Of a stretch of 64,000 nucleotides of DNA, positions 1-64,000 are shown piece after piece (within the stretch, counting starts at the first letter, position 1; each line of letters begins with the position of its first letter). The notes beneath the pieces were generated by a model. It searched no databases. It saw only the letters and a program-made list of their open reading frames with translations, and was not told the DNA's origin. Both the position numbers and the translations under genes were made by a program. The stretch is from positions 1,897-65,896 of the forward strand of contig SVRQ01000009.1 in NCBI GenBank assembly GCA_015064725.1, given 5' to 3'. Source of the stretch: Oscillospiraceae bacterium (GTDB taxonomy: Bacteria; Bacillota; Clostridia; Oscillospirales; CAG-272).

Positions 1-1
1 C

Positions 2-433
2 TGCGCTGTACTTGGGCTTATTTTCGCTCTTGGCGGAATAGATCTTGAGGTATATGAGGAGATAGTTCAGCCGAAGTTTTATCTGCCGCCGTTTTTTATG
101 ATATTTTTCAGTACAGTCTTTTACGCAGTGCTCGGGGCGGCGGCGGGAACCGCGCTTTCCACGCCGTATTACAGAAAGAACAATATAAAGCTTATCTCCA
201 TCGTGCTTTCCGTATGTACGCTGTTTCTCTGCTTTACTTGGGTCCCGCTTGTTTATACTGCGGCAAGCTTTCTTATAGGAGCTTTCGTTTACATATTGGT
301 GTTGCTTTTTTCTTCCGTTATATTCAAATTCTTTTTCCGCATAAACAGAATGGCGGCGTGGCTTGTACTTATATTTGCCGTATATGCACTATATATGGTA
401 TGCTACAGCCTTACTTTATTCATTATAAATTAA
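2..433 (+). CDS. integral membrane protein of unknown function, 5'-truncated by the window edge
   Basis: The frame of ORF 98..433 stays open back to nt 2 and there is no RBS before the ATG at 98. The product is almost entirely hydrophobic helices (LISIVLSVCTLFLCFTWVPLVY, WLVLIFAVYALYMVCYSLTLFII). Confidence 0.5.
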   Translation, partial: CAVLGLIFALGGIDLEVYEEIVQPKFYLPPFFMIFFSTVFYAVLGAAAGTALSTPYYRKNNIKLISIVLSVCTLFLCFTWVPLVYTAASFLIGAFVYILVLLFSSVIFKFFFRINRMAAWLVLIFAVYALYMVCYSLTLFIIN

Positions 434-448
434 GTTTTCGGAAAATGC

Positions 449-477
449 TTGACAAAAATTGAAAATTTTGATATTAT
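449..477 (+). promoter_or_regulatory. SigA-type promoter upstream of the HPr-like gene
   Basis: TTGACA (449-454), 17-nt spacer, TATTAT (472-477), with TG at 469-470 (extended -10). Confidence 0.55.
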
Positions 478-523
478 GATATATACGGTAAACTAATAAT
501 TTCAAAATGGGGGTACATTAACT

Positions 524-754
524 ATGAAAACTGTAAAAGTTCGTCTTTCTTCTATTGAAGCTGTTCGTGATTTCGTTGAAGCTGTTCGCAAATACGACTC
601 CGAAATCGACCTTTCCAGCGGCAGATACGTTGTAGATGCAAAGTCCATTATGGGTATTTTCAGCCTTGATCTTATGAATCCCATCACGATGACTGTTCAC
701 AACGACAACTGCGACGATATCATCGAAGAACTCAAAAACTACATTGTTGACTGA
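524..754 (+). CDS. HPr-like (Crh-like) small protein lacking the PTS histidine
   Basis: 76 aa. By eye, SSIEAVRDFV aligns to HPr SGIHARPATV, putting Glu at the His15 position. VVDAKSIMGIFSL matches the HPr Ser46 region (KSIMGVMSL). Confidence 0.6.
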   Translation: MKTVKVRLSSIEAVRDFVEAVRKYDSEIDLSSGRYVVDAKSIMGIFSLDLMNPITMTVHNDNCDDIIEELKNYIVD

Positions 755-765
755 TCTACGTTATG

Positions 766-800
766 AAAAAGACGCTTGCGTTACGCAAGCGTCTTTTTTG
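766..800 (+). terminator. rho-independent terminator after the HPr-like gene
   Basis: GACGCTTGCG (771-780) pairs with CGCAAGCGTC (784-793). It is followed by TTTTTT and preceded by an A-run. Confidence 0.75.
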
Positions 801-903
801 TTGCTTGAAAAATTGTGTGAGGATTCGCGGACGACCAATGGTTGTCCCTGCGAGAAAGGATTTGATTTTCTTCCGCAGCGTCTGTGCTTGCCATTCTCGC
901 TTT

Positions 904-1374
904 TTACCTTATAATATCCGCATATTCAAGCTTTATGACGTTTTCAAGCTTTTCGGGGGCAAGCTCTATCTGAAAGCCTATTCTGCCGCCGCTGAAAAAA
1001 ATCGTTTCGTAATTTTTTGCCGTTTCGTGTACGGTCGTACGGAAAAATTTCTTCATCCCGATAGGCGAGCATCCGCCGTGGATGTAACCCGTAAGAGGAA
1101 GAAGCTCTTTTGATTTTATCATTTCCACGGATTTTTCTCCGACAGCAGAAGCCGCCTTTTTAAGGTCTAGCTCCTCTGCTACGGGTACCATAAAAACGTA
1201 GTGTGCGCCTGATCTTCCGACCGTCACAAGCGTTTTGAATACCTGTGCGGGGGCTTCGCCCAGCACACGCGCAATATCCACGCCCGCAACTGCGCCTGTG
1301 TCAACGTAGTAATGCTCCTTATAATCTATTTTCATACTGCTAAGCTTTCGCATAGCGTTCGTTTTTTCGGCCAT
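904..1374 (-). CDS. ybaK: Cys-tRNA(Pro)/Cys-tRNA(Cys) deacylase, YbaK/EbsC family
   Basis: Start moved to the ATG at 1374, which has a GGAGGAG RBS at 1378-1384 on the minus strand; 156 aa. Shows the YbaK-fold pattern (KTLVTVGRSG..YVFMVPV, LLPLTGYIHGGCSPIG). Confidence 0.8.
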   Translation of the reverse strand: MAEKTNAMRKLSSMKIDYKEHYYVDTGAVAGVDIARVLGEAPAQVFKTLVTVGRSGAHYVFMVPVAEELDLKKAASAVGEKSVEMIKSKELLPLTGYIHGGCSPIGMKKFFRTTVHETAKNYETIFFSGGRIGFQIELAPEKLENVIKLEYADIIR

Positions 1375-1483
1375 AAACTCCTCCAAAGTACGTTGTATCT
1401 GAAGTATATTGTAATCTATAGATATATAATATCGCTCTTTTGACAAAAATTCAAGACAAAGCGTGTAATTCCGATTTAAGTTA

Positions 1484-1512
1484 TTGATATTTATCCTATT
1501 TTATGGTATAAT
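1484..1512 (+). promoter_or_regulatory. SigA-type promoter for the lipoprotein gene at 1545
   Basis: TTGATA (1484-1489), 17-nt spacer, TATAAT (1507-1512), with TG at 1504-1505. Confidence 0.55.
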
Positions 1513-1544
1513 CCTTTACATAAAGACAACATTGGAGGTTTTTT

Positions 1545-3155
1545 ATGAAAAAGATAATTTCTCTTATTCTTTCCGCGGCAATGCTGATGCTTATGCTTGC
1601 TTCATGCGGCGGCGTTGCGGAAACGACAACGGGCCAGAACGCAACGGCGGATCCCACAATCGATGCAACGGTGGCAACGTCGGCAACGACAGAGGCAACT
1701 TCAGCGACGACGGAAGCCACAACAGCAGCTACAACTGCTGCAGGGACGATCACTCAATTGACTTTCTCCGAAGGCGATCTTTTGGCGCATTGGGATTTTT
1801 CCGAAATATCGGCAGACGGCACGGTTGCCGACCTTACAGGTAACGGCCACGTGGGCAAGGTGTCCGGAAACGTGCAGTGCGTTGAAGCTGCTGACGGCAA
1901 CGGCGTTAAGTTTGCCGGCGACGGCGGTATGATAACGGTTGAAGACCATAAGGATTTTCAGTTTAAGAACGAACATAGCTTTGCTGTTGAAATAAGATTT
2001 AAGATGGATGAATCCGCAGCTCCCGGTGCTATCTTCCAAAAAGGCTTGCTTGACGGAAAGGGCTCTCATTTCGGCTTCTGGACGGATGAATTTTCAAAGC
2101 TCAATCTCGGTATGTCCGGACAGACGGAAAAGACTTTCGCGTCCAATAATGCTCTTAACAGCGAATGGCATCACATAGTTTTGATACAGAACAAGACTAC
2201 GGGTACTGTGGTATATTATCTTGACGGCGTTTTGCAGAACTCCACTATGCCTAAAAACTCCAAATCTCCCGTTGTGGCAACCTCTTTCGTTATGCGCGAC
2301 GAGGCTATAACGTTCGGCTCCGACGGAACAAAGCATTTTGCCGGCATTATAGACGATATTAAGATATACGATTATGCCATAAACGAATCCATCGTCCTTG
2401 CGGAATATGACACCATCTATAATTTCGAGGGCGAGATATACAGATACGAAAATGAAAAAGGCGAGACATTTACTCTCAGCTGCCGCGTACACTATCCCGA
2501 CGGCTATTCCGAAAATGACGGAAAAACATATCCCATCCTTCTCGTGCTTCACGGACACGGCGAAACGGGTACGGACAACCTGGGTCAGCTCCGCGTTTGG
2601 GCCCATCCTATGACGGACGTTATCTCCCGAGAGGATATTATAGTTGTTGTTCCTCAGTGCGAATGCGACGGAGGAAAGACAAAGGAATGGGTAGCCTCCA
2701 ACCACTTGTTCAACGAGATGAGCAACAGATCCTTGCCCAAGAACCCCACGCTTGCTCTTGCTGCGGTTACGGGTGTTATGAACAAGTTCCTTGCAAGCGG
2801 CAAGGTGGATACGAACCGCGTTTATGCAATGGGTTCTTCTATGGGCTCTATCGGTATTTGGGAGCTTATGGCGCGTGAAAAGGATATGTTCACAGCGGCT
2901 ATCCTTATGTGCGGCGCGGGCATCCCCTCCAAGGCGGAAAACCTTCTCAACGTTGATATCTGGGCGTTCCACGGTACGGTGGACGAAACAGTTCCTTATA
3001 CCGGCACAAAGAATATGGAAAGAGCTATCACAGAGGCAGGCGGAACTAAGATGAAGGCAACGTACCTTGAGGGTGTTGACCACAACTGTATGAGCCAAGC
3101 GTTTGCAGAGGGCGACCTTATCGGTTGGCTTATTTCGCAGACAAAGGCGGACTAA
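1545..3155 (+). CDS. secreted lipoprotein: LamG-like lectin domain fused to an alpha/beta-hydrolase esterase
   Basis: Lipobox signal peptide (MKKIISLILSAAMLMLMLASCGG) followed by a Thr/Ala-rich linker. The Laminin_G_3-like block runs LTGNGHVGKVSG...WHHIVL...FAGIIDDIKIYDYA. The C-terminal esterase has GSSMGS (GxSxG), FHGTVDETV and DHN as a Ser/Asp/His triad. Confidence 0.75.
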   Translation: MKKIISLILSAAMLMLMLASCGGVAETTTGQNATADPTIDATVATSATTEATSATTEATTAATTAAGTITQLTFSEGDLLAHWDFSEISADGTVADLTGNGHVGKVSGNVQCVEAADGNGVKFAGDGGMITVEDHKDFQFKNEHSFAVEIRFKMDESAAPGAIFQKGLLDGKGSHFGFWTDEFSKLNLGMSGQTEKTFASNNALNSEWHHIVLIQNKTTGTVVYYLDGVLQNSTMPKNSKSPVVATSFVMRDEAITFGSDGTKHFAGIIDDIKIYDYAINESIVLAEYDTIYNFEGEIYRYENEKGETFTLSCRVHYPDGYSENDGKTYPILLVLHGHGETGTDNLGQLRVWAHPMTDVISREDIIVVVPQCECDGGKTKEWVASNHLFNEMSNRSLPKNPTLALAAVTGVMNKFLASGKVDTNRVYAMGSSMGSIGIWELMAREKDMFTAAILMCGAGIPSKAENLLNVDIWAFHGTVDETVPYTGTKNMERAITEAGGTKMKATYLEGVDHNCMSQAFAEGDLIGWLISQTKAD

Positions 3156-3165
3156 TTATATAGGC

Positions 3166-3199
3166 AAAAAGAACAGGATTTTTTCCTGTTCTTTTTTTG
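3166..3199 (+). terminator. rho-independent terminator
   Basis: GAACAGG (3171-3177) pairs with CCTGTTC (3185-3191), followed by TTTTTTT. Confidence 0.75.
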
Positions 3200-3262
3200 T
3201 TCTATTCGGATGTTTTGCCTAATATATATAAAATGAAGTAAAAAACAGGGAGAGCTTATATT

Positions 3263-4411
3263 ATGAAAAAAATAATTTCGTTGATGCTTGTGATCTTTAT
3301 GGTGTGCTTTTTTTGTGCGCCGGGCGTATGTGCCGCGGAGTTTACGGAAGAGGTGAGCGCGGCAAGCGCAATACTTATGGACTTTGCGACGGGAAAGGTG
3401 CTTTTTGAATATAATGCTGACACCGCGCTTCCGCCCGCCTCCGTTACGAAAGTTATGACTCTTTTGCTTGTTTTCGAGGCGATAGCAGACGGAAAGATAG
3501 CTTTTTCCGATATGGTGAGCGTGAGCGAGCACGCAGCATCTATGGGCGGAACGCAGATATACCTTGAGCCGGGGGAGCAGATGAGCGTTGACGAGCTTAT
3601 AAAAAGCGTTGTGGTAAGCTCCGCGAACGATGCGGCAACCGCCCTTGCGGAATACGTTTGCGGCAGCGAAAGCTTGTTCGTGGCGAAGATGAACGAGCGC
3701 GCGCGTGAGCTCGGAATGGCGAACACGCATTTTGAAAATACGAACGGGCTTGACGATACGGCAGAGAACCACGTGACCTCTGCACGCGATATCGCAATAA
3801 TGAGCCGCGAGCTTATGAAGCACGAAAAGATATTCGATTATACTATGATATGGATGGACACGGTGCGCGGCGGCGCGTTCGGACTTTCCAACACGAACAG
3901 GCTGCTTCGCACTTACAGCGGCTGTACGGGGCTTAAAACGGGATCTACGGCAAAAGCGAAGTTCTGTATAAGCGCAACGGCACAGAGGGGCGGACTGCAC
4001 CTTATCGCGGTCATTATGGGAAGCCCCACAAGGGACGAGCGAAACGCGCTTGCGGCAAAGCTTCTTGATTTCGGATTTGCAAATTACGCGCTGTTTTCGG
4101 ACGATAACGCTGATGTGGGAGATGTTGCCGTGCGCGGCGGCGTGAAAAACACGCTTTCGCTCAGGTGCGATGGCTTTTGCGCACTTGTCGAAAAGGGAAC
4201 GGAATCAAAAATAGAAGCGGTGTATGAGCTTCCCGAAAGCGTTGCGGCGCCCATCAAGGAGGGCGGCAAGATAGGCACGGTTACGTATAAAAACGGCAAT
4301 ACCGTTTTGGGGCAAGCGGATATAGTTGCCGCAGAAAGCGTTGAAAAAATAGGATTTTTTACCCTTTTTCCGAGAATTTTACGTTGGATGCTCTGTGCGC
4401 CCGAAAATTAA
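3263..4411 (+). CDS. D-alanyl-D-alanine carboxypeptidase (low-MW PBP, PBP5/DacB-DacF type)
   Basis: Signal peptide present. SxxK motif is SVTK, SxN is SAND, KTG is KTGST. C-terminal PBP5-like domain plus a hydrophobic tail. Confidence 0.9.
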   Translation: MKKIISLMLVIFMVCFFCAPGVCAAEFTEEVSAASAILMDFATGKVLFEYNADTALPPASVTKVMTLLLVFEAIADGKIAFSDMVSVSEHAASMGGTQIYLEPGEQMSVDELIKSVVVSSANDAATALAEYVCGSESLFVAKMNERARELGMANTHFENTNGLDDTAENHVTSARDIAIMSRELMKHEKIFDYTMIWMDTVRGGAFGLSNTNRLLRTYSGCTGLKTGSTAKAKFCISATAQRGGLHLIAVIMGSPTRDERNALAAKLLDFGFANYALFSDDNADVGDVAVRGGVKNTLSLRCDGFCALVEKGTESKIEAVYELPESVAAPIKEGGKIGTVTYKNGNTVLGQADIVAAESVEKIGFFTLFPRILRWMLCAPEN

Positions 4412-4446
4412 GTGAAATTGGAATTGAAATAGAGATGCATATATGG

Positions 4447-4481
4447 TAAAATGAGATGATACATCATCTCATTTTATTTTT
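4447..4481 (+). terminator. rho-independent terminator of the carboxypeptidase gene
   Basis: TAAAATGAGATGAT (4447-4460) pairs with ATCATCTCATTTTA (4463-4476), followed by a T-run. Its right arm is the first copy of the 73-bp repeat unit. Confidence 0.7.
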
Positions 4482-4702
4482 GCCTCACCCGCCCTAGCGG
4501 GCACCCTCCCCAAAGGGGAGGGCAGATTGGCAAACATCATCTCATTTTATTTTTGCCTCACCCGCCCTAGCGGGCACCCTCCCCAAAGGGGAGGGCGGAT
4601 TGGCTAGCATCATCTTGTTTTATTTTTGCCTCACCCGCCATAGCGGGTACCCTCCCCAAAGGGGAGGGCAGATTGGCTAGCATCATCTCATTTTATTTTT
4701 GC
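4462..4702. repeat. tandem array, 73-bp unit x about 3.3
   Basis: Units start at 4462, 4535, 4608 and 4681. Unit sequence is CATCATCTCATTTTATTTTTGCCTCACCCGCCCTAGCGGGCACCCTCCCCAAAGGGGAGGGCAGATTGGCAAA. Each unit carries hairpins CCCGC-cta-GCGGG and CCCTCCCC-aaa-GGGGAGGG. Confidence 0.95.
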
Positions 4703-4743
4703 CTTCCCCTTTGGGGAAGGTGTCACGAAGTGACGGAAGAGGT
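4701..4743 (+). repeat. hairpin repeat module A
   Basis: GCCTTCCCCTTTGGGGAAGG TGTCACGAAGTGAC GGAAGAGG. The same module recurs at 24818, 30758, 43589 (inverted) and 43684. Confidence 0.9.
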
Positions 4744-4767
4744 TACATTTTACTCAAGGAGATATTT

Positions 4768-6078
4768 ATGATAAACAACGGCTCGCCCACCGTCGGCGTA
4801 TATACGCTCGGCTGTAGGCTCAATCAATACGAATCCACGGCGATAGAGGAAGCTCTTTCGGAAAACGGTTTTATAGTTTTGCCTTTTTCCGAAAAGTGTG
4901 ACGTTTATATAATCAACACCTGTGCCGTAACGGAGGAAAGCGAAAAAAAATCGCGCAAGATAGTGCGCCGAGCCCACGCGGAAAATCCCGATGCTTTTGT
5001 TATAGTTACGGGCTGTGCCTCTCAGGTTCATTCCGACGTTATGGCGGCAATACCCGGGGTGAGCTACGTTTGCGGAAACAGAAACAAGCTTTCCGCAGCG
5101 GAAGCGGCAATTATGCTTATGCGCGGAGAGAATATCGACGGGAAGATAAGCATTATGGACGTGGAAGCTTCCCCGATAGAGAAGATGAGCATAACTCGCT
5201 CGGAGCGCACGCGCGCATTCGTAAAGATAGAGGATGGATGCGATAATCATTGCACGTATTGCATTATAAAGACCGCGCGCGGAAGCGTGGTCTCGCGCCG
5301 CGCGGACGAGATAATAGAGGAAGTGAAAACGCTTTGCCGCGCAGGATACGAAGAGGTCGTGCTTACAGGCGTGGAAACCGCGTCTTACGGAAAAGATTTT
5401 GAGGATGGATATGACCTTGCCTTGCTTATCCGCGACGTGGCGCAAAAGACGGATATAAAAAGAATTCGCCTGGGCTCGCTTGAACCTTCCGTATTAAAAA
5501 AAGCGCTTGTAGATAAGCTTTGCGCGGAAGAAAAGTTTTTGCCCAGCTTCCATCTTTCGCTTCAAAGCGGAAGCAACAGAGTGCTTGCCGCTATGAAGCG
5601 AAAATATAACAGAGAAACGGTGCTTTCCAACGTGGCATATATCAAGGAAAAAATGCCCGCGGCGACCTTTACCTGTGATATTATAGCGGGTTTCCCCGGG
5701 GAGAGCGAGGAGGACTTTGCAGATACTTACGATATAGCGGAAAGAATAGAGTTTTTGCACATGCACGTTTTCCCGTTTTCCAAAAGAGAGGGAACGCCTG
5801 CCGCAAAAATGCCGTGCCAGCTTCCCGAAAGTGTTAAAAACGAGCGCGTAAAGCGCCTTGCCGAGCTTGAAAAGACGCTTCGTACGAAAAATATAGAGCG
5901 TTTTATCGGAATGGAATTCTGCGTGCTTTTTGAAACGGAGAAAAACGGCGTTTACACGGGACATACGGAAAATATGCTGGAGGTAAGCGTACCGAGCGAG
6001 ATCGATATAAGAGGAAAGATAGTAAAAGTTAAAATAATCGGATACGACGGGGAAAAAGTGCTGGCGGAGAAGGTTTGA
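4768..6078 (+). CDS. mtaB: tRNA methylthiotransferase, MiaB-like (MtaB type)
   Basis: Start moved to ATG 4768 (AAGGAG RBS at 4756-4761), because the ORF-track start at 4699 reads through repeat DNA. N-terminal UPF0004 domain (VGVYTLGCRLNQYES). Radical-SAM triad CDNHCTYC. 436 aa. Confidence 0.85.
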   Translation: MINNGSPTVGVYTLGCRLNQYESTAIEEALSENGFIVLPFSEKCDVYIINTCAVTEESEKKSRKIVRRAHAENPDAFVIVTGCASQVHSDVMAAIPGVSYVCGNRNKLSAAEAAIMLMRGENIDGKISIMDVEASPIEKMSITRSERTRAFVKIEDGCDNHCTYCIIKTARGSVVSRRADEIIEEVKTLCRAGYEEVVLTGVETASYGKDFEDGYDLALLIRDVAQKTDIKRIRLGSLEPSVLKKALVDKLCAEEKFLPSFHLSLQSGSNRVLAAMKRKYNRETVLSNVAYIKEKMPAATFTCDIIAGFPGESEEDFADTYDIAERIEFLHMHVFPFSKREGTPAAKMPCQLPESVKNERVKRLAELEKTLRTKNIERFIGMEFCVLFETEKNGVYTGHTENMLEVSVPSEIDIRGKIVKVKIIGYDGEKVLAEKV

Positions 6079-6160
6079 ACGAACAATAGATACCCTCTCA
6101 GGCACCTTTCGGTGCCAGCTCTCCCAACGGGAGAGCCTTATGGGATTGAAAAGTAACAGA

Positions 6161-6352
6161 AAAAGAAAGTGCGTTGAGAAAAATTGCGTTACCTGCATTA
6201 AAAAATGCGGGTGCGAGGGAAGTTCTTTGCCCGCTTTCTTTCAAGAAAAAACATATTTGCTTTAAAAAGAAAGTGCGTTGAGAAAAATTGCGTTGCCTGC
6301 ATTAAAAAATGCGGGTGCGAGGGAAGTTCTTTGCCCACTTTCTTTCAAGAAA
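6161..6352 (+). repeat. tandem duplication of an 88-nt leader segment (period 104)
   Basis: 6161-6248 versus 6265-6352 are identical except for 2 mismatches. The second copy runs into the RBS of the pseudouridine synthase gene. Confidence 0.9.
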
Positions 6353-6364
6353 GTGGGAGAACAT

Positions 6365-7339
6365 ATGAAAATAATTGAAATAAAACAGAACGATGCGGGA
6401 AGAAGACTTGATAAAGTTTTGACGGCGGCTTTTCCGCTTCTGCCCAAATCAATGATGTATAAATATATACGCCTTAAAAAGATAAAGGTCAACCGCAAGC
6501 GTGCGGAGATCGGTCAGATACTTAACGTGGGCGACACGGTGGAGCTTTTTATCAAGGAAGAGTTTATGGAAAAAGAGCCGAGAAACGACTTTTTCAAAAA
6601 TATCCGTGTCAACTTCGGTGTGATATACGAGGATGAAAACATCTTGCTTTGCGATAAGCCCTCCGGCTTGCTCTGCCACAGCGACACGGCAGGGGAGCAG
6701 AACACGCTTATAGAGGGCGTGAAGGCTTATCTCTGGCAAAAAGGGGAGTGGGTGCCCGAGGAGGAAAACTCCTTTGCGCCTGCGCTCTGCAACAGGATAG
6801 ACAGAAACACGGCAGGCATCGTTATCGCGGCGAAGAATGCGGCAACGTTGCGCGTGATGAATGAAAAGATAAAAAAGCGCGCCGTTGCAAAGTTTTATCT
6901 GCTCGCCGTTCACGGAAATATGGAGAAAAAGGCAGGTGAGCTTGATGGCTACATCTGGAAGGACGCGAAGAACAACAAGGTCACCGTTTACGAGCACGAG
7001 CCGCGCGGAAAGCACGATGCAAAGCATATCGTAACGCGCTACCGCGTTGTGGGCAAGCACCCGATGGGCGATATTCTTGAAGCGGAGCTTGTAACGGGGC
7101 GCACGCACCAGATACGCGCACATTTTGCCTCTGTGGGGCATCCGCTTGTGGGCGACGGCAAATACGCCGTTAACCGCGAGGACAGGAAGATGGGCTTTGA
7201 AAGCCAGGAGCTTTATTCGTACAAGCTCACGTTCCTCTCGGACGAGCCCTCCCACCTCGATTACCTTGAGGGCAAGACGTTCACAAGGGATATTTCCGAT
7301 TTTCCCTTTGCCGATGGAATAGGAAAGGGCAAGGTGTGA
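6365..7339 (+). CDS. RluA-family pseudouridine synthase with S4 domain (RluC/RluD-like)
   Basis: Start moved to ATG 6365. S4 domain begins GRRLDKVL. Catalytic motif is NRIDRNTAGIV (HRLDxxTSG type), and TGRTHQIRAH is present. 324 aa. Confidence 0.85.
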   Translation: MKIIEIKQNDAGRRLDKVLTAAFPLLPKSMMYKYIRLKKIKVNRKRAEIGQILNVGDTVELFIKEEFMEKEPRNDFFKNIRVNFGVIYEDENILLCDKPSGLLCHSDTAGEQNTLIEGVKAYLWQKGEWVPEEENSFAPALCNRIDRNTAGIVIAAKNAATLRVMNEKIKKRAVAKFYLLAVHGNMEKKAGELDGYIWKDAKNNKVTVYEHEPRGKHDAKHIVTRYRVVGKHPMGDILEAELVTGRTHQIRAHFASVGHPLVGDGKYAVNREDRKMGFESQELYSYKLTFLSDEPSHLDYLEGKTFTRDISDFPFADGIGKGKV

Positions 7340-7486
7340 ATACTTTGTAAATAAAAAATTAACCGATTGTTAATTTGACTAAAAATATAATTCTTTTATT
7401 GATTTTTTTGTGAATTTATGCTAGAATAAATGTAAATAAAAGGTTTACTTACCAAAAACCTTAAAAAACAAAGGAGGAATTATATT

Positions 7487-8653
7487 ATGAAAAAATTTTT
7501 ATCGGCGGTTTTAACAATTGCGTTATTGATTTGTGCGTTTTCAAATCTTACGTTTGCTCTTGATGCACCTATCGATGTTAGCGCGACTGTGCACGATGAT
7601 CCTGCGGCAGTGTACGCTACATTGGAGCCTCGCGGTGGCGAATATTATTTATATAATTCTGATTTAGGAAACTATTTGCAGATTGATAATAACGATGATC
7701 CTGCTTATAATACTAATGGTGCTTTTATGGAACTTTGGGATTTTGATAATGGTGCGTATCAAGAATGGGAAGTAGTAAATTTATATAATGGATATTATGA
7801 AATTCATTCTAAAGTTAGTAATATGTCGCTGGCGGTTCCGGAGGGCGAAACAAATACAGCTAATGTTAAAGTTATACAAGAGCCTTATTCAGGATACACA
7901 AGACAACAGTGGAAATTCACTCAAACATCTAGAGGTACTTATATTATAAGACCAAGATCGGCAGAAAACTTTGCAACGGATTGGTGTCTTTCTGCCGGTT
8001 CGGGAGTTATTACCGGCGAGGGGCGAAATGTTTTACAGGTGGCATATTCGAATGATTCTGATTATAAGGATGAATGGCAACTTTTAGGGATAGGAAATGA
8101 TGCTTTTCTTTTGGGTATAACAGAAAGCGGGAGAGATCGTGCTACTGTTTTGGGGAAAATAATGCCTTATATTGATGGAATGGGATATAATGATTTTAGG
8201 GCAATTGTTACCGATTCAATTACTTGTAGTAGTGTAAAAAATTATATGGCTGAATCAAGGATATTTGTTTCTAGAAGCCACGGAAATTCTGATGGCGATG
8301 GTACATATATCATACTTTCGGAAGATAATACACAATATATTCATTCGCGTGATATATATAATTTTTCAACTAATACGCCATTGGTTGATTTAACTAATTG
8401 TGATTTGATGTTATTTGTTGGATGTTATACAGGAATTAACGATAATACCAGTTTGCCGTATGCAGCTGTTGCGGCCGGAGCGGATTGTGCTGTTGGCTTT
8501 ATGGATACAATACACTGGGTAGTTGCGAACGAATGGACAGAATTTTTCTTTAATTATTACGCAAATGGTTTTTCTGTGGAGCGTGCTTGCTATCAAGCAT
8601 CAAGCAAATTTATAAACGTTTTTGGAGCCGATTCATATCGAGTTGTCGAATAA
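7487..8653 (+). CDS. secreted ricin-type beta-trefoil lectin protein with a C-terminal His/Cys domain (possible clan CD peptidase)
   Basis: Signal peptide present. Three QxW-type trefoil repeats (YQEWEV, RQQWKF, DEWQL). The C-terminal half has hydrophobic strand + HG (RIFVSRSHGN) and hydrophobic strand + C (DLMLFVGCYTG). The gene lies in low-GC DNA. Confidence 0.6.
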   Translation: MKKFLSAVLTIALLICAFSNLTFALDAPIDVSATVHDDPAAVYATLEPRGGEYYLYNSDLGNYLQIDNNDDPAYNTNGAFMELWDFDNGAYQEWEVVNLYNGYYEIHSKVSNMSLAVPEGETNTANVKVIQEPYSGYTRQQWKFTQTSRGTYIIRPRSAENFATDWCLSAGSGVITGEGRNVLQVAYSNDSDYKDEWQLLGIGNDAFLLGITESGRDRATVLGKIMPYIDGMGYNDFRAIVTDSITCSSVKNYMAESRIFVSRSHGNSDGDGTYIILSEDNTQYIHSRDIYNFSTNTPLVDLTNCDLMLFVGCYTGINDNTSLPYAAVAAGADCAVGFMDTIHWVVANEWTEFFFNYYANGFSVERACYQASSKFINVFGADSYRVVE

Positions 8654-8672
8654 ATATAAGGAGGATATTATA

Positions 8673-9533
8673 ATGAAAAAAATAATTTCTTTAATATTGG
8701 CTTTTGCGCTGACGTTAATCGTTGCTTCCTGCGGGAAAAAGCCTTATACTGTGCTTGAGGTCGGCGGTGCAGATTCTCGTTCCGTTGCAAACCACGATTC
8801 CGATATAGTTTTGGAAATAAAAAGCGAAAAAGACTTGAAGCTGAACAAGAACAAGACATTTGAACTGAACAGCAAAAGCTATGATGTTGAATATAGAAAT
8901 ACAATGAAAACTTACTTTTTTAACGGCGAAATAGACTTTTACGAAAGCAAAGAAGTTTCAATAGGGGTAAACAAGAAAACGGGCAATATCGACCAATATT
9001 CGTTTTTGGGAGCCTACGTTCTCGGAACGGAGGGTGCAGAAAAAAGCTATGACGAATGTCTTGAAATTGCGAAAAAATATCTCGGAAAGGCTGTTTCCGA
9101 CGTTGAAAATTATGCCGTTGCGGATTACCGATACTTAAAAATTCCCGAATATAAAGCCGTGTATTCGTTTGAATTTGCGCGCTTTGTTAACGGTGCGAAA
9201 ACTTCCGACAGTGCGGTTGTGGGCGTTACGGTCTATGGCGATGTTATCTCTCACACATATCAAAACCTCGGCGGGATGAAGGATGCACCCGTGCCGAGCG
9301 AAGCGGAAATGGCAGAGATAAGAGCGAACGTTTACCAAAAGCTTGAAGATATTTACGGCGGAATAAAAGCCGAATATGACGTTGAATATTCAACAAAGGA
9401 CGTTGTGCTTTCAAGGCTTGAAGACGGCAAATACGCTATTGAATATTATATGGATGCGAAAGTAACGCCGAAAGCGGAAGGCAAACTCGGTTTTATGGAA
9501 ACAAATCATTTTTTGATATACGTTAAAAAATAA
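8673..9533 (+). CDS. lipoprotein of unknown function
   Basis: Start moved to ATG 8673 (AAGGAGG RBS at 8658-8664). Lipobox is LTLIVASCGKK. 286 aa with no motif I recognise. Confidence 0.6.
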   Translation: MKKIISLILAFALTLIVASCGKKPYTVLEVGGADSRSVANHDSDIVLEIKSEKDLKLNKNKTFELNSKSYDVEYRNTMKTYFFNGEIDFYESKEVSIGVNKKTGNIDQYSFLGAYVLGTEGAEKSYDECLEIAKKYLGKAVSDVENYAVADYRYLKIPEYKAVYSFEFARFVNGAKTSDSAVVGVTVYGDVISHTYQNLGGMKDAPVPSEAEMAEIRANVYQKLEDIYGGIKAEYDVEYSTKDVVLSRLEDGKYAIEYYMDAKVTPKAEGKLGFMETNHFLIYVKK

Positions 9534-9546
9534 TTCAAAATCCCTC

Positions 9547-9575
9547 TTGACAAAGGGCGCGCTTTATGCTATAAT
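9547..9575 (+). promoter_or_regulatory. consensus SigA promoter of the infC-rpmI-rplT operon
   Basis: TTGACA (9547-9552), 17-nt spacer, TATAAT (9570-9575). Confidence 0.75.
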
Positions 9576-9740
9576 CATCGGGTAAAACAAAGAAGAACAT
9601 TCTCCGTTCTCACCCTGCCGCAAACGGCGCGCTCGGTCAATAAACAAGATAATACCTTACTTGCGTATATTTTCGGAAGTAATTATGTCTATATTTATGC
9701 GGAGAGCCTTACTTTGGTTTTCCGCATTTTATTTTGTTAT
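9576..9740 (+). promoter_or_regulatory. putative L20-responsive leader / transcription attenuator upstream of infC
   Basis: The leader is about 180 nt, between a consensus promoter and the infC RBS. It ends in an intrinsic terminator: ATGCGGA (9697-9703) pairs with TCCGCAT (9721-9727), followed by TTTTATTTT. Position and architecture match the Firmicute L20 leader, but the fold was not verified. Confidence 0.5.
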
Positions 9741-9754
9741 GGAGGTGCTTTACC

Positions 9755-10270
9755 ATTAGCACGAAAGAAAATCTTATCAACGAGGAAATAAAGATCCCTG
9801 AAGTTCGTCTTGTAACAGACGAAGGCGAAATGCTTGGGGTTGTCAAAATCGCAAAGGCACTTGAAATGGCACAGGAGAGAGACCTTGATCTCGTACTTAT
9901 CTCCCCCTCCGCCGTTCCGCCCGTATGCAAAATAATGGACTACGGCAAGTTCTGCTTTGAAAAAGAAAAACGCGCTAAAGAAGCGAAGAAGAAACAGCAG
10001 GTTGTCGATGTAAAGGAAATTCAGCTTTCCTGTACGATCGGTGAGCACGATTTCCAGACGAAGCTTAACCACGCGCACCGCTTCCTTAAAGGCGGCGACA
10101 AAGTTAAGGTCGTTGTAAGATTCCGCGGAAGAGAAATGCGCCACACAGAGCTTGGCGCAGATATCCTTGCAAAGTTTGAAAAGGGTTGCGAGGGTGTTGG
10201 CACAGCGGAGAAAAAAGCTGTTCTTGACGGACGTAATATGACAATGTTCATCTCGCCCGTAAAACAATAA
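9755..10270 (+). CDS. infC: translation initiation factor IF-3
   Basis: Strong IF-3 sequence (LINEEIKIPEVRLV...VCKIMDYGKF...). The likely start is ATT at 9755, 7 nt after GGAGGTG (9741-9747). The ORF-track TTG at 9734 lies upstream of that RBS. Confidence 0.9.
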   Translation: MSTKENLINEEIKIPEVRLVTDEGEMLGVVKIAKALEMAQERDLDLVLISPSAVPPVCKIMDYGKFCFEKEKRAKEAKKKQQVVDVKEIQLSCTIGEHDFQTKLNHAHRFLKGGDKVKVVVRFRGREMRHTELGADILAKFEKGCEGVGTAEKKAVLDGRNMTMFISPVKQ

Positions 10271-10302
10271 ATTTTTGTATAAACTGAAAGGAATATAAAG
10301 TT

Positions 10303-10497
10303 ATGCCGAAGATCAAAACACACAAGGCTACATCTAAGAGATTTTCCACAACAAAGAGCGGTAAAGTAAAGCTCAATTCTTCTTTCCGTCGCCACAAGCT
10401 CGGAATCAAGACACCCAAACGTAAGAGACAGCTCAGAAAGAACGCTTACTTGAGCCCCTCTTTCGCAAAAACGATCAAATCCCTTATCAACGCTTAA
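10303..10497 (+). CDS. rpmI: 50S ribosomal protein L35
   Basis: MPKIKTHKATSKRF... 64 aa, in the canonical position after infC. Confidence 0.95.
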   Translation: MPKIKTHKATSKRFSTTKSGKVKLNSSFRRHKLGIKTPKRKRQLRKNAYLSPSFAKTIKSLINA

Positions 10498-10529
10498 TCG
10501 GCGGGAATTTACTTTAGGAGGAAACTGAA

Positions 10530-10883
10530 ATGGCAAGAGTTAAAGGCGCGATGATGGCTCGCAAGAGAAGAAATAAAATGTTGAAGCTCGCAAAGGGTTA
10601 CTGGGGTGCTAAATCCAAACACTTCAAGATGGCTAAGCAGGCCGTTATGAAGAGCGGTAACTACGCTTTCGCAGGCAGAAAAATGAAAAAGAGAGATTTC
10701 CGTTCTCTCTGGATCACAAGAATCTCCGCACAGGCAAAGGTTAACGGTATCAACTACTCCAGATTTATGTGCGGTCTCAAGAAGGCAGGCATCGAACTCA
10801 ACAGAAAGATGCTCGCTGACCTCGCTGTAAACGACAAGGCTGCTTTCGCTGCTCTCGTTGAAACAGCTAAAAACGCTCTTTAA
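10530..10883 (+). CDS. rplT: 50S ribosomal protein L20
   Basis: [29 protein letters not shown]... 117 aa. Confidence 0.95.
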
Positions 10884-10910
10884 TTTTTAAAGAGGAACAT
10901 AAACGTAAGC

Positions 10911-10945
10911 AAAACCAAGGTGCGCGCGCACTTTGGTTTTTGTTT
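10911..10945 (+). terminator. rho-independent terminator after rplT
   Basis: AAAACCAAGGTGCGC pairs with GCGCACTTTGGTTTT, followed by a T-run. Confidence 0.75.
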
Positions 10946-10981
10946 ATCAAGAAAACGAATCACCGAACAGAGGAAACGAAA

Positions 10982-11785
10982 ATGCAGACGAATTACGAAA
11001 TGATAACAAGCAGAAAAAACGCTTCCGTGCTTGCCGCCGCCGCACTTGCAGACAAAAAACAGCGCGATAAAACGGGGCTTTTTGCATTTGAGGGCATAAA
11101 GCTTTTCGAGGATGCGGCGCGCGAAAAAACGGATATAGAAAAAGTTTTTGTAACGGAGCGCGCATACGGGCGATATAAGGATATTTTCGCTTCCTCCGGC
11201 GTTTCGGAAAAGCTTGTGCTTGTAACGGAGGAGGTTTACGAAAAGCTCTCCTTTGAAAGTGCGCCGCAGGGCGTTTTTACCGTTGCACGCAAATTTTCCG
11301 AAAAAAACAGATGCTTTGGCGAAAATTCAACCGTGATGTTCCTGGATTCCCTTGGCGACCCCGGCAATATCGGCACGATAATCCGCAGCGCGGATGCTTT
11401 CGGTGTGGATGCCGTTTTTGTGGGCGAGGGAAGCGCGGATATCTACAATCCCAAAACGGTGCGCGCTTGTATGGGTTCGCTCTTCCGCGTGAACGTAAAG
11501 GTCTGCACGGATATTGCCGCAGATATCGCCGTGCTTCGCGCAGAGGGCTTTTCCGTATATGCTGCGATGCTCGATAAAACGAGCGAAAGCTTGCTCTCGC
11601 TCCCGTTTTCGGGCAAGGTCGGCTTTGTTATAGGCAACGAAGGGCACGGTGTGAGCGCGGGCGTAAGACAAGCCTGCACGGGAAGCGTGATCATCCCTAT
11701 GTGCGAGGGACCTGAATCTCTTAATGCGGCAACCTCCGCCTCCGTGCTTATGTGGGAAGCGTACAGGGCGAGAATGAAAAAATAA
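10982..11785 (+). CDS. TrmH/SpoU-family RNA 2'-O-methyltransferase
   Basis: Start moved to ATG 10982. SpoU substrate-binding N-domain, then the SPOUT knot region (LGDPGNIGTIIRSADAFG, VIGNEGHGVS, IPMCEGPESLNAATSASVLMWE). 267 aa. Confidence 0.85.
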   Translation: MQTNYEMITSRKNASVLAAAALADKKQRDKTGLFAFEGIKLFEDAAREKTDIEKVFVTERAYGRYKDIFASSGVSEKLVLVTEEVYEKLSFESAPQGVFTVARKFSEKNRCFGENSTVMFLDSLGDPGNIGTIIRSADAFGVDAVFVGEGSADIYNPKTVRACMGSLFRVNVKVCTDIAADIAVLRAEGFSVYAAMLDKTSESLLSLPFSGKVGFVIGNEGHGVSAGVRQACTGSVIIPMCEGPESLNAATSASVLMWEAYRARMKK

Positions 11786-11797
11786 ACGGAGGATAAG

Positions 11798-13120
11798 ATG
11801 GATCCATTGCTTTATTACATATGGCTTTCCCTGCGCTGCGGCGCAGGAAACGAAACGGCAAGCTTCTTGCTTTCAAAATTCGGCTCTCCCAAAGCAATAT
11901 TCGACGCGGACAGACACACGCTCCTTTCCGTATTGCCGGAGCGCGAAGGGCTTGCCGCCGCACTCTCCGATAAAGATACTTCCGCGGCGGAACGCGTATT
12001 GGAGCATTGCCAGCGTGCAAACATCGGTATTATGACGGTGGACAGCCCGATATATCCGCAAAGACTTCGCGCCATACAAGCAAAGCCTATAGTTTTGTAT
12101 TATAAAGGCGCATTCCCGAATATAGATGAAAAAGTAGCCATCGCTTGTGTCGGCACGCGCAAATGCTCCGATAAGGGCATAAAGGTTGCATACAAGCTTG
12201 GCGCGGACCTTGCAAGCGCGGGTGCTGTTGTGGTTTCGGGAATGGCAAGGGGCATTGATTCTATGTGCGCAAGAGGTGCGCTTGCGGAAAAAGGGCATAC
12301 CATAGCCGTGCTTGGCTGCGGCATAGACGTTGTATATCCTCCCGAAAATGAGCCGCTTATGAAAGCTATCGAGCAAAACGGCACGGTCATAACGGAGTAT
12401 GCGCCCGGCACACCGCCGACGGGTAAACACTTTCCCGTCAGAAACAGGATAATTGCGGGACTCTGCCTTGGCACGGTCGTTGTGGAGGCGGATGCCGGCA
12501 GCGGAGCGCTTATCACCGCAGAGCACGCGCGAAAGCAGGGGAAGGACGTTTTTGCTTTTCCCGGAGACGTGGACAGCAATTATCACAGCGGCACGAACGA
12601 GCTTATAGCGGGCGGTGCTACGATGGTGCGGGACGCGCGCGATATTTTGCTTGAATACGAAGAGCTTTGGCGCGGAAGAATATCTGTGCGAAAAATTCCA
12701 AAAAATAAATATTACACGGGCGAGGCTCCGCTTACACCCATAGAGCCGCTTGCAAAGACGTATGCGGAAGAAGCTGCCAAGAAAAAACGCTCTTGGGGCG
12801 GTAAAAGGGAAAGAAAGCCCCTGCCCGAAAAGCTCTATGAGGAAGCGCTTGAAAACGCAGAGGTAAGGATAGAGTTTGAAGAAGAGCGCTTAGAGGAGAT
12901 ACCGAAGCCCGAAAAAGCCAAAACAGAGCCTTCGCTTTCCGGAACGGAGCTTCTTGTGTGGCGCGCCATATCCGGCACGATGTCCGCAGACGAGATCGCG
13001 GCGAAGATCGTGCGCGAAACGGGAGAGAGCATTGGCGTGGGAGAGGTCCTCGGTGCGCTCACCTCTCTTGAGATAGAGGGTCTTTGCAAAAGCTTCCCCG
13101 GCGGGCTTTTTGGCAAATGA
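11798..13120 (+). CDS. dprA: DNA-processing protein DprA (Smf)
   Basis: Rossmann-like DprA core (VVSGMARGIDS, GSGALITAEHA, FAFPGD). About 110 aa of K/E-rich linker, then a C-terminal winged-helix (MSADEIAAKI...LTSLEIEGL). Confidence 0.85.
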   Translation: MDPLLYYIWLSLRCGAGNETASFLLSKFGSPKAIFDADRHTLLSVLPEREGLAAALSDKDTSAAERVLEHCQRANIGIMTVDSPIYPQRLRAIQAKPIVLYYKGAFPNIDEKVAIACVGTRKCSDKGIKVAYKLGADLASAGAVVVSGMARGIDSMCARGALAEKGHTIAVLGCGIDVVYPPENEPLMKAIEQNGTVITEYAPGTPPTGKHFPVRNRIIAGLCLGTVVVEADAGSGALITAEHARKQGKDVFAFPGDVDSNYHSGTNELIAGGATMVRDARDILLEYEELWRGRISVRKIPKNKYYTGEAPLTPIEPLAKTYAEEAAKKKRSWGGKRERKPLPEKLYEEALENAEVRIEFEEERLEEIPKPEKAKTEPSLSGTELLVWRAISGTMSADEIAAKIVRETGESIGVGEVLGALTSLEIEGLCKSFPGGLFGK

Positions 13121-13176
13121 TCAAAAAATGAAATAAAATATATACCTATGCTCACACAATATTCACAAATTCACTC

Positions 13177-13206
13177 TTGACAGAATTTGATTTTTGAGTG
13201 TATAAT
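13177..13206 (+). promoter_or_regulatory. SigA-type promoter for topA
   Basis: TTGACA (13177-13182), 18-nt spacer, TATAAT (13201-13206). Confidence 0.6.
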
Positions 13207-13271
13207 TTCGAGTGCGTGTATTTTTTTAGAAGGGAGATATACTTTGATTTTCGCAAAGTAGTTGTGTTACA

Positions 13272-15503
13272 ATGCAGAAACTTGTGATAGTGGAGTCACC
13301 CTCCAAAGCAAATTCCATAAATTCTTATCTGGGCAACGATTTTAAGGTCGTTGCATCGAAGGGTCACGTAAGGGACCTTCCGAAAAGCACACTCGGTGTG
13401 GATATAGAAAACAATTTTAAAGTTAAATATATAAATATTCAAGGCAAGGGCGAGCTTATAAATCAGCTCAAAAAAGAAGCCAAGGGCGCAGATATGATCT
13501 ATCTTGCGACTGACCCTGACCGCGAGGGCGAAGCGATCGCTTGGCACCTTGCGACGGTGCTTGGAATAGAGCCCGAGAAAGCCAACAGAGTTGCCTTTAA
13601 CGAAATTACGAGAAATACCGTCCTCGCGGAAATAGAAAAACCCCGCGCCATCGATATGAACCTTGTAAATTCCCAGCAGGCAAGAAGAGTTCTGGACAGA
13701 ATAGTAGGCTACAAGCTCAGCCCCTATCTTTGGAAGACGGTTAAATCCGGTCTTTCCGCGGGCAGAGTACAGTCCGTTGCAACAAGAATAATCGTAGAGC
13801 GCGATGCGGAGATAGCCGCGTTCGAGCCCAAGGAATATTGGACAGTGGAAGCGCTCCTCAAGGGTGCGGGCACACGAAAGATAAAAGCAAAATTCCACGG
13901 CAACAAGCATGGCAAGATGGAACTTACCTGCGAGGCGGACGCGCAAAAGGTGCTTGACGTTTGCAACACGGAAAAATTTATCGTTGAAAGCGTTGTACGT
14001 GCGAAAAAGAATAAATCCCCCATGCCTCCCTTCATCACGTCAACAATGCAGCAGGATGCTTCCCGAAAGCTTGGCTTCCAGGCGAAAAAGACGATGCGCG
14101 TGGCGCAGGAGCTTTATGAAGGCGTAAACCTTGGTTCGGAGTTTGGCGGCACTCACGGTATCATCACTTATATGAGAACGGACTCCCTTCGTATTTCCGG
14201 CGACGCGGCAAATGCAGCGCAGAAATTTATCGTTTCGAAATACGGTGCGGAATATTACCCCTCCAGAAGAAGGACTTTCAAGTCCGCGGGCTCTGCACAG
14301 GATGCACACGAAGCTATCCGTCCTTCGAGTATGGAGTTCGAGCCGGAGCTTATAAAACGCTATCTTTCCAACGACCAGTATAAGCTCTATAAGCTTATCT
14401 GGGACAGATTCGTTGCAAGCCAGATGAAGAATGCGGAGCTTGATACGATGAACGCGGATATTGCCTGCGGCGAATATATCTTCAAGGCGAGCGAATATTC
14501 CGTTAAATTCAAAGGCTATCTGCTTGTTTACGAAGAAGCGGAATCAAGCGAGACGGCAGAAAAGCTTGCAAAGGTATGCGAGCTTACACAGGGACAGGAG
14601 CTTTTGCTTGACGGCATAAACGGCGAAAAGAACTTTACAACGCCCCCTGCTCATTTTAATGAAGCTTCTCTTATCAAATTCCTCGAGGAAAAGGGCATCG
14701 GCAGACCGAGCACCTATGCAACGACCATCACGACCATAATCGACCGCGGATACGTTGAAAGAGATAAAAAGATACTCCGTTCCACCCCCTTGGGCGAGGC
14801 AACGGTAGAACTTATGAAAAAGAACTTCCCAAGCATTGTCGATTATAAATTCACGGCGAATATGGAAACGAACCTTGATAAGATAGCATCCGGCGATGAA
14901 ACCGCGGAAGAGATCCTTGGAGATTTCTACGTAGGCTTTGAAAAAACGCTTGAAAAAGCGCAATCCAAGATAAAGGAAAACAAGGTGGAGCTTCCCGTGG
15001 AGGAATCCGATATCATTTGCGAAAAATGCGGAAAGCGTATGATAATCAAATCGGGCAGATTCGGTAAATTTGCCGCTTGCCCGGGCTATCCCGAATGCAA
15101 GAACACAAAGCCTCTTGCAAAGGACGGAAGCACGGCGGCGGAAAAGGAAGAGCCGGAAAAGACGGATATAAAATGCCCCGAATGCGGCGGCGAGGTCGTT
15201 ATCCGTAAGAGCAGATACGGAAAATTCTATGCTTGCCTTAACTTCCCGAAGTGCAAATATACAAAAGCTATCAAAGAAGAGATCGGCGTTGCCTGCCCGA
15301 AATGCGGCGGTGCTATCGTTCGCAGCTTCGGCAGACGAAAGAGTGTTTTCTATAACTGCGACAATTACCCCAAGTGCGATTTTTCCGTTTGGGATATGCC
15401 CACGGGCGAAAAGTGCCCCCAATGCGGCGGACTCTTGCTTGAAAAGAAGGGCAAAAAGTTCAGCTATTGTATGAATGACGGCTGCGGTTATAACGCAAAG
15501 TAA
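13272..15503 (+). CDS. topA: DNA topoisomerase I
   Basis: TOPRIM start (KLVIVESPSKA). Active-site Tyr region ITYMRTDS. Four C-terminal CxxC...CxxC zinc ribbons. 743 aa. Confidence 0.95.
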   Translation: MQKLVIVESPSKANSINSYLGNDFKVVASKGHVRDLPKSTLGVDIENNFKVKYINIQGKGELINQLKKEAKGADMIYLATDPDREGEAIAWHLATVLGIEPEKANRVAFNEITRNTVLAEIEKPRAIDMNLVNSQQARRVLDRIVGYKLSPYLWKTVKSGLSAGRVQSVATRIIVERDAEIAAFEPKEYWTVEALLKGAGTRKIKAKFHGNKHGKMELTCEADAQKVLDVCNTEKFIVESVVRAKKNKSPMPPFITSTMQQDASRKLGFQAKKTMRVAQELYEGVNLGSEFGGTHGIITYMRTDSLRISGDAANAAQKFIVSKYGAEYYPSRRRTFKSAGSAQDAHEAIRPSSMEFEPELIKRYLSNDQYKLYKLIWDRFVASQMKNAELDTMNADIACGEYIFKASEYSVKFKGYLLVYEEAESSETAEKLAKVCELTQGQELLLDGINGEKNFTTPPAHFNEASLIKFLEEKGIGRPSTYATTITTIIDRGYVERDKKILRSTPLGEATVELMKKNFPSIVDYKFTANMETNLDKIASGDETAEEILGDFYVGFEKTLEKAQSKIKENKVELPVEESDIICEKCGKRMIIKSGRFGKFAACPGYPECKNTKPLAKDGSTAAEKEEPEKTDIKCPECGGEVVIRKSRYGKFYACLNFPKCKYTKAIKEEIGVACPKCGGAIVRSFGRRKSVFYNCDNYPKCDFSVWDMPTGEKCPQCGGLLLEKKGKKFSYCMNDGCGYNAK

Positions 15504-15516
15504 TAAATAATAACAG

Positions 15517-15547
15517 CAAAAACCCCGACAGTCTGTCGGGGTTTTTA
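15517..15547. terminator. bidirectional rho-independent terminator (topA and the convergent orphan gene)
   Basis: CCCCGACA (15523-15530) pairs with TGTCGGGG (15534-15541). It is flanked by an A-run and a T-run. Confidence 0.8.
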
Positions 15548-15886
15548 ATTGTTAATGTCGAAGAAGCACGGAACAAGGATGTGCGGCGCATAAGATTTTA
15601 TGGTAGAAGTGATATGGTCCTTAATTTCCACCAAGGTTTTCTGCCCTAAAGCTTTATCGTATATCATTGTTTCAGCCCACATATATTCGGGATTTTCTTT
15701 ATCACCATATCCTCCGCCACCTAGTGAATCTTTTTGTTTATCTATCAATACATATTCAAACCAGAGGATCTCGTTTACAAAACCTCCGCACTCAAAAAGC
15801 AATTCTACAAACTCACTCCAGTTTCTAAATATCAAATCCGAACAAACTTTGTTTTCTTCTATATATTTTTTTATTTTGCTGTCCAT
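15545..15886 (-). CDS. hypothetical cytoplasmic protein (orphan, low GC)
   Basis: Start moved to the internal ATG (MDSKIKKYIEE...), because the upstream part of ORF 15545..15985 reads into repeat DNA. 113 aa with no recognisable motif. Confidence 0.45.
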   Translation of the reverse strand: MDSKIKKYIEENKVCSDLIFRNWSEFVELLFECGGFVNEILWFEYVLIDKQKDSLGGGGYGDKENPEYMWAETMIYDKALGQKTLVEIKDHITSTIKSYAPHILVPCFFDINN

Positions 15887-15990
15887 AATAACACCTCGTT
15901 TATTATCGTTTATCGCGCGCGCCAATTCCGCCTTTGTATTACAAAAAGCATCTGGCAATGCCCTCATCCCTGAAGTTGAACGCATCCAAA

Positions 15991-16176
15991 GGCTCCTCCG
16001 GGAGGGAGCTCCAGACGGAGTCGGGTGAGGGAGAGCGCGTTACAATGAATTTGGCACAAGCTTAAAGTCACGCAAGCTCCTTCCGTCACGCTTCGCAGCG
16101 AACCCCCAAAGCTCATTTCATTCGCTTCGGGGAACCCCTGCCGCGTGCCACCTTCCTCCCGGAGGAAGGCTTTTTC
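15991..16176 (+). repeat. composite hairpin repeat module C
   Basis: Starts GGCTCCTCCGGGAGGGAGC and ends GCCACCTTCCTCCCGGAGGAAGGC followed by TTTTT. A homologous copy lies at 35820-35958. Confidence 0.85.
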
Positions 16177-16346
16177 GTTAGCCCCATTATAACACAAATC
16201 GGCAGAGAAGACAATATCTCTACCGATTTTTATGTGTGTATTAAGGACCGTCGGGGACGCCGGTCTCTACAATGCAATTCGTGAACATCCTTATGAGAAC
16301 CAACCTAAGGCACACTTTTTTCTTTTAAATAAAAATGTTTTTTATC

Positions 16347-16375
16347 TTGAATTTTACCATATTATGATGTATAAT
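16347..16375 (+). promoter_or_regulatory. SigA-type promoter for plsX
   Basis: TTGAAT (16347-16352), 17-nt spacer, TATAAT (16370-16375). Confidence 0.55.
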
Positions 16376-16406
16376 ATACTAGTATAAATATAATTAGGAG
16401 TATGCT

Positions 16407-17453
16407 ATGAGAATAATACTTGACGTTATGGGTGCGGACAACGCCCCAAAAGAACTTATCCACGGCGCTATCCTTGCAAAGAAAGAATACGAAAACTGCG
16501 ATATTACACTTGTCGGCGATGAAAGCATCATAAAAGAAGCTCTTGCTGCCGAGGGCGAAAGGTATGAGGATTACAGCATCGTTCATTGTGACGATTTTGT
16601 TACTATGGAGGACAGCCCGATGAGCGTTATGTCGGCTCACTCCGCCTCCTCTATGACAACGGCACTCAGAATGCTATCCAAAGGCGAGGGAGATGCCGTT
16701 ATTTCCTGCGGAAACACGGGCGCGCTCTTTACTGGTGCCACGCTTATCGTCCGCCGTATCCACGGAATACGCCGTGCGGCTTTGGGTACGGTGCTTCCTT
16801 TTAACGGCGGTATGCTCCTTCTTGACAGCGGAGCGAACGTAACGGTGACCTCCGAATACCTTGTTCAGTTTGCATACCTCGGCTCTATCTATATGGAAAA
16901 GGTTATGGGAATTAAAAATCCCAGAGTCGGACTTCTCAATAACGGCGCAGAGGAGCATAAGGGTACTCCCATCGTTGCGGAAGCGCACAAGATGCTTGCA
17001 AACGCACAGGGCATAAACTTCATCGGCAACGTAGAGGGCAAGGACGTGCCCTTCGGTGTTTGCGACGTTCTCGTCTGCGATGGTTTTACGGGCAATATAT
17101 TGCTCAAGTCCAGCGAGGGACTTTCCAAATTCATTATGAAAGAAGTTAAAAAGGTCTTTGCAAGCGGGATTACGGCAAAGATCGCAGGGCTTTTGGTTAA
17201 GAAAAAGCTCTATAAGATGAAAAAATACTTTGATTCAACGGAGTACGGCGGCGCACCTTTCTTGGGCCTTGCAAAGCCTGTTATAAAGGCACACGGAAAT
17301 GCGGATGCCAACGCTATCAAGAACGCCATCCGCCAAGCTCTCGGTTATGCCTCCTGCGGCGCTATAGAGCAGATAGCTTCCTCCAAGGATAAATTCAACG
17401 AGGCTGTAAAAGCCGTTGAGGACTCCAAAAAAGCGGAGCAGGAAAAAGAATAA
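16407..17453 (+). CDS. plsX: phosphate acyltransferase PlsX
   Basis: MRIILDVMGADNAPKE..., GNTGA motif region (ISCGNTGALF), 348 aa. Confidence 0.95.
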   Translation: MRIILDVMGADNAPKELIHGAILAKKEYENCDITLVGDESIIKEALAAEGERYEDYSIVHCDDFVTMEDSPMSVMSAHSASSMTTALRMLSKGEGDAVISCGNTGALFTGATLIVRRIHGIRRAALGTVLPFNGGMLLLDSGANVTVTSEYLVQFAYLGSIYMEKVMGIKNPRVGLLNNGAEEHKGTPIVAEAHKMLANAQGINFIGNVEGKDVPFGVCDVLVCDGFTGNILLKSSEGLSKFIMKEVKKVFASGITAKIAGLLVKKKLYKMKKYFDSTEYGGAPFLGLAKPVIKAHGNADANAIKNAIRQALGYASCGAIEQIASSKDKFNEAVKAVEDSKKAEQEKE

Positions 17454-17489
17454 AAATAATTACATAAGAAAAAAAGAAAGGAGCTCATA

Positions 17490-18209
17490 ATGTCGGAAAA
17501 ACGCAAAAGCATAGTCTTTGACTTCACGGAGCTCGAAGAAAAGATCAAATATACCTTTGCCGATAAGACGCTCCTCTACAACGCGCTTTGCCATTCCTCC
17601 TATTCCAATGAGCGAAAACACGAAAACATTTCATCAAACGAGCGTTTGGAATTTCTCGGTGACTCCGTCATCTATATAATCGCAAGCGAACATCTTTTTC
17701 GCTCGTTTTGCGAAAAGCCGGAAGGCGAGCTTTCAACTCTTCGCCGCGAGATAATCGACAGCGCGGCGCTTGAGTCCTTCGCGCGCAAGATAGACCTCGG
17801 CTCTTATATGTTCTTCGGCAACGGAGAGGAGAAAAACGGCGGCAGAGAAAGACGCTCCAACCTTGAAGATGCTTTCGAGGCTCTTGTCGGTGCAATATAT
17901 ATTGACGGCGGCTTCCTCAAGGCAAAGGAATTTTTCCTTCCTTTTGTGAAGGAAAAGGTACAGGCTCTTTTTGCAGAGCATAGGTTCAACGACCCCAAAT
18001 CCCTTTTGCAGGAGATAGTTCAGCAGAACGGCGAAACGCTTAAATATGAAAAGATAAAGGAAAGCGGCCCCGACCACGATAAACGCTTTACCTGCGTTGT
18101 AAAGCTCAACAGCAACGTTATCGGTATGGGAGAGGGCAGACGCATACAGGAAGCGGAGATGAATGCCGCGCGCGATGCGCTCAGCCTTTTCGGTGAACAG
18201 TGGAACTGA
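17490..18209 (+). CDS. rnc: ribonuclease III
   Basis: RNase III signature ERLEFLGDSV. C-terminal dsRBD (DPKSLLQEIVQ...FTCVVKLN...GRRIQEAEMNAA). Confidence 0.95.
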   Translation: MSEKRKSIVFDFTELEEKIKYTFADKTLLYNALCHSSYSNERKHENISSNERLEFLGDSVIYIIASEHLFRSFCEKPEGELSTLRREIIDSAALESFARKIDLGSYMFFGNGEEKNGGRERRSNLEDAFEALVGAIYIDGGFLKAKEFFLPFVKEKVQALFAEHRFNDPKSLLQEIVQQNGETLKYEKIKESGPDHDKRFTCVVKLNSNVIGMGEGRRIQEAEMNAARDALSLFGEQWN

Positions 18210-19231
18210 TGAAAAAACACAGAAATATACCGATTTTTGTGCCGCACCTCGGCTGCCCCAATACCTGTGTGTTTTGCAACCAACGCAAAATATCGGGCTG
18301 TGAAAAAGCTGATTTTTCCTCCGTTTCGGCGGAGATAGAGGAAGCTCTTTCCACCATTACCGCGGGCACGGACGTGCAGATAGCCTTTTTCGGCGGCAGC
18401 TTTACGGGCATTGACCGCAGAGATATGATATATCTGCTCGAAACGGCAAAAAGATTTATAGACGAGGGCAGAGTGGAAAGCATACGCCTTTCCACTCGCC
18501 CCGATTATATCGATGAAGAAATACTTGACATCCTCTGCCGTTACGGCGTGAAGAGCATCGAGCTCGGCATACAGAGTATGGACGATGCCGTCCTTCGTGC
18601 AAGCGGACGTGGGCATACCGCCGCACAAACGGAGCGTGCGTGCCGCCTTATCACAGCGCGCGGATTTGAGCTTGTCGGGCAGATGATGACGGGGCTTCCC
18701 GAGGCAACACTTGAAACGGAGCTTTACACTGCAAGGCGCATTTGCGAGCTTGGCGCATCGGGGGCGCGAATATACCCCACGGTCGTTTTTCGCGGCACGG
18801 AGCTTGAAAATATGATGAAGCGCGGCGAATACGAGAGCCGCGGGATGGAGCGCGTTATTGACGATGGCGCTGCCGTGCTTGCGGTTTTCCTTGAAAGCGG
18901 TGTGAACGTCATTCGCGTCGGGCTTCAGTCAAGCGAGCTTTTGACGGACGGAAGCGATACCGCAAGCCCATATCACGAAGCTACGGGCGAGCTTATATAT
19001 TCCCGATATTTTCGCAATATGGCGGAAAAGATGCTGGCGGAGCTTGAGCCGTGCGGGAAGAGCGTAACGATATACGTGTCCCCCGGCGAGGTCTCCAAAA
19101 TGGTTGGACAGAAAAAAACGAACTCAGAATATTTGAAGAAAAAATTCTCTCTTTACAGCATAAAGGTACGCGAAAGCGGTGAGCTTTCGCCAAATAAGAT
19201 AAAGATAATCTCGGAAGAAAGGAAGATATAG
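18209..19231 (+). CDS. radical SAM protein (ELP3/HemN-like family) conserved between rnc and smc in Clostridia
   Basis: CxxxCxxC triad is CPNTCVFC. The ATG at 18209 overlaps the rnc stop (TGATG). 340 aa. Confidence 0.75.
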   Translation: MKKHRNIPIFVPHLGCPNTCVFCNQRKISGCEKADFSSVSAEIEEALSTITAGTDVQIAFFGGSFTGIDRRDMIYLLETAKRFIDEGRVESIRLSTRPDYIDEEILDILCRYGVKSIELGIQSMDDAVLRASGRGHTAAQTERACRLITARGFELVGQMMTGLPEATLETELYTARRICELGASGARIYPTVVFRGTELENMMKRGEYESRGMERVIDDGAAVLAVFLESGVNVIRVGLQSSELLTDGSDTASPYHEATGELIYSRYFRNMAEKMLAELEPCGKSVTIYVSPGEVSKMVGQKKTNSEYLKKKFSLYSIKVRESGELSPNKIKIISEERKI

Positions 19232-19233
19232 TT

Positions 19234-22200
19234 ATGCGGCTTAAATCTCTTGAATTGCAGGGCTTTAAATCGTTCCCCGATAAGACCGTTATAAGCTTCA
19301 ACCGCGGCACAACGGTCGTTGTCGGCCCGAACGGCAGCGGAAAATCGAATATCTCGGACGCCATGCGTTGGGTCTTGGGCGAAATGTCTTCCAAAAATAT
19401 CCGAGGCGCGAAAATGGAGGACGTTATCTTTGCGGGCTCGCAGAAGCGCAGCCCTATGGGATACGCGGAGGTCTCCGTTGTATTTGACAACAGCGAGGAC
19501 GCGGGCAAAAACGAAAGTATGGGCGAATATGACGAGATAGTTGTAACGCGCCGTTACTACCGCGTTGGCGACAGCGAATATTTTATCAACAGAAAAAGCG
19601 CGCGCCTTAAAGATATCGTGGAGCTTTTTCTCAACACGGGTCTTGGAAAAAACGGATATTCCATTATAGGTCAGGGAAAAATAGCGGAGATAATCTCCCA
19701 AAAGAGCGAAGAACGCCGGGACGTTTTCGAGGAGGTCGCGGGCATTGCCAAATACCGCTACCAGAAGAACGAGGCGGAGAAAAAGCTTGCTTCCACGGAC
19801 GAAAATCTTGTAAGGCTTTCCGATATTGCCGGCGAGCTTGAAGGGCGCGTGGGTCCGCTTGAAAAGGAAGCGGAAAAAGCGAAAAGATATCTTGAAATAT
19901 ACGAAAAGAAAAAAGAAGCGGATATATCGCTTTCAATTTACGATATAGAAAATGCATCTGCCGAGGAAAAGGATCTTGCGGGCAAGCTCAAACTCTCCAA
20001 GCACGAGCTTGACGTTTCCGACGAAACGCTTGCGGATATGGACCGCGAGGATGAGAAGCTCTTTTCCAAAATACAGCAGAATAAGATAGATTATGAGCGT
20101 GCCGTGGAAAGCATCGCACAGGCAACGAAGAGCCTGCACGAAGCAAAAAGCGGTATCCTGGTAAAAGAAAACGATCTTTCCCATTACAAGAGCGTGCTTG
20201 ACGGCGCGGGCTCAAAGCTTTCCTCGCTGGATGCCTCGCTCTTTTCTGCGAACGAAGAATATGCCGCAAGACTTGCACAGCTTCGCGCGGCGGAAAAGAA
20301 CAAGAACGCCGTTGAAAAGGCTCTTGCCGAAGCGGATGAGCAGATAGCGGAGATACGAACCACCCTTGATGGCATAGAAGCGGAAAAACGGGAGATAGCA
20401 AAGGATACGGAATATCTCAAAGCACAGACGGTAGATGCGCGTGTTGCATCATCCGTTGCTTCCTCTCAAAGGGAGGCCGGCGCACAAAAGGCGCAGAAGC
20501 TTTCCGAGGATATTAAAAAATACGAAGAGGATATACAGCTTCTTTCCGCGCGTATTGCAAAGGCGCAGGAAAAAATAGACGGCTACGCCGAAAAAGAAAA
20601 AAAATTTAAAGAAGAAACGGATGCGCTGGATGCAAAGCGCACCGAAAACGAAGGCGAAAGCGCTCTCCTTTCCGAAAAGAAGAGCAAGATGCTTATAGAA
20701 TTATCGCAGACAAGGGTGAAGATACAGAACCTTGTCAATATGGAGGAGCTTTTTGAGGGCTATTCCCGTGCGGTAAAATTTGTTATGAACGCGCACAAAA
20801 CGGGGAAGATACTTACCGCAAACGGCAAAAAGCCGACGATATACGGTCCTGTGTCACTGCTTTTTGAGGTCGATGCCGAATATTCCCTTGCTGTGGAAAC
20901 AGCGCTTGGCGGCGGACTTCAAAATATCGTAACGGAGGACGAGGAAAGCGCAAAGGCGGCGATCTCATACCTGAAACGCCAGAATGCGGGCAGAGCCACG
21001 TTCTCTCCCGTGACAACTGTATTCGGCACGGAGCTTGATGAAGCGAAAATGGCGCTTTCCTCCAAAAAAGGTTTTATCGCCGTTGCCTCCAGACTTGTTC
21101 GTGCGGATGCAAAATTCACGGGCATTATCCGCAATATGCTCGGAAGAATAATCATCGCGGACGATCTTGACAATGCCGCAAAGATAGCAAAATCACTTGA
21201 TTTCAGATACAGGGTAGTAACGCTTGACGGTCAGGTCGTGAACGCAGGCGGCTCCTTTACGGGCGGCTCCTCGCAGAACAACAGCGGTATGCTTTCCCGC
21301 CGCGCACAGATAGACAAAATGAGCGCGGAGGCAGAGCTTCTTGAAAAGCAGGTATCCGCCGTAAACGATGATATAAAGAAAATTGCGGAAAATATCGCCT
21401 CCTTGAAGAAGCGCCGCGACGGTGTTATTTCCACTCTTTCCGTTTTGCGTACTATGAAGGAGGCGGAATCCACACAGCTTCACGTGCTTATCTCCACAGG
21501 CAACGGTATGGAAAAAACTCTTGCACAGCTTCGCGCAGAATACGATGCGGCGAAGAACAAGAACGAAAAGCAGGAGAACAGCATAAAAGACCTTGCCGAA
21601 AAGGAAAAGCAATATGCACAGCAGATAGAGAAGCTTTCAAAGAGGGATGCACGCCTTGAGGAAGAAAAGCGCGGGCTTCTTGAAAGATCGGAGTCTATTC
21701 GTACAAGCCGCGGCGAACGCGCCGTTGAGCTTGCAAGAGAGGAAAAGAACCTGGAACTTCTTCTTTCCGTGGCAAACGCGGCGAAGAGCAAGGCGCAGGA
21801 CTATGCTTCACGCAGGGAGGAGCTTAACGCAGAGCTGGAAACGGCGCGCGAAAGCACGGCGCTTGCAACGGAGCAGATAGAAGAATATAAAAAGACAATC
21901 TCCTTGTCCGAAGGCACGCTTCGGGAGCTTGAGGGACAGCGCGATGAACTTTCCCGCGTTTCCGTATCCCTTGAACAGAAGCAAGCGCAAAGCAGGGCAA
22001 AGCAAAGGGATCTTACCCACAAGCGTGAGCTTATCTTCCGTGAATACACAAGGCTTGAAGCTGCACATAAGAGCAGCGCAGATAAAAAGGACAAGCTGCT
22101 CTCGTTCCTTTGGGATGAATACGAGCTTTCCTACAGCGGCGCGTGCGAGCTGGGATTTGAAAGAGTTACGGAGCAGAACCGTGCGTCCGTTGCCGCACAG

Positions 22201-22857
22201 CAGGCTAAATGCCGCGAGGGCATAAAGGCTCTCGGCCACGTTAACGTGGGTGCGATAGAGGAGTTCCGCGAGGTGAGCGAACGCTATACCTTCCTTTCCG
22301 CGCAGATAAACGACCTTTGCAGCTCCAAGGAAGAGCTTGCGAAGATAATATTCACGCTGGAGGATCAGATGCGCCGTGATTTTGCAACGACGATAGACGT
22401 TGTAAACGCAAACTTCGGTATGGTATTTACGGAGCTTTTCGGCGGCGGCCACGCGGAAATATCGCTGACAGACCCCGAAAACGTGCTTGAATCCGGCATT
22501 GAGATAAAAGCGGCTCCCCCCGGAAAGGTGATAAAAAATCTTTCCTTGCTTTCGGGCGGCGAGCAAGCGTTTGTTGCGATAGCTCTTTACTTTGCTATAA
22601 TGAAGGTAAGCCCCACTCCGTTCTGCATTATGGACGAGATAGAGGCGGCGCTTGACGAGGTAAACGTAGATAAATTTGCACAATACGTTAAGAAATATTC
22701 GGGAAAAACGCAGTTCGTTATAATTACGCACCGCCGCGGCACGATGGAGATTGCGGATACCCTTTATGGCGTTACGATGCACGAAAAGGGAATCTCTCAG
22801 GTGCTTTCCGTGGACGTTTCCGAAATAGAAAAGAAAACAGGCGTTATTCTTGATTGA
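19234..22857 (+). CDS. smc: chromosome segregation protein SMC
   Basis: Walker A GPNGSGKSN. Long coiled coils with a central hinge. LSGGEQAF signature and Walker B FCIMDEIEAALD. 1207 aa. Confidence 0.95.
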   Translation: MRLKSLELQGFKSFPDKTVISFNRGTTVVVGPNGSGKSNISDAMRWVLGEMSSKNIRGAKMEDVIFAGSQKRSPMGYAEVSVVFDNSEDAGKNESMGEYDEIVVTRRYYRVGDSEYFINRKSARLKDIVELFLNTGLGKNGYSIIGQGKIAEIISQKSEERRDVFEEVAGIAKYRYQKNEAEKKLASTDENLVRLSDIAGELEGRVGPLEKEAEKAKRYLEIYEKKKEADISLSIYDIENASAEEKDLAGKLKLSKHELDVSDETLADMDREDEKLFSKIQQNKIDYERAVESIAQATKSLHEAKSGILVKENDLSHYKSVLDGAGSKLSSLDASLFSANEEYAARLAQLRAAEKNKNAVEKALAEADEQIAEIRTTLDGIEAEKREIAKDTEYLKAQTVDARVASSVASSQREAGAQKAQKLSEDIKKYEEDIQLLSARIAKAQEKIDGYAEKEKKFKEETDALDAKRTENEGESALLSEKKSKMLIELSQTRVKIQNLVNMEELFEGYSRAVKFVMNAHKTGKILTANGKKPTIYGPVSLLFEVDAEYSLAVETALGGGLQNIVTEDEESAKAAISYLKRQNAGRATFSPVTTVFGTELDEAKMALSSKKGFIAVASRLVRADAKFTGIIRNMLGRIIIADDLDNAAKIAKSLDFRYRVVTLDGQVVNAGGSFTGGSSQNNSGMLSRRAQIDKMSAEAELLEKQVSAVNDDIKKIAENIASLKKRRDGVISTLSVLRTMKEAESTQLHVLISTGNGMEKTLAQLRAEYDAAKNKNEKQENSIKDLAEKEKQYAQQIEKLSKRDARLEEEKRGLLERSESIRTSRGERAVELAREEKNLELLLSVANAAKSKAQDYASRREELNAELETARESTALATEQIEEYKKTISLSEGTLRELEGQRDELSRVSVSLEQKQAQSRAKQRDLTHKRELIFREYTRLEAAHKSSADKKDKLLSFLWDEYELSYSGACELGFERVTEQNRASVAAQQAKCREGIKALGHVNVGAIEEFREVSERYTFLSAQINDLCSSKEELAKIIFTLEDQMRRDFATTIDVVNANFGMVFTELFGGGHAEISLTDPENVLESGIEIKAAPPGKVIKNLSLLSGGEQAFVAIALYFAIMKVSPTPFCIMDEIEAALDEVNVDKFAQYVKKYSGKTQFVIITHRRGTMEIADTLYGVTMHEKGISQVLSVDVSEIEKKTGVILD

Positions 22858-22871
22858 AAGGTTAGAATACT

Positions 22872-23780
22872 ATGGGATTTTTTGAAAAGCTTAAACAGGG
22901 TCTTGCGAAGACGAAGGATGCCTTCGTCGGCAAGATAAACAACCTCTTCCGTTCCTTTTCCCGAGTTGACGAGGATATGATGGAGGAGCTTGAGGAGATA
23001 CTTATAACGGCGGATATCGGCGTGGAGGTTACGGAGAATATTCTCGATACTCTGCGCGACCGCATTAAGGACGAGCATATCACCGACCCCGAAGAAACGA
23101 GAAAGGTACTCTTTGAGATACTCAAGGATATGATAGGCGAGGGCGAGCCCATCGCAGAAGAGAAGGGCGCAATGACCGTTATCCTCGTTATCGGCGTAAA
23201 CGGTGTGGGCAAAACGACGTCCATTGCAAAAATTGCAAACGTAATGAAGAAAAAACGCAAAAAGGTCGTTCTTGCGGCGGCGGATACCTTCCGCGCGGCG
23301 GCTATCGACCAGCTGGAGGTCTGGGCGGACAGAGTGGGCGTTGACATCATCCGTCAGGCAGAGGGCTCCGACCCTGCGGCAGTCGTTTTCGATGCTTGCG
23401 CGGCGGCCAAAAAGAGGGATGCGGACGTGCTTATAATAGACACGGCGGGCAGACTCCACAATAAAAAGAACCTTATGGCAGAGCTTGCGAAGATAAACCG
23501 CGTTATAGAACGCGAGCTTCCCGAGGCTGTACGCGAAACTCTTCTCGTTCTCGATGCCACAACGGGTCAGAATGCGCTTATACAGGCAAAAGAATTTAAA
23601 AACGCGGCAGAGATCACGGGTCTTGTTCTCACGAAGCTGGACGGTACGGCAAAGGGCGGTATCGTGCTTGCTATCAAGCACGAGCTCGGCATACCCGTTA
23701 AGTTTATCGGCGTCGGTGAAAAGATGGATGACCTTGAGGAATTCAGCGCAGAAGATTTTGTAAGTGCGCTCTTTGAATAA
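22872..23780 (+). CDS. ftsY: signal recognition particle receptor FtsY
   Basis: SRP GTPase motifs GVNGVGKTT, DTAGR and TKLDGTAKGG. 302 aa. Confidence 0.95.
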   Translation: MGFFEKLKQGLAKTKDAFVGKINNLFRSFSRVDEDMMEELEEILITADIGVEVTENILDTLRDRIKDEHITDPEETRKVLFEILKDMIGEGEPIAEEKGAMTVILVIGVNGVGKTTSIAKIANVMKKKRKKVVLAAADTFRAAAIDQLEVWADRVGVDIIRQAEGSDPAAVVFDACAAAKKRDADVLIIDTAGRLHNKKNLMAELAKINRVIERELPEAVRETLLVLDATTGQNALIQAKEFKNAAEITGLVLTKLDGTAKGGIVLAIKHELGIPVKFIGVGEKMDDLEEFSAEDFVSALFE

Positions 23781-23789
23781 GGAGTTATT

Positions 23790-24407
23790 ATGGAGATCGT
23801 ACTTGCTTCCAACAACAAGCACAAGGTCGTTGAGCTTGAATATTTTATAAACGAGATGTGCCGCTGTCACGGCTTGGAGAGCATAAAGGTGCTTACGCTT
23901 TCCGACATCGGCTTTACGGATGAAATTATAGAGGACGGCAAAACCTTTGAAGAAAACGCACTTATCAAGGCGCGTGCCGTTGCCGCAAAAGGCTATATCG
24001 GCATTGCGGACGATTCGGGTCTTTGCGTGGATGCGCTTCACGGTGAGCCCGGCGTTTACTCCGCACGCTACGCCGGCGAGCCTTGTGACGATGCAAAAAA
24101 CAACGCACTTCTCCTTGAAAAGATGGCGGACGTGCCGGAGAACGAGCGCACGGCGCATTTCGTTTCCGTTATAGGTTTGGCTTATCCGAACGGAGATGGA
24201 TTTACCGTTCGCGGCGAATGCCCCGGAAAGATACTCTTTGCACTTCGCGGAAACGGCGGCTTCGGATATGATCCGCTGTTCCTCTACGAGCCTTACGGCA
24301 AAACTTATGCCGAAATAAATGCGGAAGAAAAGAATGCGATAAGCCACCGCGCACGCGCGATGCGTCTTTTCTCCGAAAAATTTGCAAAAGAAATAAAAAA
24401 TAAATAA
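23790..24407 (+). CDS. rdgB: XTP/dITP diphosphatase (Ham1/RdgB family)
   Basis: IVLASNNKHKVVE, ALIKARAV, GNGGFGYDPLF, NAISHRARA. Confidence 0.9.
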   Translation: MEIVLASNNKHKVVELEYFINEMCRCHGLESIKVLTLSDIGFTDEIIEDGKTFEENALIKARAVAAKGYIGIADDSGLCVDALHGEPGVYSARYAGEPCDDAKNNALLLEKMADVPENERTAHFVSVIGLAYPNGDGFTVRGECPGKILFALRGNGGFGYDPLFLYEPYGKTYAEINAEEKNAISHRARAMRLFSEKFAKEIKNK

Positions 24408-24421
24408 AAAAGGAATTGAAT

Positions 24422-24814
24422 ATGCTTACAAGCAAACAGCGCGCGTACCTTCGCGGCCGCGCAAACGATTATGAAACAATATTTCAGGTGGGCAAGGGCG
24501 GCATAAACGAAAATATGCTCGAACAGATAGACAACGCCCTTGAAGCACGTGAGCTTATCAAGCTCCGCACGCTCGAAAACAGCGATTTCTTCGCGCGCGA
24601 AGCCGCTGAAACTATCGCAGAAGAGCTTGGTGCGGACGTTGTCAGCGTTGTCGGCTCCCGCTTTATTCTTTACAGAGAATCCGAGAAAAACAAAAAATTC
24701 GATATTGAAAAGCTTTGCATCATAGAGGAAGAAAAGAAGCCTGCTAAAAAAGTTCAGGTAAAACCCGCTATGAAAAGAAAAATTGCCAAAAAGCTTGCAA
24801 GAAAAGGCAAATAA
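24422..24814 (+). CDS. yhbY: YhbY-type CRM-domain RNA-binding protein (ribosome assembly)
   Basis: LTSKQRAYLRGRAN...FQVGKGGINENMLEQIDNALEARELIKL, followed by a Lys-rich C-terminal tail. ATG 24422 is preferred over the TTG at 24416. Confidence 0.85.
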   Translation: MLTSKQRAYLRGRANDYETIFQVGKGGINENMLEQIDNALEARELIKLRTLENSDFFAREAAETIAEELGADVVSVVGSRFILYRESEKNKKFDIEKLCIIEEEKKPAKKVQVKPAMKRKIAKKLARKGK

Positions 24815-24817
24815 TAA

Positions 24818-25137
24818 GCCTTCCCCTTTGGGTTGCGCCTTCAAATTCGCAGAATTTGAATTTTGCCTTGCAAAAAATCTTTGCTAAAGTAGGAAAGGCA
24901 ATAGATTTGTTCACACTTTGAGAAGGTGTCACGGAGTGACGGATGAGGTTTATCATTGCGCAAAACCTCTCCCGACGTGAGAGTCTTTCAAAAACGCAAA
25001 GCTTTAAATTTTATAGCATAGTAGGGGCGAGCATTGCTCGTCCGCGAAAAAGTAGGCAAAAAGAACTTTGTAAAAAAGCACGATAATTTTAGTAAAGTCC
25101 ATTGTCTTACCGTAGGGGAGGGGCTTGCTCCTCCCGC
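24818..25137. repeat. composite repeat block: split module A plus one 91-bp-type unit
   Basis: Left arm of module A lies at 24818-24832 and the remainder at 24920-24948, separated by about 87 bp with its own hairpins. 25021-25137 is homologous to the units of the 30375-30735 array. Confidence 0.85.
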
Positions 25138-25165
25138 AAAATCTAACCATATGAAAGGAGCAAAA

Positions 25166-25765
25166 ATGAGAACAGGCATATTTGGAGGAACCTTTTCCCC
25201 TATACACAACGGACACGTGAAGGCCGCGCGCTCTTTCCGCGACGAAATGAAGCTTGACGTGCTTTACGTTATCCCGGACAGAATTCCGCCGCACAAGCAG
25301 ATCTCCGGAAAAGACGACCCGTTTTTGCGCCTTGAAATGGTTAAGACCGCGCTTGCGGGTGAAGAAAAAATGATCGTTTCCGATACGGAGCTGAAGCGTG
25401 AAGGAAAAAGCTATACTGTTTATACGCTTCCCGAATTTACGGGAAACGGAGAGCTTTTTCTCCTTTGCGGAACGGATATGTTCTTGACGTTTGACACTTG
25501 GTTCAGGTTTGAGGATATTTTCCGTATGTGTACCCTTGTTCTTATGCAGAGAGAAACCTCAAGCCCCGCACTTCGCGCCGAAATCGAAGAAAAGAAAAAA
25601 TTATACACGGAAAAATACGGCGCGAAAATAGAGATGATAAAAGAAGAGCCCTTCGAAATATCCTCCTCTGAAATACGAAATATGATAGCAAAAGGAGAGG
25701 ATTATTCCGCTTACGTTCCCGAAAGCGTTCGTGAATTTATCGAAGAAAAGGGGCTTTACAGATGA
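25166..25765 (+). CDS. nadD: nicotinate-nucleotide adenylyltransferase
   Basis: Start moved to ATG 25166 (AAAGGAG RBS at 25154-25160); the ORF-track N-terminus is repeat DNA. GIFGGTFSPIHNGH motif. 199 aa. Confidence 0.9.
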   Translation: MRTGIFGGTFSPIHNGHVKAARSFRDEMKLDVLYVIPDRIPPHKQISGKDDPFLRLEMVKTALAGEEKMIVSDTELKREGKSYTVYTLPEFTGNGELFLLCGTDMFLTFDTWFRFEDIFRMCTLVLMQRETSSPALRAEIEEKKKLYTEKYGAKIEMIKEEPFEISSSEIRNMIAKGEDYSAYVPESVREFIEEKGLYR

Positions 25766-26391
25766 GCGCTGATATTGAAAAAATAAAAAGCGTCGTTGCC
25801 GAGTACGAGGGCGAAAAAAGGTTTTCGCATACGCTTGCCGTTATGCGAGAGGCTGAATATATAAGCCGCAAATGCTTTTTCAGCGAAGAAAAAGCCGAAA
25901 AAGTGCTCCTTGCCGCGCTGCTTCACGATATCACAAAGAAATTCGGCGAGAGGGAACAGGAAGAAATGTTCCGAAAATACGGAATAGACGTTCCTGCCTC
26001 CGCGCCGACGATGCACGAAAAAACCGGCGCGCACTTTGCACGCGAGCTTTTCGGTGCCGGCGTGGTCGACGGAGAGGTCTTTTCCGCAATATATTGCCAC
26101 ACAACGGGAAAGGAGCATATGAGTATGCTCGATATGGCGGTTTTTATCGCGGATTACACGGAAGAAACAAGAAAACACGCCGCCTGCCGCGAAATGCGGG
26201 AATATTTGCATAAAGAATGTGAAAAAATAGATTGTGAACAAGCCGCCGAAAGCGTTCTGCGGGATGTCACTTTGAGAATTATCGGCAATACGCTCTGCTA
26301 TCTGCTTCGGGAGAAGCAGCAGATCGACATCGGAACGGTCAGGTCTTGGAATTCAATGATCTTAGATTTAGGAGTTACGAGTGAACGATAA
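25762..26391 (+). CDS. yqeK: HD-domain bis(5'-nucleosyl)-tetraphosphatase YqeK
   Basis: ATGA overlap with the nadD stop. HD motifs (RFSHTLAV, LLHDITK). Canonical nadD-yqeK pairing. Confidence 0.85.
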   Translation: MSADIEKIKSVVAEYEGEKRFSHTLAVMREAEYISRKCFFSEEKAEKVLLAALLHDITKKFGEREQEEMFRKYGIDVPASAPTMHEKTGAHFARELFGAGVVDGEVFSAIYCHTTGKEHMSMLDMAVFIADYTEETRKHAACREMREYLHKECEKIDCEQAAESVLRDVTLRIIGNTLCYLLREKQQIDIGTVRSWNSMILDLGVTSER

Positions 26392-27499
26392 TAATTTAAA
26401 AAAAGAAGAAAATAACGGCAAAAAACGCCCGATAGTGCTTATAACGGTTATCGCCTTTGTGCTTAGCCTTGCGCTTCTTACGGGGATATGCGCAATTGTT
26501 TTTCGCCCGAGCATCAGCTCCGACCCTCCGTTTGTCGGTACGCTTCCCACGGTGAACGGTACAACGGGCAGCGAGGAAGTTCCCGCCGTTACGCCGGAAT
26601 ACACGCGAAAAGACGGATATTATACATTCCTTGTCTGCGGTATGGATAACGTATCCAAAAATACGGACGTAATGATGCTCGTGTCACTTGACACAAAGAA
26701 TGGGGAGGTCAACATTCTCCAGATACCGCGAGATACCTTTATAAACCGCGATACCTCGGGTTACCGCGTGACGCGCATCAACGGTATATACACGCTTGCG
26801 TATACTGCGGCACCTTATGCCGGGGAAACGCGCAAAAAGCTTGCGATGGATAAGCTTTGCGAGTCCATTGAAAGCTCCCTCTGTGTTACCATAGACAGAT
26901 ACGTTCTTATGGACACTAAGGCTTTTGTGGGAATCATAGACGCCATCGGGGGAATAGATTACTACGTGCCTTTCGATATGGACTACGAAGACCCGGAGCA
27001 GGATCTTTACATCCACCTCAAGGAGGGTATGCAGCACCTTGACGGAAAGGAAGCGGAGCAGTTTATCCGCTACCGTTCCGGTTATATTACGGGCGACATC
27101 GGCAGAGTGGAGGCGCGCGCGGATTTCCTTAAAGCACTTTACGAGAAGGTGCGGGCAAGCTTCAGCCTTTCCGTTGCGGTGGAGATGGCGAAGCAGCTTA
27201 TAGGCAGCGTGACGACGGATGCAACGCTTGAGGACATTGCGTTTTTCGCAAGTGCGGTATATGCTATCGATGCCGAAAATATAAACGTAAAGACCCTTTC
27301 CGGAAGCGCCGTTATGAACCCGGAAAACGGCGTTTGGACGTATTACGCGCTTAACAAAAAAGCGGCTCTTGCCGATATAAACAGATATATGAACGCCTTT
27401 AAGGAAGACGTTTCATACGATATATTTGATAAAAATGCAATATTTACGGATGACCCCAATGGGAAAAATCCTTATATAAGCCAATATTATTACTCATAA
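26381..27499 (+). CDS. LytR-CpsA-Psr (LCP) family cell-envelope phosphotransferase
   Basis: N-terminal TM anchor. LCP core (NTDVMMLVSLDTKNGEVNILQIPRDT, GGIDYYVP, LDGKEAEQFIRYR). GTG start overlaps yqeK by 11 nt. Confidence 0.85.
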   Translation: MNDNNLKKEENNGKKRPIVLITVIAFVLSLALLTGICAIVFRPSISSDPPFVGTLPTVNGTTGSEEVPAVTPEYTRKDGYYTFLVCGMDNVSKNTDVMMLVSLDTKNGEVNILQIPRDTFINRDTSGYRVTRINGIYTLAYTAAPYAGETRKKLAMDKLCESIESSLCVTIDRYVLMDTKAFVGIIDAIGGIDYYVPFDMDYEDPEQDLYIHLKEGMQHLDGKEAEQFIRYRSGYITGDIGRVEARADFLKALYEKVRASFSLSVAVEMAKQLIGSVTTDATLEDIAFFASAVYAIDAENINVKTLSGSAVMNPENGVWTYYALNKKAALADINRYMNAFKEDVSYDIFDKNAIFTDDPNGKNPYISQYYYS

Positions 27500-27511
27500 A
27501 GGAGAAAAAGT

Positions 27512-27916
27512 ATGGATAACAACCAAAACATCGCAGAAAAGAACGCGAACACCGCGCTCGAACCCTTGGCACTTGCGGAACAGATCGTTAAGATACTTGA
27601 CGCGAACAAAGCGGGGCAGATAAAGCTACTGCGCGTGAACGATCAGACTGTTATGACGGATTATTTCGTTATCTGCACGGGTAACTCCAACACGCACATA
27701 AAGAGCCTTTCCGGAGAAGTTGAATTTAAGCTTGGCGAGATGGGCGTGACCCCTCTGGGCAACGACGGATACGATTCCGGCATTTGGATAGTTATGGACT
27801 ACGAAAGCGTAATGGTCCACATCTTTAACCGCGAGCAGAGAGATTTCTTCAAGCTTGAAAAGCTCTGGGCAGACGCGGAAGACGTTTCTATAGAAAATAT
27901 TGTCACGGAAGATTGA
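27512..27916 (+). CDS. rsfS: ribosome silencing factor RsfS
   Basis: MTDYFVICTGNSNTHIKSL...WIVMDYESVMVHIF...R.FFKLEKLW. 134 aa. Confidence 0.9.
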   Translation: MDNNQNIAEKNANTALEPLALAEQIVKILDANKAGQIKLLRVNDQTVMTDYFVICTGNSNTHIKSLSGEVEFKLGEMGVTPLGNDGYDSGIWIVMDYESVMVHIFNREQRDFFKLEKLWADAEDVSIENIVTED

Positions 27917-27943
27917 CGTTTAAATATCAAGGAGCATAAAACA

Positions 27944-30346
27944 ATGAGATACGATTTCAAAAATATCGAAGCAAAATGGCAGGAAGAATGGGAAAAAGCG
28001 GGTATTTTCCACGCTTCCGAAGACCACACAAAACCTAAATTCTACGGCCTTGTAGAATTCCCTTACCCCAGCGGCGCAGGTATGCACGTTGGCCATATCA
28101 AGGCTTATTCCGGTCTTGAGGTAGTTTCCCGTAAAAGACGTATGCAGGGCTACAACGTCCTTTTCCCCATGGGCTTTGACGCATACGGTCTTCCCACGGA
28201 AAACTCCGCTATCAAGTTCAATACACATCCCCGCATACTTACGGACAGAAACATTGAAAAATTCACCTCCCAGCTCAAGCGCGTCGGCTTCTCCTTCGAC
28301 TGGACTCGCGTTATCGACACAACGGACGAAAAATACTACAAATGGACACAGTGGATATTCCGCAAGATGTTCGATAAGGGTCTTGTTTTCCGTGCAACAA
28401 CGCTCGTTAACTACTGCCCCAACTGTAAGGTAGTCCTTTCCAACGAAGACTCCCAGGGCGGCAAGTGTGATATCTGCCACGGCGACGTTGTTCAGAAATC
28501 CAAGGACGTTTGGTATCTTCGCATTACGGAATACGCAGATAAGCTTCTCGAAGGTCTTAAAAAGGTTGATTACCTTCCCAACGTAAAGCTCCAGCAGGAA
28601 AACTGGATCGGCCGTTCCGAGGGTGCATTTGCGGATTTCAAGCTTACGAACTGCGATGAGTCCCTTCGCATCTACACAACACGCTGCGATACTATGTTCG
28701 GCGTAACGTTTATGGTTATCGCGCCCGAACATCCCATTATCGAAAAATACAAGGATAGAATAAACAACATAGAAGAGCTCGAAGCATACAAAGCAGAATG
28801 CGCTAAGAAGACTGAATTTGAACGCACACAGCTCGTTAAAGACAAGACCGGCGTTCGCATCGACGGTATTGCCGCTATCAACCCCGCAAACGGCAAAGAA
28901 ATTCCCGTTTATATTTCCGACTACGTTATGATGGGCTACGGCACGGGCGCTATTATGGCTGTTCCCGCGCACGATGAGCGCGACTATGATTTCGCAAAGA
29001 AATTCGGCATCGACATCATCGAGGTTATCAAGGGCGGCGACATTTCCAAGGAAGCCTACACGGGCGACGGCGAAATGGTAAACTCCGAATTCCTCAACGG
29101 TATCAAGACGAAGAAAGAAGCTATCGATAAGATGCTTGCTTACCTTTCCGAAAAGGGAATCGGCGAAAAGGGCGTACAGTACAAGATGAAGGACTGGGCG
29201 TTCAACCGCCAGAGATATTGGGGCGAACCCATTCCGATCATTCATTGCGAAAAATGCGGTATGGTTGGCGTTCCCTATGAAGAACTTCCCTTAAGACTTC
29301 CCGATATGGAAAACTTTGTTCCCGGCGAAGGCGGCGAAAGCCCCCTTGCAAAGGTAGAATCCTTTGTAAACTGCACTTGCCCCAAGTGCGGCGCTCCCGC
29401 AAAGCGCGAAACGGACACAATGCCCCAGTGGGCAGGCTCTTCCTGGTATTTCCTGCGTTACTGCGACGCGAACAACGAGGAAGCATTTGCAGATCAGGAA
29501 AAGCTTAAATATTGGCTCCCCGTTGACTGGTACAACGGCGGTATGGAGCACGTAACAAGACATATGATCTACTCTCGTTTCTGGCACCACTTCCTCTATG
29601 ACATTGGCGAGGTTCCCGTTGACGAGCCTTACGCAAAGCGTACAGCTCAGGGTCTTATCCTCGGACCGGACGGTGACAAGATGAGTAAATCCAAGGGCAA
29701 CGTTGTTGACCCCAACGACGTTGTTGACGAATACGGCGCAGACGTTCTCCGTATATACATCCTCTTTATGGGCGATTACGGCTCCGCAACTCCTTGGAAC
29801 GACAGCAGCGTTAAGGGCTGCAAGAGATTCCTTGAAAGAATAGCTGGTCTTACGGATATTGCAAAGGGCACGGGCGCAACACCCAAGCTTGAATCCGCTT
29901 TCCACAAGACCATAAAAAAGGTTTCTCAGGATATCGAGGAAATGAAGTTCAATACGGCCATTGCCGCTATGATGGCTCTTGTAAACGATATTTACGATGC
30001 CGGCACGCTCACGGTTGATGAGCTCAAGACGCTCATAACTCTCCTCAATCCTTTTGCGCCCCACATCACGGAGGAGATCTGGCACGTTCTCGGCGAGAAC
30101 ACACTCCTTTCCGTAGAGGCTTGGCCCTCCTACGACGAAGCGAAGACGGTTGATTCTACAGTTACGATCGCCGTTCAGATCTGCGGTAAGATGCGCGGTA
30201 CTATCGACGTTCCCGCAGGTGCGGAAGAAGACGTTGCTTTCGACATCATTATGAAAGACGAAAAGCTTTCTTCTTTCCTTGCAGGTAAGAACATCGTTAA
30301 AAAGATCTACGTTAAGAACAAGATCTTCAACATAATCGCCAAATAA
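27944..30346 (+). CDS. leuS: leucine--tRNA ligase
   Basis: HIGH-type motif MHVGHIKAY and KMSKS motif KMSKSKGN. CP1 editing domain present. 800 aa. Confidence 0.97.
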   Translation: MRYDFKNIEAKWQEEWEKAGIFHASEDHTKPKFYGLVEFPYPSGAGMHVGHIKAYSGLEVVSRKRRMQGYNVLFPMGFDAYGLPTENSAIKFNTHPRILTDRNIEKFTSQLKRVGFSFDWTRVIDTTDEKYYKWTQWIFRKMFDKGLVFRATTLVNYCPNCKVVLSNEDSQGGKCDICHGDVVQKSKDVWYLRITEYADKLLEGLKKVDYLPNVKLQQENWIGRSEGAFADFKLTNCDESLRIYTTRCDTMFGVTFMVIAPEHPIIEKYKDRINNIEELEAYKAECAKKTEFERTQLVKDKTGVRIDGIAAINPANGKEIPVYISDYVMMGYGTGAIMAVPAHDERDYDFAKKFGIDIIEVIKGGDISKEAYTGDGEMVNSEFLNGIKTKKEAIDKMLAYLSEKGIGEKGVQYKMKDWAFNRQRYWGEPIPIIHCEKCGMVGVPYEELPLRLPDMENFVPGEGGESPLAKVESFVNCTCPKCGAPAKRETDTMPQWAGSSWYFLRYCDANNEEAFADQEKLKYWLPVDWYNGGMEHVTRHMIYSRFWHHFLYDIGEVPVDEPYAKRTAQGLILGPDGDKMSKSKGNVVDPNDVVDEYGADVLRIYILFMGDYGSATPWNDSSVKGCKRFLERIAGLTDIAKGTGATPKLESAFHKTIKKVSQDIEEMKFNTAIAAMMALVNDIYDAGTLTVDELKTLITLLNPFAPHITEEIWHVLGENTLLSVEAWPSYDEAKTVDSTVTIAVQICGKMRGTIDVPAGAEEDVAFDIIMKDEKLSSFLAGKNIVKKIYVKNKIFNIIAK

Positions 30347-30374
30347 CCTACTTTTTCTTTCGGAGAAAAAGTAG

Positions 30375-30735
30375 GCAAAAAGAACTTTGCACAAAAAAAT
30401 ATAATATAATGTTAGCAAGACCATCGGCTTGCCGTAGGGGCGAGCATCGCTCGTCCGCAAAAAAGCAAAAAGAACTTTGCACAAAAACAATATAATATAA
30501 TGTTAGCAAGACCATCGGCTTGCCGTAGGGGCGAGCATCGCTCGTCCGCAAAAAAGCAAAAAGAACTTTGCACAAAAACAATATAATATAATGTTAGCAA
30601 AACCATTGATTTGCCGTAGGGGCGAGCATTGCTCGTCCGCAAAAAAGCAAAAAGAACTTTGCACAAAAACAATATAATATAATTTTGCAAACCCATCGGC
30701 TTTCCGTAGGGGAGGGGCTTGCTCCTCCCGTGAAA
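30375..30735. repeat. tandem array, 90/91-bp unit x 4
   Basis: Units start at 30375, 30465, 30556 and 30647. Unit sequence is GCAAAAAGAACTTTGCACAAAAACAATATAATATAATGTTAGCAAGACCATCGGCTTGCCGTAGGGGCGAGCATCGCTCGTCCGCAAAAAA. The last unit has the variant hairpin GGGGAGGGGCTTGCTCCTCCC. Confidence 0.95.
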
Positions 30736-30757
30736 GCTTTGCAGAAGAGTTATTCTT

Positions 30758-30800
30758 GCCTTCCACCTTTTGGGAAGGTGTCACGAAGTGACGAAAGAGG
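30758..30800 (+). repeat. hairpin repeat module A
   Basis: GCCTTCCACCTTTTGGGAAGG TGTCACGAAGTGAC GAAAGAGG. Confidence 0.9.
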
Positions 30801-30868
30801 CAAAAAACAACGAAATAGACTGCCCGAAAAATATTTTTTCGCTTTTCTGTGAAAAACACAAAAAAATA

Positions 30869-30897
30869 TTGACAAATCATTGACTTTAGGCTATAAT
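30869..30897 (+). promoter_or_regulatory. consensus SigA promoter for yceD-rpmF
   Basis: TTGACA (30869-30874), 17-nt spacer, TATAAT (30892-30897). Confidence 0.7.
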
Positions 30898-30947
30898 TTT
30901 AAAAGCGTACTATAACGTTGTATGTTATTTCGCAAAGGAGATTTTTT

Positions 30948-31454
30948 ATGAACTTGGATATGCGGCCGATACTTTGCGGCGAAAAAAACAAGATCGAATT
31001 TGATTTTGCTACCGTGCCGGAAGAAGAAGCGGTCCTCTCCGAGCTTTTTCCTGATGTAAAATTCCATACCCCTGTTTCCGTTAAGGGAAACGTAAAGAAT
31101 ATGTCGGGATATATGGTTCTTACGGTAAATTCCGATCTGTTGTTTACGGCGGATTGTGCCAGATGCACAAAACCGGTGGACGGTAAAGTCACGCTGTCTT
31201 TTGAGCGTGAGATCGCGGGAAAAGACACTTCCCAAGATAACGATGACTATATCTTTATCGAAGATAAAAAACTCGATATTTTCGAGCCCTTGATAGAACA
31301 GGTCCTTTTGGATATGCCTTCCAAAACGCTTTGTTCCGAAGACTGCAAGGGTCTTTGCCCGAAATGCGGTAAAAACCTCAACGAGGGTGAATGCGCTTGC
31401 CCCAAAAAGGAAATAGACCCCAGACTCGAAATTCTCAAAACATTATTACAATAA
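30948..31454 (+). CDS. yceD: YceD-family (DUF177) 23S rRNA accumulation protein
   Basis: Start moved to ATG 30948 (AAAGGAG RBS). C-terminal CxxxCxxLCPxCGxNLN...C.C metal motif. Lies immediately upstream of rpmF, as is usual. Confidence 0.85.
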   Translation: MNLDMRPILCGEKNKIEFDFATVPEEEAVLSELFPDVKFHTPVSVKGNVKNMSGYMVLTVNSDLLFTADCARCTKPVDGKVTLSFEREIAGKDTSQDNDDYIFIEDKKLDIFEPLIEQVLLDMPSKTLCSEDCKGLCPKCGKNLNEGECACPKKEIDPRLEILKTLLQ

Positions 31455-31490
31455 TTGAAAGATTTACTTTTTCAAGGAGGTTAGATAACA

Positions 31491-31673
31491 ATGGCAGTAC
31501 CGAAGAAAAAAGTCTCTAAAGCAAGAAGAGACAAAAGACGTTCCAACGTTTGGAAACTCGATCTTCCCGGAATGACAAAGTGCCCCAAGTGCGGTGAATA
31601 CAACCTTTCCCACAGAGTATGCAAGAATTGCGGCACATATGACGGCAAAGAGATCGTTAAGCAGGACGCTTAA
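31491..31673 (+). CDS. rpmF: 50S ribosomal protein L32
   Basis: [18 protein letters not shown]... with a CPKCG...CKNCG zinc ribbon. 60 aa. Confidence 0.95.
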
Positions 31674-31702
31674 TCGAGCGATAAAAGCTTAAAACAAACG
31701 AG

Positions 31703-31738
31703 GTAGGTATGCTCGGCTCTCGGGCATACCTACAATTC
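31703..31738 (+). terminator. stem-loop / weak terminator after rpmF
   Basis: GTAGGTATGC (31703-31712) pairs with GCATACCTAC (31724-31733). The downstream T-tract is weak. Confidence 0.5.
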
Positions 31739-31753
31739 ATTTAGAGGGTAATT

Positions 31754-33052
31754 ATGGTTTGTATAAAGGAAGTTGAACGTTTTTCTCCGGCGGAAAAGGC
31801 AAAGCTTTTGCCGGGGGATAAAATAATCTCCATCAACGGAAACGAGATAAAAGACGTTCTTGATTACAGATATTACATTTGCGAAAAAAAGCTTTCAGTT
31901 CGCGTTCTGCGCGGCGAGGAAGAGAAGACCTTTAATATAAAAAAGGGCGAATACGATGACCTTGGCTTGGAATTTGAAACCTTCCTTATGGACAACAAGC
32001 ATTCCTGCCGTAACAAGTGCATTTTCTGCTTTATAGACCAGCTGCCCAAGGGTATGCGCGACACGCTCTATTTTAAAGACGATGACAGCCGCCTTTCCTT
32101 CCTTCAGGGCAACTATATCACTCTTACGAATATGACGGAAGAGGATATAGACCGAATTATAAAAATGCGTATGTCGCCCATCAATATTTCCGTTCATACG
32201 ACCGACCCCGAGCTTCGCGTTAAGATGCTCAAAAATCCTCGCTCGGGAGAGGTTCTTTCCTATATCAAAAAGCTTGCCGATGCGGGCATTGAAATAAACG
32301 CGCAGATAGTTCTTTGCCGCGGTATCAACGACGGTGAAAATCTTGAGCGCACGATGCACGATCTTGCCTGCCTTTATCCGCAGGTCTCCAGCGTTTCCGT
32401 TGTTCCCGCAGGACTTACAAAGTACCGCGACGGGCTTTATCCGCTTACTCCGTTTACGAAAGAGGAAAGCGCCGCTGTTGTGGCGCAGGTGGAAGCATTT
32501 GCCGCCGCCTGCAAAAATTCTCTCGGCTCATCCATAATCTACTGCGGGGACGAGCTTTACCTTGAGGCAGACTTGCCGCTTCCCGATGGGGAATATTACG
32601 AAGGATACAGCCAGATAGAAAACGGTGTCGGTATGATCGCTTCTATGAAGGATGAGCTGGACTCGGCTCTTGAAGATGAGGAAGGCGATGAAAGTGAAAG
32701 AACGCTTTCTATTGCCACGGGTCACGCGGCATACGGATTTATACTTGAATGTACGGAAAAAATAAAAGCGAAATTTCCAAATATAAAAGTTAACGTTTAC
32801 GAAATAAAAAATGACTTTTTCGGAGAGAGCGTTACCGTTGCGGGTCTTGTAACGGGGCGCGATCTTGCCGCCCAGCTTGCGGACAAGGAGCTTGGAGAAG
32901 AACTCCTTCTTCCATCCTGCATGCTTCGCTACGGCGGCGACCTTTTCCTGTGCGGCAAAAGCCGCGAGGAGATTGAAGAAGAACTTTCCGTTCGCATCAC
33001 GCTCTGTGAAAACGACGGATACGAGTTCCTTGAAAAAGTTATCGGAAGATAA
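31754..33052 (+). CDS. PDZ + radical-SAM-like DUF512 protein
   Basis: N-terminal PDZ (SPAEKAKLLPGDKIISINGNEIKD). Cys triad CRNKCIFC. Typical position upstream of der. 432 aa. Confidence 0.8.
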   Translation: MVCIKEVERFSPAEKAKLLPGDKIISINGNEIKDVLDYRYYICEKKLSVRVLRGEEEKTFNIKKGEYDDLGLEFETFLMDNKHSCRNKCIFCFIDQLPKGMRDTLYFKDDDSRLSFLQGNYITLTNMTEEDIDRIIKMRMSPINISVHTTDPELRVKMLKNPRSGEVLSYIKKLADAGIEINAQIVLCRGINDGENLERTMHDLACLYPQVSSVSVVPAGLTKYRDGLYPLTPFTKEESAAVVAQVEAFAAACKNSLGSSIIYCGDELYLEADLPLPDGEYYEGYSQIENGVGMIASMKDELDSALEDEEGDESERTLSIATGHAAYGFILECTEKIKAKFPNIKVNVYEIKNDFFGESVTVAGLVTGRDLAAQLADKELGEELLLPSCMLRYGGDLFLCGKSREEIEEELSVRITLCENDGYEFLEKVIGR

Positions 33053-33147
33053 ATAAAAATACGGCACGTACTAAGCTTTTGGCGTGTGCCGAGTGAAGTT
33101 TTTTACCTCGCTTTTTTACAAAAAAGCGAGAGAAAGGATGTAATATA

Positions 33148-34479
33148 ATGGCAAAGACTGTTGCTGCGATAGTGGGCCGCCCGAACGTGGGCAAAAGCAC
33201 CCTGTTCAACAAAATATCAGGCTCCAGAATTTCCATAGTAGATAACGTGCCGGGCGTTACCCGCGACCGTATCTATTATGAAACGGATTGGAACGGCAAG
33301 CCCATTGTCCTTATCGATACGGGCGGTATCGAACCCAAGACGGATAACGTTCTGCTTGAGAAGATGAAGCTTCAGGCAGAGGTTGCTATAGACACCGCCG
33401 ACGTGATCGTTTTCCTTTGCGATATCGAGGCGGGCGTTACGGCGGATGACCGCGAGATCGCACAGATGCTTAAAAGAAGCAAAAAGCCGATAATCCTCGG
33501 CGTAAACAAGATAGACACTATAGGCGAGCTTCCCTTGGGATTTTATGAATTTTACGAGTTGGGACTTGACGATCCGATCGCCGTTTCCTCCGTACACGGA
33601 ACGGGCACGGGCGATATACTCGATAAGATTCTTGAGCTTTCTCCCGTGGCGGACGATCCCGAGGAGGAGGACGATGACAGCATAAAGATCGCCGTTATCG
33701 GCAAGCCGAATGCGGGCAAGAGCTCCATCGTCAACAAGTTTTTGGGCGAGGACAGAATGATCGTTTCCGACATTGCGGGCACGACCAGAGATGCCATAGA
33801 CAACAAGCTTGAAAACGAATACGGCAAATTCACGCTTATCGATACTGCGGGTATGCGCCGCAAGAGTAAGATCATCGATAAAATAGAAAAATACAGCGTT
33901 ATCCGCGCTCACGAAGCGGTGGAACGTGCCGACGTTTGCCTTATTATGATCGATGGCAGCGAGGGCATTACGGAGCAGGACGAAAAGATCGCCGGTATCG
34001 CGCACGATTCGGGAAAGGCCTCCATAATCGTTGTAAACAAATGGGATATCGTCGAAAAGGATAATTCCACAGTAAAAGAATTTACTATGAAGATAAGAGA
34101 GTCCCTTGCGTTTATGCCGTATGCGCCCATAGTTTTCGTATCCGCCAAAACGGGTCAAAGACTTAATAAAATTTTTGAAACGGTAGTTGCGGTTGCAAAC
34201 GAAAATGCAAAGCGCGTTACAACGGGTATGCTCAATGACGTTCTTTCCGATGCACAAACGCGCGTTCAGCCGCCCACGGACAGGGGCAAGCGTCTTAAGA
34301 TCTACTATATGACGCAGTCCGGAATAAAGCCGCCCACGTTCGTTTTCTTTGTAAACAACGCGGAGCTTTTCCATTTCTCTTATCAAAGATACCTTGAAAA
34401 TCAACTTCGTGAAGCATTTGGCTTCAACGGCACCCCCATAAAGCTCATCATCCGCCAAAAAGGCGACGATAAAGAATAA
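33148..34479 (+). CDS. der: ribosome biogenesis GTPase Der (EngA)
   Basis: Two GTPase domains (GRPNVGKST...DTGG...NKID and GKPNAGKSS...DTAG...NKWD) plus a KH-like C-terminus. Confidence 0.95.
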   Translation: MAKTVAAIVGRPNVGKSTLFNKISGSRISIVDNVPGVTRDRIYYETDWNGKPIVLIDTGGIEPKTDNVLLEKMKLQAEVAIDTADVIVFLCDIEAGVTADDREIAQMLKRSKKPIILGVNKIDTIGELPLGFYEFYELGLDDPIAVSSVHGTGTGDILDKILELSPVADDPEEEDDDSIKIAVIGKPNAGKSSIVNKFLGEDRMIVSDIAGTTRDAIDNKLENEYGKFTLIDTAGMRRKSKIIDKIEKYSVIRAHEAVERADVCLIMIDGSEGITEQDEKIAGIAHDSGKASIIVVNKWDIVEKDNSTVKEFTMKIRESLAFMPYAPIVFVSAKTGQRLNKIFETVVAVANENAKRVTTGMLNDVLSDAQTRVQPPTDRGKRLKIYYMTQSGIKPPTFVFFVNNAELFHFSYQRYLENQLREAFGFNGTPIKLIIRQKGDDKE

Positions 34480-34494
34480 TTTACGGAGGATTTT

Positions 34495-35172
34495 ATGAAA
34501 GAGTTCGTTTCAAACGGTATTATAGGCGCAAACTCTCCTATTGCGCTTTATATTTTAGGTATAGTTATCTGCATTGTTGTTCCGTATCTTCTCGGAAGCC
34601 TTAATTTCGGCGTTATGATCTCCAACAAGAAATACGGTGATGACGTGCGCACGCACGGCAGCGGAAACGCGGGAGCGACCAATATGCTCCGTACATACGG
34701 CAAAAAAGCGGCAGCTCTTACTCTCCTTGGCGATGCACTCAAGGCGGTCGTTGCAACTTGCATCGGTCTTTTCCTTATGCCGGGAGATGAATTTGCATAC
34801 GTTGCGGCGCTTTTCTGTATGATAGGCCACGCTTTCCCCGTGTTTTTCAAGTTTAAAGGCGGCAAGGGCGTTGTTGTTGCGGCGGCTTCTATGCTCGTTC
34901 TCAACCCCTTGGTCTGCATTCTCTGCATACTTATATTTGTAATTATCGTTGCGTTTACAAGATACGTTTCCCTCGGCTCTATAATCGCGGCGTTCCTTTT
35001 CCCGCTTATGAACTACAGATTGCCGGTTTATTTCCCATCTTTTCCGATAAAGACGATATTCTGTATTTTAATGGGACTTTTCATCATTTTTCTGCACAGA
35101 AAAAATATCGTCCGTCTTTTCAACGGCACGGAAAATAAATTCGGCGGAAATAAGACCGAAAAATTAAAATAA
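34495..35172 (+). CDS. plsY: glycerol-3-phosphate acyltransferase PlsY
   Basis: Polytopic membrane protein with GSGNAGATN and FKGGKGV motifs. 225 aa. Confidence 0.92.
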   Translation: MKEFVSNGIIGANSPIALYILGIVICIVVPYLLGSLNFGVMISNKKYGDDVRTHGSGNAGATNMLRTYGKKAAALTLLGDALKAVVATCIGLFLMPGDEFAYVAALFCMIGHAFPVFFKFKGGKGVVVAAASMLVLNPLVCILCILIFVIIVAFTRYVSLGSIIAAFLFPLMNYRLPVYFPSFPIKTIFCILMGLFIIFLHRKNIVRLFNGTENKFGGNKTEKLK

Positions 35173-35306
35173 TTTTGAAAAAACTATTGCTTTTTTAAAA
35201 TATAAGTGTTATTATATTAAGGTAATTGTGATAAGAAATGCGCCGCCGCAACCCTCTCATTGCAAAAGCCGTTTCTGATCGAAAAAATAAGGAGGTATTG
35301 ACGAAC

Positions 35307-35573
35307 ATGCCGAATATCAAATCTGCAAAGAAGCGCGTTAAAGTTAACGAAACAAAAGCTGCTCAGAACAAAGCTCTCAAATCGGCTCTTAAAACTTCTA
35401 TGAAGAAGTACGAAGCTGCTGTAGCATCCGGCAATATGGAAGCTGCCGAAGCAACATACACAGCTGCAGTTAAGAAGATTGACCAGGCTGTTTCTCACGG
35501 TATTATCCATAAGAACAATGCCGCAAGAAAAAAGAGCAGATTCACAAAGATGCTCAACAACGCAAAAGCGTAA
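35307..35573 (+). CDS. rpsT: 30S ribosomal protein S20
   Basis: Start moved to ATG 35307 (AAGGAGG RBS at 35289-35295). MPNIKSAKKRVKVNE... 88 aa. Confidence 0.95.
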   Translation: MPNIKSAKKRVKVNETKAAQNKALKSALKTSMKKYEAAVASGNMEAAEATYTAAVKKIDQAVSHGIIHKNNAARKKSRFTKMLNNAKA

Positions 35574-35593
35574 GTCAAGCGTAAATAAGAAAG

Positions 35594-35630
35594 AAAAAGG
35601 ATTCATCTCACCGAATCCTTTTTTATTTTT
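35594..35630 (+). terminator. rho-independent terminator after rpsT
   Basis: AAAAAGGATTC (35594-35604) pairs with GAATCCTTTTT (35613-35623), followed by a T-run. Confidence 0.8.
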
Positions 35631-35819
35631 ATTTGAAAATGTGTTTCACGGATATGGCTTTGGAGCAAACAAATCTATACCCTTTTAGAGCGAGTTCAAA
35701 ATTTAAAGTTTAGCTTAATTCTCACTACGTTCGAAGGGCGAATCTCACCGAATGCTTTTTTATTTTTATTTATTTTTTATGCACGGTTATAACTTTGGAG
35801 CGAACAAAAGTAACTTTAA

Positions 35820-35958
35820 GGCTCCTTCCGGGAGGGAGCTGTCGCCATAAGGCGACTGAGGGAGAGTGCGTAAACATAAAATTTTATCAAAAATTGAAAT
35901 AACGCATGCTCCTTCCGTCATTTGCTTCGCAAACGCCACCTTCCTCTCGGAGGAAGAC
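35820..35958 (+). repeat. composite hairpin repeat module C
   Basis: GGCTCCTTCCGGGAGGGAGC ... TGAGGGAGAGTGCGT ... ACGCATGCTCCTTCCGTCA ... GCCACCTTCCTCTCGGAGGAAG. Homologous to 15991-16176. Confidence 0.85.
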
Positions 35959-36028
35959 AAACCACTTTGGAGTTTCGTTCACACCTTATTAACTCATTCA
36001 AAAACTGTGCGCAAAGTGTTTTAACTCC

Positions 36029-36057
36029 TTGACATATCTTATAAATAATGATAAAAT
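36029..36057 (+). promoter_or_regulatory. SigA-type promoter for proS
   Basis: TTGACA (36029-36034), 17-nt spacer, TAAAAT (36052-36057), with TG at 36049-36050. Confidence 0.55.
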
Positions 36058-36102
36058 AACAATGATATACATATTATTTTAAAAAAACAGGAGATACACA
36101 AA

Positions 36103-37824
36103 ATGAAGGTCAGCAAACTCCTCGGAGAACGCTTTAAAGAAGCTCCGAAAGATTGTTCCATCGCAAGCCACGCTCTTATGATGCGCGGCGGATATATGAA
36201 ATACCTCAGCAACGGAAGTTATTCTCTCTTTATGCCAGCAAAACGCATTACAAGAAAGATAGAGAATATTATCCGTGAGGAAATGGACAGGATCGACGGT
36301 CAGGAAGTCCTTATGCCCGTTGTTATGCCCTCCACGATCTGGGAAGAATCCGGCAGATATACAAGCATCGGCAGTGAAATGGCTCGCTTCAAGGACAGAA
36401 GCGGCAACAATATGGTCCTCGGTATGACACACGAGGAAGCCGCTGTTCACCTTGCGCGTGATACTGCAAAATCCTATGCGGATTTCCCCTTTATGATCTA
36501 TCAGATCCAGACGAAATTCCGCGATGAGCCCCGTTGCCGCGGCGGTCTTATCCGTGTTCGTGAATTTACAATGAAGGACGCTTACTCTTTCCACACATCC
36601 CAGGAGGATCTTGAGCAGTATTACGATCTCTGCTACAAGGCATACGAAAGAATTTTCGCCCGTGCAGGCGCGAAAAATGTTATCGGTGTTAAATCCGACT
36701 CCGGTATGATGGGCGGCAAGATCTCCCACGAGTTTATGCTCCTTACGGAGATCGGTGAAGATACCCTTGCTATCTGCCCCGAATGCGGCTACAAGGCAAA
36801 TATGGAAGCCGCAGAATGCGTTGTTGAAAACGCACAGGAAGAGCTTGCTCCTCTTACAAAGGTTCACACACCGAATGCTAAAACTATTGATGCCCTTGCA
36901 AAATTCCTTTCTATCGATGATAAAAAGCTTTGCAAAGCTGTTGTTTACCAGAAGAACAAGGACGACGCTTACGTTGTGGTATTTGTTCGCGGCGACCTTG
37001 AAGTAAATGAAACAAAGCTTCGCAACTACCTCAAGGAAGAGATACACCCTGCATTCATCACGCTTGAAAGCGGTATCGTTGAAGGCTTTATCGGACCTAT
37101 GGGTCTTCCCAAGGGTACAACAGTTGTATTTGACTCCTCCACAAAGGGTCTTACAAATACTGTTTGCGGTGCTAACGAAGTCGATTACCACTATTCCGGC
37201 TTCAATATCGAGCGCGACTACGGCAAGGTTGACTACGTTGACGTTGCGAAGATATACGAAGGTGCTATCTGCCCCGTATGCGGCAAGCCTATCATTACTA
37301 TCAGCCGCGGTATCGAAGTGGGCAACATCTTCCAGCTCGGTACAAAATACACAGAATCTATGGATATGACTTATCTTGACGCAGACGGTGTTGCAAAGCA
37401 TCCCATTATGGGTTGCTACGGCATCGGCGTGGGCAGACTTGCCGCTTCCATTTGCCAGGAAAGCCACGATAAGTTCGGTCCTATCTGGCCTATGTCCATC
37501 GCTCCTTGGCAGGTTGAAGTTTGCAACCTTCGCCGCGATGACGAAAAGGTCAATGCAACAGCGGATAAGCTTTATGACGAGCTTACAAAAGCAGGTGTGG
37601 AAGTTCTCTATGATGACAGAGATATTCGCCCCGGCGCAATGTTTGCGGATGCAGACCTTCTCGGTATTCCCGTTCGCGTTGTTGTAAGCCCCAAGACTTG
37701 CGACAAGAACGTTGTAGAAGTTTCTATGCGTGACAAGAGCTTTAAAGCTGACATCGCTATCGATACAGCTGTTGAAGAGATCGTTAAGATCGTTCGCCAA
37801 GAGCTTGCAAAATACGATATGTAA
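36103..37824 (+). CDS. proS: proline--tRNA ligase (bacterial type with INS editing domain)
   Basis: Class II aaRS motifs (FRDEPRCRGGLIRVREFTMKDAYSF; GCYGIGVGRL). Inserted editing domain and a C-terminal anticodon-binding domain. 573 aa. Confidence 0.95.
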   Translation: MKVSKLLGERFKEAPKDCSIASHALMMRGGYMKYLSNGSYSLFMPAKRITRKIENIIREEMDRIDGQEVLMPVVMPSTIWEESGRYTSIGSEMARFKDRSGNNMVLGMTHEEAAVHLARDTAKSYADFPFMIYQIQTKFRDEPRCRGGLIRVREFTMKDAYSFHTSQEDLEQYYDLCYKAYERIFARAGAKNVIGVKSDSGMMGGKISHEFMLLTEIGEDTLAICPECGYKANMEAAECVVENAQEELAPLTKVHTPNAKTIDALAKFLSIDDKKLCKAVVYQKNKDDAYVVVFVRGDLEVNETKLRNYLKEEIHPAFITLESGIVEGFIGPMGLPKGTTVVFDSSTKGLTNTVCGANEVDYHYSGFNIERDYGKVDYVDVAKIYEGAICPVCGKPIITISRGIEVGNIFQLGTKYTESMDMTYLDADGVAKHPIMGCYGIGVGRLAASICQESHDKFGPIWPMSIAPWQVEVCNLRRDDEKVNATADKLYDELTKAGVEVLYDDRDIRPGAMFADADLLGIPVRVVVSPKTCDKNVVEVSMRDKSFKADIAIDTAVEEIVKIVRQELAKYDM

Positions 37825-37870
37825 AAAAAGAGGACAGAGAACCTTAAAATTCTCTGTCCTTTTCTTTTTG
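37824..37870. terminator. bidirectional terminator between proS and the convergent GH31 gene
   Basis: AGGACAGAGAA (37831-37841) pairs with TTCTCTGTCCT (37850-37860). It is flanked by an A-run and TTTCTTTTT. Confidence 0.8.
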
Positions 37871-37927
37871 TGTTTGTTTTTTCGTTCTGCTTTATCGCAG
37901 ACACCCGTTGTACAGGGTTGTTTTATT

Positions 37928-40297
37928 TTACCAAGCTTCGGTAAGGAGTATTTTTTCGTTTGCGGTAAGGACCTCGTCCGTCAAGATTTCGCGCATAAGC
38001 TCTTTATCGTCCAAATTACGTTTTTTCCAAAGGCTGCCCTTATAAACGTTGCCTATCTCTGCGTAAGTGAGAGCTTTGAGGAAACGATCGTTTCTGTATT
38101 CGCGCTCATTTTCCTCGAACTCAACTTCAACGGTGTATTCGACAGAGGGAAGCACCTCTGCAAGTGTTACCGAGAGATGTTCGTCCTCGTAAACGTCTGT
38201 CGAGATCTTTTCGCCGTCCGCGAAAACGCATACCTTGCCGTTTTTGATATTTTTCATCTCCAGAGTGATTTTGCGCGTCACAGCGCCTTCGGAAGCTTTT
38301 ATGCGTGTTATCTGCTTGCCGTTTGCTGCCTCGGCACAGAAGCTCGTATTTGCGCCGTCTTCGCGAAGGGTATATTCGCCGTTTCCGTTAAACGCCATAA
38401 CCTTGAGCGCATTGGGAACGTCAATGCTGTTTGTATGCTTGCGTGCATCAAGCACGAAGAAGCCGCCTTCCTTGGCAAGAACGGGAATGGTGTCTATAAA
38501 ACGAACCATATCCACCCATCTGCCGCCGCGATAGGTGCTTCCCGTGAAAATGTCCGTCCATTTTCCCTCGGGGAGCCATACTCGTGTGCGCGCCATACCC
38601 TTGCTGTCGCCTTTTGTTACTACGGGGGCGACGATAAGCTCCGAGCCGAACGTGTATTGCTCAGGGCAGTTGTATGCCGCTTCTTCGTTCGGGTAGGAGT
38701 AGTACATAGGCTCTATGAGCGCTTTGCCGATTTCGTTCGTATCCAGCATAGCTGAGTAGAGGTAGGGTATCATCTTGTGGCGCAGGCGCAAGAATTCTTC
38801 CGCTATATAACCTGTGCCGTTTTTATATGCAAATGGCTCCTTGGTGCAGTAATCGTAGGAGGTGGAATGGAGTCTGTTAACGGGACTGAAAACGCCGAAC
38901 TGAACGGAGCGAACGTAAAGCTCGTTATCCTTTTTTCCGCCCTGGTGTCCGCCTATGTCGTGGCTCCACCAGGTAAAGCCGATGTTGGAGGCGTTCGCTG
39001 TGAAGTAGGGAAGATATTTAAGCGTTTCCCAAGTGATGTGCGTATCTCCTGAGAAGCCGAGAGGGTAGCGGTGTGCGCCAAGACCGGAGTAACGGGAGAG
39101 AATGAGAGGAGTATGCTCCTTCGCGTTGTCAAGCGTATGATAGTGGTTGAGCACCCACATAATGTCGATACCCGCCGCTTTTGCGCGCGGTCCCTGCTGC
39201 CAATCTATCCACCAGAAGTCAACACCGTCGTGCTCATGGGGCTTATGGAGTATCTTGAAGTATGCGTTTATCCACTTATCGGAGGAAAAATCCAGGTCCA
39301 CCTTGCGCTCCGTTTTGGGGTCGATGCCCATTTCGCGCGCCATCTCCTCATACATATCCTCGAAGAAGCGTACGCCCGTTGCGGGGTGCAGGTTGAGCGT
39401 AACGGCACAGCCGCGCTCGTGAACCTTTTTAAGAAAATCCTTGTGATCGGGGAAAAGCTCCGTATTCCAGCTATAACCCGTCCAACCGGAAGACCCGCCG
39501 TAAAAATCGCCGCTTCTTTTTTCAAGGGGCATTTTGTCTTCTATGCCGGGTTTTTTGTGAATGTTGCCCGTGTTCCAGTGCCAGTCCATATCGACCGTTG
39601 CCACGGTGATGGGAATATCGCGTTCTTCCATCTTGTCAAGAACAGCGAGATATTCTTTATCTGTATATTCGTAATATCTGCTCCACCAGTTGCCAAGGGC
39701 ATAGCGGGGGAGCTTGGGCGTTGAACCGCATATTGTGTAGAATGCGCGAACGGCGGCACGGTAATCCTTACCATATGCGAATACGTATATATCAAGCTCA
39801 TCGCGGCGCTCTTTACGTATCATACCGTTGTTTTGAAGCACGGAGGAGCTTGTGTAATCGAGAACGGCAACGCCGTTTTTGGAAACCACACCCATATCAA
39901 GCTGTATAGGCTCTCGCTTCTCACCGTTTACAAGGTATTCTCCGTCGCAGCAATCGAGCGTGGAGTACGTGCCGCGCAAATTTTCTTTGTTATCAAGAGC
40001 TATCTTTTTGCCATTCAAAATAACGTGGCTTTTTTTCATATCCTCGCAGAGGACGAGAACGGCTTTTGCGGTTTTTACAAAAAGAGAATCCTCCGTTTCC
40101 TCTGTTTCAAATGATACGGGCGGCATATCGCGGAACCATACGGCTTCCGTCGCTTCATCGCAGAATATCCTTCCCGCGTCCTTTTCGATACGGAAAAGGC
40201 GTTCTTCAAGAACAGTTACGCGAAAATCTTTGAAAAAAATTATGTTTTCGCTGTTAGCAAGCGGACGAGTTTTTGCAATGAGATGTTTATCTAACAT
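37928..40297 (-). CDS. glycoside hydrolase family 31 protein (alpha-glucosidase/alpha-xylosidase-like)
   Basis: Start moved to ATG 40297 (AAGGAGC RBS). 789 aa and no signal peptide. TIM-barrel block GVDFWWIDWQQG resembles the GH31 nucleophile motif (WxDxxE-like). N- and C-terminal beta-sandwich regions are typical of GH31. Family assigned from memory. Confidence 0.7.
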   Translation of the reverse strand: MLDKHLIAKTRPLANSENIIFFKDFRVTVLEERLFRIEKDAGRIFCDEATEAVWFRDMPPVSFETEETEDSLFVKTAKAVLVLCEDMKKSHVILNGKKIALDNKENLRGTYSTLDCCDGEYLVNGEKREPIQLDMGVVSKNGVAVLDYTSSSVLQNNGMIRKERRDELDIYVFAYGKDYRAAVRAFYTICGSTPKLPRYALGNWWSRYYEYTDKEYLAVLDKMEERDIPITVATVDMDWHWNTGNIHKKPGIEDKMPLEKRSGDFYGGSSGWTGYSWNTELFPDHKDFLKKVHERGCAVTLNLHPATGVRFFEDMYEEMAREMGIDPKTERKVDLDFSSDKWINAYFKILHKPHEHDGVDFWWIDWQQGPRAKAAGIDIMWVLNHYHTLDNAKEHTPLILSRYSGLGAHRYPLGFSGDTHITWETLKYLPYFTANASNIGFTWWSHDIGGHQGGKKDNELYVRSVQFGVFSPVNRLHSTSYDYCTKEPFAYKNGTGYIAEEFLRLRHKMIPYLYSAMLDTNEIGKALIEPMYYSYPNEEAAYNCPEQYTFGSELIVAPVVTKGDSKGMARTRVWLPEGKWTDIFTGSTYRGGRWVDMVRFIDTIPVLAKEGGFFVLDARKHTNSIDVPNALKVMAFNGNGEYTLREDGANTSFCAEAANGKQITRIKASEGAVTRKITLEMKNIKNGKVCVFADGEKISTDVYEDEHLSVTLAEVLPSVEYTVEVEFEENEREYRNDRFLKALTYAEIGNVYKGSLWKKRNLDDKELMREILTDEVLTANEKILLTEAW

Positions 40298-40483
40298 AGG
40301 TAAGCTCCTTTTTAGAGTGGTTGTTGAGTTTATTCTACCATTTTTTTCTTTAAAATCAACATCAAAACCTAAAAAAAGCAAATTTCATTTAAAGTTTACA
40401 AAAACCCTTATTGATTTTTGTGGGATAACATATTATAATATATACGATAACGATATGAAATTACCGAAAGGAGATGATGTTTC

Positions 40484-41380
40484 GTGGCAGAAGATTTTAA
40501 CGACTATGGCAGTTACCGCAGATACCTCGAAGATGAAGAATTTAAGTCAAGACCCTTGATACGTAAAATATTCAGCTTCCGTGCGCTCAAGTTTGCTTTG
40601 AAATGGTTTGGTTATCTTTTGATAATATCCGTTTTCGTAATATTGTTTTGGAGAATGTTTTCTTCCCAAAATCCCAAGCAGACGTCGGAGCTTATCTGGA
40701 CAAAAAATTCATATGAGGCGTACCAATCGCTTGGAGAAGACTTTTTGATATATACGCAGGACGTTGGCAAGACGTTCGATAAGGACGGTAAATTCTCTAT
40801 ATATGAGCTGCGCTATCTTCCCGCAACGGATGAATTGCAGTTTACCATAAGGTACAATAAGAGCACGCTGGGACAGCTTGCGGACCACCTTACAAAGGAG
40901 GCGCAGGAAGAGCTTGGTGATGCGTTTACAAGCGCGGATATAGTTAATGAAGAGAGCTTGCCGCAGTATCCTTTTGTTTTCGCCCTGCGCGACAATAAGG
41001 GAAATATATACACGGAAAGCGAATATAATACCTTTACCAAGGGAAGATATAATTACATCCGCATAGCTTTTTCCGGGGTGGATCTTTTTGACGTTGAAAA
41101 AACAACTCCTTCCTCCTATTTCCCTGCGCCGGACGCGGAAAACTCTTCTTATATATACAAGGGTCGATTTGAGCCTGTATATATTTCGGATTCCATCGAC
41201 TATATCTACCTCGATTCCTATTATATCGAGGATGACGTGAGGGAAAGATCCTTCTCCGACCAGATAGTGGTTTACCGTTCCGACAGAAGAACGGAGCTTT
41301 ACGATTACACAAAGGAACGCCCCAAGGCGTTTACAGCGGATCTTTCCGCGGCTTCTTCCAAACTTTCAAAGGAAGAATAA
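40484..41380 (+). CDS. single-pass membrane protein of unknown function
   Basis: GTG start 10 nt after AAAGGAG. One TM helix (WFGYLLIISVFVILFW) followed by a roughly 240-aa extracytoplasmic domain. No recognisable motif. Confidence 0.55.
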   Translation: MAEDFNDYGSYRRYLEDEEFKSRPLIRKIFSFRALKFALKWFGYLLIISVFVILFWRMFSSQNPKQTSELIWTKNSYEAYQSLGEDFLIYTQDVGKTFDKDGKFSIYELRYLPATDELQFTIRYNKSTLGQLADHLTKEAQEELGDAFTSADIVNEESLPQYPFVFALRDNKGNIYTESEYNTFTKGRYNYIRIAFSGVDLFDVEKTTPSSYFPAPDAENSSYIYKGRFEPVYISDSIDYIYLDSYYIEDDVRERSFSDQIVVYRSDRRTELYDYTKERPKAFTADLSAASSKLSKEE

Positions 41381-41394
41381 CAAAGTTAAATAAG

Positions 41395-41764
41395 ATTGAC
41401 CGGGCGGAACGATCGCGTAATATGTTGCCGAAAGGTATTATTATGAGGAAAGTCCGGGCTTCATAGGGCAGGATAACGGATAACGTCCGCCGAAGGTGAC
41501 TTCCGGGAAAGTGCAACAGAAATAAACCGCCGTCCTCGGACGGTAAGGATGGAAAGGCGAGGTAAGAGCTCACCGACCCTCAGGTAACTGGGGGTGCAAT
41601 GTAAACCCTATCCGAAGCAACGCCCCGCGCTTATACGGTCTGCCCGACCAAAGCGAAAGCTTGGCGTGCGGCGGCAACCTGCAAAAACAGGTAAGGTGTG
41701 TGGCAACACACATCGCAGATAGATGATCGTTCTCGACAGAACCCGGCTTACACGCCCGGTCAAT
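41395..41764 (+). ncRNA. rnpB: RNase P RNA
   Basis: Universal GAGGAAAGTCCGGGC box at 41444-41458 and ACAGAACCCGGCTTA near the 3' end. A perfect 12-bp P1 stem forms between ATTGACCGGGCG (41395-41406) and CGCCCGGTCAAT (41753-41764). Confidence 0.93.
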
Positions 41765-41786
41765 ATTGTTTATTCCAAAAAAATTA

Positions 41787-41843
41787 AACAGCAGCCTTGC
41801 GGTACTCGGATAAGAGTATCACGCAGGCTGCTGTTTTCTTTTT
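41787..41843. terminator. stem-loop terminator between rnpB and the convergent ygjV-like gene
   Basis: AAACAGCAGCCTTGCG (41787-41802) pairs with CGCAGGCTGCTGTTT (41822-41836) with one bulged T in the left arm, followed by TTTTCTTTTT. Confidence 0.7.
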
Positions 41844-42387
41844 AACCTTTGTCATATCCCGTTTTGCGGAAGCGTATGAACGAAACTATAACGGAGAGCA
41901 TATTGAACACCTCGCAAAGTATGCCGCCAACGGAAAAATAATATACATTGTTTACTATCCAAAGCGGAGAGATAAGGAAGAGCTGCGCACGGCGTATGAT
42001 TTTGCCGTCGCGTGTCCACATTGCAAGCGTACCGCCCGCCTGCGCTATGAAGAGGAGGAGGGCTATCCAAATGACCTCGTCGAAAATAAATACGGAGATG
42101 AGCGAGGATGCTGCGAAGCAGACTTCCATTATCAGAAGATAGACTATCTTTTTGCATCTTTCTCCAAGAGCGAAGATGATGCCGCGCAAAACGCTGAATA
42201 TATTCAAGAGCATTCCCGCAAAAGAGCCCAATAGGGCAAATTGCAGGGTGAAAGCTATACCGCACCCCATTTGAAAAAGGAAATAGCTGCGGTTTTTCTT
42301 GCATTGATACGATATGAGCGCGCAGAGCATACCTGCGTACCCGATAAGCTGTATGGGAGAAAAAGTTTTTGCCAAAAATTCTATCAT
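41842..42387 (-). CDS. YgjV-family inner membrane protein
   Basis: Start moved to ATG 42387. 181 aa with about 5 TM helices. Size and pattern resemble the Imp-YgjV family. Preferred over the antisense ORF 41797..42234. Confidence 0.6.
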   Translation of the reverse strand: MIEFLAKTFSPIQLIGYAGMLCALISYQCKKNRSYFLFQMGCGIAFTLQFALLGSFAGMLLNIFSVLRGIIFALGERCKKIVYLLIMEVCFAASSLISVFIFDEVIWIALLLFIAQAGGTLAMWTRDGKIIRRAQLFLISPLWIVNNVYYFSVGGILCEVFNMLSVIVSFIRFRKTGYDKG

Positions 42388-42435
42388 AAAATATAACCCT
42401 CTTTGATGATTTTTTATACCATATGGTATTGCTCT

Positions 42436-42550
42436 GAGCGGGCGAACGCAGTTCGCCCCTACGCACATAATTGAGCTTTTAGCAAATATCAATATTATAT
42501 TTGCCGAAATTAAAGCTTTTGCTCGTAGGGGAGAACTGTGTTCTCCCGCC
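42436..42550. repeat. pair of inverted module-B hairpins
   Basis: GAGCGGGCGAACGCAGTTCGCCCCTACGC (42436-42464, inverted) and CTCGTAGGGGAGAACTGTGTTCTCCCGCC (42522-42550). Confidence 0.8.
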
Positions 42551-42718
42551 TTTTTATTGCCTGAAAAATTGCGTAAAATCAGACCTCGCCGTTTGGCTTT
42601 TTATACAGATGAAAAGCATCAATAGGCGAGCGTTTGGAGGCGGGCATTGCCCGCTTTTTTACGAACACAATTAAGGCGTATTATATCACCAAAGAGGGTT
42701 AAAATCAATATTTATGAA

Positions 42719-43450
42719 TTAAAATTTCAAAAATTTAGCTTCTATCGTAACGGAAACGGATTCGGGGTTGTAGGGGGAATTATGATTTGGCCCATAACCG
42801 TAGCCAAAGGAGATGCTTCCCGTGTATTTGCAAGCGCCGTCCTCATAATTTTCATAGAGCTTTATGCCCGTCACGTGCGTCTGCGTTGTAAGCTTTATGT
42901 CGGCGCTTTCTTCCTCGCCAATAGTAACGTAATCGCCTGCGGCAAAGGAAAGCGTGAAGGTGATGCTCTCGCCCGTATCAAGGCTCCAGCTCTGGAGCAT
43001 AGCGGGGCAGACGCCGATGTCCATATTGCGAAGGAGATTGCCCTGTGCATCTGTGAGGGCGACGCCTATTTCGTGGTTATGTCCTTTTCCGTGGCAGTAA
43101 TAGGGAATGGTCTGATATATGGTGCTTTCCGAATTGTTCGTTATCTTGACTTCGGCGCGCATAACGCCGTCCGTAAAGTAAAAGTTTTCGTGGAGGCTTT
43201 CGCTTGTATAGCCGATAAGAGCTATCTCCATAGAAACGCCGTCGGAATTTTGATGCACTGTTGTGGCGCGCATGGGTGCTTGATCCGCAGGGTAGGAGGG
43301 AACTTCGTTTAAAATGACCGTCGTTGCGCTCGTGCTTTCAAACGTGGGCGTTGTTACGGTGCTTGCTGTGGTGCTTTCCTCCACCGTCGCGCAAGCGGCG
43401 AAGATGAGCGAGGTCAGCGCGAGAAGTATTGCGAATATTTTATTTTTCAT
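42719..43450 (-). CDS. lipoprotein of unknown function
   Basis: Lipobox LTSLIFAACATV followed by a Thr/Ser-rich linker. 243 aa. Confidence 0.6.
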   Translation of the reverse strand: MKNKIFAILLALTSLIFAACATVEESTTASTVTTPTFESTSATTVILNEVPSYPADQAPMRATTVHQNSDGVSMEIALIGYTSESLHENFYFTDGVMRAEVKITNNSESTIYQTIPYYCHGKGHNHEIGVALTDAQGNLLRNMDIGVCPAMLQSWSLDTGESITFTLSFAAGDYVTIGEEESADIKLTTQTHVTGIKLYENYEDGACKYTGSISFGYGYGPNHNSPYNPESVSVTIEAKFLKF

Positions 43451-43588
43451 ATTATGTACCTCCGATGTGTGTGATTATAACGAGAAAGACCTCCGCCTCT
43501 CTGTTTTTTAGTCGCAGAAAGGGGAGGTTTTTCTCATTTTCTTTCAAAAAATTTATAAAAGGAGTTTAATAGTTTGCTGTTTTTTGAA

Positions 43589-43730
43589 CCTCTTTCGTCA
43601 CAATTTCATTGTGACACCTTCCCCAAAGGGGAAGGCGCATAGAACAACATTAAATTTTCATAAAACCTCTTTCGCTGTGGCAGGCCTTCCCCTTTGGGGA
43701 AGGTGTCAACCGCAGGTTGACGGAAGAGGT
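43589..43730. repeat. two module-A hairpin repeats in inverted orientation
   Basis: 43589-43637 is the reverse complement of module A. 43684-43730 is the forward copy, with GTCAACCGCAGGTTGAC as a variant second hairpin. Confidence 0.85.
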
Positions 43731-43731
43731 A

Positions 43732-44907
43732 TTAAAGCGCTTTGAGCGTTTCCATTACGTAGTTGCCGAACTCTTCGCAGGTAGCACCTGTATCTCTGCC
43801 CGTGATGGTGATCTTCTTTTCTTCAAAGCAGCAGATGTCAAGCGCTTTTGCAAGCTTGTCTGCTTTTTCCTGCAAGCCGATGTGGGAAAGGAGCATTACG
43901 CAGCCGCGGAGCATAGAGCAGGGGTCTGCATACTGTGCTCTGCCTTCCTTGACCATTCTGGGCGCGGAGCCGTGGATGGCTTCGAACATAGCGTATTTTT
44001 TGCCGATGTTGGCACAGCCCGCCGTGCCTACACCGCCCTGGAATTCTGCGGCTTCGTCGGAGATGATATCGCCGTAGAGGTTGGGAGCAACGAGTACCTT
44101 GAAATCTCTGCGTCTTTTGGGGTCAACGAGCTTCGCCGTGATGATGTCCGCGTACCATTCGTCCGTTGTGATCTCGGGGTATTCTTCTGCAACCTTGTGG
44201 CAATCTTCAAGGAAGTTGCCGTCCGTTGTCTTGATGACGTTTGCTTTGGAGATAAGGGAAACTCTGCCGTAGCCGTTCTTTCTTGCGTAATCGTAAGCAA
44301 GACGAGCTATTCTGTCCGAGCCCTGCTTCGTTGTGATAACGAAGTCAACGGCGAGGTCATCCGTTACGTTGAAGCCTTCTTTACCTACCGCGTATCCGCC
44401 CTCCGTGTTTTCACGGAAGATCGTCCAGTCGATGCCCTCTGCGGGCACCTTAACGGGGCGGATGTTTGCAAAGAGGTCGAGTGCTTTTCTCATAGCGACG
44501 TTTGCGCTTTCGATGTTGGGCATACCGTCGCCCTTCTGGGGAGTCGTTGTCGGTCCTTTAAGGATGATCTCGCAGGATTTAAGCTGTGCCATAACGTCAT
44601 CGGGGATAGCTTTGCCGCAGGCGATTCTGTTTTCGATGGTAAGACCGTCGATGTTTACGAATTCCACCTTGCCCGCTTCAACCATATCAGCAAGCATAAA
44701 TTCAAGCACACGTCTTGCTTCCGCCGTGATAGTGGGGCCGATGCCGTCACCGCCGCATACGCCGATGCGGATCTTTTCGAGGGCGTTGTAATCTACAAAA
44801 TCGCCCTGAGATTTCATATCTTCGATTCTTACAAGCTGTTTTTCAAGAATTTTTCTGAATTTTTCGCAAGCCGCATCGAGCTGTGCGTTTACGTTTACGT
44901 CTGCCAT
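43732..44907 (-). CDS. isocitrate dehydrogenase (isocitrate/isopropylmalate dehydrogenase family)
   Basis: Family signature NLYGDIISDEAA. GGDGIGP nucleotide-binding N-terminus. The operon context (aconitase, citrate synthase) favours isocitrate. 391 aa. Confidence 0.8.
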   Translation of the reverse strand: MADVNVNAQLDAACEKFRKILEKQLVRIEDMKSQGDFVDYNALEKIRIGVCGGDGIGPTITAEARRVLEFMLADMVEAGKVEFVNIDGLTIENRIACGKAIPDDVMAQLKSCEIILKGPTTTPQKGDGMPNIESANVAMRKALDLFANIRPVKVPAEGIDWTIFRENTEGGYAVGKEGFNVTDDLAVDFVITTKQGSDRIARLAYDYARKNGYGRVSLISKANVIKTTDGNFLEDCHKVAEEYPEITTDEWYADIITAKLVDPKRRRDFKVLVAPNLYGDIISDEAAEFQGGVGTAGCANIGKKYAMFEAIHGSAPRMVKEGRAQYADPCSMLRGCVMLLSHIGLQEKADKLAKALDICCFEEKKITITGRDTGATCEEFGNYVMETLKAL

Positions 44908-44911
44908 TGTG

Positions 44912-46846
44912 TCAGTTCTCCTTGTCTTTTGTATAGTTGAGAAGTCCGCCTGCGAGAAGTATTTCGCGCTGGCGTGCCGTTGCTGCGAGGACGAGCGTTA
45001 CGTTTTCGCCCGTTGTCTTGTTGCAAAGTGTAAGCTCCTCTTTGTTTGCAATGCCGTCTGCAAAGCCGAGAATCTCTATATCGTCACCCTCTGCGATCTT
45101 TTCGTAATCGTCGGGGTCTTTGAACGTGAGGGGGATTATGCCGAAGTTGATAAGGTTTGCCATATGGATGCGCGCAAAGCTCTTTGCAACGACCGCCTTG
45201 ATACCGAGGTAAAGGGGAACGAGAGCCGCGTGCTCACGAGAGGAGCCCTGACCGTAGTTTGCACCGCCCACGATGATGCCGCCGCCAAGAGCCTTTGCTC
45301 TTTCGGGGAATTCTTTATCGCATACCGTGAAGCAGAATTCGGAAAGCTTCGGTACGTTGGAACGGTAGGGAAGTATCTTTGTGCCGGCGGGCATAATGTG
45401 GTCTGTTGTGATATTGTCGCCAACCTTGAGCACTGTCTTGCAGGAAAGGTCTTGTGCGGGGCGCACGCCTTTGGGGATGGGCTTGATGTTGGGGCCGCGC
45501 TCAACAAGAACGTCTGCCGATTCTTCTGCACTTGCGGGCATTTCTATAAGGTTATCGTTTACCTTCATAACCTCGGGGAGCGCGATCTCGGGAGCTTTTC
45601 CGAGCGTTCTGGGGTCTGTGAATACGCCCGTGATGGCGGAGGCTGCCGCCGTCTGGGGAGAAACGAGATATACCTTTGCATCGGCAGTGCCGCTTCTTGC
45701 TTCAAAGTTGCGGTTGAAGGTGCGAAGGCTGACACCTGCGGATTTGGGGGAGAAGCCCATACCGATGCAGGGACCGCACGCACATTCAAGGATTCTTGCG
45801 CCTGCGCTTACCATATCCGTAAGAGCGCCGCAGTCCGCAAGCATAGAGAGAACTTCTTTTGAGCCGGGGGAAACGGACATTTCTACGTCCGCGTGAACGG
45901 TTTTATCCTTGAGTATCGAGGATACCGTGAGCATATCGAGCATAGAAGAGTTCGTGCAGGAGCCTACGCATACCTGGTCGAGCTTCATTCCGGCAAGCTC
46001 GGAAACGGGGCGCACGTTGTCGGGGCTGTGGGGACAAGCCGCAAGAGGCACGAGCTCGGAAAGATCTACCGTGAGAGTTTCATCGTAAACAACGTCGTCG
46101 TCGGGAGCAAGAGGAACGTAATCGCACTCTCTCTGCTGAGATTTAAGGAAAGCGAGCGTTATTTCGTCGGAGGGGAAGACGGAGCTTGTAGCGCCGAGCT
46201 CTGCGCCCATATTCGTAATGGTTGCGCGTTCGGGAACGGAGAGCGTCTTAACGCCTTCGCCGTAGTATTCAACTACCTTTCCCACGCCGCCCTTAACGCC
46301 GAGCTTGGAAAGAACGTAGAGGATAACATCCTTGGCACCTACGAAATCGGGGAGCTTGCCTTTAAGCTCTACGCCGATTATCTTGGGCATATTGATGTAA
46401 TACGCGCCGCCGCCCATTGCAACGGCTACGTCAAGGCCGCCCGCACCCATTGCGAGCATACCAAGACCGCCCGCCGTGGGGGTATGGCTGTCGGAGCCGA
46501 TGAGGGTTTTGCCGGGTATTCCGAATCTTTCAAGGTGTACCTGGTGGCAGATGCCGTTGCCGGGACGGGAGAAACGCACGCCGTGCTTCTTTGTCACCGT
46601 CTGGATATATCTGTGGTCGTCTGCATTTTCAAAGCCGGCCTGAAGCGTGTTGTGGTCGATATATGCCACGGAAAGCTCTGTTTTAACTCTTTCCGTGCCC
46701 ATCGCTTCAAACTGGAGGTACGCCATAGTACCCGTTGCGTCCTGTGTAAGTGTCTGGTCTATGCGGAGTCCTATCTCGCTTCCCGGAGTCATTTCACCGG
46801 AAACGAGGTGGTTTTTGATTATTTTCTGCGCTATGGTAAGTCCCAT
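44912..46846 (-). CDS. aconitate hydratase
   Basis: Aconitase Fe-S ligand regions IGSDSHTP, GSCTNSS and CGPCIG. C-terminal swivel domain. 644 aa. Confidence 0.9.
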   Translation of the reverse strand: MGLTIAQKIIKNHLVSGEMTPGSEIGLRIDQTLTQDATGTMAYLQFEAMGTERVKTELSVAYIDHNTLQAGFENADDHRYIQTVTKKHGVRFSRPGNGICHQVHLERFGIPGKTLIGSDSHTPTAGGLGMLAMGAGGLDVAVAMGGGAYYINMPKIIGVELKGKLPDFVGAKDVILYVLSKLGVKGGVGKVVEYYGEGVKTLSVPERATITNMGAELGATSSVFPSDEITLAFLKSQQRECDYVPLAPDDDVVYDETLTVDLSELVPLAACPHSPDNVRPVSELAGMKLDQVCVGSCTNSSMLDMLTVSSILKDKTVHADVEMSVSPGSKEVLSMLADCGALTDMVSAGARILECACGPCIGMGFSPKSAGVSLRTFNRNFEARSGTADAKVYLVSPQTAAASAITGVFTDPRTLGKAPEIALPEVMKVNDNLIEMPASAEESADVLVERGPNIKPIPKGVRPAQDLSCKTVLKVGDNITTDHIMPAGTKILPYRSNVPKLSEFCFTVCDKEFPERAKALGGGIIVGGANYGQGSSREHAALVPLYLGIKAVVAKSFARIHMANLINFGIIPLTFKDPDDYEKIAEGDDIEILGFADGIANKEELTLCNKTTGENVTLVLAATARQREILLAGGLLNYTKDKEN

Positions 46847-46861
46847 ATCGGTGGTGTCCTT

Positions 46862-47521
46862 TCAATCTTTATTTTGTATTATGGTAAGCAGGTTTGAGAG
46901 TGCGAGCTCTACGTGCGCGGACATGAGCGAATCCGCGCCATCGGCATCGCCTTTTTTGATAGCTTCAACGATCTCTCTGTGTTCCGCCAATGATCTTTCA
47001 AGCCGTCCCTTAACGGAAAGGGAAAGCTTGCGGTAGCACACGATGTAGCGGTGAAGCTCCGAAAGCGTTTTGCCGAGTATCCTGCTTTGGCAATAGCCGT
47101 AGATTATATCGTGAAAGTCGGAATCAAGGTCCTTGAGCTTTTCTATATTTCCCTTGGACATATAAAATTCCGTAAGCTCTATGTTGTCCGAAAGCTGACG
47201 GATGAGCGTTTCGTCTGCGTTTTCCGCGGCGATGCGCGCGGCAAGCCCCTCAAGGCGCGTTCTTATTTTATATATATCGATAAGATCGCGCTCGGAAATG
47301 CCAACGACCACCGCGCCCTTGTTCGGGCGAAGCTTTATAAGCCCCTCGCGGTCGAGGCGCTGGAGTGCTTCGCGCACGGGTGTGCGGCTTACGCCCAGCT
47401 CCTTTGAAAGCTTCATTTCCGTAACGGAGTCACCAGCACGAAGCTTTTGGGAAAGTATTTGATCTTCAAGTATGTTATAGACCTTTTCTTCAAGTGTTGA
47501 TGCTCCGTCCGGTTGAAACAT
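46862..47521 (-). CDS. GntR-family transcriptional regulator (FadR/FCD subfamily)
   Basis: Winged HTH (LSKELGVSRTPVREALQRLDREGLI) plus a C-terminal FCD domain. 219 aa. Confidence 0.88.
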   Translation of the reverse strand: MFQPDGASTLEEKVYNILEDQILSQKLRAGDSVTEMKLSKELGVSRTPVREALQRLDREGLIKLRPNKGAVVVGISERDLIDIYKIRTRLEGLAARIAAENADETLIRQLSDNIELTEFYMSKGNIEKLKDLDSDFHDIIYGYCQSRILGKTLSELHRYIVCYRKLSLSVKGRLERSLAEHREIVEAIKKGDADGADSLMSAHVELALSNLLTIIQNKD

Positions 47522-47547
47522 CTTTGCGTCCTGCCTTCTGTTGTAGA

Positions 47548-48954
47548 TTATTCTTCGGTGGTCTGCGCTTCTTCTTTTGCGTTTGCTGCTTCAAGCTCCT
47601 TGCTAAGGGAGATGAATATCTCTTCGAGCTCGGGATCCGTCATAAGCGTCACTCTGCCTTCGGCGTAAAGCTTGTCGATAGCATCCTTCATTTTAATAAC
47701 TATCTCGTCACGCTTGGATACCGTTTCCTCTCCGCGCAAGCGGTAGTGGTTGTTTATCCAATATGCAATTCCCGCAAGGCCTGATGTGTTGGAAACGGAA
47801 ACGCTGGCGGGCACGCCGAGTATGCGCTCCGTATCGAAGATATTGTATATCTCCGCATCCTTCATCATACCGTCTGCGTGAATACCCGCGCGGGTTACGT
47901 TGAAGTTTTCTCCGATGAACGGGGTCATAGGAGGTACGTTGTAGCCGAGGTTCTTTTTATAGTATTCCGCTATCTCTGTGATAACAGAGGGATCCATACC
48001 GTCGAAGGAGCCGCGGATGGAGGCATATTCGATAACCATTGCCTCAAGCGGCACGTTGCCCGTGCGTTCTCCTATTCCGAGGAGCGAGCAGTTGACGGCG
48101 GAAGCACCGTAGAGCCAAGCCGTTGTGGCGTTGGAAACAGCCTTGTAGAAGTCGTTATGTCCGTGCCATTCAAGCATCTCACTCGGTACGTTTGCGTAAT
48201 GGTGCAAGCCATATACCATACCGGGAACGCTTCGGGGAAGGGCGACTTCGCTGAAAGGAACGCCGTAGCCCATAGTATCGCACATACGGATCTTTACGGG
48301 GATGTTCGCCTGCTCGGAAAGCTCTGTAAGCTCATTTACGAAGGGAACAACGAAACCGTAGAAATCGGCGCGCGTAATATCTTCAAGGTGGCAACGGGGG
48401 CGAAGGCCCGCGTTGAAGGCATCGTAAACAACGGAAAGGTACTTGTTAAGTGCCTGGGAGCGCGTCATACCGAGCTTTTTGAATATATGGTAGTCGGAGC
48501 AGGAAACGAGGATACCCGTTTCTTTGATACCGATGTCGCGCACGAGCTTGAAGTCCTCCTTCGTTGCGCGTATCCAGGTCGTGATCTCCGGGAATTTATA
48601 GCCGAGCTCCATGCATTTCTCAACGGCGTCGCGGTCTTTTTTGCTGTAAACGAAAAATTCGCTCTGGCGAATTATGCCTTTTTCACCGCCGAGGCGCGAG
48701 AGCATCTTGTAAAGGTCAACTATCTGCTCCGTCGTATAGGGGGCGCGGGACTGCTGACCGTCGCGGAAGGTCGTGTCCGTGATCCATATTTCCTTGGGCA
48801 TAGAGATGGGCACTCTGCGGTGGTTGAACGGAACTTTCGGAACTTCCGTATAAGGATATATATCTCTGTACAGGTTGGGGTTTTCAACGTCCTGAAGAGA
48901 GTATTTGTATTGCGAAAATTCAAGCAAATTACTTGCGTCGCTTCTTGTAAGCAT
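47548..48954 (-). CDS. putative Re-face citrate synthase (HMGL-like / homocitrate-isopropylmalate synthase family)
   Basis: DRE-TIM metallolyase motifs TDTTFRDGQQ and EWHGHNDFYKAVSNATTAW. It is the first gene of an operon with aconitase and IDH. 468 aa. Confidence 0.65.
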   Translation of the reverse strand: MLTRSDASNLLEFSQYKYSLQDVENPNLYRDIYPYTEVPKVPFNHRRVPISMPKEIWITDTTFRDGQQSRAPYTTEQIVDLYKMLSRLGGEKGIIRQSEFFVYSKKDRDAVEKCMELGYKFPEITTWIRATKEDFKLVRDIGIKETGILVSCSDYHIFKKLGMTRSQALNKYLSVVYDAFNAGLRPRCHLEDITRADFYGFVVPFVNELTELSEQANIPVKIRMCDTMGYGVPFSEVALPRSVPGMVYGLHHYANVPSEMLEWHGHNDFYKAVSNATTAWLYGASAVNCSLLGIGERTGNVPLEAMVIEYASIRGSFDGMDPSVITEIAEYYKKNLGYNVPPMTPFIGENFNVTRAGIHADGMMKDAEIYNIFDTERILGVPASVSVSNTSGLAGIAYWINNHYRLRGEETVSKRDEIVIKMKDAIDKLYAEGRVTLMTDPELEEIFISLSKELEAANAKEEAQTTEE

Positions 48955-48973
48955 TGTTTATTCCTCCAAAGGG

Positions 48974-49001
48974 ATTGTATGATTGTATACAATTATACAA
49001 T
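48974..49001. promoter_or_regulatory. candidate GntR operator: 26/28 palindrome with a perfect 12-bp core
   Basis: ATTGTATgATTGTATACAATtATACAAT. The core ATTGTATACAAT lies at 48982-48993 and overlaps the -10 box and the predicted transcription start of the minus-strand operon. Confidence 0.55.
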
Positions 49002-49020
49002 TGAGTTTGGGCTTTGTCAA
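48992..49020 (-). promoter_or_regulatory. consensus SigA promoter of the citrate synthase-gntR-acn-idh operon
   Basis: On the minus strand: TTGACA (49020-49015), 17-nt spacer, TATAAT (48997-48992). Confidence 0.7.
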
Positions 49021-49191
49021 TAGCGCGCAAAAAATTTTCGTGAAAATTTAAAATTTATTCAAAATTTATTTGCTTTTGCCGTAAAGGTGAAAATAACCAA
49101 AAAACCAAGCCTTGATACAGCGTTTTTCACAATGCAATATGCAACGTAAAAGGAGTTTTTCACTATTGAAAGGAAAAAACAATAATTTTTA

Positions 49192-49220
49192 TTGACAAAC
49201 GGGTTTGAATGTTGTAAAAT
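49192..49220 (+). promoter_or_regulatory. SigA-type promoter upstream of the RpiR regulator / BMC locus
   Basis: TTGACA (49192-49197), 17-nt spacer, TAAAAT (49215-49220). Confidence 0.55.
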
Positions 49221-49309
49221 GAAGAAAAATGAAAATATTTTTCATTTGATAAAAAAAGAAACATCAAAAAAACGCAGTAAATTTTCAGAACGAAAGCGAG
49301 GGCGTATAA

Positions 49310-50152
49310 TTGAATAAAATAATTCTCAAGACCCAGCTTTTGTATTCCGAAATGGGAAAATCCGAAAAAAAGGTTGCGGATTGGCTTATTTCCCATCCGG
49401 GAGATAATCTTCCGATGTCTATTTCGGAGCTTGCCGAGCTTTGCGAAAGCTCGGAATCCACCATTGTGCGTTTTGCCCGCAGGCTCGGCTTTTCCGGCTA
49501 CGGAGAGCTTAAGATCTGCGTTGCGGGAGAGCAGGAGAAAAAGGTGGTATTGCCCACGATAAACGAAAATGACTCCTGCTTTGAGATACTTGAAAAAATA
49601 TGTAACGATGCATACCTTTCCTTTGAGCGCACAAAGCGCACCATCGCTCCCGAAAACATTGCCGCCGCGGCAAACCTTATCGCGGGCGCGGGCAAGACCG
49701 TGCTTATCGGTCTCGGCTCCTCCGCCTCCGTTGCACAGGATGCGGCAAACAAGTTTTTGCGCGCCGGCTACCCCGCGTACTCCTACGGGGATACGCATAT
49801 GCAGATGATAGCTGCCTCCCATATGAAGGCGGGGGACGTGCTTATAGGCGTTTCCCAATCCGGTGCTTCAAAGGATATAGTGGAGGCGCTCAAGTTCGCA
49901 AAGAGCCGCGGAATCTCCACCATCTGCATCACGGGTACAGATAGATCGCCCATTATGAAACAGAGCGACATCGTACTTTTAACGGACACGGAGGAAACGA
50001 AGCACAGCTCCCTTGCGCTGAGTTCCCATCTGTCGCGCCTGGTTGTCATAGACTCTCTTTGCTATTACCTTGTATATAGAAACGAGGCAAACGGCACGGG
50101 CCTTGACGAGGAAAACGAAAATAACCTCAGATCCAAACGCGTTAACGAATAA
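49310..50152 (+). CDS. MurR/RpiR-family transcriptional regulator (HTH + SIS sugar-phosphate domain)
   Basis: HTH_6 region (EKKVADWLISHPGD...SISELAELCESSESTIVRFARRLGFSGY). SIS domain (VLIGLGSSASVAQD...VSQSGASKD). TTG start. Confidence 0.85.
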   Translation: MNKIILKTQLLYSEMGKSEKKVADWLISHPGDNLPMSISELAELCESSESTIVRFARRLGFSGYGELKICVAGEQEKKVVLPTINENDSCFEILEKICNDAYLSFERTKRTIAPENIAAAANLIAGAGKTVLIGLGSSASVAQDAANKFLRAGYPAYSYGDTHMQMIAASHMKAGDVLIGVSQSGASKDIVEALKFAKSRGISTICITGTDRSPIMKQSDIVLLTDTEETKHSSLALSSHLSRLVVIDSLCYYLVYRNEANGTGLDEENENNLRSKRVNE

Positions 50153-50195
50153 ACAGTCAATTTTTATACAAGCAAATAAATGCGGAGGAAAAGTT

Positions 50196-51395
50196 ATGAA
50201 AATTTTGGTTATCAACTCGGGCAGTTCATCGCTTAAATATCAGCTTTTCGATATGACAAGCGGGGAAGTGCTTGCAAAAGGCCTTTGCGAACGCATCGGC
50301 GGCGAATGCGGTATCATTACCCACAAGCGCCCCGGACACGAGCCATATAAGGCAGAACCCGTGCTTCCCGACCACGGTGCGGCTCTTTCTCTGGTTCTTG
50401 GTCTTATCACGGATAAGGAGCTTGGCGTTATCGAGCATATCGACGAGATAGAAGCTGTTGGCCACCGCGTGGCACACGGCGGCGAAATGCTCAAGAGCTC
50501 TTCTCTTATCGGAGAAAAGGAGCTTGAATACCTCTATTCCATCGTGGATATAAACCCCCTGCACGGTCCGCCCGCGATCAAGGGCATAGAAGCGTGCAAA
50601 AAGCTTCTTCCCAAGGTACCGCAGGTCGGCGTTTTCGATACGTCTTATTACAGCACGATACCCGATTACACTTACATCTGCCCTTTGCCTTACGAATATT
50701 ACGAAAAATATAAAATACGCCGCTACGGCTTCCACGGCACCAGCCACCGTTTTGTAACGGCGGAATGTGCAAAGATCATGGGCAAGCCGCTTGAAGAACT
50801 TAAAATAATCACTTGCCATATGGGCAACGGCTCCTCCATCACGGCAACAAAATACGGCAAGGCTCTTGATACGTCTATGGGCTTTACCCCTCAGGACGGT
50901 CTTATAATGGGTACACGCTCCGGCGCTATAGACCCTACCGTTCTTACATATATTATGAAAACGGAAAACGTTTCCGCACAGGAAATGGACGATATAATCA
51001 ACCGCAAATCCGGTCTTCTCGGTGTTTCCGGCGTTTCCAACGACTGCCGCGAGATCTGGGAAGCTGCGGACGCAGGCAATAAGAGAGCAAAGCTTGCGCT
51101 CGATATGCTTATAAACGACGTTAAAAAGATAGTAGGCTCTTACCTTGCCGAAATGAACGGCGCGGATGCGCTCGTATTCACAGCGGGTATCGGCGAAAAT
51201 GACTTTGCCGTACGCGAAGGCGTTTGCCGCGATATGGATTTCTTCGGTATCAAGATAGACGAAGAAAAGAACAAGAACGCCGCAAGAGGCGAATTTAACG
51301 ATATTACCGCGCCGGACGGAAAGATGAAGGTCTTCATCATTCCCACGGACGAGGAATATATGATAGCAAAAGACACACAAAATCTTGTAAAATAA
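50196..51395 (+). CDS. ackA: acetate/propionate kinase
   Basis: Start moved to ATG 50196 (GGAGGA RBS). MKILVINSGSSSLKYQLF, HRVAHGG, YGFHGTSH, FTAGIGEN. 399 aa. Confidence 0.93.
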   Translation: MKILVINSGSSSLKYQLFDMTSGEVLAKGLCERIGGECGIITHKRPGHEPYKAEPVLPDHGAALSLVLGLITDKELGVIEHIDEIEAVGHRVAHGGEMLKSSSLIGEKELEYLYSIVDINPLHGPPAIKGIEACKKLLPKVPQVGVFDTSYYSTIPDYTYICPLPYEYYEKYKIRRYGFHGTSHRFVTAECAKIMGKPLEELKIITCHMGNGSSITATKYGKALDTSMGFTPQDGLIMGTRSGAIDPTVLTYIMKTENVSAQEMDDIINRKSGLLGVSGVSNDCREIWEAADAGNKRAKLALDMLINDVKKIVGSYLAEMNGADALVFTAGIGENDFAVREGVCRDMDFFGIKIDEEKNKNAARGEFNDITAPDGKMKVFIIPTDEEYMIAKDTQNLVK

Positions 51396-51418
51396 TTAAA
51401 TGAAAGGAATATAAAACT

Positions 51419-52222
51419 ATGGTTTCATCTTTCGAAATTAAAAAAGAGATCTGCGAAGTAGGTCACAAAATCTATGCAGAGGGCTTCGTTGCTGCAAACG
51501 ACGGTAACATCTCCGTTAAAGTAAACGATAACGAATACTACTGCACCCCCACAGGCGTTTCCAAGGGCGACCTTACACCCGATATGATCATTCGTATCGA
51601 CGGCAAGGGCAACAAGATCGAAGGCAGACTCAACCCCTCCTCCGAAATTAAAATGCACCTCCGTGTTTACCAGGAACGTCCCGACGTAAACGCAGTTGTA
51701 CACGCTCATCCCCCCGTTGCAACAGCCTTCACAGTTGCAGGCGTACCGCTTGACAAGTACATCCTTCCCGAAGCAGTTCTTACAATCGGCTTCGTTCCCA
51801 CTTGCGAATACGGTACACCCTCCACAATGGAAATTCCCGATTCCCTTATGCCCTACATCCAGAACCACGACGCGTTCCTTCTCAAAAACCACGGTGCTCT
51901 TACAGTAGGTAACACACTTAAAAAAGCTTTCTTCACAATGGAAGAAGTTGAATTCAACGCAAAGATCTGCAAATACGCTATGGAACTCGGCAAGGTTGAA
52001 GAAATTCCTTGCGATCAGCTTGAAAAGCTCATGGATCTCCGTAAGAAGATGCGTATCCCCGGCAAGCACCCCGGCTGCAAAACTTGCAAAAACCTCGGCA
52101 CACCCGATTGCAAGTGCAAACAGAATGCAGAACCCAAGAGCGGCATCGTAACGGCTTCCGGCGCTGACGAAGCTCTCATTGCTGAAATCACAAAGAAAGT
52201 TCTCGCTTCTCTTGGCAGATAA
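51419..52222 (+). CDS. class II aldolase (L-fuculose/rhamnulose-phosphate aldolase-like) with a C-terminal encapsulation peptide
   Basis: Aldolase_II motifs (GNISVKV, EIKMHLRVY, VVHAHPP, LLKNHGALTVG). C-terminal extension CKTCKNLGTPDCKC followed by the amphipathic helix DEALIAEITKKVLASL. Confidence 0.85.
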   Translation: MVSSFEIKKEICEVGHKIYAEGFVAANDGNISVKVNDNEYYCTPTGVSKGDLTPDMIIRIDGKGNKIEGRLNPSSEIKMHLRVYQERPDVNAVVHAHPPVATAFTVAGVPLDKYILPEAVLTIGFVPTCEYGTPSTMEIPDSLMPYIQNHDAFLLKNHGALTVGNTLKKAFFTMEEVEFNAKICKYAMELGKVEEIPCDQLEKLMDLRKKMRIPGKHPGCKTCKNLGTPDCKCKQNAEPKSGIVTASGADEALIAEITKKVLASLGR

Positions 52223-52267
52223 TTTTTGGCTTTGCTGAAAATTAAACCTTGAAAGGAGAGATATAAA

Positions 52268-53725
52268 ATGGCAATCAACTGGACAGACGCGCAGATAGAA
52301 GAGATCGTTAAAATGGTCGTTTCCCAGATCGGCGGCGAGGCGAAAAAAGAAACGCCCGCATTCGATTCCGAAAGCTATAACGGCAGAAAATTTATCGGTA
52401 TCTTCGAGGATATGAACGATGCCATAAACGCCGCAAATGCAGGCTATAAGGCAATTCGCTCTATGCGCGTTGAAGAAAGAGAAAAGCTCATCTCCAAGAT
52501 CCGCGAGCTTACGCGCGAGGAAGCCGAAATTATGGCGACCATCGGCGTTGCGGAAACAAAGATGGGCAGAGTAGATCACAAGATCGCAAAACACCGTCTT
52601 GTAGCAGACAAGACGCCCGGAACGGAAGACATCATCTCTCAGGTTAAAACAGGCGACTGCGGTCTTACGCTTACGGAAATGGCTCCTTTCGGCGTTGTTG
52701 GCAGCATTACTCCCAGCACGAACCCTTCCGAAACAGTCATCTGCAACAGTATGGGTATGATAGCGGCGGGCAACGGTATCGTTTTCAACCCCCACCCCAA
52801 CGCTATTGCAACATCCAACTATGCCGTTGACCTTATAAACCGTGCGTGCTTCGCAGCGGGCGGCCCCAAGATACTTGTTGCCTCCGTTAAGAAGCCCACG
52901 CTCGATACGGCGAACATTATGTATAAGAGCCCGCTTATCAGACTTCTCGTTTGTACCGGCGGCCCCGGCGTTGTAAAAGCTGTTCTTTCCTCCGGCAAGA
53001 AGGCTATCGGCGCGGGCGCGGGAAATCCCCCCGTTATCGTTGACGATACGGCGGATATAAAGAAAGCCGCAAAAGACATTATCGACGGCTGTACGTTCGA
53101 TAACAACCTGCCCTGCATCGCGGAAAAGGAAGTTTTCGCGTTCGACAATATTGCGGACGAGCTTATCGACGGTATGCTGAAGAACGGCGCATACAAGATC
53201 ACGGCGGCGCAAGCGGACGAGCTTGCAAAGATAGTTCTCGTTGACGTTAAGAACCCCAAAACAGGCATCGTTAAGAAGACTGTTTGCCGCGACTGCGTCG
53301 GCAGAGATGCAAAGGTGCTTCTCTCCAAGATCGGCGTAAGCGTTGGCGATGAGGTTCGCTGCATTATATGCGAAACGGGCTTTGACCACCTCTTCGTTCA
53401 GGAAGAGCTTATGATGCCCATCCTTCCCATCGTTCGCGTTAAGAACATCGACGAAGCTATCGAAAAGGCTGTTGCCGCAGAACACGGAAACAGACATACG
53501 GCTCATATGCACTCCAAGAATATCGACAACCTCACAAGATTTGCGCGTGCGGTTGAAACGACTATATTCGTTAAAAACGCTCCTTCCTACGCGGGCATAG
53601 GCTTTGGCGGCGAAGGACATACAACATTTACTATCGCAGGCCCCACGGGCGAGGGTATCACCTCCGCGAAGAGCTTTACTCGCCTTCGCCGCTGCGTAAT
53701 GGCGGACAATTTCCGCATAATCTAA
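52268..53725 (+). CDS. CoA-acylating aldehyde dehydrogenase (PduP/EutE-like) with an N-terminal encapsulation peptide
   Basis: N-terminal helix TDAQIEEIVKMVVSQI followed by a linker. ALDH core with catalytic Cys in NNLPCIAEKE. 485 aa. Confidence 0.88.
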   Translation: MAINWTDAQIEEIVKMVVSQIGGEAKKETPAFDSESYNGRKFIGIFEDMNDAINAANAGYKAIRSMRVEEREKLISKIRELTREEAEIMATIGVAETKMGRVDHKIAKHRLVADKTPGTEDIISQVKTGDCGLTLTEMAPFGVVGSITPSTNPSETVICNSMGMIAAGNGIVFNPHPNAIATSNYAVDLINRACFAAGGPKILVASVKKPTLDTANIMYKSPLIRLLVCTGGPGVVKAVLSSGKKAIGAGAGNPPVIVDDTADIKKAAKDIIDGCTFDNNLPCIAEKEVFAFDNIADELIDGMLKNGAYKITAAQADELAKIVLVDVKNPKTGIVKKTVCRDCVGRDAKVLLSKIGVSVGDEVRCIICETGFDHLFVQEELMMPILPIVRVKNIDEAIEKAVAAEHGNRHTAHMHSKNIDNLTRFARAVETTIFVKNAPSYAGIGFGGEGHTTFTIAGPTGEGITSAKSFTRLRRCVMADNFRII

Positions 53726-53744
53726 TCGAAAGGATGAGATAGAA

Positions 53745-54992
53745 ATGGCATTTAACCCTTCCGACATTGAAAGCATCGTTCGCAAGATCGTAAGCGAGAT
53801 GAACGGCGCGGGCGAGCACAAGCACGAATGCTGCGGCGGCCACGGCGGCGAATGCAAATGCGGCAAGCATTCCGCAGGCATCCCCAAGACAGCCAAGGTT
53901 GCGATGCTTACAAAAACAAAAACTATCGAGATCAAGGAATTCCCCATTCCCGAACTTCAGGATGACGACATCCTCGTTAAGGTAGAAGGCGCAGGCATCT
54001 GCGGTACGGACGTTCACGAATGGAGAGCAGACCCGTTCGGTCTTATGCCCGTAGTCCTCGGTCACGAAGGCACAGGCGAGATCATTGCTCTCGGTAAAAA
54101 CATTAAAACAGATACATCCGGCAAGCCCATCAAGGTTGGCGATAAGGTGGTAACTTCCGTTATCTCCTGCGGCGAATGCAACATCTGCCGCAACCATCCC
54201 GCGAATACAAACCTTTGCGACAAGCAGGGCGTGTTCGGCCTTATCCCCCACAATGACGAACAGCCCCTCCTCGGCTGGTTCGCAACACATCTTCTTATCC
54301 GCGGCAAGGGTTCTACATACTTTGTTGTAAACGACCTTGACCTTTACGAAAGAATGATACTTGAGCTTGCTTGCGTTTGCGTTCACGCCCTCAAGCGTGC
54401 AAACGGCACAGGTCTTATGAATTTCAATACTAAAGTTGTTATCCAGGGTCTTGGCCCCGTTGGTCTTGTTATGGCTTGCGTGCTCCGCGCGGCGGGTATC
54501 AACCATATCATCGCCATCGACGGTACACAGACAAGACTTGATATGGCTAAAAAGCTCGGCGTTAAGACAGTCATCAACTTCAAGGAAGCAAAAACTCTTG
54601 AAGAGCGCGTAGCTCTCGTTACGGAAGCGTGCGGCGGCAACCTTGCCGACTTCGCATTCCAGTGCACGGGCGTTCCCGCGGCTGCTGCCGACATCTACTC
54701 CTACATCCGCCGCGGCGGCGGTATGTGCGAAATGGGCTTCTTCGTTAACAACGGCGAATACCAGATCAACCCCCACTTCACAATGTGCAACAAAGAGATC
54801 AACCTTGTTGGTTCTTGGGACTACAGCGCAGACGATTATCCCACAACAATGGCGTTCCTCCGTCAGGCAAGAGAGATGAACATTCCGATCAAAGAACTCA
54901 TCACTCATACATATCCGCTTGAAAAGATGAACGAAGCAATGGAAATGAACGTTTCCCAGCAGGGCATAAAGATCTGCTACGTTGCTGACTAA
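53745..54992 (+). CDS. zinc-dependent MDR alcohol dehydrogenase with an N-terminal encapsulation peptide
   Basis: N-terminal helix SDIESIVRKIVSEM, then HKHECCGGHGGECKCGKH. The MDR core has GICGTDVHEW, GHEGTGEI, structural Zn site CGECNICRNHPANTNLC, and GLGPVG NAD-binding fold. 415 aa. Confidence 0.85.
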   Translation: MAFNPSDIESIVRKIVSEMNGAGEHKHECCGGHGGECKCGKHSAGIPKTAKVAMLTKTKTIEIKEFPIPELQDDDILVKVEGAGICGTDVHEWRADPFGLMPVVLGHEGTGEIIALGKNIKTDTSGKPIKVGDKVVTSVISCGECNICRNHPANTNLCDKQGVFGLIPHNDEQPLLGWFATHLLIRGKGSTYFVVNDLDLYERMILELACVCVHALKRANGTGLMNFNTKVVIQGLGPVGLVMACVLRAAGINHIIAIDGTQTRLDMAKKLGVKTVINFKEAKTLEERVALVTEACGGNLADFAFQCTGVPAAAADIYSYIRRGGGMCEMGFFVNNGEYQINPHFTMCNKEINLVGSWDYSADDYPTTMAFLRQAREMNIPIKELITHTYPLEKMNEAMEMNVSQQGIKICYVAD

Positions 54993-55003
54993 GGAGAGCG
55001 CAT

Positions 55004-55342
55004 ATGGCACTCGGTATGATAGAAGTTTACGGCTTTACCACGGCTATCGTTGTAGCAGATAAGGTTGCAAAAAGTGCCGATGTCAAGGTCGTTGCTATAG
55101 ACAAAAATAAGCCCGCAAACGCAGATAAGGTGGAAGTTCCCCTTGTTATGGTAGTTAAGTTTGAGGGCGGCGCTTCCGAGGTTGCCGCGGCTATGGACGC
55201 AGGCGTTGCGGAAGCGGAAAAGAGAAATCTTTTCATTACATCAAAGCTTATTTCCAGACAGTCGGAGGAGATAGAGTGGTTCGCGAATCTCAGCGCACTC
55301 GGAAAAGACAAACTCCGCAACACGGAAAAAGAAGAAAACTAA
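55004..55342 (+). CDS. BMC-H shell protein (divergent, with internal insertion and C-terminal tail)
   Basis: Pfam00936-type start ALGMIEVYGFTTAIVVADKVAKSADV. Insertion DKNKPANADKVEVP. 112 aa. Confidence 0.8.
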   Translation: MALGMIEVYGFTTAIVVADKVAKSADVKVVAIDKNKPANADKVEVPLVMVVKFEGGASEVAAAMDAGVAEAEKRNLFITSKLISRQSEEIEWFANLSALGKDKLRNTEKEEN

Positions 55343-55391
55343 AAAAAATAAAAATCAAACAAAAATATAAAATTAAAGGAGAACAATTATT

Positions 55392-55667
55392 ATGCAGGAA
55401 GCACTCGGTATGGTAGAAACAAGAGGTCTCGTTGCAGCTATCGAAGCAGCGGACGCAATGGTTAAAGCAGCAAACGTAACACTCGTAGGTAGCGAAAAGA
55501 TCGGTTCCGGTCTCGTAAGCGTAATGGTTCGCGGCGACGTTGGCGCTGTTAACGCAGCAGTTGCAGCAGGCGGCGAAGCAGCTCAGAGACTCGGCGAAGT
55601 AGTTGCTACACACGTAATTCCTCGTCCTCACACAGACGTTGAAAAACTTCTCCCTAAACTCGGCTAA
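55392..55667 (+). CDS. BMC-H shell protein (PduA/PduJ-like)
   Basis: [27 protein letters not shown]...[10 protein letters not shown]...HVIPRPH. 91 aa. Confidence 0.93.
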
Positions 55668-55691
55668 TTCTTAAAGAAACGGTACGAAATT

Positions 55692-55967
55692 ATGGATCAG
55701 GCAATAGCGTTACTCGAAGTACAGGCGCTCGTTACAGCCATCGCGGGACTTGATGCGATGGTAAAGGCGGCAAATGTAAAGCTCATCCACGTCGAGAAAC
55801 GCTTGGGCGGACGATTGGTAACAGTCGTTGTGCAGGGCAGCGTGTCCGATGTGACCGCGGCTCTTGAAGCAGGTGTAAAAGCGGCGAAGCTTGTTGGCAA
55901 CGTAAAACTTGCGGAAGTTATCGCACGCCCGCACCCCGACGTTATGAGCTTTCTCACAACGGGTTGA
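55692..55967 (+). CDS. BMC-H shell protein (divergent paralog)
   Basis: [28 protein letters not shown]...VVVQGSVSDV...VIARPH. 91 aa. Confidence 0.88.
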   Translation: MDQAIALLEVQALVTAIAGLDAMVKAANVKLIHVEKRLGGRLVTVVVQGSVSDVTAALEAGVKAAKLVGNVKLAEVIARPHPDVMSFLTTG

Positions 55968-56016
55968 TAAGACCCATTTGAAGAAATACAAAAAATTTTA
56001 ATGGAGGTAATATACA

Positions 56017-56289
56017 ATGGAAGCACTCGGTATGGTAGAAACAAGAGGTCTTGTTGCGGCTATCGAAGCAGCAGATGCTATGGTTAAATCCGCTAACGTT
56101 ACACTTATCGGCAGCGAAAAGATCGGTTCCGGTCTCGTAAGCGTAATGGTTCGCGGCGACGTTGGCGCTGTTCAGGCTGCTGTTGCAGCAGGCGGCGACG
56201 CAGCTCAGAGACTCGGCGAAGTTGTAGCTACACACGTAATTCCTCGTCCTCACACAGACGTTGAAAAACTTCTCCCCAAGCTCGGCTAA
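56017..56289 (+). CDS. BMC-H shell protein (PduA/PduJ-like, near-duplicate of 55392..55667)
   Basis: Differs from the 55392 product by 4 substitutions and a 1-residue indel. 90 aa. Confidence 0.93.
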
Positions 56290-56301
56290 TTAAACTTTCG
56301 T

Positions 56302-56339
56302 GAATTTTCGGGGCGCTTCACCGCGCCCCTCGAAAATTC
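56302..56339 (+). terminator. GC-rich stem-loop (possible partial terminator / attenuator) after the shell-gene block
   Basis: GAATTTTCGGGGCGC (56302-56316) pairs with GCGCCCCTCGAAAATTC (56323-56339) with a bulge. The following T-tract is weak (GCTTTTG). Confidence 0.4.
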
Positions 56340-56462
56340 CGCTTTTGATGCTCATTTTAAATTAAATAATATTTGAAGAGCAAAAGCTCTTTTGTCTTTC
56401 TCGGCTCGCAAGAGGCGAAAAACGTAAAATAAATTAAATTTATTAAAAAACATCCCTATATT

Positions 56463-56489
56463 TGTAGGGGAGGGGCTTGCTCCTCCCGC
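56463..56489 (+). repeat. hairpin repeat module B inside the BMC operon
   Basis: TGTAGGGGAGGGGCTTGCTCCTCCCGC. The same hairpin occurs at 25110-25137 and 30704-30730. Confidence 0.85.
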
Positions 56490-56578
56490 ATTTATCAAAA
56501 CAATTTTTTAACTTCGAACAAAATTCCGCATCGTGCGGATTTACATAAATAAAAATTACAGCAGAGGAGCCGAAGATT

Positions 56579-57235
56579 ATGGAATATTCATCTGCGGAAA
56601 TAGCCGCAATCGTTAAAAAAGTTATATCCGATATGGGAAGCACCGAAGAAAATAACGGCGCAGACGTGCCGATCGGCGTTTCCAACCGCCACGTACACCT
56701 TTCCAGAGAGCACCTCGATATTCTTTTCGGGAAGGGATACGAGCTTACGAAAGCCAAAGACCTTTCTCAGCCGGGACAGTATGCGGCAAACGAGGTAGTA
56801 ACTATTGTCGGACCCTCGCTTCGCCCCATCGAAAAGGTAAGAGTTCTCGGTCCCATCCGTTCCGCTTCCCAGGTGGAAGTATCTATGACGGACTCTTACG
56901 TACTCAAGGTCAAGCCCCCTGTGCGCGAATCCGGCAGCATCGAAGGCTCTGCGGGTATCACAATGATCGGCCCAAAGGGTGTTGTAACTCTTAAAGAGGG
57001 CTGCATTATCGCAAACCGCCACATACATATGGGCATTGCCGATGCCGAAAAATACGCGGTATCCGACGGAGATTACGTTACCGTTGACGTTGAGGGCAAG
57101 GGCAAAAAGACACGCTGGTACGGCGTTCAGGTAAGAGTAAACAAGAATTTTGCTCTTGAAATGCACGTTGACACGGATGACGCAAACGCTGCGGGAATCG
57201 GCAACGGCAGCCTTGTTAAAATTGTCAAAGAATAA
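56579..57235 (+). CDS. pduL: phosphate propanoyltransferase PduL (PTAC) with an N-terminal encapsulation peptide
   Basis: N-terminal helix SAEIAAIVKKVISDM. Two PduL repeats (VSNRHVHLS..., IANRHIHM...). 218 aa. Confidence 0.92.
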   Translation: MEYSSAEIAAIVKKVISDMGSTEENNGADVPIGVSNRHVHLSREHLDILFGKGYELTKAKDLSQPGQYAANEVVTIVGPSLRPIEKVRVLGPIRSASQVEVSMTDSYVLKVKPPVRESGSIEGSAGITMIGPKGVVTLKEGCIIANRHIHMGIADAEKYAVSDGDYVTVDVEGKGKKTRWYGVQVRVNKNFALEMHVDTDDANAAGIGNGSLVKIVKE

Positions 57236-57256
57236 TTTTTCGACGGGAGTAATGAT

Positions 57257-57505
57257 ATGTTAAAGGGAATCGTTGTCGGAAACGTGGTTTCCACAAAAAA
57301 ACAGGAATCTCTTATGGGAAGCAAATTCCTTGAAGTAAACCTTATAGAAAACGGTGTTAAGACCGATAAATATATAATCGCGGTCGACAGCGTCGGTGCG
57401 GGTATCGGCGAGGTCGTTCTCGTGACGACGGGAAGCAGCGCGCGCCTTGCGCTTCGCAACCAGTTTGAGCCCGTTGACGCGGTTATCGTAGGTATAGTTG
57501 ACTGA
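57257..57505 (+). CDS. BMC-P pentameric vertex protein (EutN/PduN/CcmL family)
   Basis: MLKGIVVGNVVSTKK...AVDSVGAGIGEVVLVTTGSSAR...VDAVIVGIVD. 82 aa. Confidence 0.92.
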   Translation: MLKGIVVGNVVSTKKQESLMGSKFLEVNLIENGVKTDKYIIAVDSVGAGIGEVVLVTTGSSARLALRNQFEPVDAVIVGIVD

Positions 57506-57525
57506 TATTAAGATAGGAGAAAAAT

Positions 57526-58956
57526 ATGTCGGGTGAAATGAACAATATTTCCGTTAAGGAAACGAAATATCCGCTTTACAGAAAACCCGCGCCCGCACCC
57601 GATACGCACGACGGCATACTTCGTATGACCGCCACACATATCGAGTTTAAGGAAAGCGTAAAGACCGCCGGCATTGTCGGCGCGGGCGGCGCAGGTTTCC
57701 CATCTTACGCGAAGATCGCAGACGGCGTTGATACGATTCTTATCAACGGCGCGGAATGTGAGTCCCTGCTTTATACGGACTACGTTCTTATGCGCGATGA
57801 GCTTCGCAAAGTAGTGGAGGGTATAGATCACGTTGTTACGAATACAACGGCGAAAAAAGGTCTTCTTTGCGTAAAGGAGCATACGGGCAAGGAGCTTGGC
57901 TTCTTTGACGGGCAGAAGCTTTCCGAGCATACATTTGTGAAGTTTTTGCCGAACGTGTATCCTATGGGCGATGAAGTAAGCCTTATTTATGAGGCTACGG
58001 GCAGAAGCATCAAGCCCGGTTCGCTCCCCATCTCCGTGGGCGTTATAGTTTACAACGTGGAAACGGTTTTTGATATAAGAGAAGCACTCAAACACAGAAT
58101 TGCAGTTACGCATAAATGGCTTACGGTTGGCGGAAACACGGAAAAGAGCTTTGTTGTAAGAGTTCCCGTGGGTATGTACGTAAAGGAGCTTTTGGAAATG
58201 CTCGGTGTCAGCGTGCCGAAGGGCAACGTGGTGCTTGACGGCGGTCCGGCTATGGGCAGAGTTATAGATCACGAACGCGCCGCCGTTACAAAGACGACAA
58301 AATCGATCCTTATACTGCCCGAAAGCTTGCCGATAATACAGAGCAAGATGACGTCGCTTGACGTGCAGGTGCGCCGCGGCACTTCCGCGTGCTGCCAATG
58401 CACAAGATGTACGGACCTTTGCCCCAGAAACCAGCTCGGTTATCCTTTGGAGCCGCACAAGCTCGTGCGCGCGGCGCAGGGCGCAGGTATCGTTGACCCC
58501 AAGATATTCGCAACGGCAACGCTTTGCTGCGGATGCGGCATTTGCGAGCACGCGGCGTGCGGTCAGGGTCTTTCCCCCAGAGCGATGATATTTAAGCTCA
58601 AGGACGATCTTGCAAAGAACAAGACGAGATATATTTCCGACGAAACCATCTCTCCCAGAGATACAAGGGATTACCGCCTTATCTCAAGCGAGCGTTGGAA
58701 AGAGATAATCGGCGTTTCCAAATATGATAAGAAAGCCGAATTTATAGATAAGGACTTTGCTCCCTCCAGAGTAGAAATATCTATGAGAGGCCACATAGGC
58801 GCACCCTCCGTTCCTTGCGTTGAAAAGGGACAGGCAGTTGCCTTGGGCGAAAAGATAGCGGACGCGGCAGACGGACTTTCGCTTCCGCAGTACGCTTCCA
58901 TCTCCGGCGTTTGCCGCCGTGTGGACAGCGACAAGATAATCATTGAAAGAATATAA
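57526..58956 (+). CDS. PduS/RnfC-like Fe-S flavoprotein
   Basis: GAGGAGFPSYAK and NGAECESLL (RnfC/PduS NADH-FMN region). SLBB-like middle. Two 4Fe-4S motifs, CCQCTRCTDLCP and CCGCGICEHAC. 476 aa. Confidence 0.8.
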   Translation: MSGEMNNISVKETKYPLYRKPAPAPDTHDGILRMTATHIEFKESVKTAGIVGAGGAGFPSYAKIADGVDTILINGAECESLLYTDYVLMRDELRKVVEGIDHVVTNTTAKKGLLCVKEHTGKELGFFDGQKLSEHTFVKFLPNVYPMGDEVSLIYEATGRSIKPGSLPISVGVIVYNVETVFDIREALKHRIAVTHKWLTVGGNTEKSFVVRVPVGMYVKELLEMLGVSVPKGNVVLDGGPAMGRVIDHERAAVTKTTKSILILPESLPIIQSKMTSLDVQVRRGTSACCQCTRCTDLCPRNQLGYPLEPHKLVRAAQGAGIVDPKIFATATLCCGCGICEHAACGQGLSPRAMIFKLKDDLAKNKTRYISDETISPRDTRDYRLISSERWKEIIGVSKYDKKAEFIDKDFAPSRVEISMRGHIGAPSVPCVEKGQAVALGEKIADAADGLSLPQYASISGVCRRVDSDKIIIERI

Positions 58957-58977
58957 AAGAAAGGGACAAACTGTAAT

Positions 58978-59523
58978 ATGTATCAGGCCATAGGTATAAT
59001 TGAGCTTAAAAGTATAGCTAAAGGCGTTGAAGCGTGTGACTCCGCGCTTAAAAGCGCAGGCATTACGCTTGTCAGCGCACATCCGTCGTGTCCCGGAAAA
59101 TATGAGATAATCATCACGGGTGCTATTGCCGACGTAAGCGCGGCTCTCTCCCACGTGAAAACAAGATTTGAAGGAACTATAATAGACTCCTCCCTTATGG
59201 GCAGAATAGATCCGCAGGTCATCACCGCGCTCTTCGGCACGGAGCCCATAAAGAAAAGCGGCTCTCTCGGCGTTATAGAAACGTACAGCGCGGCAAGCGC
59301 AATAAAGGCTGCGGATATTGCCGTTAAAACGGCAAAGGTCGATATATACGATCTTCGCGTTTCTCGCGGTATGGGCGGTAAGGGTCTTGTTATGGTGACG
59401 GGCGACGTCGGTGACGTAAATGCGGCTGTTGAAGCAGGCGCTTCCCACGCGGCGGACCTCGGACTTCTTATGAACAAATCCGTTATTGCCGCACCGCACA
59501 AAGAGCTTTGGGAACAAATTTGA
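58978..59523 (+). CDS. BMC-T tandem-domain shell protein (PduT-like)
   Basis: Two fused BMC domains (AIGIIELKSIAKGVEACD... and SLGVIETYSAASAIKAAD...). The Cys in HPSCPGKY sits where PduT binds its pore Fe-S cluster. 181 aa. Confidence 0.88.
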   Translation: MYQAIGIIELKSIAKGVEACDSALKSAGITLVSAHPSCPGKYEIIITGAIADVSAALSHVKTRFEGTIIDSSLMGRIDPQVITALFGTEPIKKSGSLGVIETYSAASAIKAADIAVKTAKVDIYDLRVSRGMGGKGLVMVTGDVGDVNAAVEAGASHAADLGLLMNKSVIAAPHKELWEQI

Positions 59524-59543
59524 TTTGAGGCGGGGTAATTAAA

Positions 59544-62072
59544 ATGGAAAACATTAAATTTTGTATAGAGAAAAGCGCACGCATAGGTAAGCTTATAGAG
59601 GCGATGTACGAAAAATTGCCGGAGATCGAAGCGGACCGCGGCGTGCTTGTAACAGAAAGTTACAAAGCGACGGAAGGGCTTCCGCTTATCAAGCGCAGAA
59701 GTGCGGCTTTCGCGCACATTCTTCGCAATATACCGATCGTTATCCGCGAAAACGAGCTTATCGCGGGAAGCACTACCGTGACACCCCGCGGCTGCCAGGT
59801 ATTCCCCGAATATTCCTACGAATGGCTCGAAGCGGAGTTTGACACGGTCGCAACCAGAGAAGCAGACCCCTTCTACATATCCGAAGAAACAAAGCAAAGA
59901 CTTCGCGAGGTTTATCCCTATTGGAAAGGCAAGACCGTTTCCGACCTCGCAAAAGCAAATATGGCACCCGAAGCGTATGACGTATTTATGAACCACGGTA
60001 TCTTTACCGTTGGTAACTACTTCTACAACGGTATCGGCCACGTTTGCGTTCAGTATGACAAAGTTATAAATTACGGCTACGAAGCTATAATAAACGAAGC
60101 CAAGGCAGAGCTTGCAAAGCTAAACTTCGGCGACGGAGATTACGTTACACGCAAGAATTTCCTTGATGCTGTTATTGAAAGCTGCGAAGCCGTTATAGAA
60201 TATGCCCACCGTTACTCTCTTCTTGCAACACAGCTTGCAGAAAAAGAGCACGATATGGGCAGAAAGCTGGAGCTTATCCGCATTGCGAATGCTTGCGCTC
60301 ACGTTCCCGAAAAGGGCGCGAGAAACTTCTTTGAAGCTTGCCAGTCTTTCTGGTTCATTCAGATGCTTTTGCAGACGGAGTCCAGCGGACACTCCATCTC
60401 CCCCGGACGTTTCGACCAGTATATGTATCCTTTCTATAAGAAGGATATGGATGACGGCGTTATGTCCATAGAGGAAGCGCAGGAGCTTATCGATAATATC
60501 TGGGTAAAGCTCAACGATATAAACAAGGTGCGCGACGCGGCAAGCGCGGAAGGTTTTGCAGGCTACGGTCTTTTCCAAAACCTTATTGTAGGCGGTCAGG
60601 ATGAATACGGAATGGATGCGACGAACGATCTTTCCTATATGTGTATTGAAGCCTCCATCCACGTTTCTCTCCCTCAGCCCTCTCTTTCCATCCGCGTTTG
60701 GAACGGCTCTCCGAAATCCTTGCTCATCAAGGCGGCATCGCTTACAAGACTCGGCACGGGCGTTCCCGCATACTATAATGACGAAGTTATCATCCCCTCC
60801 ATTATGGCTCGCGGGCTTACACTTGAAGATGCGCGCGATTACTGCATAATCGGTTGCGTTGAACCTCAAAAGGCGGGCAAAACGGACGGCTGGCACGATG
60901 CGGCGTTCTTCAATATGTGCCGTCCGCTGGAGCTTGTTTTCTCAAACGGTTACGATAAGGGCAAGAAAATCGGCCCTGACACGGGCGACGTTCTTGAAAT
61001 GAAGACGTTTGAAGAATTTTACGATGCTTACAAAAAGCAGGAAGCTTATATGATCTCCCTTATGGTCAACGCGGATAACGCGGTAGATGCGGCGCACGCT
61101 ATGCGTTGTCCTCTCCCGTTCCAATCCTGTATGGTTGACGATTGTATTGCCCGCGGCAAGTCCTTGCAGGAGGGCGGCGCTATCTATAACTTCACAGGTC
61201 CGCAGGGCTTCGGCATTGCCAATATGACGGACGCGCTTATCGCCGTTCGAGAGCTCGTTTTTGAAAAGAAGCTCGTTTCTATGGCAGAGCTCAAGGAGGC
61301 GCTCGAGCACAACTATGGCAAGGGTCTTCGCGGTTATGATGCCCAGAAGCTTACAACGGATATTGCCTGCAAGATAGCCGAAAGCGGCAGCAAAATAACG
61401 GAGGCGGATATCAAGGAGATATACCGCGAGGTCACAACGGGCGAATACCTTACGGCAAGCGCGAAAAAGAGATATGATGAAATTCTCGAGCTTATCGCAG
61501 GGCTTCCCAAGTATGGCAACGATATAAGAGAAGCCGACCTCTTTGCAAGAGATGTGGCTTACACATACACAAAAGAAGTTGAAAAATACAAGAACTACCG
61601 CGGCGGTCAGTATCAGGCGGGTCTTTATCCCGTTTCCGCAAACGTGCCTCTCGGCGCACAGACGGGTGCGACGCCCGACGGCAGACTTGCATATACGCCC
61701 ATTGCGGACGGTGTCGGTCCTGTTTCGGGAAGCGACAGAAAAGGTCCCACTGCAACGGCAAACTCCGTTGCAAAGCTCGACCACGGTATAGCGTCCAACG
61801 GTACGCTTCTTAACCAGAAATTCCATCCCAGCGCACTTGCAGGTATGGCGGGTCTTGAAAAGTTCGTATCCCTTATCCGTGGTTACTTCGACCAGAAGGG
61901 TATGCACGTTCAGTTCAACGTAGTAAACCGAGAAACGCTTCTCGATGCGCAGAAGCACCCCGAAAACTACAAGAATCTTGTTGTTCGCGTTGCGGGCTAC
62001 AGCGCACTTTTCACAACGCTTTCACGCTCCTTGCAGGATGACATCATCAACAGAACAGAACAGGGATTTTAA
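59544..62072 (+). CDS. glycyl radical enzyme, diol (1,2-propanediol)-dehydratase type
   Basis: 842 aa. Cys loop is IIGCVEPQ (Cys438/Glu440 by my count). His166 lies in NGIGHVCV and Asp452 in GWHDAAF. Glycyl radical motif is VVRVAGYSALF (Gly818). Confidence 0.88.
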   Translation: MENIKFCIEKSARIGKLIEAMYEKLPEIEADRGVLVTESYKATEGLPLIKRRSAAFAHILRNIPIVIRENELIAGSTTVTPRGCQVFPEYSYEWLEAEFDTVATREADPFYISEETKQRLREVYPYWKGKTVSDLAKANMAPEAYDVFMNHGIFTVGNYFYNGIGHVCVQYDKVINYGYEAIINEAKAELAKLNFGDGDYVTRKNFLDAVIESCEAVIEYAHRYSLLATQLAEKEHDMGRKLELIRIANACAHVPEKGARNFFEACQSFWFIQMLLQTESSGHSISPGRFDQYMYPFYKKDMDDGVMSIEEAQELIDNIWVKLNDINKVRDAASAEGFAGYGLFQNLIVGGQDEYGMDATNDLSYMCIEASIHVSLPQPSLSIRVWNGSPKSLLIKAASLTRLGTGVPAYYNDEVIIPSIMARGLTLEDARDYCIIGCVEPQKAGKTDGWHDAAFFNMCRPLELVFSNGYDKGKKIGPDTGDVLEMKTFEEFYDAYKKQEAYMISLMVNADNAVDAAHAMRCPLPFQSCMVDDCIARGKSLQEGGAIYNFTGPQGFGIANMTDALIAVRELVFEKKLVSMAELKEALEHNYGKGLRGYDAQKLTTDIACKIAESGSKITEADIKEIYREVTTGEYLTASAKKRYDEILELIAGLPKYGNDIREADLFARDVAYTYTKEVEKYKNYRGGQYQAGLYPVSANVPLGAQTGATPDGRLAYTPIADGVGPVSGSDRKGPTATANSVAKLDHGIASNGTLLNQKFHPSALAGMAGLEKFVSLIRGYFDQKGMHVQFNVVNRETLLDAQKHPENYKNLVVRVAGYSALFTTLSRSLQDDIINRTEQGF

Positions 62073-62075
62073 TAT

Positions 62076-62103
62076 GAAACCATAGCCAAACGGCTATGGT
62101 TTC
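62076..62103 (+). other. perfect 12-bp stem-loop right after the GRE stop codon (no U-tract)
   Basis: GAAACCATAGCC-aaac-GGCTATGGTTTC. Confidence 0.6.
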
Positions 62104-62135
62104 CCCATAATTTAATTTTTAAGAGGTATTTTAAA

Positions 62136-62402
62136 ATGGATAACGAAAATGTGATCGTTCTTATGGACGAAGAGGGCAACGAGGTTGCGCTTGAGGTCCT
62201 TGACGAAATCGAATACGAAGGCAAAAACTACGGCGTGTTTATTTCTACCGATGAAAACGCAGACGAGGTTATAATCCTTGAAATTGCCGAAGACGGCAAC
62301 GGCGAGGCAGAATTCCTCAGCGTTGACGATGAAAAAGCTCTTGAAGCGGTTTTTGCGATCTTTATGGAAAACGCAAAGGACGATTTCGACTTTGTTGAGT
62401 AA
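62136..62402 (+). CDS. DUF1292-family small acidic protein
   Basis: VIVLMDEEGNEVALEVLDEIEYEGKNYGVFIS...EVIILEI...EFLSVDDEKALEAVFAIF matches the DUF1292 pattern (from memory). 88 aa. Confidence 0.75.
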   Translation: MDNENVIVLMDEEGNEVALEVLDEIEYEGKNYGVFISTDENADEVIILEIAEDGNGEAEFLSVDDEKALEAVFAIFMENAKDDFDFVE

Positions 62403-62433
62403 TTTGGCTTGAAAAAAGAAAGGAGGAGCGCCT

Positions 62434-63219
62434 ATGGGCATTCTCGATACACAGGGAAGAATATTCGATATACAGCGTTTCTCCATCCACGACGGACCCG
62501 GCATACGCACGATAATCTTCCTTAAAGGCTGCGCCCTGCGCTGCCGTTGGTGCTGCAACCCCGAATCTCAGGAGTTTAAAATCCAGGAGATGGAGCGCGC
62601 AGGCAAAAAAGAGATAATCGGGCGCGACGTTACCGTGCGCGATATTATGGACGAGATCGAAAGTGACTCTCCGTATTATGACAGAAGCGGTGGAGGCGTT
62701 ACGCTTTCAGGCGGCGAGGCACTTTGCCAGCCTGAATTTGCCGCGGCGATACTTAAAGCGTGCCACGACAGGGGCATCAACACAGCGATAGAGACCACGG
62801 GATACGCAAAACGCGAGGTGCTTGAAAAGGTAATTCCTCACGTTGACTACGTTCTTATGGATATAAAGCATATAAACGGCGAAAAGCACAAGGAATTTAC
62901 GGGCAGGGATAACGCGCTCATCCTTGAAAACGCGAGGTATATTGCGGAAATGGCGGATGATATGACCGTCCGTGTACCCGTGATACCCACGTTTAACGAT
63001 ACGGTTGAGGAGATACGCGCTATTGCAAAATTTGCGTCAAAGCTTCCAAAGGTGATGCACTTGCATCTTTTGCCGTACCATAGACTCGGCAGGGATAAAT
63101 ATACGGGTCTTGGAAGAGATTATGCGCTTGACGGAATTGAACCGTTGCCAAGTGAAAAGATAAATACGCTCTACGAAGCGGCGTGCGAAAGCGGCCTTAT
63201 CGTGCAGGTGGGCGGTTGA
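62434..63219 (+). CDS. glycyl-radical enzyme activating protein (radical SAM)
   Basis: IHDGPGIRTIIFLKGCALRCRWCCNPES (C33-x3-C37-x2-C40). GGGVTLSGGE motif. 261 aa with no additional Cys-cluster insert. Confidence 0.9.
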   Translation: MGILDTQGRIFDIQRFSIHDGPGIRTIIFLKGCALRCRWCCNPESQEFKIQEMERAGKKEIIGRDVTVRDIMDEIESDSPYYDRSGGGVTLSGGEALCQPEFAAAILKACHDRGINTAIETTGYAKREVLEKVIPHVDYVLMDIKHINGEKHKEFTGRDNALILENARYIAEMADDMTVRVPVIPTFNDTVEEIRAIAKFASKLPKVMHLHLLPYHRLGRDKYTGLGRDYALDGIEPLPSEKINTLYEAACESGLIVQVGG

Positions 63220-63233
63220 GCAAACGGATCAAA

Positions 63234-63385
63234 AATGCGTGAAAAAACGTAGGGACAGGCGTCCCCGAATGTTTGTTTTTACAAACGGGAGGAGCAAGCC
63301 TCCCCTACGATGCACGGACCAAAGATGCGCAAAAAAATGTAGGGACAGGCGTCCTCGACTGTCCGTCTTTATAAATGGGAGGAGA
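63234..63385 (+). repeat. two direct copies of a roughly 60-bp module-B-type repeat between the activase and the PduU-like gene
   Basis: ATGCGtgAAAAAAcGTAGGGACAGGCGTCCcCGA...GGGAGGAG lies at 63234-63295 and again at 63324-63385. The second copy supplies the GGGAGGAG RBS of the next gene. Confidence 0.85.
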
Positions 63386-63391
63386 TATTGT

Positions 63392-63760
63392 ATGAATGAA
63401 ATTTCAATGCAGGATAAGATGCGTATAATACAGGAGCTTGTTCCCGGCAAGCAGATAACGCTTGCACATATTATCGCAAATCCCGATCCGATACTTTTTC
63501 AGAAGCTGGGTCTTGACCCGAAGAATGATTATAAGAGAAGCGCCATCGGCGTGCTTACGGTGAGCCCTGCGGAAACCGCAGTCATCTGCGCTGATATTGC
63601 GATGAAATCCTCCGGCGCTGCGGTCGAGTTTGTGGATAGATTTACAGGTACAGTTATTATAGCGGGAACGGTATCCGAGGTGGAGGCTTCCATAACCGCT
63701 ATGGCAGGCTACTGCAAGGATAAGCTCCACTACACAGTTTGTGAAATTACAAAGACATAA
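63392..63760 (+). CDS. circularly permuted BMC-H shell protein (PduU/EutS type)
   Basis: Start moved to ATG 63392; the ORF-track N-terminus is repeat DNA. RIIQELVPGKQITLAHIIANP...GVLTVSPAETAVICADIAMKSSG. 122 aa. Confidence 0.88.
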   Translation: MNEISMQDKMRIIQELVPGKQITLAHIIANPDPILFQKLGLDPKNDYKRSAIGVLTVSPAETAVICADIAMKSSGAAVEFVDRFTGTVIIAGTVSEVEASITAMAGYCKDKLHYTVCEITKT

Positions 63761-63764
63761 TGAT

Positions 63765-64000
63765 ATGAAAAAAATAATTTTTATCGGCAGAGTTGGCGCT
63801 GGCAAGACCACGCTTACGCAAAGACTGCGCGGAGAAGATATAAGTTATTATAAGACCCAGTATATCCATTACGGCGACAGCATTATCGACACACCCGGAG
63901 AATACACGGAACGTGCAAGCCTTGCCGGAGCGCTTGCGCTCTACGCATACGAGGCGGATATAGTGGGTTTTCTTGTTTCTGCGGATGATTCCTATTCGAT
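63765..64000 (+). CDS. EutP/PduV-family GTPase, 3'-truncated by the window edge
   Basis: My translation from ATG 63765 is MKKIIFIGRVGAGKTTLTQRLRGEDISYYKTQYIHYGDSIIDTPGEY... It has a P-loop GRVGAGKT and DTPGE, and stays open to the end of the window. It is absent from the ORF track because it has no stop. Confidence 0.8.
   Translation, partial: MKKIIFIGRVGAGKTTLTQRLRGEDISYYKTQYIHYGDSIIDTPGEYTERASLAGALALYAYEADIVGFLVSADDSYS

Follow-up and report, generated by a model that had tools for sequence, protein, structure and literature searches.

Evidence for two unrelated families of hairpin repeats, GTAG-tagged REPs and two-hairpin elements, in the spacers of a clostridial genome window

Introduction

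GTAG-tagged REPs are a named kind of bacterial repeat (Di Nocera 2013, PMC3733652; Nunvar 2010). In Stenotrophomonas, REPSm consists of GTAG, an 8-bp stem and a 3-nt loop, and is 23 nt in length (PMC8266576). REPs and RAYTs have been studied almost wholly in Proteobacteria, as in the E. coli REP/BIME-RayT, S. maltophilia REPtron Sm and Pseudomonas REPIN/RAYT systems, and the survey of GTAG-REPs covered Proteobacteria, Cyanobacteria, Chloroflexi and PVC only (PMC3733652). Group 1 RAYTs are known in Clostridia, with a weak 16-mer association only (Bertels 2017). A feature shared with IS200/IS605 is the recognition of ssDNA hairpins with a 5′ guide tetranucleotide (PMC8266576).

The layout of a class II intrastrand triplex has been described for the BoxC/PIT/TMECO repeats (Hoyne et al. 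2000; Holder et al. 2015, PMC4666352). A 5′ pyrimidine domain is followed by a loop of 3-6 nt, a purine domain, a second loop of 3 nt and a 3′ reverse-Hoogsteen G/A/T domain, which gives G·G-C, A·A-T and T·A-T triads. These repeats are intergenic and dispersed, sometimes occur as inverted pairs, and are tied to local instability.

Here I analysed a window of 64,000 nucleotides (the whole stretch of DNA under study) from an Oscillospiraceae bacterium. An initial annotation had described one modular family of hairpin repeats with three modules, A, B and C. In place of this single family, there are probably two in the window, both made up of structured non-coding DNA repeats and unrelated to each other, namely GTAG-tagged REPs (module B) and two-hairpin elements (modules A and C). 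Uncultured gut and rumen Clostridia (Oscillospiraceae-type MAGs) typically carry repeats of both families.

Repeats and spacers of the window

The repeats were analysed by explicit scans for patterns and hairpins, combined with permutation tests. The REP is too short, and the second hairpin (hp2) of the two-hairpin element too variable in length, for a useful covariance model; base triples cannot be scored by any such model. The comparison set comprised 120 loci (~940 kb), none from the same species as the window, the best of them being 75% identical in leuS.

The window has 19 spacers of at least 100 nt, which sum to 5,192 nt or 8% of its length. All 28 elements are intergenic and lie within these spacers, 11 of which hold elements. 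Every coordinate listed in the initial annotation does hold a copy, and its picture of intergenic, structured units, tandemly amplified and combined in varied orders, is borne out. TRF reported a 91-bp x 3.7 array (30375-30712, 94% matches), a 73-bp x 3.3 array (4461-4704) and a 104-bp x 1.9 repeat (6160-6352). A repeat-family search recovered module B (families D4 and D6), module A (D8 and D9) and a 90-bp x 2 repeat at 63224-63384 (D14). Both element families were found as single units, in inverted pairs and in tandem arrays of repeat plus linker. A 273-nt repeat at 55397 and 56019 represents paralogous BMC shell genes and is unrelated to the hairpin repeats.

Could the repeats be an assembly artefact or a chance low-complexity pattern? 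Assemblies do break at the arrays, a JGI contig ends in two of them, and array copy numbers are uncertain since contigs end inside arrays. Against this, regions of the window were recovered at 99-100% identity in independent metagenome assemblies from different samples, and more than 100 other assemblies contain the same elements. The motif GTAGGGG-N13-YCC has 9 matches in the 64-kb window against 0.10 expected, and 0 of 100 shuffles reached 9. For the elements themselves this reading is already refuted, and its probability is negligible. The 90-bp unit at 63224-63384 is present in one or two copies in strains that are 99% identical. The tandem arrays are attributed to slippage or unequal recombination.

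GTAG-tagged REPs

The REPs are 23-26 nt in total, with GTAG directly abutting an 8-bp GC-rich stem and a 3-4-nt loop. In this they resemble the E. coli, S. maltophilia and Pseudomonas systems, in which GTAG likewise stands at the 5′ foot of a short GC-rich palindrome; the 23-nt form with a 3-nt loop has the layout of REPSm. The window has 12 intact and two degenerate copies in 64 kb, all 14 in spacers; the tag and the 8-bp stem are present in each of the 12 intact copies, while the degenerate ones carry GTAGA or GCAG. The initial annotation left the family without a name and had allowed that a match to an already named family would remove its novelty. Such a match exists: module B belongs to the GTAG-tagged REPs, which are already known.

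The largest cluster is the plus-strand tandem array after leuS (30375-30738). Unit alignment and TRF resolved it into four units of ~91 bp, each consisting of an AT-rich linker and a REP. REP1, GTAGGGGCGAGCATCGCTCGTCCGC, lies at 30434-30458 (+), with identical or nearly identical copies at 30525-30549 and 30616-30640; its 8-bp stem contains one G.T pair. The fourth unit carries REP2, GTAGGGGAGGGGCTTGCTCCTCCCGT, at 30706-30731 (+). A composite homologous to a unit of this array, REP1-linker-REP2, begins with REP1 at 25021-25045 (+) and includes REP2 at 25112-25137 (+). Another REP2 copy lies at 56464-56489 (+) in a microcompartment operon, in the gap between a BMC shell gene and a PTAC gene. 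REP3, GTAGGGGCGAACTGCGTTCGCCCGC, at 42438-42462 (-), upstream of the likely start of a ygjV-like gene, forms an inverted pair with REP4, GTAGGGGAGAACTGTGTTCTCCCGC, at 42525-42549 (+); their fold z-scores are -2.4 and -3.3, respectively. The 90-bp x 2 tandem duplication at 63224-63384 (+), of which the 99% identical strains have a single unit, holds REPs at 63249-63267 (+), 63286-63308 (-) and 63339-63357 (+). One degenerate REP, GTAGAGACCGGCGTCCCCGACGGTCC, lies at 16246-16274 (-), and its intact type, GTAGGGACCGACGTCCCCGGCGGTCC, was found in two of the loci (L038 and L065). The other, GCAGGGACAACCATTGGTCGTCC at 829-851 (-), in which GCAG replaces GTAG, was absent from the initial annotation.

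Stem sequences vary with retention of pairing, as had been proposed. In the window and the loci together there are 72 stem types in 267 instances; the outer GGG/CCC is conserved and compensatory changes occur at the inner pairs. Among rows preselected for pairing, six of eight REP stem pairs show double-sided changes. GTAG and the following GG are invariant across 38 distinct types with a 3-nt loop. Identical 23-mers with unrelated flanks were found in more than 120 contig stretches, nearly all from MAGs of uncultured gut or rumen Clostridia. In the loci, 24% of the REPs lie in long ORFs, compared with 75% of random positions.

As in REPtrons, these REPs are extragenic and numerous and fall into several sequence classes per genome; in their inverted pairs and clusters the likeness is partial. 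The inverted pairs (42438/42525 and 63249/63286/63339 in the window, and many in the loci) resemble REPINs or BIMEs. The largest clusters (30375-30738 and 25021-25137) are instead head-to-tail arrays of REP plus linker with the REPs in direct orientation, unlike classical, alternating BIMEs, and this speaks against the main reading. The host also differs, as the surveyed GTAG-REPs do not include those of Clostridia.

Several other candidates were rejected. The 91-bp array is not a CRISPR array because its would-be spacers are 94-99% identical to one another; cas domains are also absent from the gene tables. The window has no tRNAs from which the elements could be derived. The ORFs that run through repeats, at 29291-30490 (-), 30503-30880 (-), 15964-16197 (-) and 24768-24956 (-), are artefacts because the repeats are poor in stop codons. 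The N-terminal extension of the ORF at 41842-42492 (-) is likewise an artefact, its 'VGANCVRP' being read through REP3, and the Pfam match begins at residue 47.

The hairpins may be considered mainly as cis elements at the RNA level, that is, terminators, 3′-end stabilisers or processing sites selected for their effects on operons and not as mobile or selfish DNA. E. coli REPs affect mRNA decay. In the window, the GTAG strand is the sense strand with respect to flanking co-directional genes for 10 of the 12 intact REPs, several REPs (56464, 63249-63357 and 25021-25137) lie inside operons, and the G.T pair, which would be G.U in RNA, is on the GTAG strand of the two dominant types, REP1 and REP2. 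However, no T-run follows the hairpins, which are followed by GCAAAAAA or mixed sequence, and a terminator scan of 30300-31000 was empty. Neither terminators nor promoters were found inside the 91-bp array; the sole promoter match, TTGACA-17-TATAAT at 30869-30897, is outside the repeats. At the gathering threshold Rfam returned RNase P only, and even at E up to 1 there was no family match, only spurious miRNA-precursor matches on the pair at 43612-43708. The same 23-mer also recurs in unrelated contexts in ~90 genomes. A principal role at the RNA level is thus rather improbable, and both the RAYT genes and the two-hairpin elements described below argue further against it. A secondary RNA effect is possible and is compatible with the main explanation.

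RAYT genes of related genomes

Under the main explanation, the genome would encode, outside the window, a RAYT/TnpAREP (HUH-Y1) enzyme that acts on the REPs as ssDNA hairpins. Such a RAYT would bind the folded GTAG strand, cut next to GTAG, and spread or rearrange the hairpins. As stated in the initial annotation, no RAYT or other transposase is encoded within the 64-kb window, according to phmmer with E. coli RayT and the gene tables. A cognate RAYT in the genome of this organism is presumed from its relatives. Among the loci, a regular-expression search (Y..NP plus HUH) retrieved no RAYT, whereas phmmer with E. coli RayT found three RAYT-like ORFs (E 3e-7). More than 1,200 close relatives belong to their family, some labelled RayT by JGI; the motifs 'MPNHIH' and 'YI(E/H)NNP' correspond to HUH and the catalytic Y. 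NCBIfam REP_Tyr_transpos (NF047646) matches at E 1e-17 to 1e-19 with 62-68 bits, under its curated cut-off of 80. Pfam PF01797 (Y1_Tnp) scores 0-25 bits against a cut-off of 23, so that part of the members pass and in the rest the match is weak or absent. These RAYTs are a divergent clade in which inserts within the ORF interrupt the NF047646 and PF01797 profiles. TnpAREP (4ER8) is the sole PDB sequence match and also the top Foldseek match (E 2.8e-8, TM 0.61).

Foldseek also matched the RAYTs of the relatives to the TnpA of ISDra2 and IS608 at E ~1e-7, in line with the HUH-Y1 fold of IS200/IS605 TnpA. Unlike IS200/IS605, the RAYT genes examined lie in housekeeping contexts and are not enclosed in a transposable unit bounded by the hairpins. 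The arrangement is ruvA-RAYT-ruvB in L124-L126; in L127 the RAYT gene is near gyrA and a second paralogue is beside gyrB.

What are the inserts? The RAYT genes at L124:10001-10507 and L127:10001-10486 contain GTAGGGGCGAGCATTGCTCGTCCG, which is the REP1 of the window, and more copies are dispersed around both. Related genomes have RAYT genes that carry an identical REP1 or REP2, with extra copies close by. In the RAYT ORFs of these Clostridia, an inverted REP pair is in frame and flanks the HUH motif. The REPs are read as 'VG......' ahead of the HUH motif and as '......PT' just past it. The peptide pair VGASIARP/GRAMLAPT, predicted from the REP1 of the window ahead of the search, was found in 41 RAYTs. 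Both insert positions are constant across RAYTs of 35-60% identity, the REP type varies, and the two copies covary; an exactly reverse-complement-compatible pair is present in 33 of 112 diverse representatives compared with 28 of 3,162 cross pairings. Synonymous sites are frozen in these segments, where a single codon is used at 14 of 16 columns with an invariant residue, against 5 of 47 elsewhere. The REPs are at times expanded as in-frame tandems of REP plus linker. Inverted REP1 pairs 135-165 nt apart had five metagenome matches, of which four were in RAYT ORFs; none of the five came from the JGI samples of the window.

The link between RAYTs and REPs may still be incidental, if the dispersed REPs are passive relics or products of gene conversion, or if RAYT genes were invaded by REPs that spread otherwise. 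E. coli TnpAREP has no counterpart of the REP-coded peptides, which fall in low-confidence loops and may be tolerated insertions. Some family members (P0131, P0151 and one 'EKATLDDV' variant) lack REP peptides, and REPs inside other genes are on record (PMC3733652). However, fixed insert positions, the covariation of the paired copies, the concentration of inverted REP1 pairs in RAYT ORFs, and the dispersal of the in-ORF REP type nearby in the same genomes make an incidental link very improbable. The presence of the same REPs inside RAYT ORFs also counts against an RNA-level role.

RAYT-mobilised REPs remain the preferred reading, and, as in REPtrons, the RAYT homologue (here that of related genomes) carries cognate REPs. 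The position is different in E. coli, where REPs flank rayT and none lies in the CDS. Joint change of the two copies, frozen synonymous sites and in-frame expansion suggest that the hairpins borne by the gene function in cis. Possible roles are autoregulation, self-cleavage, inversion of the HUH segment, or that of a heritable master copy by which enzyme and repeat are kept matched. I propose tentatively, with confidence a little short of even, that a RAYT carrying its own cognate REP pair in frame is an undescribed REP/RAYT architecture and that the triplex covariation described below is the first for such a repeat family.

Two-hairpin elements

The two-hairpin (A-type) element has a fixed order: a pyrimidine arm, a loop, a purine arm, (C)T, the variable hairpin hp2, and a G/A/T tail that mirrors the purine arm. 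This tail was not noticed in the initial annotation. The units fold as two adjacent hairpins and a free purine tail, with z from -2.5 to -6.2. The sequence of hp2 varies freely with folding always kept, as had been claimed for module A; its foot (GTC...GAC) is conserved and its top is variable. The first loop is 3-6 nt, and the place of the second is taken by a hairpin of 11-61 nt with 1-7 flanking nt. Spacing is fixed at 1-4 nt ahead of hp2 and 0-3 nt after it.

The 73-bp array at 4461-4704 consists of minus-strand units of this type (4482-4524, 4555-4597 and 4628-4670; fold z -3.6). The unit at 4701-4743 (+) has a first hairpin (hp1) of CCTTCCCC/GGGGAAGG, hp2 GTCAC-gaa-GTGAC and the tail GGAAGAGG, for which the arm mirror is GGAAGGGG (z -3.8). 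Its tail is imperfect, as in several copies of the window, including GAAAGAGG in the unit at 30758-30800 (+), which lies directly after the REP array. The element described as a short form near 6090-6140 is real (6093-6137) and not kin to a separate module C; it is a minus-strand A-type unit whose tail, GAGAGGG, is an exact mirror of its purine arm, GGGAGAG (z -5.2). The split copy at 24818-24948 was resolved into a 15-nt partial copy at 24818-24832 and a full plus-strand unit with a degenerate hp1 at 24910-24948; the nesting that had been suggested cannot be shown.

Module C does not stand as a separate module, being two A-type units in inverted orientation. At 15991-16170, a unit at 15991-16035 (+) is combined with an inverted one at 16076-16170 (-) that has the arm GAGGAAGG, the exact-mirror tail GGAAGGAG and an extended hp2. 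At 35820-35956, units at 35820-35866 (+) and 35908-35956 (-) are separated by a ~40-nt spacer (z -3.7 and -2.5), and the right one has the same arm and exact-mirror tail. A further inverted pair at 43589-43729 comprises units at 43589-43636 (-) and 43684-43729 (+), with hp2 GTCACAAT/ATTGTGAC and GTCAACC/GGTTGAC, respectively (z -6.2 and -5.0).

Does the tail follow the arm? The match of the tail to the mirrored purine arm is 0.627 compared with 0.554 +/- 0.009 for permuted pairings (z 8.5, 0 of 2,000), while as a direct copy of the arm the tail is at chance level (z 1.3). The arms are often mirror-asymmetric, unlike those of BoxC/PIT/TMECO; therefore mirror and direct repeats can be distinguished, and the natural covariation supports base triples. 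For 21 asymmetric arm types the mirror match is 0.704 against 0.579 +/- 0.023 (0 of 5,000). The tail cannot be a Watson-Crick partner of the pyrimidine arm when arms are asymmetric. Aligned arm and tail positions give G·G 300, A·A 98, T·A 47 and A·G 29.

As read from these alignments, a mirror tail that covaries with the arm is the signature of a putative class II intrastrand purine-motif triplex. The tail of a single-stranded unit could fold back antiparallel onto the purine arm; on the evidence of the covariation, hp2 would then link the strands of a class II purine-motif triplex. A pyrimidine-motif counterpart could in principle form on the complementary strand. The A-type units share with BoxC/PIT/TMECO the order of domains, the 3-6-nt first loop, the three kinds of triad, the intergenic and dispersed positions, the occasional inverted pairs and the association with local instability. 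They differ in sequence from BoxC/PIT/TMECO (CCCTCNCCC...GGGNGAGGG) and in the second loop, which is a hairpin of 11-61 nt with a conserved foot in place of 3 nt. This is outside the short-loop definition (1-6 or 0-10 nt), and a published triplex finder with loops of 1-6 nt would miss them. Their host belongs to Clostridia; the main text of PMC4666352 names neither Firmicutes nor Clostridia. The balance between strands (six plus and seven minus) argues against selection at the RNA level for these units, as does the absence of purine-motif triplexes in RNA according to literature cited in PMC4666352.

Modules A and C may also be ordinary MITEs, derived from an IS with terminal inverted repeats of ~45 nt and moved by a DDE enzyme, in which case the tail would be a protein-binding or end sequence and not a triplex strand. 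The loci at 15991-16170, 35820-35956 and 43589-43729 are indeed short, non-coding and MITE-like, with inverted units around a short core, and a conserved hp2 foot with a variable top would be usual for a hairpin recognised by a protein. Unlike MITEs, neither module C copy has a visible target-site duplication, many units are solitary or in head-to-tail arrays, and no parent IS with these ends was noticed in passing in the ~940 kb of loci and the window. Moreover, a MITE model does not account for the internal mirror symmetry: a mirror repeat is no symmetric dsDNA binding site and has no Watson-Crick pairing with the pyrimidine arm, and yet it covaries with the arm (z 8.5). I consider a MITE origin unlikely and retain the triplex-type reading. 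Mobilisation of the two-hairpin family by some route is presumed; for this family, no enzyme, target-site duplication or empty site was found.

Implications

The window shows a rich REP system in abundant gut and rumen Clostridia that are known mainly from MAGs. In practice, such repeats break assemblies and yield spurious ORFs, giving odd 'hypothetical proteins' with peptides like VGANCVRP. Repeat copy number varies between near-identical strains, and the repeats could therefore be used as strain markers. The RAYT clade with in-frame REP pairs offers a direct handle on how enzyme and repeat are matched, and bears on the self-regulation and self-rearrangement of RAYTs. The two-hairpin elements provide comparative evidence, of a kind mostly confined to RNA helices, for selection on a purine-motif DNA triplex in cells, and thus a triplex function in vivo may be tested with defined natural variants. 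If the triplex reading is true, no family of repeats before the A-type elements would have had an intramolecular DNA triplex in vivo supported by naturally covarying asymmetric purine arms and mirror tails.

Repeats of the window and their placement

The initial annotation had sorted the intergenic hairpin repeats of the window into three modules, A, B and C. All the coordinates it listed hold up on reading the sequence, and its 91-bp block after leuS is real: at 30375-30712, Tandem Repeats Finder called 3.7 copies of a 91-bp unit (94% matches), and it also called a 73-bp x 3.3 array at 4461-4704. Ungapped repeat detection returned a 90-bp x 2 repeat at 63224-63384 in addition to module B (families D4 and D6) and module A (D8 and D9). 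In the window, GTAGGGG-N13-YCC is matched 9 times where 0.10 would be expected, and 9 was reached in 0 of 100 shuffles. For a gene map, Pfam scans were combined with annotations already computed for identical metagenome contigs. On this map, the intergenic placement is borne out for 28 of 28 elements, which lie within the 19 spacers that are 100 nt or longer; these spacers make up 8% of the window, and 11 of them are occupied. A CRISPR reading was excluded. An artefact was also excluded, because independent assemblies reproduce the repeat regions at 99-100% identity. One JGI contig covers exactly 4461-30521 and thus breaks at two repeat arrays. In summary, the earlier reading stands as an observation, while its interpretation stands only in part.

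The repeats produce spurious long ORFs or ORF extensions, at 29291-30490(-), 30503-30880(-) and the N-terminus of 41842-42492(-), containing REP-derived peptides such as VGANCVRP. Many "hypothetical proteins" annotated in MAGs probably arise in this way. A 104-bp x 1.9 repeat (97% identity, Tandem Repeats Finder) at 6160-6352, upstream of a pseudouridine synthase gene, is unrelated to both families described below. At the end of its second unit, a hairpin with 10 perfectly paired bp (CCCACTTTCTT-tca-AAGAAAGTGGG) precedes the ATG at 6365 by about 10 nt, and the start of the gene differs between gene callers (324 or 348 aa). The window also has a bacterial RNase P class A RNA (41397-41766, 260 bits) and, immediately 5′ of infC-rpmI-rplT, a plausibly real L20 ribosomal protein leader (9584-9739), whose match stays below threshold (33.7 bits, E 0.0085). 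A sigma-70 promoter with perfect consensus (TTGACA-17-TATAAT) is found at 30869-30897, just 3′ of the repeat block and upstream of a yceD-like gene.

Two-hairpin units with a mirror tail

The division into three modules did not survive: modules A and C, the 73-bp array and the element at 6093-6137 belong to one family, here called A-type, and "module C" is two A-type units in inverted orientation. The order of a unit is G, hairpin 1, (C)T, hairpin 2 and tail. Hairpin 1 pairs a pyrimidine 5′ arm of 7-9 nt with a purine 3′ arm across a loop of 3-6 nt; hairpin 2 is variable, with its foot kept as GTC...GAC or GGC...GCC and with tight flanking spacing; the tail is G/A/T-rich. With DNA parameters, the units each fold into two adjacent hairpins, leaving the tail free (z -2.5 to -6.2). 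The family is common in the Clostridia loci, with 145 candidates; 84 of these are strict matches, which lie in 36 loci and the window.

The tail is the mirror of the purine arm (reverse, not complement) and changes with it: the arms GAGGGGG, GGGAGAG and AGGGAGG have the tails GGGGGAG, GAGAGGG and GGAGGGA, and the arm GAGGAAGG has the tail GGAAGGAG at 16076-16170 and 35908-35956 of the window. Agreement of the tail with the mirror of the arm was 0.627 versus 0.554 +/- 0.009 in permutations (z 8.5, 0 of 2,000), whereas agreement with a direct copy was 0.543 versus 0.533 +/- 0.0075 (z 1.3). Among 21 asymmetric arm types, the mirror test gave 0.704 versus 0.579 +/- 0.023 (0 of 5,000). Counted over the aligned positions, there are 300 G*G, 98 A*A, 47 T*A and 29 A*G.

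Watson-Crick pairing of such a tail with the pyrimidine arm is impossible. A purine-motif triplex, in which the third strand runs antiparallel to the purine strand, calls for just such a mirror tail, and the A-type units are predicted to fold in this way. Their domains come in the class II order of Holder et al. 2015 (PMC4666352), who described the E. coli BoxC/PIT/TMECO motif as CCCTCNCCC-N3-6-GGGNGAGGG-N3-GGGNGAGGG and stated that purine-motif triplexes do not form in RNA. The A-type units have a hairpin where BoxC/PIT/TMECO has a 3-nt second loop, and thus would escape the published finder, which allows loops of up to 6 nt. Unlike in BoxC/PIT/TMECO, the arms are often mirror-asymmetric, and for this reason the covariation of tail and arm is visible. 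The occurrence of T opposite A.T pairs speaks for the G-rich strand as the one that folds. Might modules A and C be a MITE instead? No target duplication is seen at the two module C copies, and this reading leaves the mirror covariation unexplained. Modules A and C add a new, putative variant to the known intrastrand triplex repeats.

GTAG-tagged REPs in Clostridia

Every module B copy is a GTAG with a GC-rich stem of 8 bp directly 3′ of it, closed by a 3- or 4-nt loop. The GTAG REP superfamily is defined by this anatomy (PMC3733652), which is also that of the 23-nt REP of Stenotrophomonas, with GTAG, 8 bp and a 3-nt loop (PMC8266576). Module B, which the initial annotation had not assigned to a named element, thus matches a named kind. 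Firmicutes are absent from the published GTAG survey, which lists Proteobacteria, Cyanobacteria, Chloroflexi and PVC (PMC3733652), and Bertels et al. 2017 reported that Clostridia have Group 1 RAYTs (REP-associated tyrosine transposases) with only a weak repeat association. Module B is a new lineage of the known REP/RAYT system.

Five stem types occur in the window: REP1 (GGGCGAGC/GCTCGTCC), REP2 (GGGAGGGG/CTCCTCCC), REP3 (GGGCGAAC/GTTCGCCC), REP4 (GGGAGAAC/GTTCTCCC) and a short type (GGGAC/GTCCC). Together with the compared loci, there are 72 types of GTAG-plus-hairpin in 267 instances, where I estimate about 1-2 by chance. The outer GGG/CCC is kept and the inner pairs show compensatory change. 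The proposal that stems vary while pairing is kept agrees with double-sided changes in 6 of 8 stem pairs (66 cells); the rows were preselected for pairing, and the evidence lies in the diversity of stem types rather than in the percentage paired. REPs in the loci are depleted three-fold from long ORFs (24% vs 75% of random positions).

A scan for REP1 and REP2, with one genome per species, found at least 120 stretches. Among the matches listed, nearly all are MAGs of uncultured Clostridia from gut or rumen, with labels such as Oscillospiraceae, Faecousia, Acutalibacteraceae and Ruminococcus. The same 23-mer lies in unrelated flanks, and therefore the REP is a short autonomous unit. The few exact matches labelled outside Clostridia are in L080 (Rheinheimera soli), L118 (an Acidobacteriota MAG) and L003 (Coriobacteriaceae). 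The former two could be due to chance, contamination or transfer, while the label of L003, which also has a leuS 75% identical to that of the window, may be a binning error.

Do the repeats act in RNA, as terminators or stabilisers? This cannot be their primary role: the hairpins lack the T-runs of terminators, both orientations occur, identical units lie in unrelated contexts, and an Rfam search gave no match to the repeats. A secondary effect on mRNA is possible.

REPs also lie between the genes of a glycyl-radical-enzyme microcompartment operon (49543-64000) encoding an aldolase, an aldehyde dehydrogenase, ADH, several BMC shell proteins, PTAC, EutN and a PFL-like enzyme with its activase. 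A 273-nt repeat there (55397-55669/56019-56291, 92%) is a paralogous BMC-H gene pair. Elsewhere, a terminator-like hairpin at 42638-42662(+), AGGCGGGC-att-GCCCGCTT then TTTTT, shares a spacer with a REP3/REP4 pair and is not a family member.

Arrays and strand

The 91-bp unit of the leuS array is an AT-rich linker plus REP1. A REP1-linker-REP2 layout is common to the leuS locus and the 25-kb locus, and the linker-REP1 part is amplified at leuS. Two contigs, 98-99% identical, have a single copy of the 90-bp unit at 63224-63384, which the window has twice. Composite arrays of a similar kind were seen in further genomes; in locus L050 (2300-5700), the unit of about 140 bp is an A-type element, a linker and REP1, and thus joint amplification of both families occurs elsewhere. 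Slippage or unequal recombination may have generated the arrays.

The GTAG strand of intact REPs is the plus strand in 10 of 12, while A-type units have no strand bias (6 plus, 7 minus). GC skew rises steadily along the window, which indicates that the plus strand is probably the lagging-strand template, although gene orientation confounds the REP bias and the numbers are small. The plus-strand GTAG would then fit an HUH enzyme acting on single-stranded DNA.

A probable RAYT partner in relatives

As had been noted, the window has no transposase: its gene tables hold no transposase domain, and phmmer with E. coli RayT against all window ORFs found no RAYT. Among the fetched loci, RayT matched three ORFs (E 3e-7 to 1.5e-3) with HUH and Y motifs. 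This is a large family: its close relatives number more than 1,200, and there are 16,271 representatives at E up to 1e-3. Some members carry the JGI name "REP element-mobilizing transposase RayT". NCBIfam REP_Tyr_transpos matched the RAYT-like ORFs at E 1e-17 to 1e-19, under the curated cut-off. The TnpAREP structure 4ER8 is both the sole PDB sequence match and the best Foldseek match of an AlphaFold model (pLDDT 80.8, E 2.8e-8).

Window REP1 (GTAGGGGCGAGCATTGCTCGTCCG) is present in two RAYT genes on long contigs, and further copies are dispersed in the neighbouring spacers. The surroundings of these genes are housekeeping ones. One RAYT lies in a ruvC-ruvA-RAYT-ruvB context (L124:10001-10507, also L125 and L126). 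Another adjoins gyrA (L127:10001-10486), with a second paralogue adjoining gyrB (L127:17457-17945(-)). Each L127 paralogue has its own REP type in frame, translated as VGASIARP/GRAMLAPT or VGQGLAPA/AGASPCPT. In L137 (287-2023), a stop-to-stop ORF runs from a RAYT with VGASIARP/GRAMLAPT into a long coding sequence, presumably ArgJ-like, with no stop between. This may be a fusion, or the RAYT may just lack a stop ahead of the next start codon.

A REP pair inside the RAYT reading frame

In all RAYT cases analysed at the DNA level (L014, L107, L112, L124, both L127 paralogues and L136-L139), a sense REP lies in frame between strand b1 and the HUH motif, and an antisense REP follows in frame about 190 nt further downstream, right behind the HUH strand. 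REP2 is translated as VGEGLAPP and GGASPSPT. The REP1 pair, VGASIARP and GRAMLAPT, was predicted from the window sequence ahead of the search and was then seen in 41 RAYTs. Divergent RAYTs, at 35-60% identity, have other pairs at the same two positions (VGRGLAPA/AGASPRPT, VGAGLCSA/AEQSPAPT), and some members have no REP peptides. Of five metagenome matches to an inverted REP1 pair 135-165 nt apart, four are RAYT ORFs.

Could both peptides of a pair be encoded by reverse-complementary DNA? This exact test was passed by 112 of 119 relatives of the RAYT protein P0001, 58 of 119 relatives of P0246 and 33 of 112 diverse representatives, but by only 28 of 3,162 cross pairings. In six RAYT genes (45-85% identity), invariant-residue columns use a single codon in 14 of 16 cases within REP peptides versus 5 of 47 elsewhere. 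Thus, the DNA itself, and not the protein alone, is under selection or homogenisation. Compared with E. coli TnpAREP, both peptides are insertions, and they lie in lower-confidence loops. The RAYT ORFs P0124, P0271 and P0272 have in-frame tandem expansions of REP plus linker, such as "...VGARIARPSIDQDN..." repeated four times at 23-aa intervals; these mirror the intergenic REP-plus-linker arrays of the window.

In the control, E. coli K-12, REPs flank rayT and none lies inside the CDS, whereas in the related Clostridia the REP pair is inside the ORF. No description of such a pair was found in the searchable literature, which is absence of evidence only. The REP pair within the reading frame of these RAYT genes is the most novel element of the system and deserves follow-up.

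Follow-up and report, generated by a model that had tools for sequence, protein, structure and literature searches.

Microcompartments of the GRM5 class are a catalogued type, with more than 200 known loci, and the locus described here is, as an earlier note on this DNA had stated, not a new system. Among the described GRM5 loci are those of C. phytofermentans (Lachnoclostridium; Cphy_1174-1187) and R. inulinivorans (ABC25524-25540). In C. phytofermentans, Cphy_1174-1186 are induced 15-87-fold on fucose and rhamnose; that locus is devoid of sugar isomerase, kinase and transporter genes, and its sugar isomerases are encoded elsewhere. An activase lacking the ferredoxin insert has been reported for GRM5 only (Ferlez 2019). 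The Zn-dependent alcohol dehydrogenase (Zn-ADH) was assigned as lactaldehyde reductase by Ferlez 2019, in disagreement with Petit 2013, where it is a propanol dehydrogenase and the reductase role is given to PduS. The GRM3B variants of the related GRM3 class use GrpU. For scale, the R. inulinivorans diol dehydratase (RiDD) is 69% identical to another GRM5 enzyme and 52% identical to GRM3 enzymes (PMC12756279).

Gene content and shell

In the window, that is the whole 64,000-nucleotide stretch analysed, positions 49192-64000 would represent the principal operon of a GRM5-type bacterial microcompartment, the host being an uncultured member of the Clostridia from the gut; we give this reading a probability of about 85%. 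The operon is an intact and ordinary member of this known class of protein-shelled organelles, and its most likely role is the conversion of the deoxy-sugars rhamnose and/or fucose to propionate.

All 18 co-directional genes listed by the earlier note were found in place on the + strand, as judged by the ORF list, translations, Pfam and NCBIfam (Table 1), and the evidence supports its GRM5 reading: of the sequence-level features published for the class, all those that could be tested are present, including all hallmarks of Ferlez 2019 and the Sutter 2021 supplement. Searches of the shell genes with PF00936 and PF03319, whose failure the earlier note would have taken as a refutation, returned matches. 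The shell inventory includes four BMC-H and one BMC-P, the genes of BMC-H 2 and BMC-H 4 being 92% identical at the DNA level (direct repeat D1), and the PduS and PduT genes are adjacent. No GrpU was found in the locus; this identity was considered for the shell protein at 63392-63760 and rejected, its sequence lacking the pore motif GxCPQ[N/H]. The 80 species-level genomes of relatives that were retrieved all keep the gene order, over the extent of each contig, and the codon usage and GC content of the locus agree with those of housekeeping genes.

Table 1. Features of the operon and its control region (window coordinates).
Feature	Position	Strand	Evidence
Promoter-like site TTGACA-17-TAAAAT, candidate operon promoter	49192..49220	+	consensus scan, 11/12 matches
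Palindrome TGAAAATATTTTTCA (TGAAA-N5-TTTCA), candidate RpiR operator	49230..49244	.	10 nt past -10 box
RpiR-family regulator (HTH_6 + SIS), 280 aa, TTG start	49310..50152	+	PF01418, PF01380 (Pfam)
Acetate/propionate kinase, 400 aa	50193..51395	+	PF00871, 464 bits; TIGR00016, 473 bits, over cutoff
FucA-type class II aldolase, 267 aa	51419..52222	+	PF00596
CoA-acylating (propion)aldehyde dehydrogenase (AldDH), PduP/EutE-like, N-terminal extension	52268..53725	+	PF00171; NF011927 (PRK15398), 669 bits, over cutoff
Zn-ADH, 415 aa, GRM5 'lactaldehyde reductase' type	53745..54992	+	PF08240, PF00107
BMC-H shell protein 1, divergent, 112 aa	55004..55342	+	PF00936, 59 bits
BMC-H shell protein 2, PduA-like	55392..55667	+	PF00936, 103.5 bits
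BMC-H shell protein 3	55692..55967	+	PF00936, 69 bits
BMC-H shell protein 4, PduA-like paralogue of BMC-H 2	56017..56289	+	PF00936, 102.9 bits
Largest intergenic gap of operon, several hairpins including dispersed repeat element	56290..56578	.	sequence
PduL phosphotransacylase, N-terminal extension	56579..57235	+	PF06130, 254 bits
BMC-P pentamer (EutN/CcmL)	57257..57505	+	PF03319, 97 bits
PduS-like (RnfC-like) flavo-FeS oxidoreductase	57526..58956	+	PF01512, PF13534, PF13375
PduT-type tandem-BMC shell protein	58978..59523	+	PF00936 twice; TIGR02526 under cutoff
Glycyl radical enzyme (GRE), 842 aa, 1,2-propanediol dehydratase type	59544..62072	+	PF02901, PF01228
DUF1292 small acidic protein, between GRE and activase genes	62136..62402	+	PF06949
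GRE-activating radical-SAM enzyme, short form, 261 aa	62434..63219	+	PF04055, PF13353
Tandem 90-nt intergenic repeat, 2 copies, 83% identical, dispersed hairpin elements	63224..63384	.	repeat D5
EutS/PduU-type permuted BMC-H shell protein	63392..63760	+	PF00936; NF012012 (EutS) under cutoff
PduV/EutP small GTPase, first 78 of 143 residues, cut at window edge	63765..64000	+	PF10662

Signature enzyme, activase and cargo

The best match of the GRE was RiDD (PDB 5I2A), over the full length and with 1237 bits, as compared with about 970 bits for the GRM3 propanediol dehydratase (PDH) and glycerol dehydratase. The choline, hydroxyproline and isethionate enzymes, with which a GRM5 enzyme was not expected to group, scored at most 590 bits. 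Identity to RiDD was 64.6% over 834 residues and 31% within an internal insertion of ~60 aa (residues ~592-652); GREs other than 5I2A aligned to the window enzyme as two pieces, with a break at 592-650. In common with RiDD (PDB 5I2A/5I2G), the enzyme has the Cys loop C438-V-E440, H166, F338, the Val of 'YPVSANV', the Gly loop RVAGYS and the insertion. Both solved propanediol dehydratases share the CXE Cys loop, Phe338 and this Val with the GRE; at the position of the Val, glycerol dehydratase has Ser. The sequence thus supports placing the GRE with the 1,2-propanediol dehydratases rather than with other GRE chemistries.

In the activase, the Pfam scan found no ferredoxin-like insert (PF00037), the match to TIGR02494 omits ~40 profile positions, and the CxxxCxxC motif lies at residues 33-40. 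According to a hypothesis from the literature, such a short activase would probably receive its electrons via PduS and PduT. The translation of the PduS-like protein contains two Cys4 motifs and that of the PduT-type protein a Cys at residue 38, which we take to be an FeS ligand.

The aldolase consists of a catalytic core (residues 1-205), a Cys-rich linker and a C-terminal helix resembling an encapsulation peptide ('..ELVAEITKKVLAxLGK'), which is kept among relatives. It retains the PSSE, HAH and NHG motifs, and L-fuculose-1-phosphate aldolases account for all of its nearest solved structures; it falls under every NCBIfam equivalog cutoff, the top model being 3-oxo-tetronate-4-phosphate decarboxylase (127 bits, cutoff 250), and the sequence leaves more than one candidate for the exact substrate. 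A similar helix ('SxxVESIVRKILGEM'), followed by a Cys/His-rich linker, is found at the N-terminus of the Zn-ADH and is kept in nearly all relatives having the gene, the L049 ORF being without it. Cargo would enter the shell via these terminal amphipathic helices, via the terminal extensions of AldDH and PduL and via the internal insertion of the GRE.

Control region, intergenic elements and right end

Position 49192, where the earlier note had started the locus, is the -35 box of a site that lies within a 355-nt divergent intergenic region and may, from its consensus match, function as the operon promoter. The TGAAA-N5-TTTCA palindrome is matched three times in the window, for an expected number of 0.19. 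It stands directly 5' of rpiR, in one to five copies, in 26 of the 26 related loci that cover this region, and was found in none of the 8 loci headed by RhaA in place of RpiR. Because of this co-occurrence with the regulator gene, the palindrome is likely the RpiR operator. The N-terminus of the regulator is invariant in 8 homologues. An RpiR/SIS repressor sitting on the palindrome just past the promoter would keep expression off until released by a sugar phosphate, as the pairing of motif and regulator suggests.

The gap between BMC-H 4 and PduL, also the largest among relatives (median 158 nt), holds a terminator-like hairpin (56375-56392) and a second hairpin (56469-56487) found again at 25117, 30711 and 63287; these hairpins may act in attenuation or mRNA stability. 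Hairpin elements of the 90-nt repeat likewise occur elsewhere in the window. The copy number of this repeat varies between strains: L001 and L002 have 83 nt between activase and EutS/PduU, L003 has 173 nt and L005 has 200 nt, as compared with 172 nt in the window. Among 85 loci, DUF1292 was found only in L001-L006 (GRE identity at least 98%): it is a species-specific insertion.

The full 143-aa PduV/EutP gene is present in the identical contigs L001-L003 and L005, where the locus runs on for ~1.3 kb past the window, through the rest of PduV and the genes of a ParA ATPase and its small McdB-like partner, and ends there. The ATPase shares the KGGxGKS Walker A motif with the McdAB carboxysome positioning system. 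As with the McdB-like proteins near PDU and GRM operons, the partner is small, lysine-rich, disordered-looking and translationally coupled to ParA, and its acidic-aromatic end, with Y or F in the last four residues, recalls non-carboxysome McdB-like proteins; it differs in a conserved N-terminal motif of its own (MPIGKNAIKR...APDMENS) and matched no Pfam family. Distribution of the organelles within the cell would probably be the task of PduV and the ParA/McdB-like pair.

Proposed pathway and comparison with known systems

In the proposed pathway, a cytosolic isomerase and kinase encoded elsewhere in the genome would make L-rhamnulose-1-phosphate and/or L-fuculose-1-phosphate, which the aldolase, judging from its family, would cleave to DHAP and L-lactaldehyde. 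Following the literature assignment, the Zn-ADH would reduce lactaldehyde to 1,2-propanediol with NADH, and the GRE, given its subfamily and active-site residues, would dehydrate the diol to propionaldehyde. AldDH would then form propionyl-CoA and regenerate NADH, PduL would yield propionyl-phosphate, and the kinase propionate and ATP. The 64-kb window and ~7 kb beyond it yielded no isomerase, kinase, permease or glycosidase for rhamnose or fucose, and the absence of upstream sugar isomerase, kinase and transporter genes noted earlier holds among the window ORFs scanned, several of which have no Pfam match. Such an absence is normal for GRM5; like the Zn-ADH and the short activase, which had also been called atypical, it is typical of the class.

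The aldolase leaves room for a different main substrate, either another deoxy-ketose phosphate or, for example, D-ribulose-1-phosphate from D-arabinose, which would lead through glycolaldehyde, ethylene glycol and acetaldehyde to acetate. E. coli FucA cleaves D-ribulose-1-phosphate too, and the equivalog scores, the regulator unlike that of canonical GRM5 loci and the lack of deoxyhexose genes nearby would all suit this route. Ethylene glycol, moreover, is also bound by GRM3 and GRM5 propanediol dehydratases (PMC12756279). We nevertheless consider it unlikely, as some related loci whose aldolase is the same one, at 70-72% identity, adjoin rhamnose isomerase (RhaA, directly upstream in 8 of the 80 related genomes), others adjoin a GH106-like rhamnosidase gene (downstream in 9 of the 80), and the homologous locus studied experimentally responds to fucose and rhamnose.

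It is distinctly improbable that the organelle is a plain, GRM3-like one that imports 1,2-propanediol released by other gut microbes, with aldolase and Zn-ADH being accessory or cytosolic. The GRE type, and AldDH, PduL and kinase steps that fit any propanediol organelle, are compatible with it, but the conserved cargo-type helices on aldolase and Zn-ADH, the activase form reported for GRM5 only and a GRE-RiDD identity (65%) in the GRM5 range and above that of GRM3 argue against it, and the Pfam scan of the locus found neither an Fe-ADH (PduQ type) nor a diol facilitator gene. A different elimination (glycerol, choline, hydroxyproline, isethionate or sulfopropanediol), which would make this another GRM class, is hardly credible: GRE eliminases do resemble each other and annotations can be imprecise (PMC13450708), and the NCBIfam sulfopropanediol dehydratase model gave 689 bits (under its cutoff of 1000), yet the diol dehydratase scored far higher, the residue separating PDH from glycerol dehydratase is the Val, the internal insertion is GRM3/4/5-specific, and no TMA-, sulfite- or proline-related genes were detected in the locus by Pfam.

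GRM3 loci (R. palustris, R. planticola; PDB 9RCO) appear to share GRE chemistry, type of internal insertion and AldDH/PduL steps with the operon, but are without the aldolase and Zn-ADH front end, and their activases have the ferredoxin-like insert. The regulator is RpiR/SIS here and of DeoR/SrlR type in the canonical loci of C. phytofermentans and R. inulinivorans. Unlike both of these, the operon includes the acetate/propionate kinase, has PduU at its end with PduV, ParA and the McdB-like gene appended, carries DUF1292 between GRE and activase, and lacks the DUF336 and hydrolase genes. As in Roseburia, the enzyme and shell block comes first here, with the GRE block after it; in C. phytofermentans the two stand in reverse order. 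Common to all three GRM5 loci are the propanediol dehydratase GRE and short activase, the FucA-type aldolase, AldDH, Zn-ADH, PduL and PduS, a shell of BMC-H, one BMC-P, PduT and a PduU/EutS-type protein, sugar isomerase genes located outside the locus, and the block order aldolase-AldDH-ADH-BMC-H-PduL-BMC-P-PduS-PduT and GRE-activase.

Content and class of the locus

Each of the 18 co-directional plus-strand genes of the locus (ORF list and translations) is assigned by Pfam to the family that the earlier note had given it from the sequence alone, and NCBIfam is concordant where models exist (Table). GRM5, the fucose/rhamnose class of glycyl-radical-enzyme microcompartments, is characterized by a propanediol-dehydratase glycyl radical enzyme (GRE), a PF00596 aldolase and a PF00107/PF08240 reductase, with PduS and PduT always present and GrpU never (Ferlez et al. 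2019, PMC6325248). All GRM5 features described in Ferlez 2019 and Sutter 2021 are found here: the PF00596 aldolase and the zinc-dependent alcohol dehydrogenase (Zn-ADH) are encoded in the locus, PduS adjoins PduT, and there is no GrpU. The permuted BMC-H protein was considered as a GrpU and rejected because the pore motif GxCPQ[N/H] is absent. The sole departure is in an ancillary feature: a regulator of the DeoR family, listed as an ancillary and not a defining GRM5 gene (Axen 2014), is absent, and an RpiR/SIS protein stands in its place. The shell comprises one PF03319 and six PF00936 proteins, each scoring above its gathering threshold; failure in these searches had been named in the earlier note as a refuting outcome. 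BMC-H2 and BMC-H4 share 92% nucleotide identity over 273 nt, which suggests a recent duplication or gene conversion.

Among all PDB sequences, the best match of the GRE was the biochemically characterized Roseburia inulinivorans diol dehydratase (RiDD, 5I2A; 1237 bits in one full-length stretch), followed by the GRM3 propanediol dehydratase 9RCO and the glycerol dehydratase 1R8W at about 970 bits each. Choline, hydroxyproline, isethionate and other GREs scored at most 590 bits; a grouping with the first three, which would have told against the proposed class, was not observed. The enzyme and RiDD share 64.6% identity over 834 residues; for scale, RiDD is 69% identical to a second GRM5 enzyme and 52% to GRM3 enzymes (PMC12756279). 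Active-site residues were read off alignments to 5I2A, 9RCO and 1R8W: the protein keeps the Gly loop as well as His166, Phe338 and the Cys loop C438-V-E440 (roles of the CXE motif and Phe338 in the HypD paper, PMC7077986). The strand 'GLYPVSANV' has the Val common to both solved propanediol dehydratases, whereas the glycerol dehydratase has Ser at that position ('GLYPSSINV'). RiDD aligns in one piece, whereas the other GREs align in two with a break around residues 592-650, which indicates an internal insertion of about 60 aa. Such an insertion, a predicted encapsulation peptide, has been described for GRM3/4/5 dehydratases (PMC6325248); here it occurs without an N-terminal extension, as is characteristic of GRM5. 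Judged by these alignments, the enzyme belongs to the 1,2-propanediol dehydratase group.

The GRE and its radical-SAM activase form a pair scoring above cutoffs for TIGR01774 and TIGR02494. The activase, whose length is also the median among relatives, has no PF00037/Fer4 match, its profile match skips about 40 positions, and it is without the ferredoxin-like insertion of about 70 aa. Activases that do not carry this insert are unique to GRM5 (Ferlez et al. 2019, PMC6325248). All together, the GRE, aldolase, activase, PduS/PduT and the lack of GrpU bear out the GRM5-like assignment made in the earlier note.

The closest solved structures of the aldolase are all L-fuculose-1-phosphate aldolases (FucA), and the PSSE, HAH and NHG motifs are kept. 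The core of the enzyme extends to about residue 205, and the remaining 60 residues form a tail. Conserved amphipathic helices lie at the C-terminus of the aldolase and the N-terminus of Zn-ADH; the aldehyde dehydrogenase (AldDH) and PduL have N-terminal extensions (translations). Beside the encapsulation helix, the aldolase and Zn-ADH linkers each contain four Cys. These expanded Cys-rich linkers are restricted to this species' clade: many relatives keep a CxC in the aldolase linker, and the ADH linker of most has zero or one Cys. In this species' lineage, the linkers may be metal-binding, or may form cross-links, sensitive to redox state, by which the first two enzymes of the pathway co-assemble.

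The spacer between BMC-H4 and PduL is the largest gap of the operon and is also the largest in relatives (median 158 nt). It holds several hairpins and may govern how much shell transcript is present relative to enzyme transcript. The activase-PduU spacer contains a 90-nt tandem repeat that varies in copy number among strains, present in two copies in the window and in L003 and in one copy in L001 and L002 (all three being contigs with an identical GRE). The repeat is made of short GC-rich hairpin elements that also occur elsewhere in the window, among other places in the BMC-H4-PduL spacer, and these dispersed elements resemble REP/MITE-type repeats. DUF1292 was discarded as a conserved GRM component, its occurrence being confined to this species and a relative with 98% identity (L001-L006). 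The GRE-activase junction is an insertion hot spot, with DUF1292 in those loci only and a GH94 gene in three other genomes. Two long antisense frames over the aldolase, AldDH and ADH genes were rejected as genes: TTA, CTA and TCA codons are almost wholly avoided genome-wide, and the frames therefore stay open.

Features of the locus and its surroundings (window coordinates unless a related locus is named)
Feature	Position	Strand	Family or description
Microcompartment locus	49192-64000	plus	cut by right edge
RpiR regulator		plus	Pfam HTH_6 + SIS
Acetate/propionate kinase		plus	Pfam
Class II aldolase		plus	PF00596, 163 bits
Aldehyde dehydrogenase		plus	Pfam
Zn-ADH		plus	Pfam ADH_N + ADH_zinc_N (PF08240 + PF00107)
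Four single-domain BMC proteins	92%-identical stretch: BMC-H2 55397-55669; BMC-H4 56019-56291	plus	Pfam PF00936
PduL		plus	Pfam PTAC
EutN/CcmL (BMC-P)		plus	PF03319
PduS-like protein	57526-58956	plus	Complex1_51K/Fer4_17/RnfC_N
PduT-like tandem-BMC protein	58978-59523	plus	PF00936
GRE		plus	842 aa, PFL-like + Gly_radical (PF02901 + PF01228)
DUF1292	62136-62402	plus	Pfam
Radical-SAM activase		plus	PF04055, 261 aa
EutS-like permuted BMC protein		plus	Pfam
PduV/EutP GTPase		plus	Pfam, first 78 residues inside window
ParA/MinD-type ATPase + overlapping small ORF	L001:12204-13260, ~64200-65256		beyond right edge
-35 box of locus promoter	49192		promoter-like TTGACA-17-TAAAAT
Palindrome TGAAAATATTTTTCA	49230-49244		15 bp, 10 nt past -10 box
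Further exact TGAAA-N5-TTTCA	24472-24486; 35634-35648		beside ORFs without family match
Promoter of divergent operon	49020-48992	minus	perfect TTGACA-17-TATAAT
Palindrome ATTGTATGATTGTATACAATTATACAAT	48974-49001		18 nt
Aldolase linker CKTCKNLGTPDCKCK	52103-52147		residues 229-243
Zn-ADH linker HECCGGHGGECKCGKH	53826-53864		residues 28-40
BMC-H4-PduL spacer	56290-56578		289 nt
90-nt repeat in activase-PduU spacer	63224-63384		tandem repeat
Other hairpin elements	56469-56487; 16251-16270; 25117-25135; 30711-30729		
Antisense ORFs	51425-53947; 53676-55010	minus	840 aa; 444 aa; not genes
GH94 phosphorylase gene	L046:12580-14928; L057:6197-8545; L062:5713-8100		GRE-activase junction
RhaA-headed loci	L013, L029, L033, L034, L051, L074, L083, L084		
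GH106-match loci	L020, L021, L024, L034, L059, L060, L063, L076, L077		

Boundaries, surroundings and relatives

Metagenome contigs with an identical GRE show what lies right of the window edge: the full-length PduV (143 aa), a ParA/MinD-type ATPase (264 aa), a 91-aa ORF overlapping the stop codon of the latter, and a protein of 184 aa without a family. They continue into convergent unrelated genes (phosphate-binding protein, FtsH, UvrA), which places the end of the locus about 1.3 kb past the window. The earlier note had proposed looking for sugar genes past position 64000; none lies downstream in these contigs. Within the window, no sugar isomerase, kinase or transporter family was found among the scanned ORFs, several of which have no Pfam match, and tblastn detected no homologues of L-rhamnose isomerase (RhaA) or GH106. 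Pfam also returned no match for the McdB-like protein (the small ORF after ParA), the 184-aa protein and several upstream ORFs. A search of 48500-64000 with Rfam (E up to 1) found no known riboswitch or leader, its sole match being RAGATH-25 at chance level (23 bits, gathering score 49).

Directly upstream of the locus lies a divergent HMGL-like/GntR/aconitase operon, and the remaining window is ordinary chromosome (topoisomerase I, DprA, PlsX, RNase III, SMC, LeuRS, Der, PlsY, IF3) that also carries a GH31 glycosidase. The GC content and codon usage of the locus are in line with those of the window's housekeeping genes, and thus give no sign of recent foreign origin.

Scanning species-representative genomes with the GRE yielded at least 538 relatives, of which the best 80 were kept. 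These 80 are all metagenome bins of uncultured gut Clostridia, sampled from deer, sheep, goat, rabbit and human hosts, and some carry the label Candidatus Scatosoma; among the matches listed, a water-deer colon bin is nearest (GRE identity 98%). As far as contigs reach, gene order is kept throughout the 80: RpiR or RhaA, kinase, aldolase, AldDH, Zn-ADH, four BMC-H, PduL and BMC-P, then PduS, PduT, GRE, activase, PduU, PduV and ParA. In eight loci, RhaA (PF06134) replaces RpiR directly upstream of the kinase, and in nine loci a gene a few hundred bases downstream encodes a product of about 935 aa that matches GH106 alpha-L-rhamnosidase. These RhaA and GH106-like neighbours are the best available, though indirect, evidence that the locus family serves deoxyhexose catabolism, that of rhamnose particularly. 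Upstream of RpiR-headed loci, a metagenome scan with an RpiR alignment found no conserved sugar gene cluster, the neighbours being unrelated in every case examined; going by these neighbourhoods, the RpiR-headed form is a self-contained module.

Candidate control and positioning devices

The palindrome TGAAAATATTTTTCA, just past the -10 box of the locus promoter, is of the form TGAAA-N5-TTTCA, which occurs three times in the window where 0.19 are expected. Across 109 loci, nearly all occurrences lie within a few hundred bases upstream of rpiR, with one clear exception in L076. The motif was found one to five times upstream of rpiR in 26 of the 26 loci containing the region and in none of the eight RhaA-headed loci. 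We infer that the palindrome is the operator of RpiR, which would repress the operon including rpiR itself. The SIS domains of RpiR-family regulators typically bind phosphosugars, and the inducer is therefore likely the organelle's own substrate or a close precursor. For the two further exact copies in the window, whose adjoining ORFs have no family match, no link to the locus was found.

The divergent HMGL-like/GntR/aconitase operon has a perfect promoter of its own. The palindrome ATTGTATGATTGTATACAATTATACAAT overlaps the -10 box of that promoter and continues downstream; it is probably a GntR operator.

In each of the 69 related loci with ParA, the small ORF that follows this gene overlaps its stop codon, by 13 nt in most. 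The product of the small ORF has a conserved N-terminus (MPIGKNAIKR..APDMENS), a variable middle rich in Lys, Ala and Pro, and a conserved C-terminus (..G..MP[YFAVI][YHF]LL, for example ..MPYYLL), which reads ..GDDMPAFLL in the window species. McdB-like proteins beside PDU and GRM operons are described as carrying a Tyr or Phe among their last four to five residues, close to acidic ones (PMC8359340, PMC11321042). A ParA-type ATPase with a small disordered partner bearing a C-terminal aromatic residue at a BMC operon is the combination that defines McdB-like systems, and it is present here. The pair may position the organelle, a role hypothesized in the literature.

These observations lead us to propose tentatively, at odds somewhat short of even (roughly 0.4), that in this large clade of uncultured gut Clostridia GRM5 may have become a self-contained cassette of about 16 kb with its own control and inheritance devices. 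Control may come from an autoregulated RpiR/SIS repressor that acts on TGAAA-N5-TTTCA and senses the sugar-phosphate substrate of the organelle, and inheritance from the ParA and McdB-like pair, which may space metabolosomes on the nucleoid. If true, the clade would be well suited to testing how ParA positions a catabolic microcompartment in Firmicutes.

Predicted pathway and comparison with studied loci

The enzyme families, active-site motifs and shell complement are read directly from the sequence. Following the literature model (PMC6325248, PMC3557285), a ketose-1-phosphate would be cleaved to DHAP and lactaldehyde, and lactaldehyde would be reduced to 1,2-propanediol with consumption of NADH. 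Dehydration would give propionaldehyde, which would be converted to propionyl-CoA with regeneration of NADH, and then by way of propionyl-phosphate to propionate and ATP. The reductase and AldDH steps would balance NAD(H) within the shell. The role of Zn-ADH is disputed, lactaldehyde reductase (PMC6325248) versus propanol dehydrogenase (PMC3557285). PduS and PduT, with Cys38 of the latter, form a plausible electron route to the insert-less activase, a hypothesis taken from PMC6325248.

No new kind of system is revealed. Loci of this type are very common in never-cultured Clostridia of ruminant and human guts. The deoxy-sugars of mucin and of plant cell walls contribute a major share of the propionate formed in the animal gut. 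At the level of annotation, the class and boundaries of the locus are now fixed and its missing sugar genes are found to be normal for the class. The most useful by-products are the candidate RpiR operator motif and the fully conserved ParA/McdB-like pair, which could serve studies of metabolosome positioning.

An experimentally studied locus for comparison is Clostridium phytofermentans Cphy_1174-1186, which encodes GRE, activase, PduU, aldolase, AldDH, ADH, three BMC-H, PduL, EutN, PduS and PduT and is induced 15-87-fold on fucose and rhamnose; that organism's isomerases for the two sugars, Cphy_1147 and Cphy_3155, are encoded elsewhere (PMC3557285). The missing nearby sugar genes and the Zn-ADH are not atypical: the C. 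phytofermentans locus is alike in both respects, and both are therefore typical of the class. The extra EutS/PduU-type protein likewise has a counterpart there, Cphy_1176. The two loci share two blocks whose internal order is identical; here the enzyme and shell block comes first and the GRE block second, an arrangement that the order of accessions implies for R. inulinivorans as well. The class counted 202-216 loci in 2021 (Sutter et al. 2021). The finding is real and its interpretation right: this is another locus of a well-catalogued class, with minor variant features.

Follow-up and report, generated by a model that had tools for sequence, protein, structure and literature searches.

Tethers of BMC cargo enzymes are treated, and engineered, as a helix on a featureless and unconserved linker, and the locus analyzed here raises the question of what a cysteine motif of fixed spacing does between an aldolase and its encapsulation peptide (EP), since a conserved and putatively metal-binding motif in that position contradicts the usual picture. 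The locus lies in a 64,000-nucleotide stretch of DNA from an Oscillospiraceae bacterium (GCA_015064725.1 SVRQ01000009.1:1897-65896; this whole stretch is called the window). C-terminal EPs on GRM5/PVM aldolases are already known, having been described in 2015 (Aussignargues et al., PMC4594438). The same survey reported aldolase linkers to be without compositional or sequence conservation, and its table lists them at 5.5% Cys, the highest value among all cargo (PMC4594438). What is new, apparently, is a conserved Cys module within the tether: an earlier note on this DNA knew of no description of such a four-Cys motif, and none was found in the literature searched, which did not take in the 2015 GRM classification paper (AEM).

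The aldolase and its locus

All genes of the locus are on the plus strand. A pair of genes for an RpiR-family regulator (positions 49310-50152) and an acetate kinase (50193-51395) stands upstream of the aldolase and is syntenic in related genomes (L001-L053). The signature enzyme of the locus, a class II (FucA-type) aldolase of 267 amino acids (51419..52222), is followed by an acylating aldehyde dehydrogenase (AldDH; 52268..53725; Pfam Aldedh) with an N-terminal EP and a Cys-free linker, which served as an internal control for Cys content, and by a Zn-dependent MDR-type ADH (53745..54992; Pfam ADH_N and ADH_zinc_N), a putative lactaldehyde reductase. Further downstream, Pfam assigns four BMC-H (55004-56289), PduL (56579-57235), a PduS/RnfC-like flavoprotein (57526-58956), BMC-T (58978-59523), a glycyl radical enzyme (GRE; 59544-62072), its activase of 261 amino acids (62434-63219) and a further BMC-domain protein (63239-63760); BMC-P (57257-57505) was assigned to EutN_CcmL by synteny with an 82-aa gene of a related locus (L081). 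The GRM assignment of the earlier note therefore holds, with GRE, activase, aldolase, ADH, AldDH, PduL and BMC-H/BMC-T/BMC-P all in place. GRM5 loci are defined by GRE and activase, class II aldolase, MDR-type ADH, AldDH, PduL and shell proteins (PMC6325248, PMC4207490), and their activases are unique in having no ferredoxin-like insertion (PMC6325248), as is the case for the activase here. The regulator differs, being of the RpiR family rather than the DeoR type named for the first GRM5 loci (PMC4207490).

Residues 10-183 of the aldolase match Pfam PF00596 (Aldolase_II) with an E value of 9e-48 (cutoff 22.2 bits), which places the protein in that family. Its best sequence and fold matches in the PDB are L-fuculose-1-phosphate aldolases (phmmer: 6btd, 6.7e-26; E. 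coli FucA, 1e-23; Foldseek of the aldolase model against FucA structures: TM 0.8 or higher), its SSE and HxH motifs line up with FucA-type chains, and the catalytic metal ligands E76, H95, H97 and H158 (one Glu, three His) do not vary among 43 homologs; they correspond to E73, H92, H94 and H155 of FucA. The alignment to solved FucA-type structures ends near residue 205, and the last core helix is predicted by AF2 at residues 198-210. Beyond it, the segment PGKHPG (residues 214-219; 52058..52075, plus strand) marks the end of the subfamily core in homologs: P214, G215, P218 and G219 are invariant and H217 is conserved in at least 90% of the 43 homologs. The segment also occurs in aldolase paralogs that have neither Cys nor EP, which makes it part of the enzyme subfamily and not of an insert. 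H217 might serve as a further metal ligand, although it is conserved even where all Cys are absent.

A conserved cysteine module at the base of the tether

From the last core helix on, the tail of the aldolase reads MRIPGKHPGCKTCKNLGTPDCKCKQNAEPKSGIVTASGADEALIAEITKKVLASLGR. After that helix come RIPGKHPG-C220-KT-C223-KNLGTPD-C231-K-C233-KQN, then AEPKSGIVTASGA, the helix DEALIAEITKKVLASL and the closing residues GR. The Cys module proper (C220 to the Asn that ends KQN) occupies 52076..52126 on the plus strand, with Cys codons at 52076-52078 (C220), 52085-52087 (C223), 52109-52111 (C231) and 52115-52117 (C233); the positions that the earlier note gave for the Cys codons, helix and tail were all exact on the open reading frame 51419..52222. 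Conservation was counted in the best 120 cluster representatives (90% identity clusters), which are 71-97% identical to the window aldolase. An intact C-x2-C-x7-C-x-C straight after HPG is found in 114 of these 120, so that the four Cys withstood the comparison with orthologs on which the earlier note had made its proposal depend; of the six exceptions, two are without the entire segment, one Cys is substituted in each of two more, and the last two lack the HPG anchor, one of them being frameshifted (P0082). The family consensus is PG[RK]HPG-C-K-x-C-x-N-L-G-T-x-x-C-[RK]-C-K-x-N, and among the intact-motif homologs G227 and T228 are invariant, N225 is kept in 112/114 and K234 in 108/114. Such a fixed register with fixed non-Cys residues argues for a defined fold and not for mere Cys-rich composition.

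Selection was analyzed in 28 module-bearing coding sequences (27 species-level genomes plus the window). For the module, pN/pS was 0.41, as against 0.38 in the EP, 0.21 in the enzyme core and 0.79 in the next 14 codons; the module value is biased slightly downward because the set was chosen by motif. With pS at about 0.6, synonymous sites are near saturation in these sequences; the conserved Cys are encoded by both TGC and TGT, and the conserved Gly and Thr by four codons each. The Cys pattern thus exceeds chance, and the module is under purifying selection much like that seen in the EP and unlike that in the linker. The AF2 model gives the module a pLDDT of 55-71 and no regular secondary structure, an intermediate confidence as would be expected for a knuckle modeled without its metal. 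In 86/120 of the closest representatives there is a further, distal CxC, in many cases within H-x-C-x-C-G-x-H; the window aldolase, with four tail Cys and no distal CxC, belongs to the minority type.

Only the part of the tail beyond the module behaves as a linker. Residues A237-A249 (52127..52165, plus strand) form a variable segment, with a pLDDT below 50 in the AF2 model for residues 238-248 and the relaxed constraint given above; what the earlier note had called a Gly/Ser-type linker is a mixture of A/S/G/T/P. The C-terminal EP DEALIAEITKKVLASL (D250-L265; 52166..52213, plus strand) is predicted by AF2 as an amphipathic helix at residues 251-264 (pLDDT about 93 in a model of the tail alone), an EP-like C-terminus is present in 119/120 close homologs, and the extension is absent from paralogs outside BMC loci at 70-83% identity. 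Its pattern, xxLIAEITKKVLASL, resembles the N-terminal helices of AldDH, ADH and PduL from the same locus. The encapsulation peptide recognized by the earlier note is therefore well founded and belongs to a known class, with the same enzyme family, helix and locus type as the published BMC aldolase EPs and the same absence of the helix from non-BMC homologs (PMC4594438). The difference lies in the linker, which in that survey is poorly conserved (PMC4594438): here residues 220-236 are strictly conserved, so that the proximal third of the linker is a Cys4 motif coupled to a Cys of the enzyme core.

This core residue is C198 (codon 52010..52012, plus strand), which opens the last core helix, 22 residues upstream of C220. 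It is present in 146/146 sequences with a CxxC directly after HPx and in 2/172 without one, and in one sequence (P0031) C198 and C223 are both lost. On a neighbor-joining tree built from the aldolase core alone, with residue 198 and the tail excluded (a rough tree, of related sequences), C198 and the module are ancestral in the clade of the window and were lost jointly about five separate times, four of these losses extending to the EP and BMC context. The paralogs outside BMC loci stop soon after HPG and are without helix, tail Cys and C198, which means that these Cys are not needed for aldolase chemistry; a module acting as a catalytic part or active-site lid was ruled out on the same grounds. 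The module goes with the EP and a BMC setting, not with catalysis. One clade (Candidatus Scatosoma and relatives) has a short acidic HPG-IDYGE... in place of the module and keeps EP and locus, with a single CxC beside the EP in about half of its members; the contig of one module-less sequence (P0103) carries the full locus, including BMC-P, PduS, BMC-T, GRE and activase. A clade with EP and complete locus and without the module makes the module an accessory whose role, if any, would be modulatory; it is probably a structural accessory.

The module has no relatives among the families against which it was compared. A Pfam scan of the window tail at E values up to 10 gave no match, PDB searches with the tail (phmmer and profile) gave nothing significant (best E = 2.3, a chance match to a disulfide-bonded loop of the transferrin family), and Foldseek with the tail model returned 0 matches; across Pfam, PDB and Foldseek, the module matched no zinc-finger, zinc-ribbon, zinc-knuckle, metallothionein or Fe-S family. 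When a 30-position profile of the module was run with hmmsearch against 1.84 billion representatives, all 11 matches were aldolase C-termini or chimeric assemblies containing one, which makes the module private to this aldolase family. A mobile module common to several cargo enzymes was ruled out by the same exhaustive search.

A second arrangement is found in GRM5 aldolases of Lachnospiraceae/Blautia, which are 52-54% identical to the window aldolase and of which some clusters hold thousands of member sequences. These have the motif HPA[ND]L-C-[QP]-N-K-x-G-x-N-C-H-x-C-G-x(1-3)-C, with spacing C-x7(9)-C-H-x-C-x1-3-C and without C198, and at least four Cys are present in 116/120 of them; a Blautia tail searched against Pfam gave only a sub-threshold match to zf-C3HC (E = 0.029, below cutoff). 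The two modules align through C[PQ]NxGTxNC. The number of thiols is thus kept and their positions are shifted between clades, as is typical of a metal site. The comparisons cover these two aldolase clades and the paralogs outside BMC loci.

What the module may do

The reading that we favor, with a probability of about 0.5, is an intramolecular staple, in which one or more metal-thiolate sites, most likely binding Zn2+, would sit at the base of the tether. The fixed register, the turn-forming residues, the four to five thiols with a nearby His and the coupling to a core Cys all speak for a metal bound by thiolates. In an enzyme without redox chemistry, the metal expected by default at sites of this kind is Zn2+. 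Since the hosts are strict anaerobes and an O2-labile GRE shares the same shell, structural thiolate-metal sites seem more plausible than disulfides, and the disulfide option raised in the earlier note would be unlikely in the lumen of such an organelle. As for geometry, the PGKHPG segment would run back along the last core helix so that C220 and C223 could reach C198, possibly together with H217. C231 and C233 would then either complete this first site or, with the distal CxC of most orthologs, make a second one, which is plausible for those orthologs that have the distal CxC(H). In the window protein, C231 and C233 might finish the first site or stay a half-site, its five Cys and one His, without a distal CxC, being an ambiguous ligand count for one or two sites.

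Folded back in this way on the last enzyme helix, the tail would make a basic cap that is fixed to the body of the enzyme, with linker and helix leading out of the cap. In FucA-type enzymes, the C-terminal tail is catalytically relevant. The contribution of the module would be to encapsulation and not to catalysis: it may set the point at which the tether exits the tetramer, may protect the catalytically relevant tail when the helix pulls on it from an aggregate or from the shell, or may alternatively offer a docking surface inside the core, and in each case it would be helpful and not indispensable. A module that binds metal, coevolves with C198 and is retained only in packaged enzymes would be a third element of the targeting extension. 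Should it give structure to the cargo or cross-link it, models of how the core assembles and the engineering of synthetic cargo tags could draw on it; should it do no more than stabilize the tail, it would be a minor structural footnote.

The linkers of the other cargo proteins bear on whether the metal might instead be shared between molecules. The window ADH has an N-terminal EP-like helix (53757-53801, plus strand), conserved in all full-length homologs, and after it the Cys/His-rich linker EHKHECCGGHGGECKCGKH (53814-53870). A similar Cys/His-rich linker in the ADH, as the earlier note had seen, is thus present in the window and is at the same time specific to its lineage: it is confined to the closest relatives (at least about 76-85% identity), and most ADH orthologs at 75-80% identity have short Cys-free linkers of G/S/A/K, with Cys clusters such as CSSCSSC, CCGSSCC and CSCGGNCSCG appearing sporadically. 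Across genomes, Cys makes up 12.4% of linker residues in the aldolase, 3.9% in the ADH, 1.6% in PduL and 1.0% in the AldDH control (53 genomes). Four of the seven PduL linker Cys come from one genome, in which the PduL linker is CKNDCVICKSRESC and the aldolase and ADH linkers are Cys-free. Clusters of at least three Cys in another linker were found in 4/8 loci with a Cys-free aldolase tail against 4/36 of the others (p = 0.026, uncorrected for phylogeny), an inverse trend that hints at compensation and is marginal and confounded by phylogeny. The idea that two cargo proteins carry matching Cys-rich tethers does not extend beyond this lineage, and the ADH linker shows no positive covariation with the aldolase module. 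A zinc clasp between aldolase and ADH, for which positive co-occurrence of Cys would be expected, was rejected because most full-module genomes have Cys-free ADH linkers.

Intermolecular bridging is in essence what the earlier note had proposed. The candidate pairs are aldolase with aldolase, with ADH or with PduL. Sites of this type are known from the Rad50 zinc hook and the CD4-Lck zinc clasp. CxC and CxxC half-sites on different tethers would share a metal and cross-link cargo into a condensate before the shell forms, as flexible segments bearing such half-sites could do through the distal CxC and the ADH and PduL clusters. We regard this as the main alternative, clearly short of likely, to which several observations nevertheless lend weight: the CxC pairs that persist beside the EP in about half of the module-less clade, the additional distal CxC of 86/120 orthologs, the sporadic Cys clusters in other linkers (3.9% Cys in ADH against 1.0% in AldDH, and one PduL) and the weak inverse trend described above (4/8 versus 4/36 loci, p = 0.026, phylogeny-uncorrected). 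It lacks a heterologous partner in most full-module genomes, where the linkers of ADH, AldDH and PduL are all Cys-free, and unlike in the hook and clasp, the tight spacing, fixed non-Cys residues and coupling to C198 point to an intramolecular fold for at least the proximal part; the statistic for compensation is itself marginal and phylogeny-confounded.

A broader version, which we hold to be doubtful, treats the Cys clusters of cargo tethers as a metal- or redox-gated assembly code. Clusters are always in the aldolase in most lineages and turn up sporadically in ADH or PduL in loci whose aldolase no longer has one. If the code were real, metal ions shared between tethers, or between tether and enzyme body, would decide core condensation, and the biogenesis of organelles in abundant gut anaerobes would depend on the availability of zinc or iron or on redox state. 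A related candidate, in which Cys-rich tethers would be a zinc store marking the zinc enzymes (aldolase, ADH and PduL), was set aside: the ranking of Cys content fits, and the ADH and PduL clusters are sporadic. Enzymes are, moreover, metallated before they are packaged.

Fe-Cys sites are common in strict anaerobes, and CxC motifs ligate clusters in some enzymes, such as ferredoxin:thioredoxin reductase. An iron or Fe-S site (rubredoxin-like Fe(Cys)4 or a small cluster), serving as electron relay, iron store or redox sensor, could also be fitted to a GRM locus, such loci being rich in Fe-S proteins (PduS-like, PduT-like BMC-T and activase) and GRM5 activases having no ferredoxin-like insertion (PMC6325248). 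We nonetheless find it improbable, although noncanonical binding is conceivable. The spacing C-x2-C-x7-C-x-C corresponds neither to a canonical Fe-S motif (CxxCxxC...CP) nor to that of rubredoxin (CxxCG...CPxCG), and no Pfam Fer or Rubredoxin signal was obtained; the aldolase reaction needs no electrons, and the module was lost where GRE, activase and PduS were kept.

A thiol/disulfide redox switch, with or without release of Zn as in Hsp33 or RsrA, would couple the packing or release of cargo to O2 or redox state, and we judge it more improbable still. O2 damages GRE organelles, so that a sensor would be useful, and carboxysome scaffolds offer a precedent: CcmM and CsoS2 have redox-sensitive Cys, conserved (in the SSUL of CcmM) as here within partly disordered segments that assemble the core of a microcompartment. 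The carboxysome Cys presumably respond to an oxidizing lumen in aerobes; the aldolase organelle, in contrast, houses an O2-labile GRE, and its hosts are obligate gut anaerobes. The ZAS zinc sites of the anti-sigma factors RsrA and ChrR combine an upstream Cys/His with H-x3-C-x2-C. The aldolase array C198...H217-x2-C220-x2-C223 loosely resembles this, and C198, H217 and C220/C223 could form a Cys3His site stapling two segments as in ZAS proteins. The spacing is nevertheless unlike theirs (H217-P-G-C220-K-T-C223 is H-x2-C-x2-C), and the protein has no anti-sigma domain, no Pfam match in its tail and no homology to a known switch; sequence data cannot tell a switch from a static site.

That the Cys-rich stretch has no specific function and is a linker composition tolerated by descent, as the dispensability of the module in one clade and the coming and going of ADH linker Cys might suggest, is scarcely credible and was already disfavored by the 114/120 intact motifs despite near-saturated synonymous sites, by a pN/pS half that of the adjacent linker, by a ligand count kept in a clade only 52% identical and by the loss of the module together with C198 and the EP.

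Comparable modules in other proteins and occurrence

Two further systems bear a likeness to the putative staple. Class II ribonucleotide reductases, studied by Loderer and colleagues in 2017, are reported to have a Cys-rich C-terminal zinc finger that positions a redox-active Cys pair for turnover; the aldolase would share with them a small Cys4 (putative metal) site in an otherwise flexible C-terminal tail, and differs in that its Cys are lost outside the organelle, which speaks for a role other than catalysis. CxC and CxxC among Lys give the tail a metallothionein-like look, as they do the ADH linker ECCGGHGGECKCGKH and the variant CSCGGNCSCG. The aldolase module, unlike metallothionein, has a fixed register, only four Cys and no Pfam match, and is not a multi-metal cluster peptide.

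The motif belongs to GRM5 organelles for fucose/rhamnose in gut Clostridia that are very abundant (Blautia, Lachnospiraceae and Oscillospiraceae). The nearest genome (95% identity) is that of an uncultured Clostridia MAG from roe-deer caecum.

Encapsulation-peptide-like helix and linker of the alcohol dehydrogenase

The MDR-type Zn alcohol dehydrogenase (ADH) of the window carries a clear and conserved N-terminal helix resembling an encapsulation peptide (EP), PSDIESIVRKIVSEM (ADH N-terminus, 53745-53870), and this helix was present in every full-length homolog. A 2015 survey of EPs did not recognise a clear EP on the alcohol dehydrogenases of BMCs, the ADHs in that survey belonging mostly to another family than the MDR type found here (PMC4594438). 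In the linkers of three ADHs (those of loci L011 and L075 and database homolog P0123) a near-identical mini-motif, C-S-C-G-G-[NS]-C-x-[CH], was repeated. The lineages that bear it, the window-like clade and a Lachnospiraceae-type GRM5, are distantly related, and its recurrence reflects either convergence or the exchange of linker segments. A four-Cys insert (STDKCKNDCVICKSRESCTDG) was also observed in the linker at the N-terminus of PduL in L029 (contig CAZUQN010000003.1), a genome in which the aldolase and ADH linkers, unlike that of PduL, are without Cys; none of the other PduL linkers examined contained more than one Cys.

Variation among aldolase tails

The four-Cys module between the aldolase core and its C-terminal EP is basic (net charge of about +5). 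In the aldolase tails of the module-less clade (L022-L053) its place is taken by residues that are strongly acidic (IDYGEEE, IEYDEE), so that the tether base carries the opposite charge. Four Lachnospiraceae-type aldolases (P0255, P0260, P0263 and P0300) have an additional aromatic insert, …FPGYQYDFVG…, which separates their Cys module from the EP, and the subgroup that they represent is very abundant, with clusters of about 1000-2200 members. An aldolase paralog in L060 (contig CASFQZ010000108.1) lacks Cys, yet ends in an EP-like C-terminal helix (LADRIAKAVLRELGKEE). No BMC genes were found near it across its 7.4-kb contig; the paralog may be part of a satellite locus, or its helix may be a leftover from an earlier state. 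The representative search also returned chimeras in which unrelated N-terminal sequence was fused onto the aldolase tail (P0243-P0246 and P0251), for example the N-terminus of an aldehyde dehydrogenase (AldDH) joined to the tail at EEREKL/LEKLMELRKK; such entries probably arose through misassembly where the sequences have short words in common.

Antisense frames, upstream genes and a shell protein

Three very long antisense ORFs (51425-53947, 840 aa; 53676-55010, 444 aa; 50226-51380, 384 aa; all on the minus strand) lie opposite the aldolase, AldDH, ADH and acetate kinase genes; their translations are of low complexity, and they are taken to be shadow ORFs arising from codon bias rather than genes. 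Upstream of the BMC locus and divergent from it, a minus-strand cluster (43732-48954) encodes an isocitrate/isopropylmalate dehydrogenase, an aconitase-family protein, a GntR/FCD regulator and an HMGL-like enzyme of the homocitrate/citramalate synthase type; this cluster has no relation to the Cys module of the aldolase. The first BMC-H paralog (55004-55342, 112 aa) extends about 30 residues past its BMC domain in a charged, partly acidic C-terminal extension (…SRQSEEIEWFANLSALGKDKLRNTEKEEN) that could serve as a luminal or cytosolic interaction tail.
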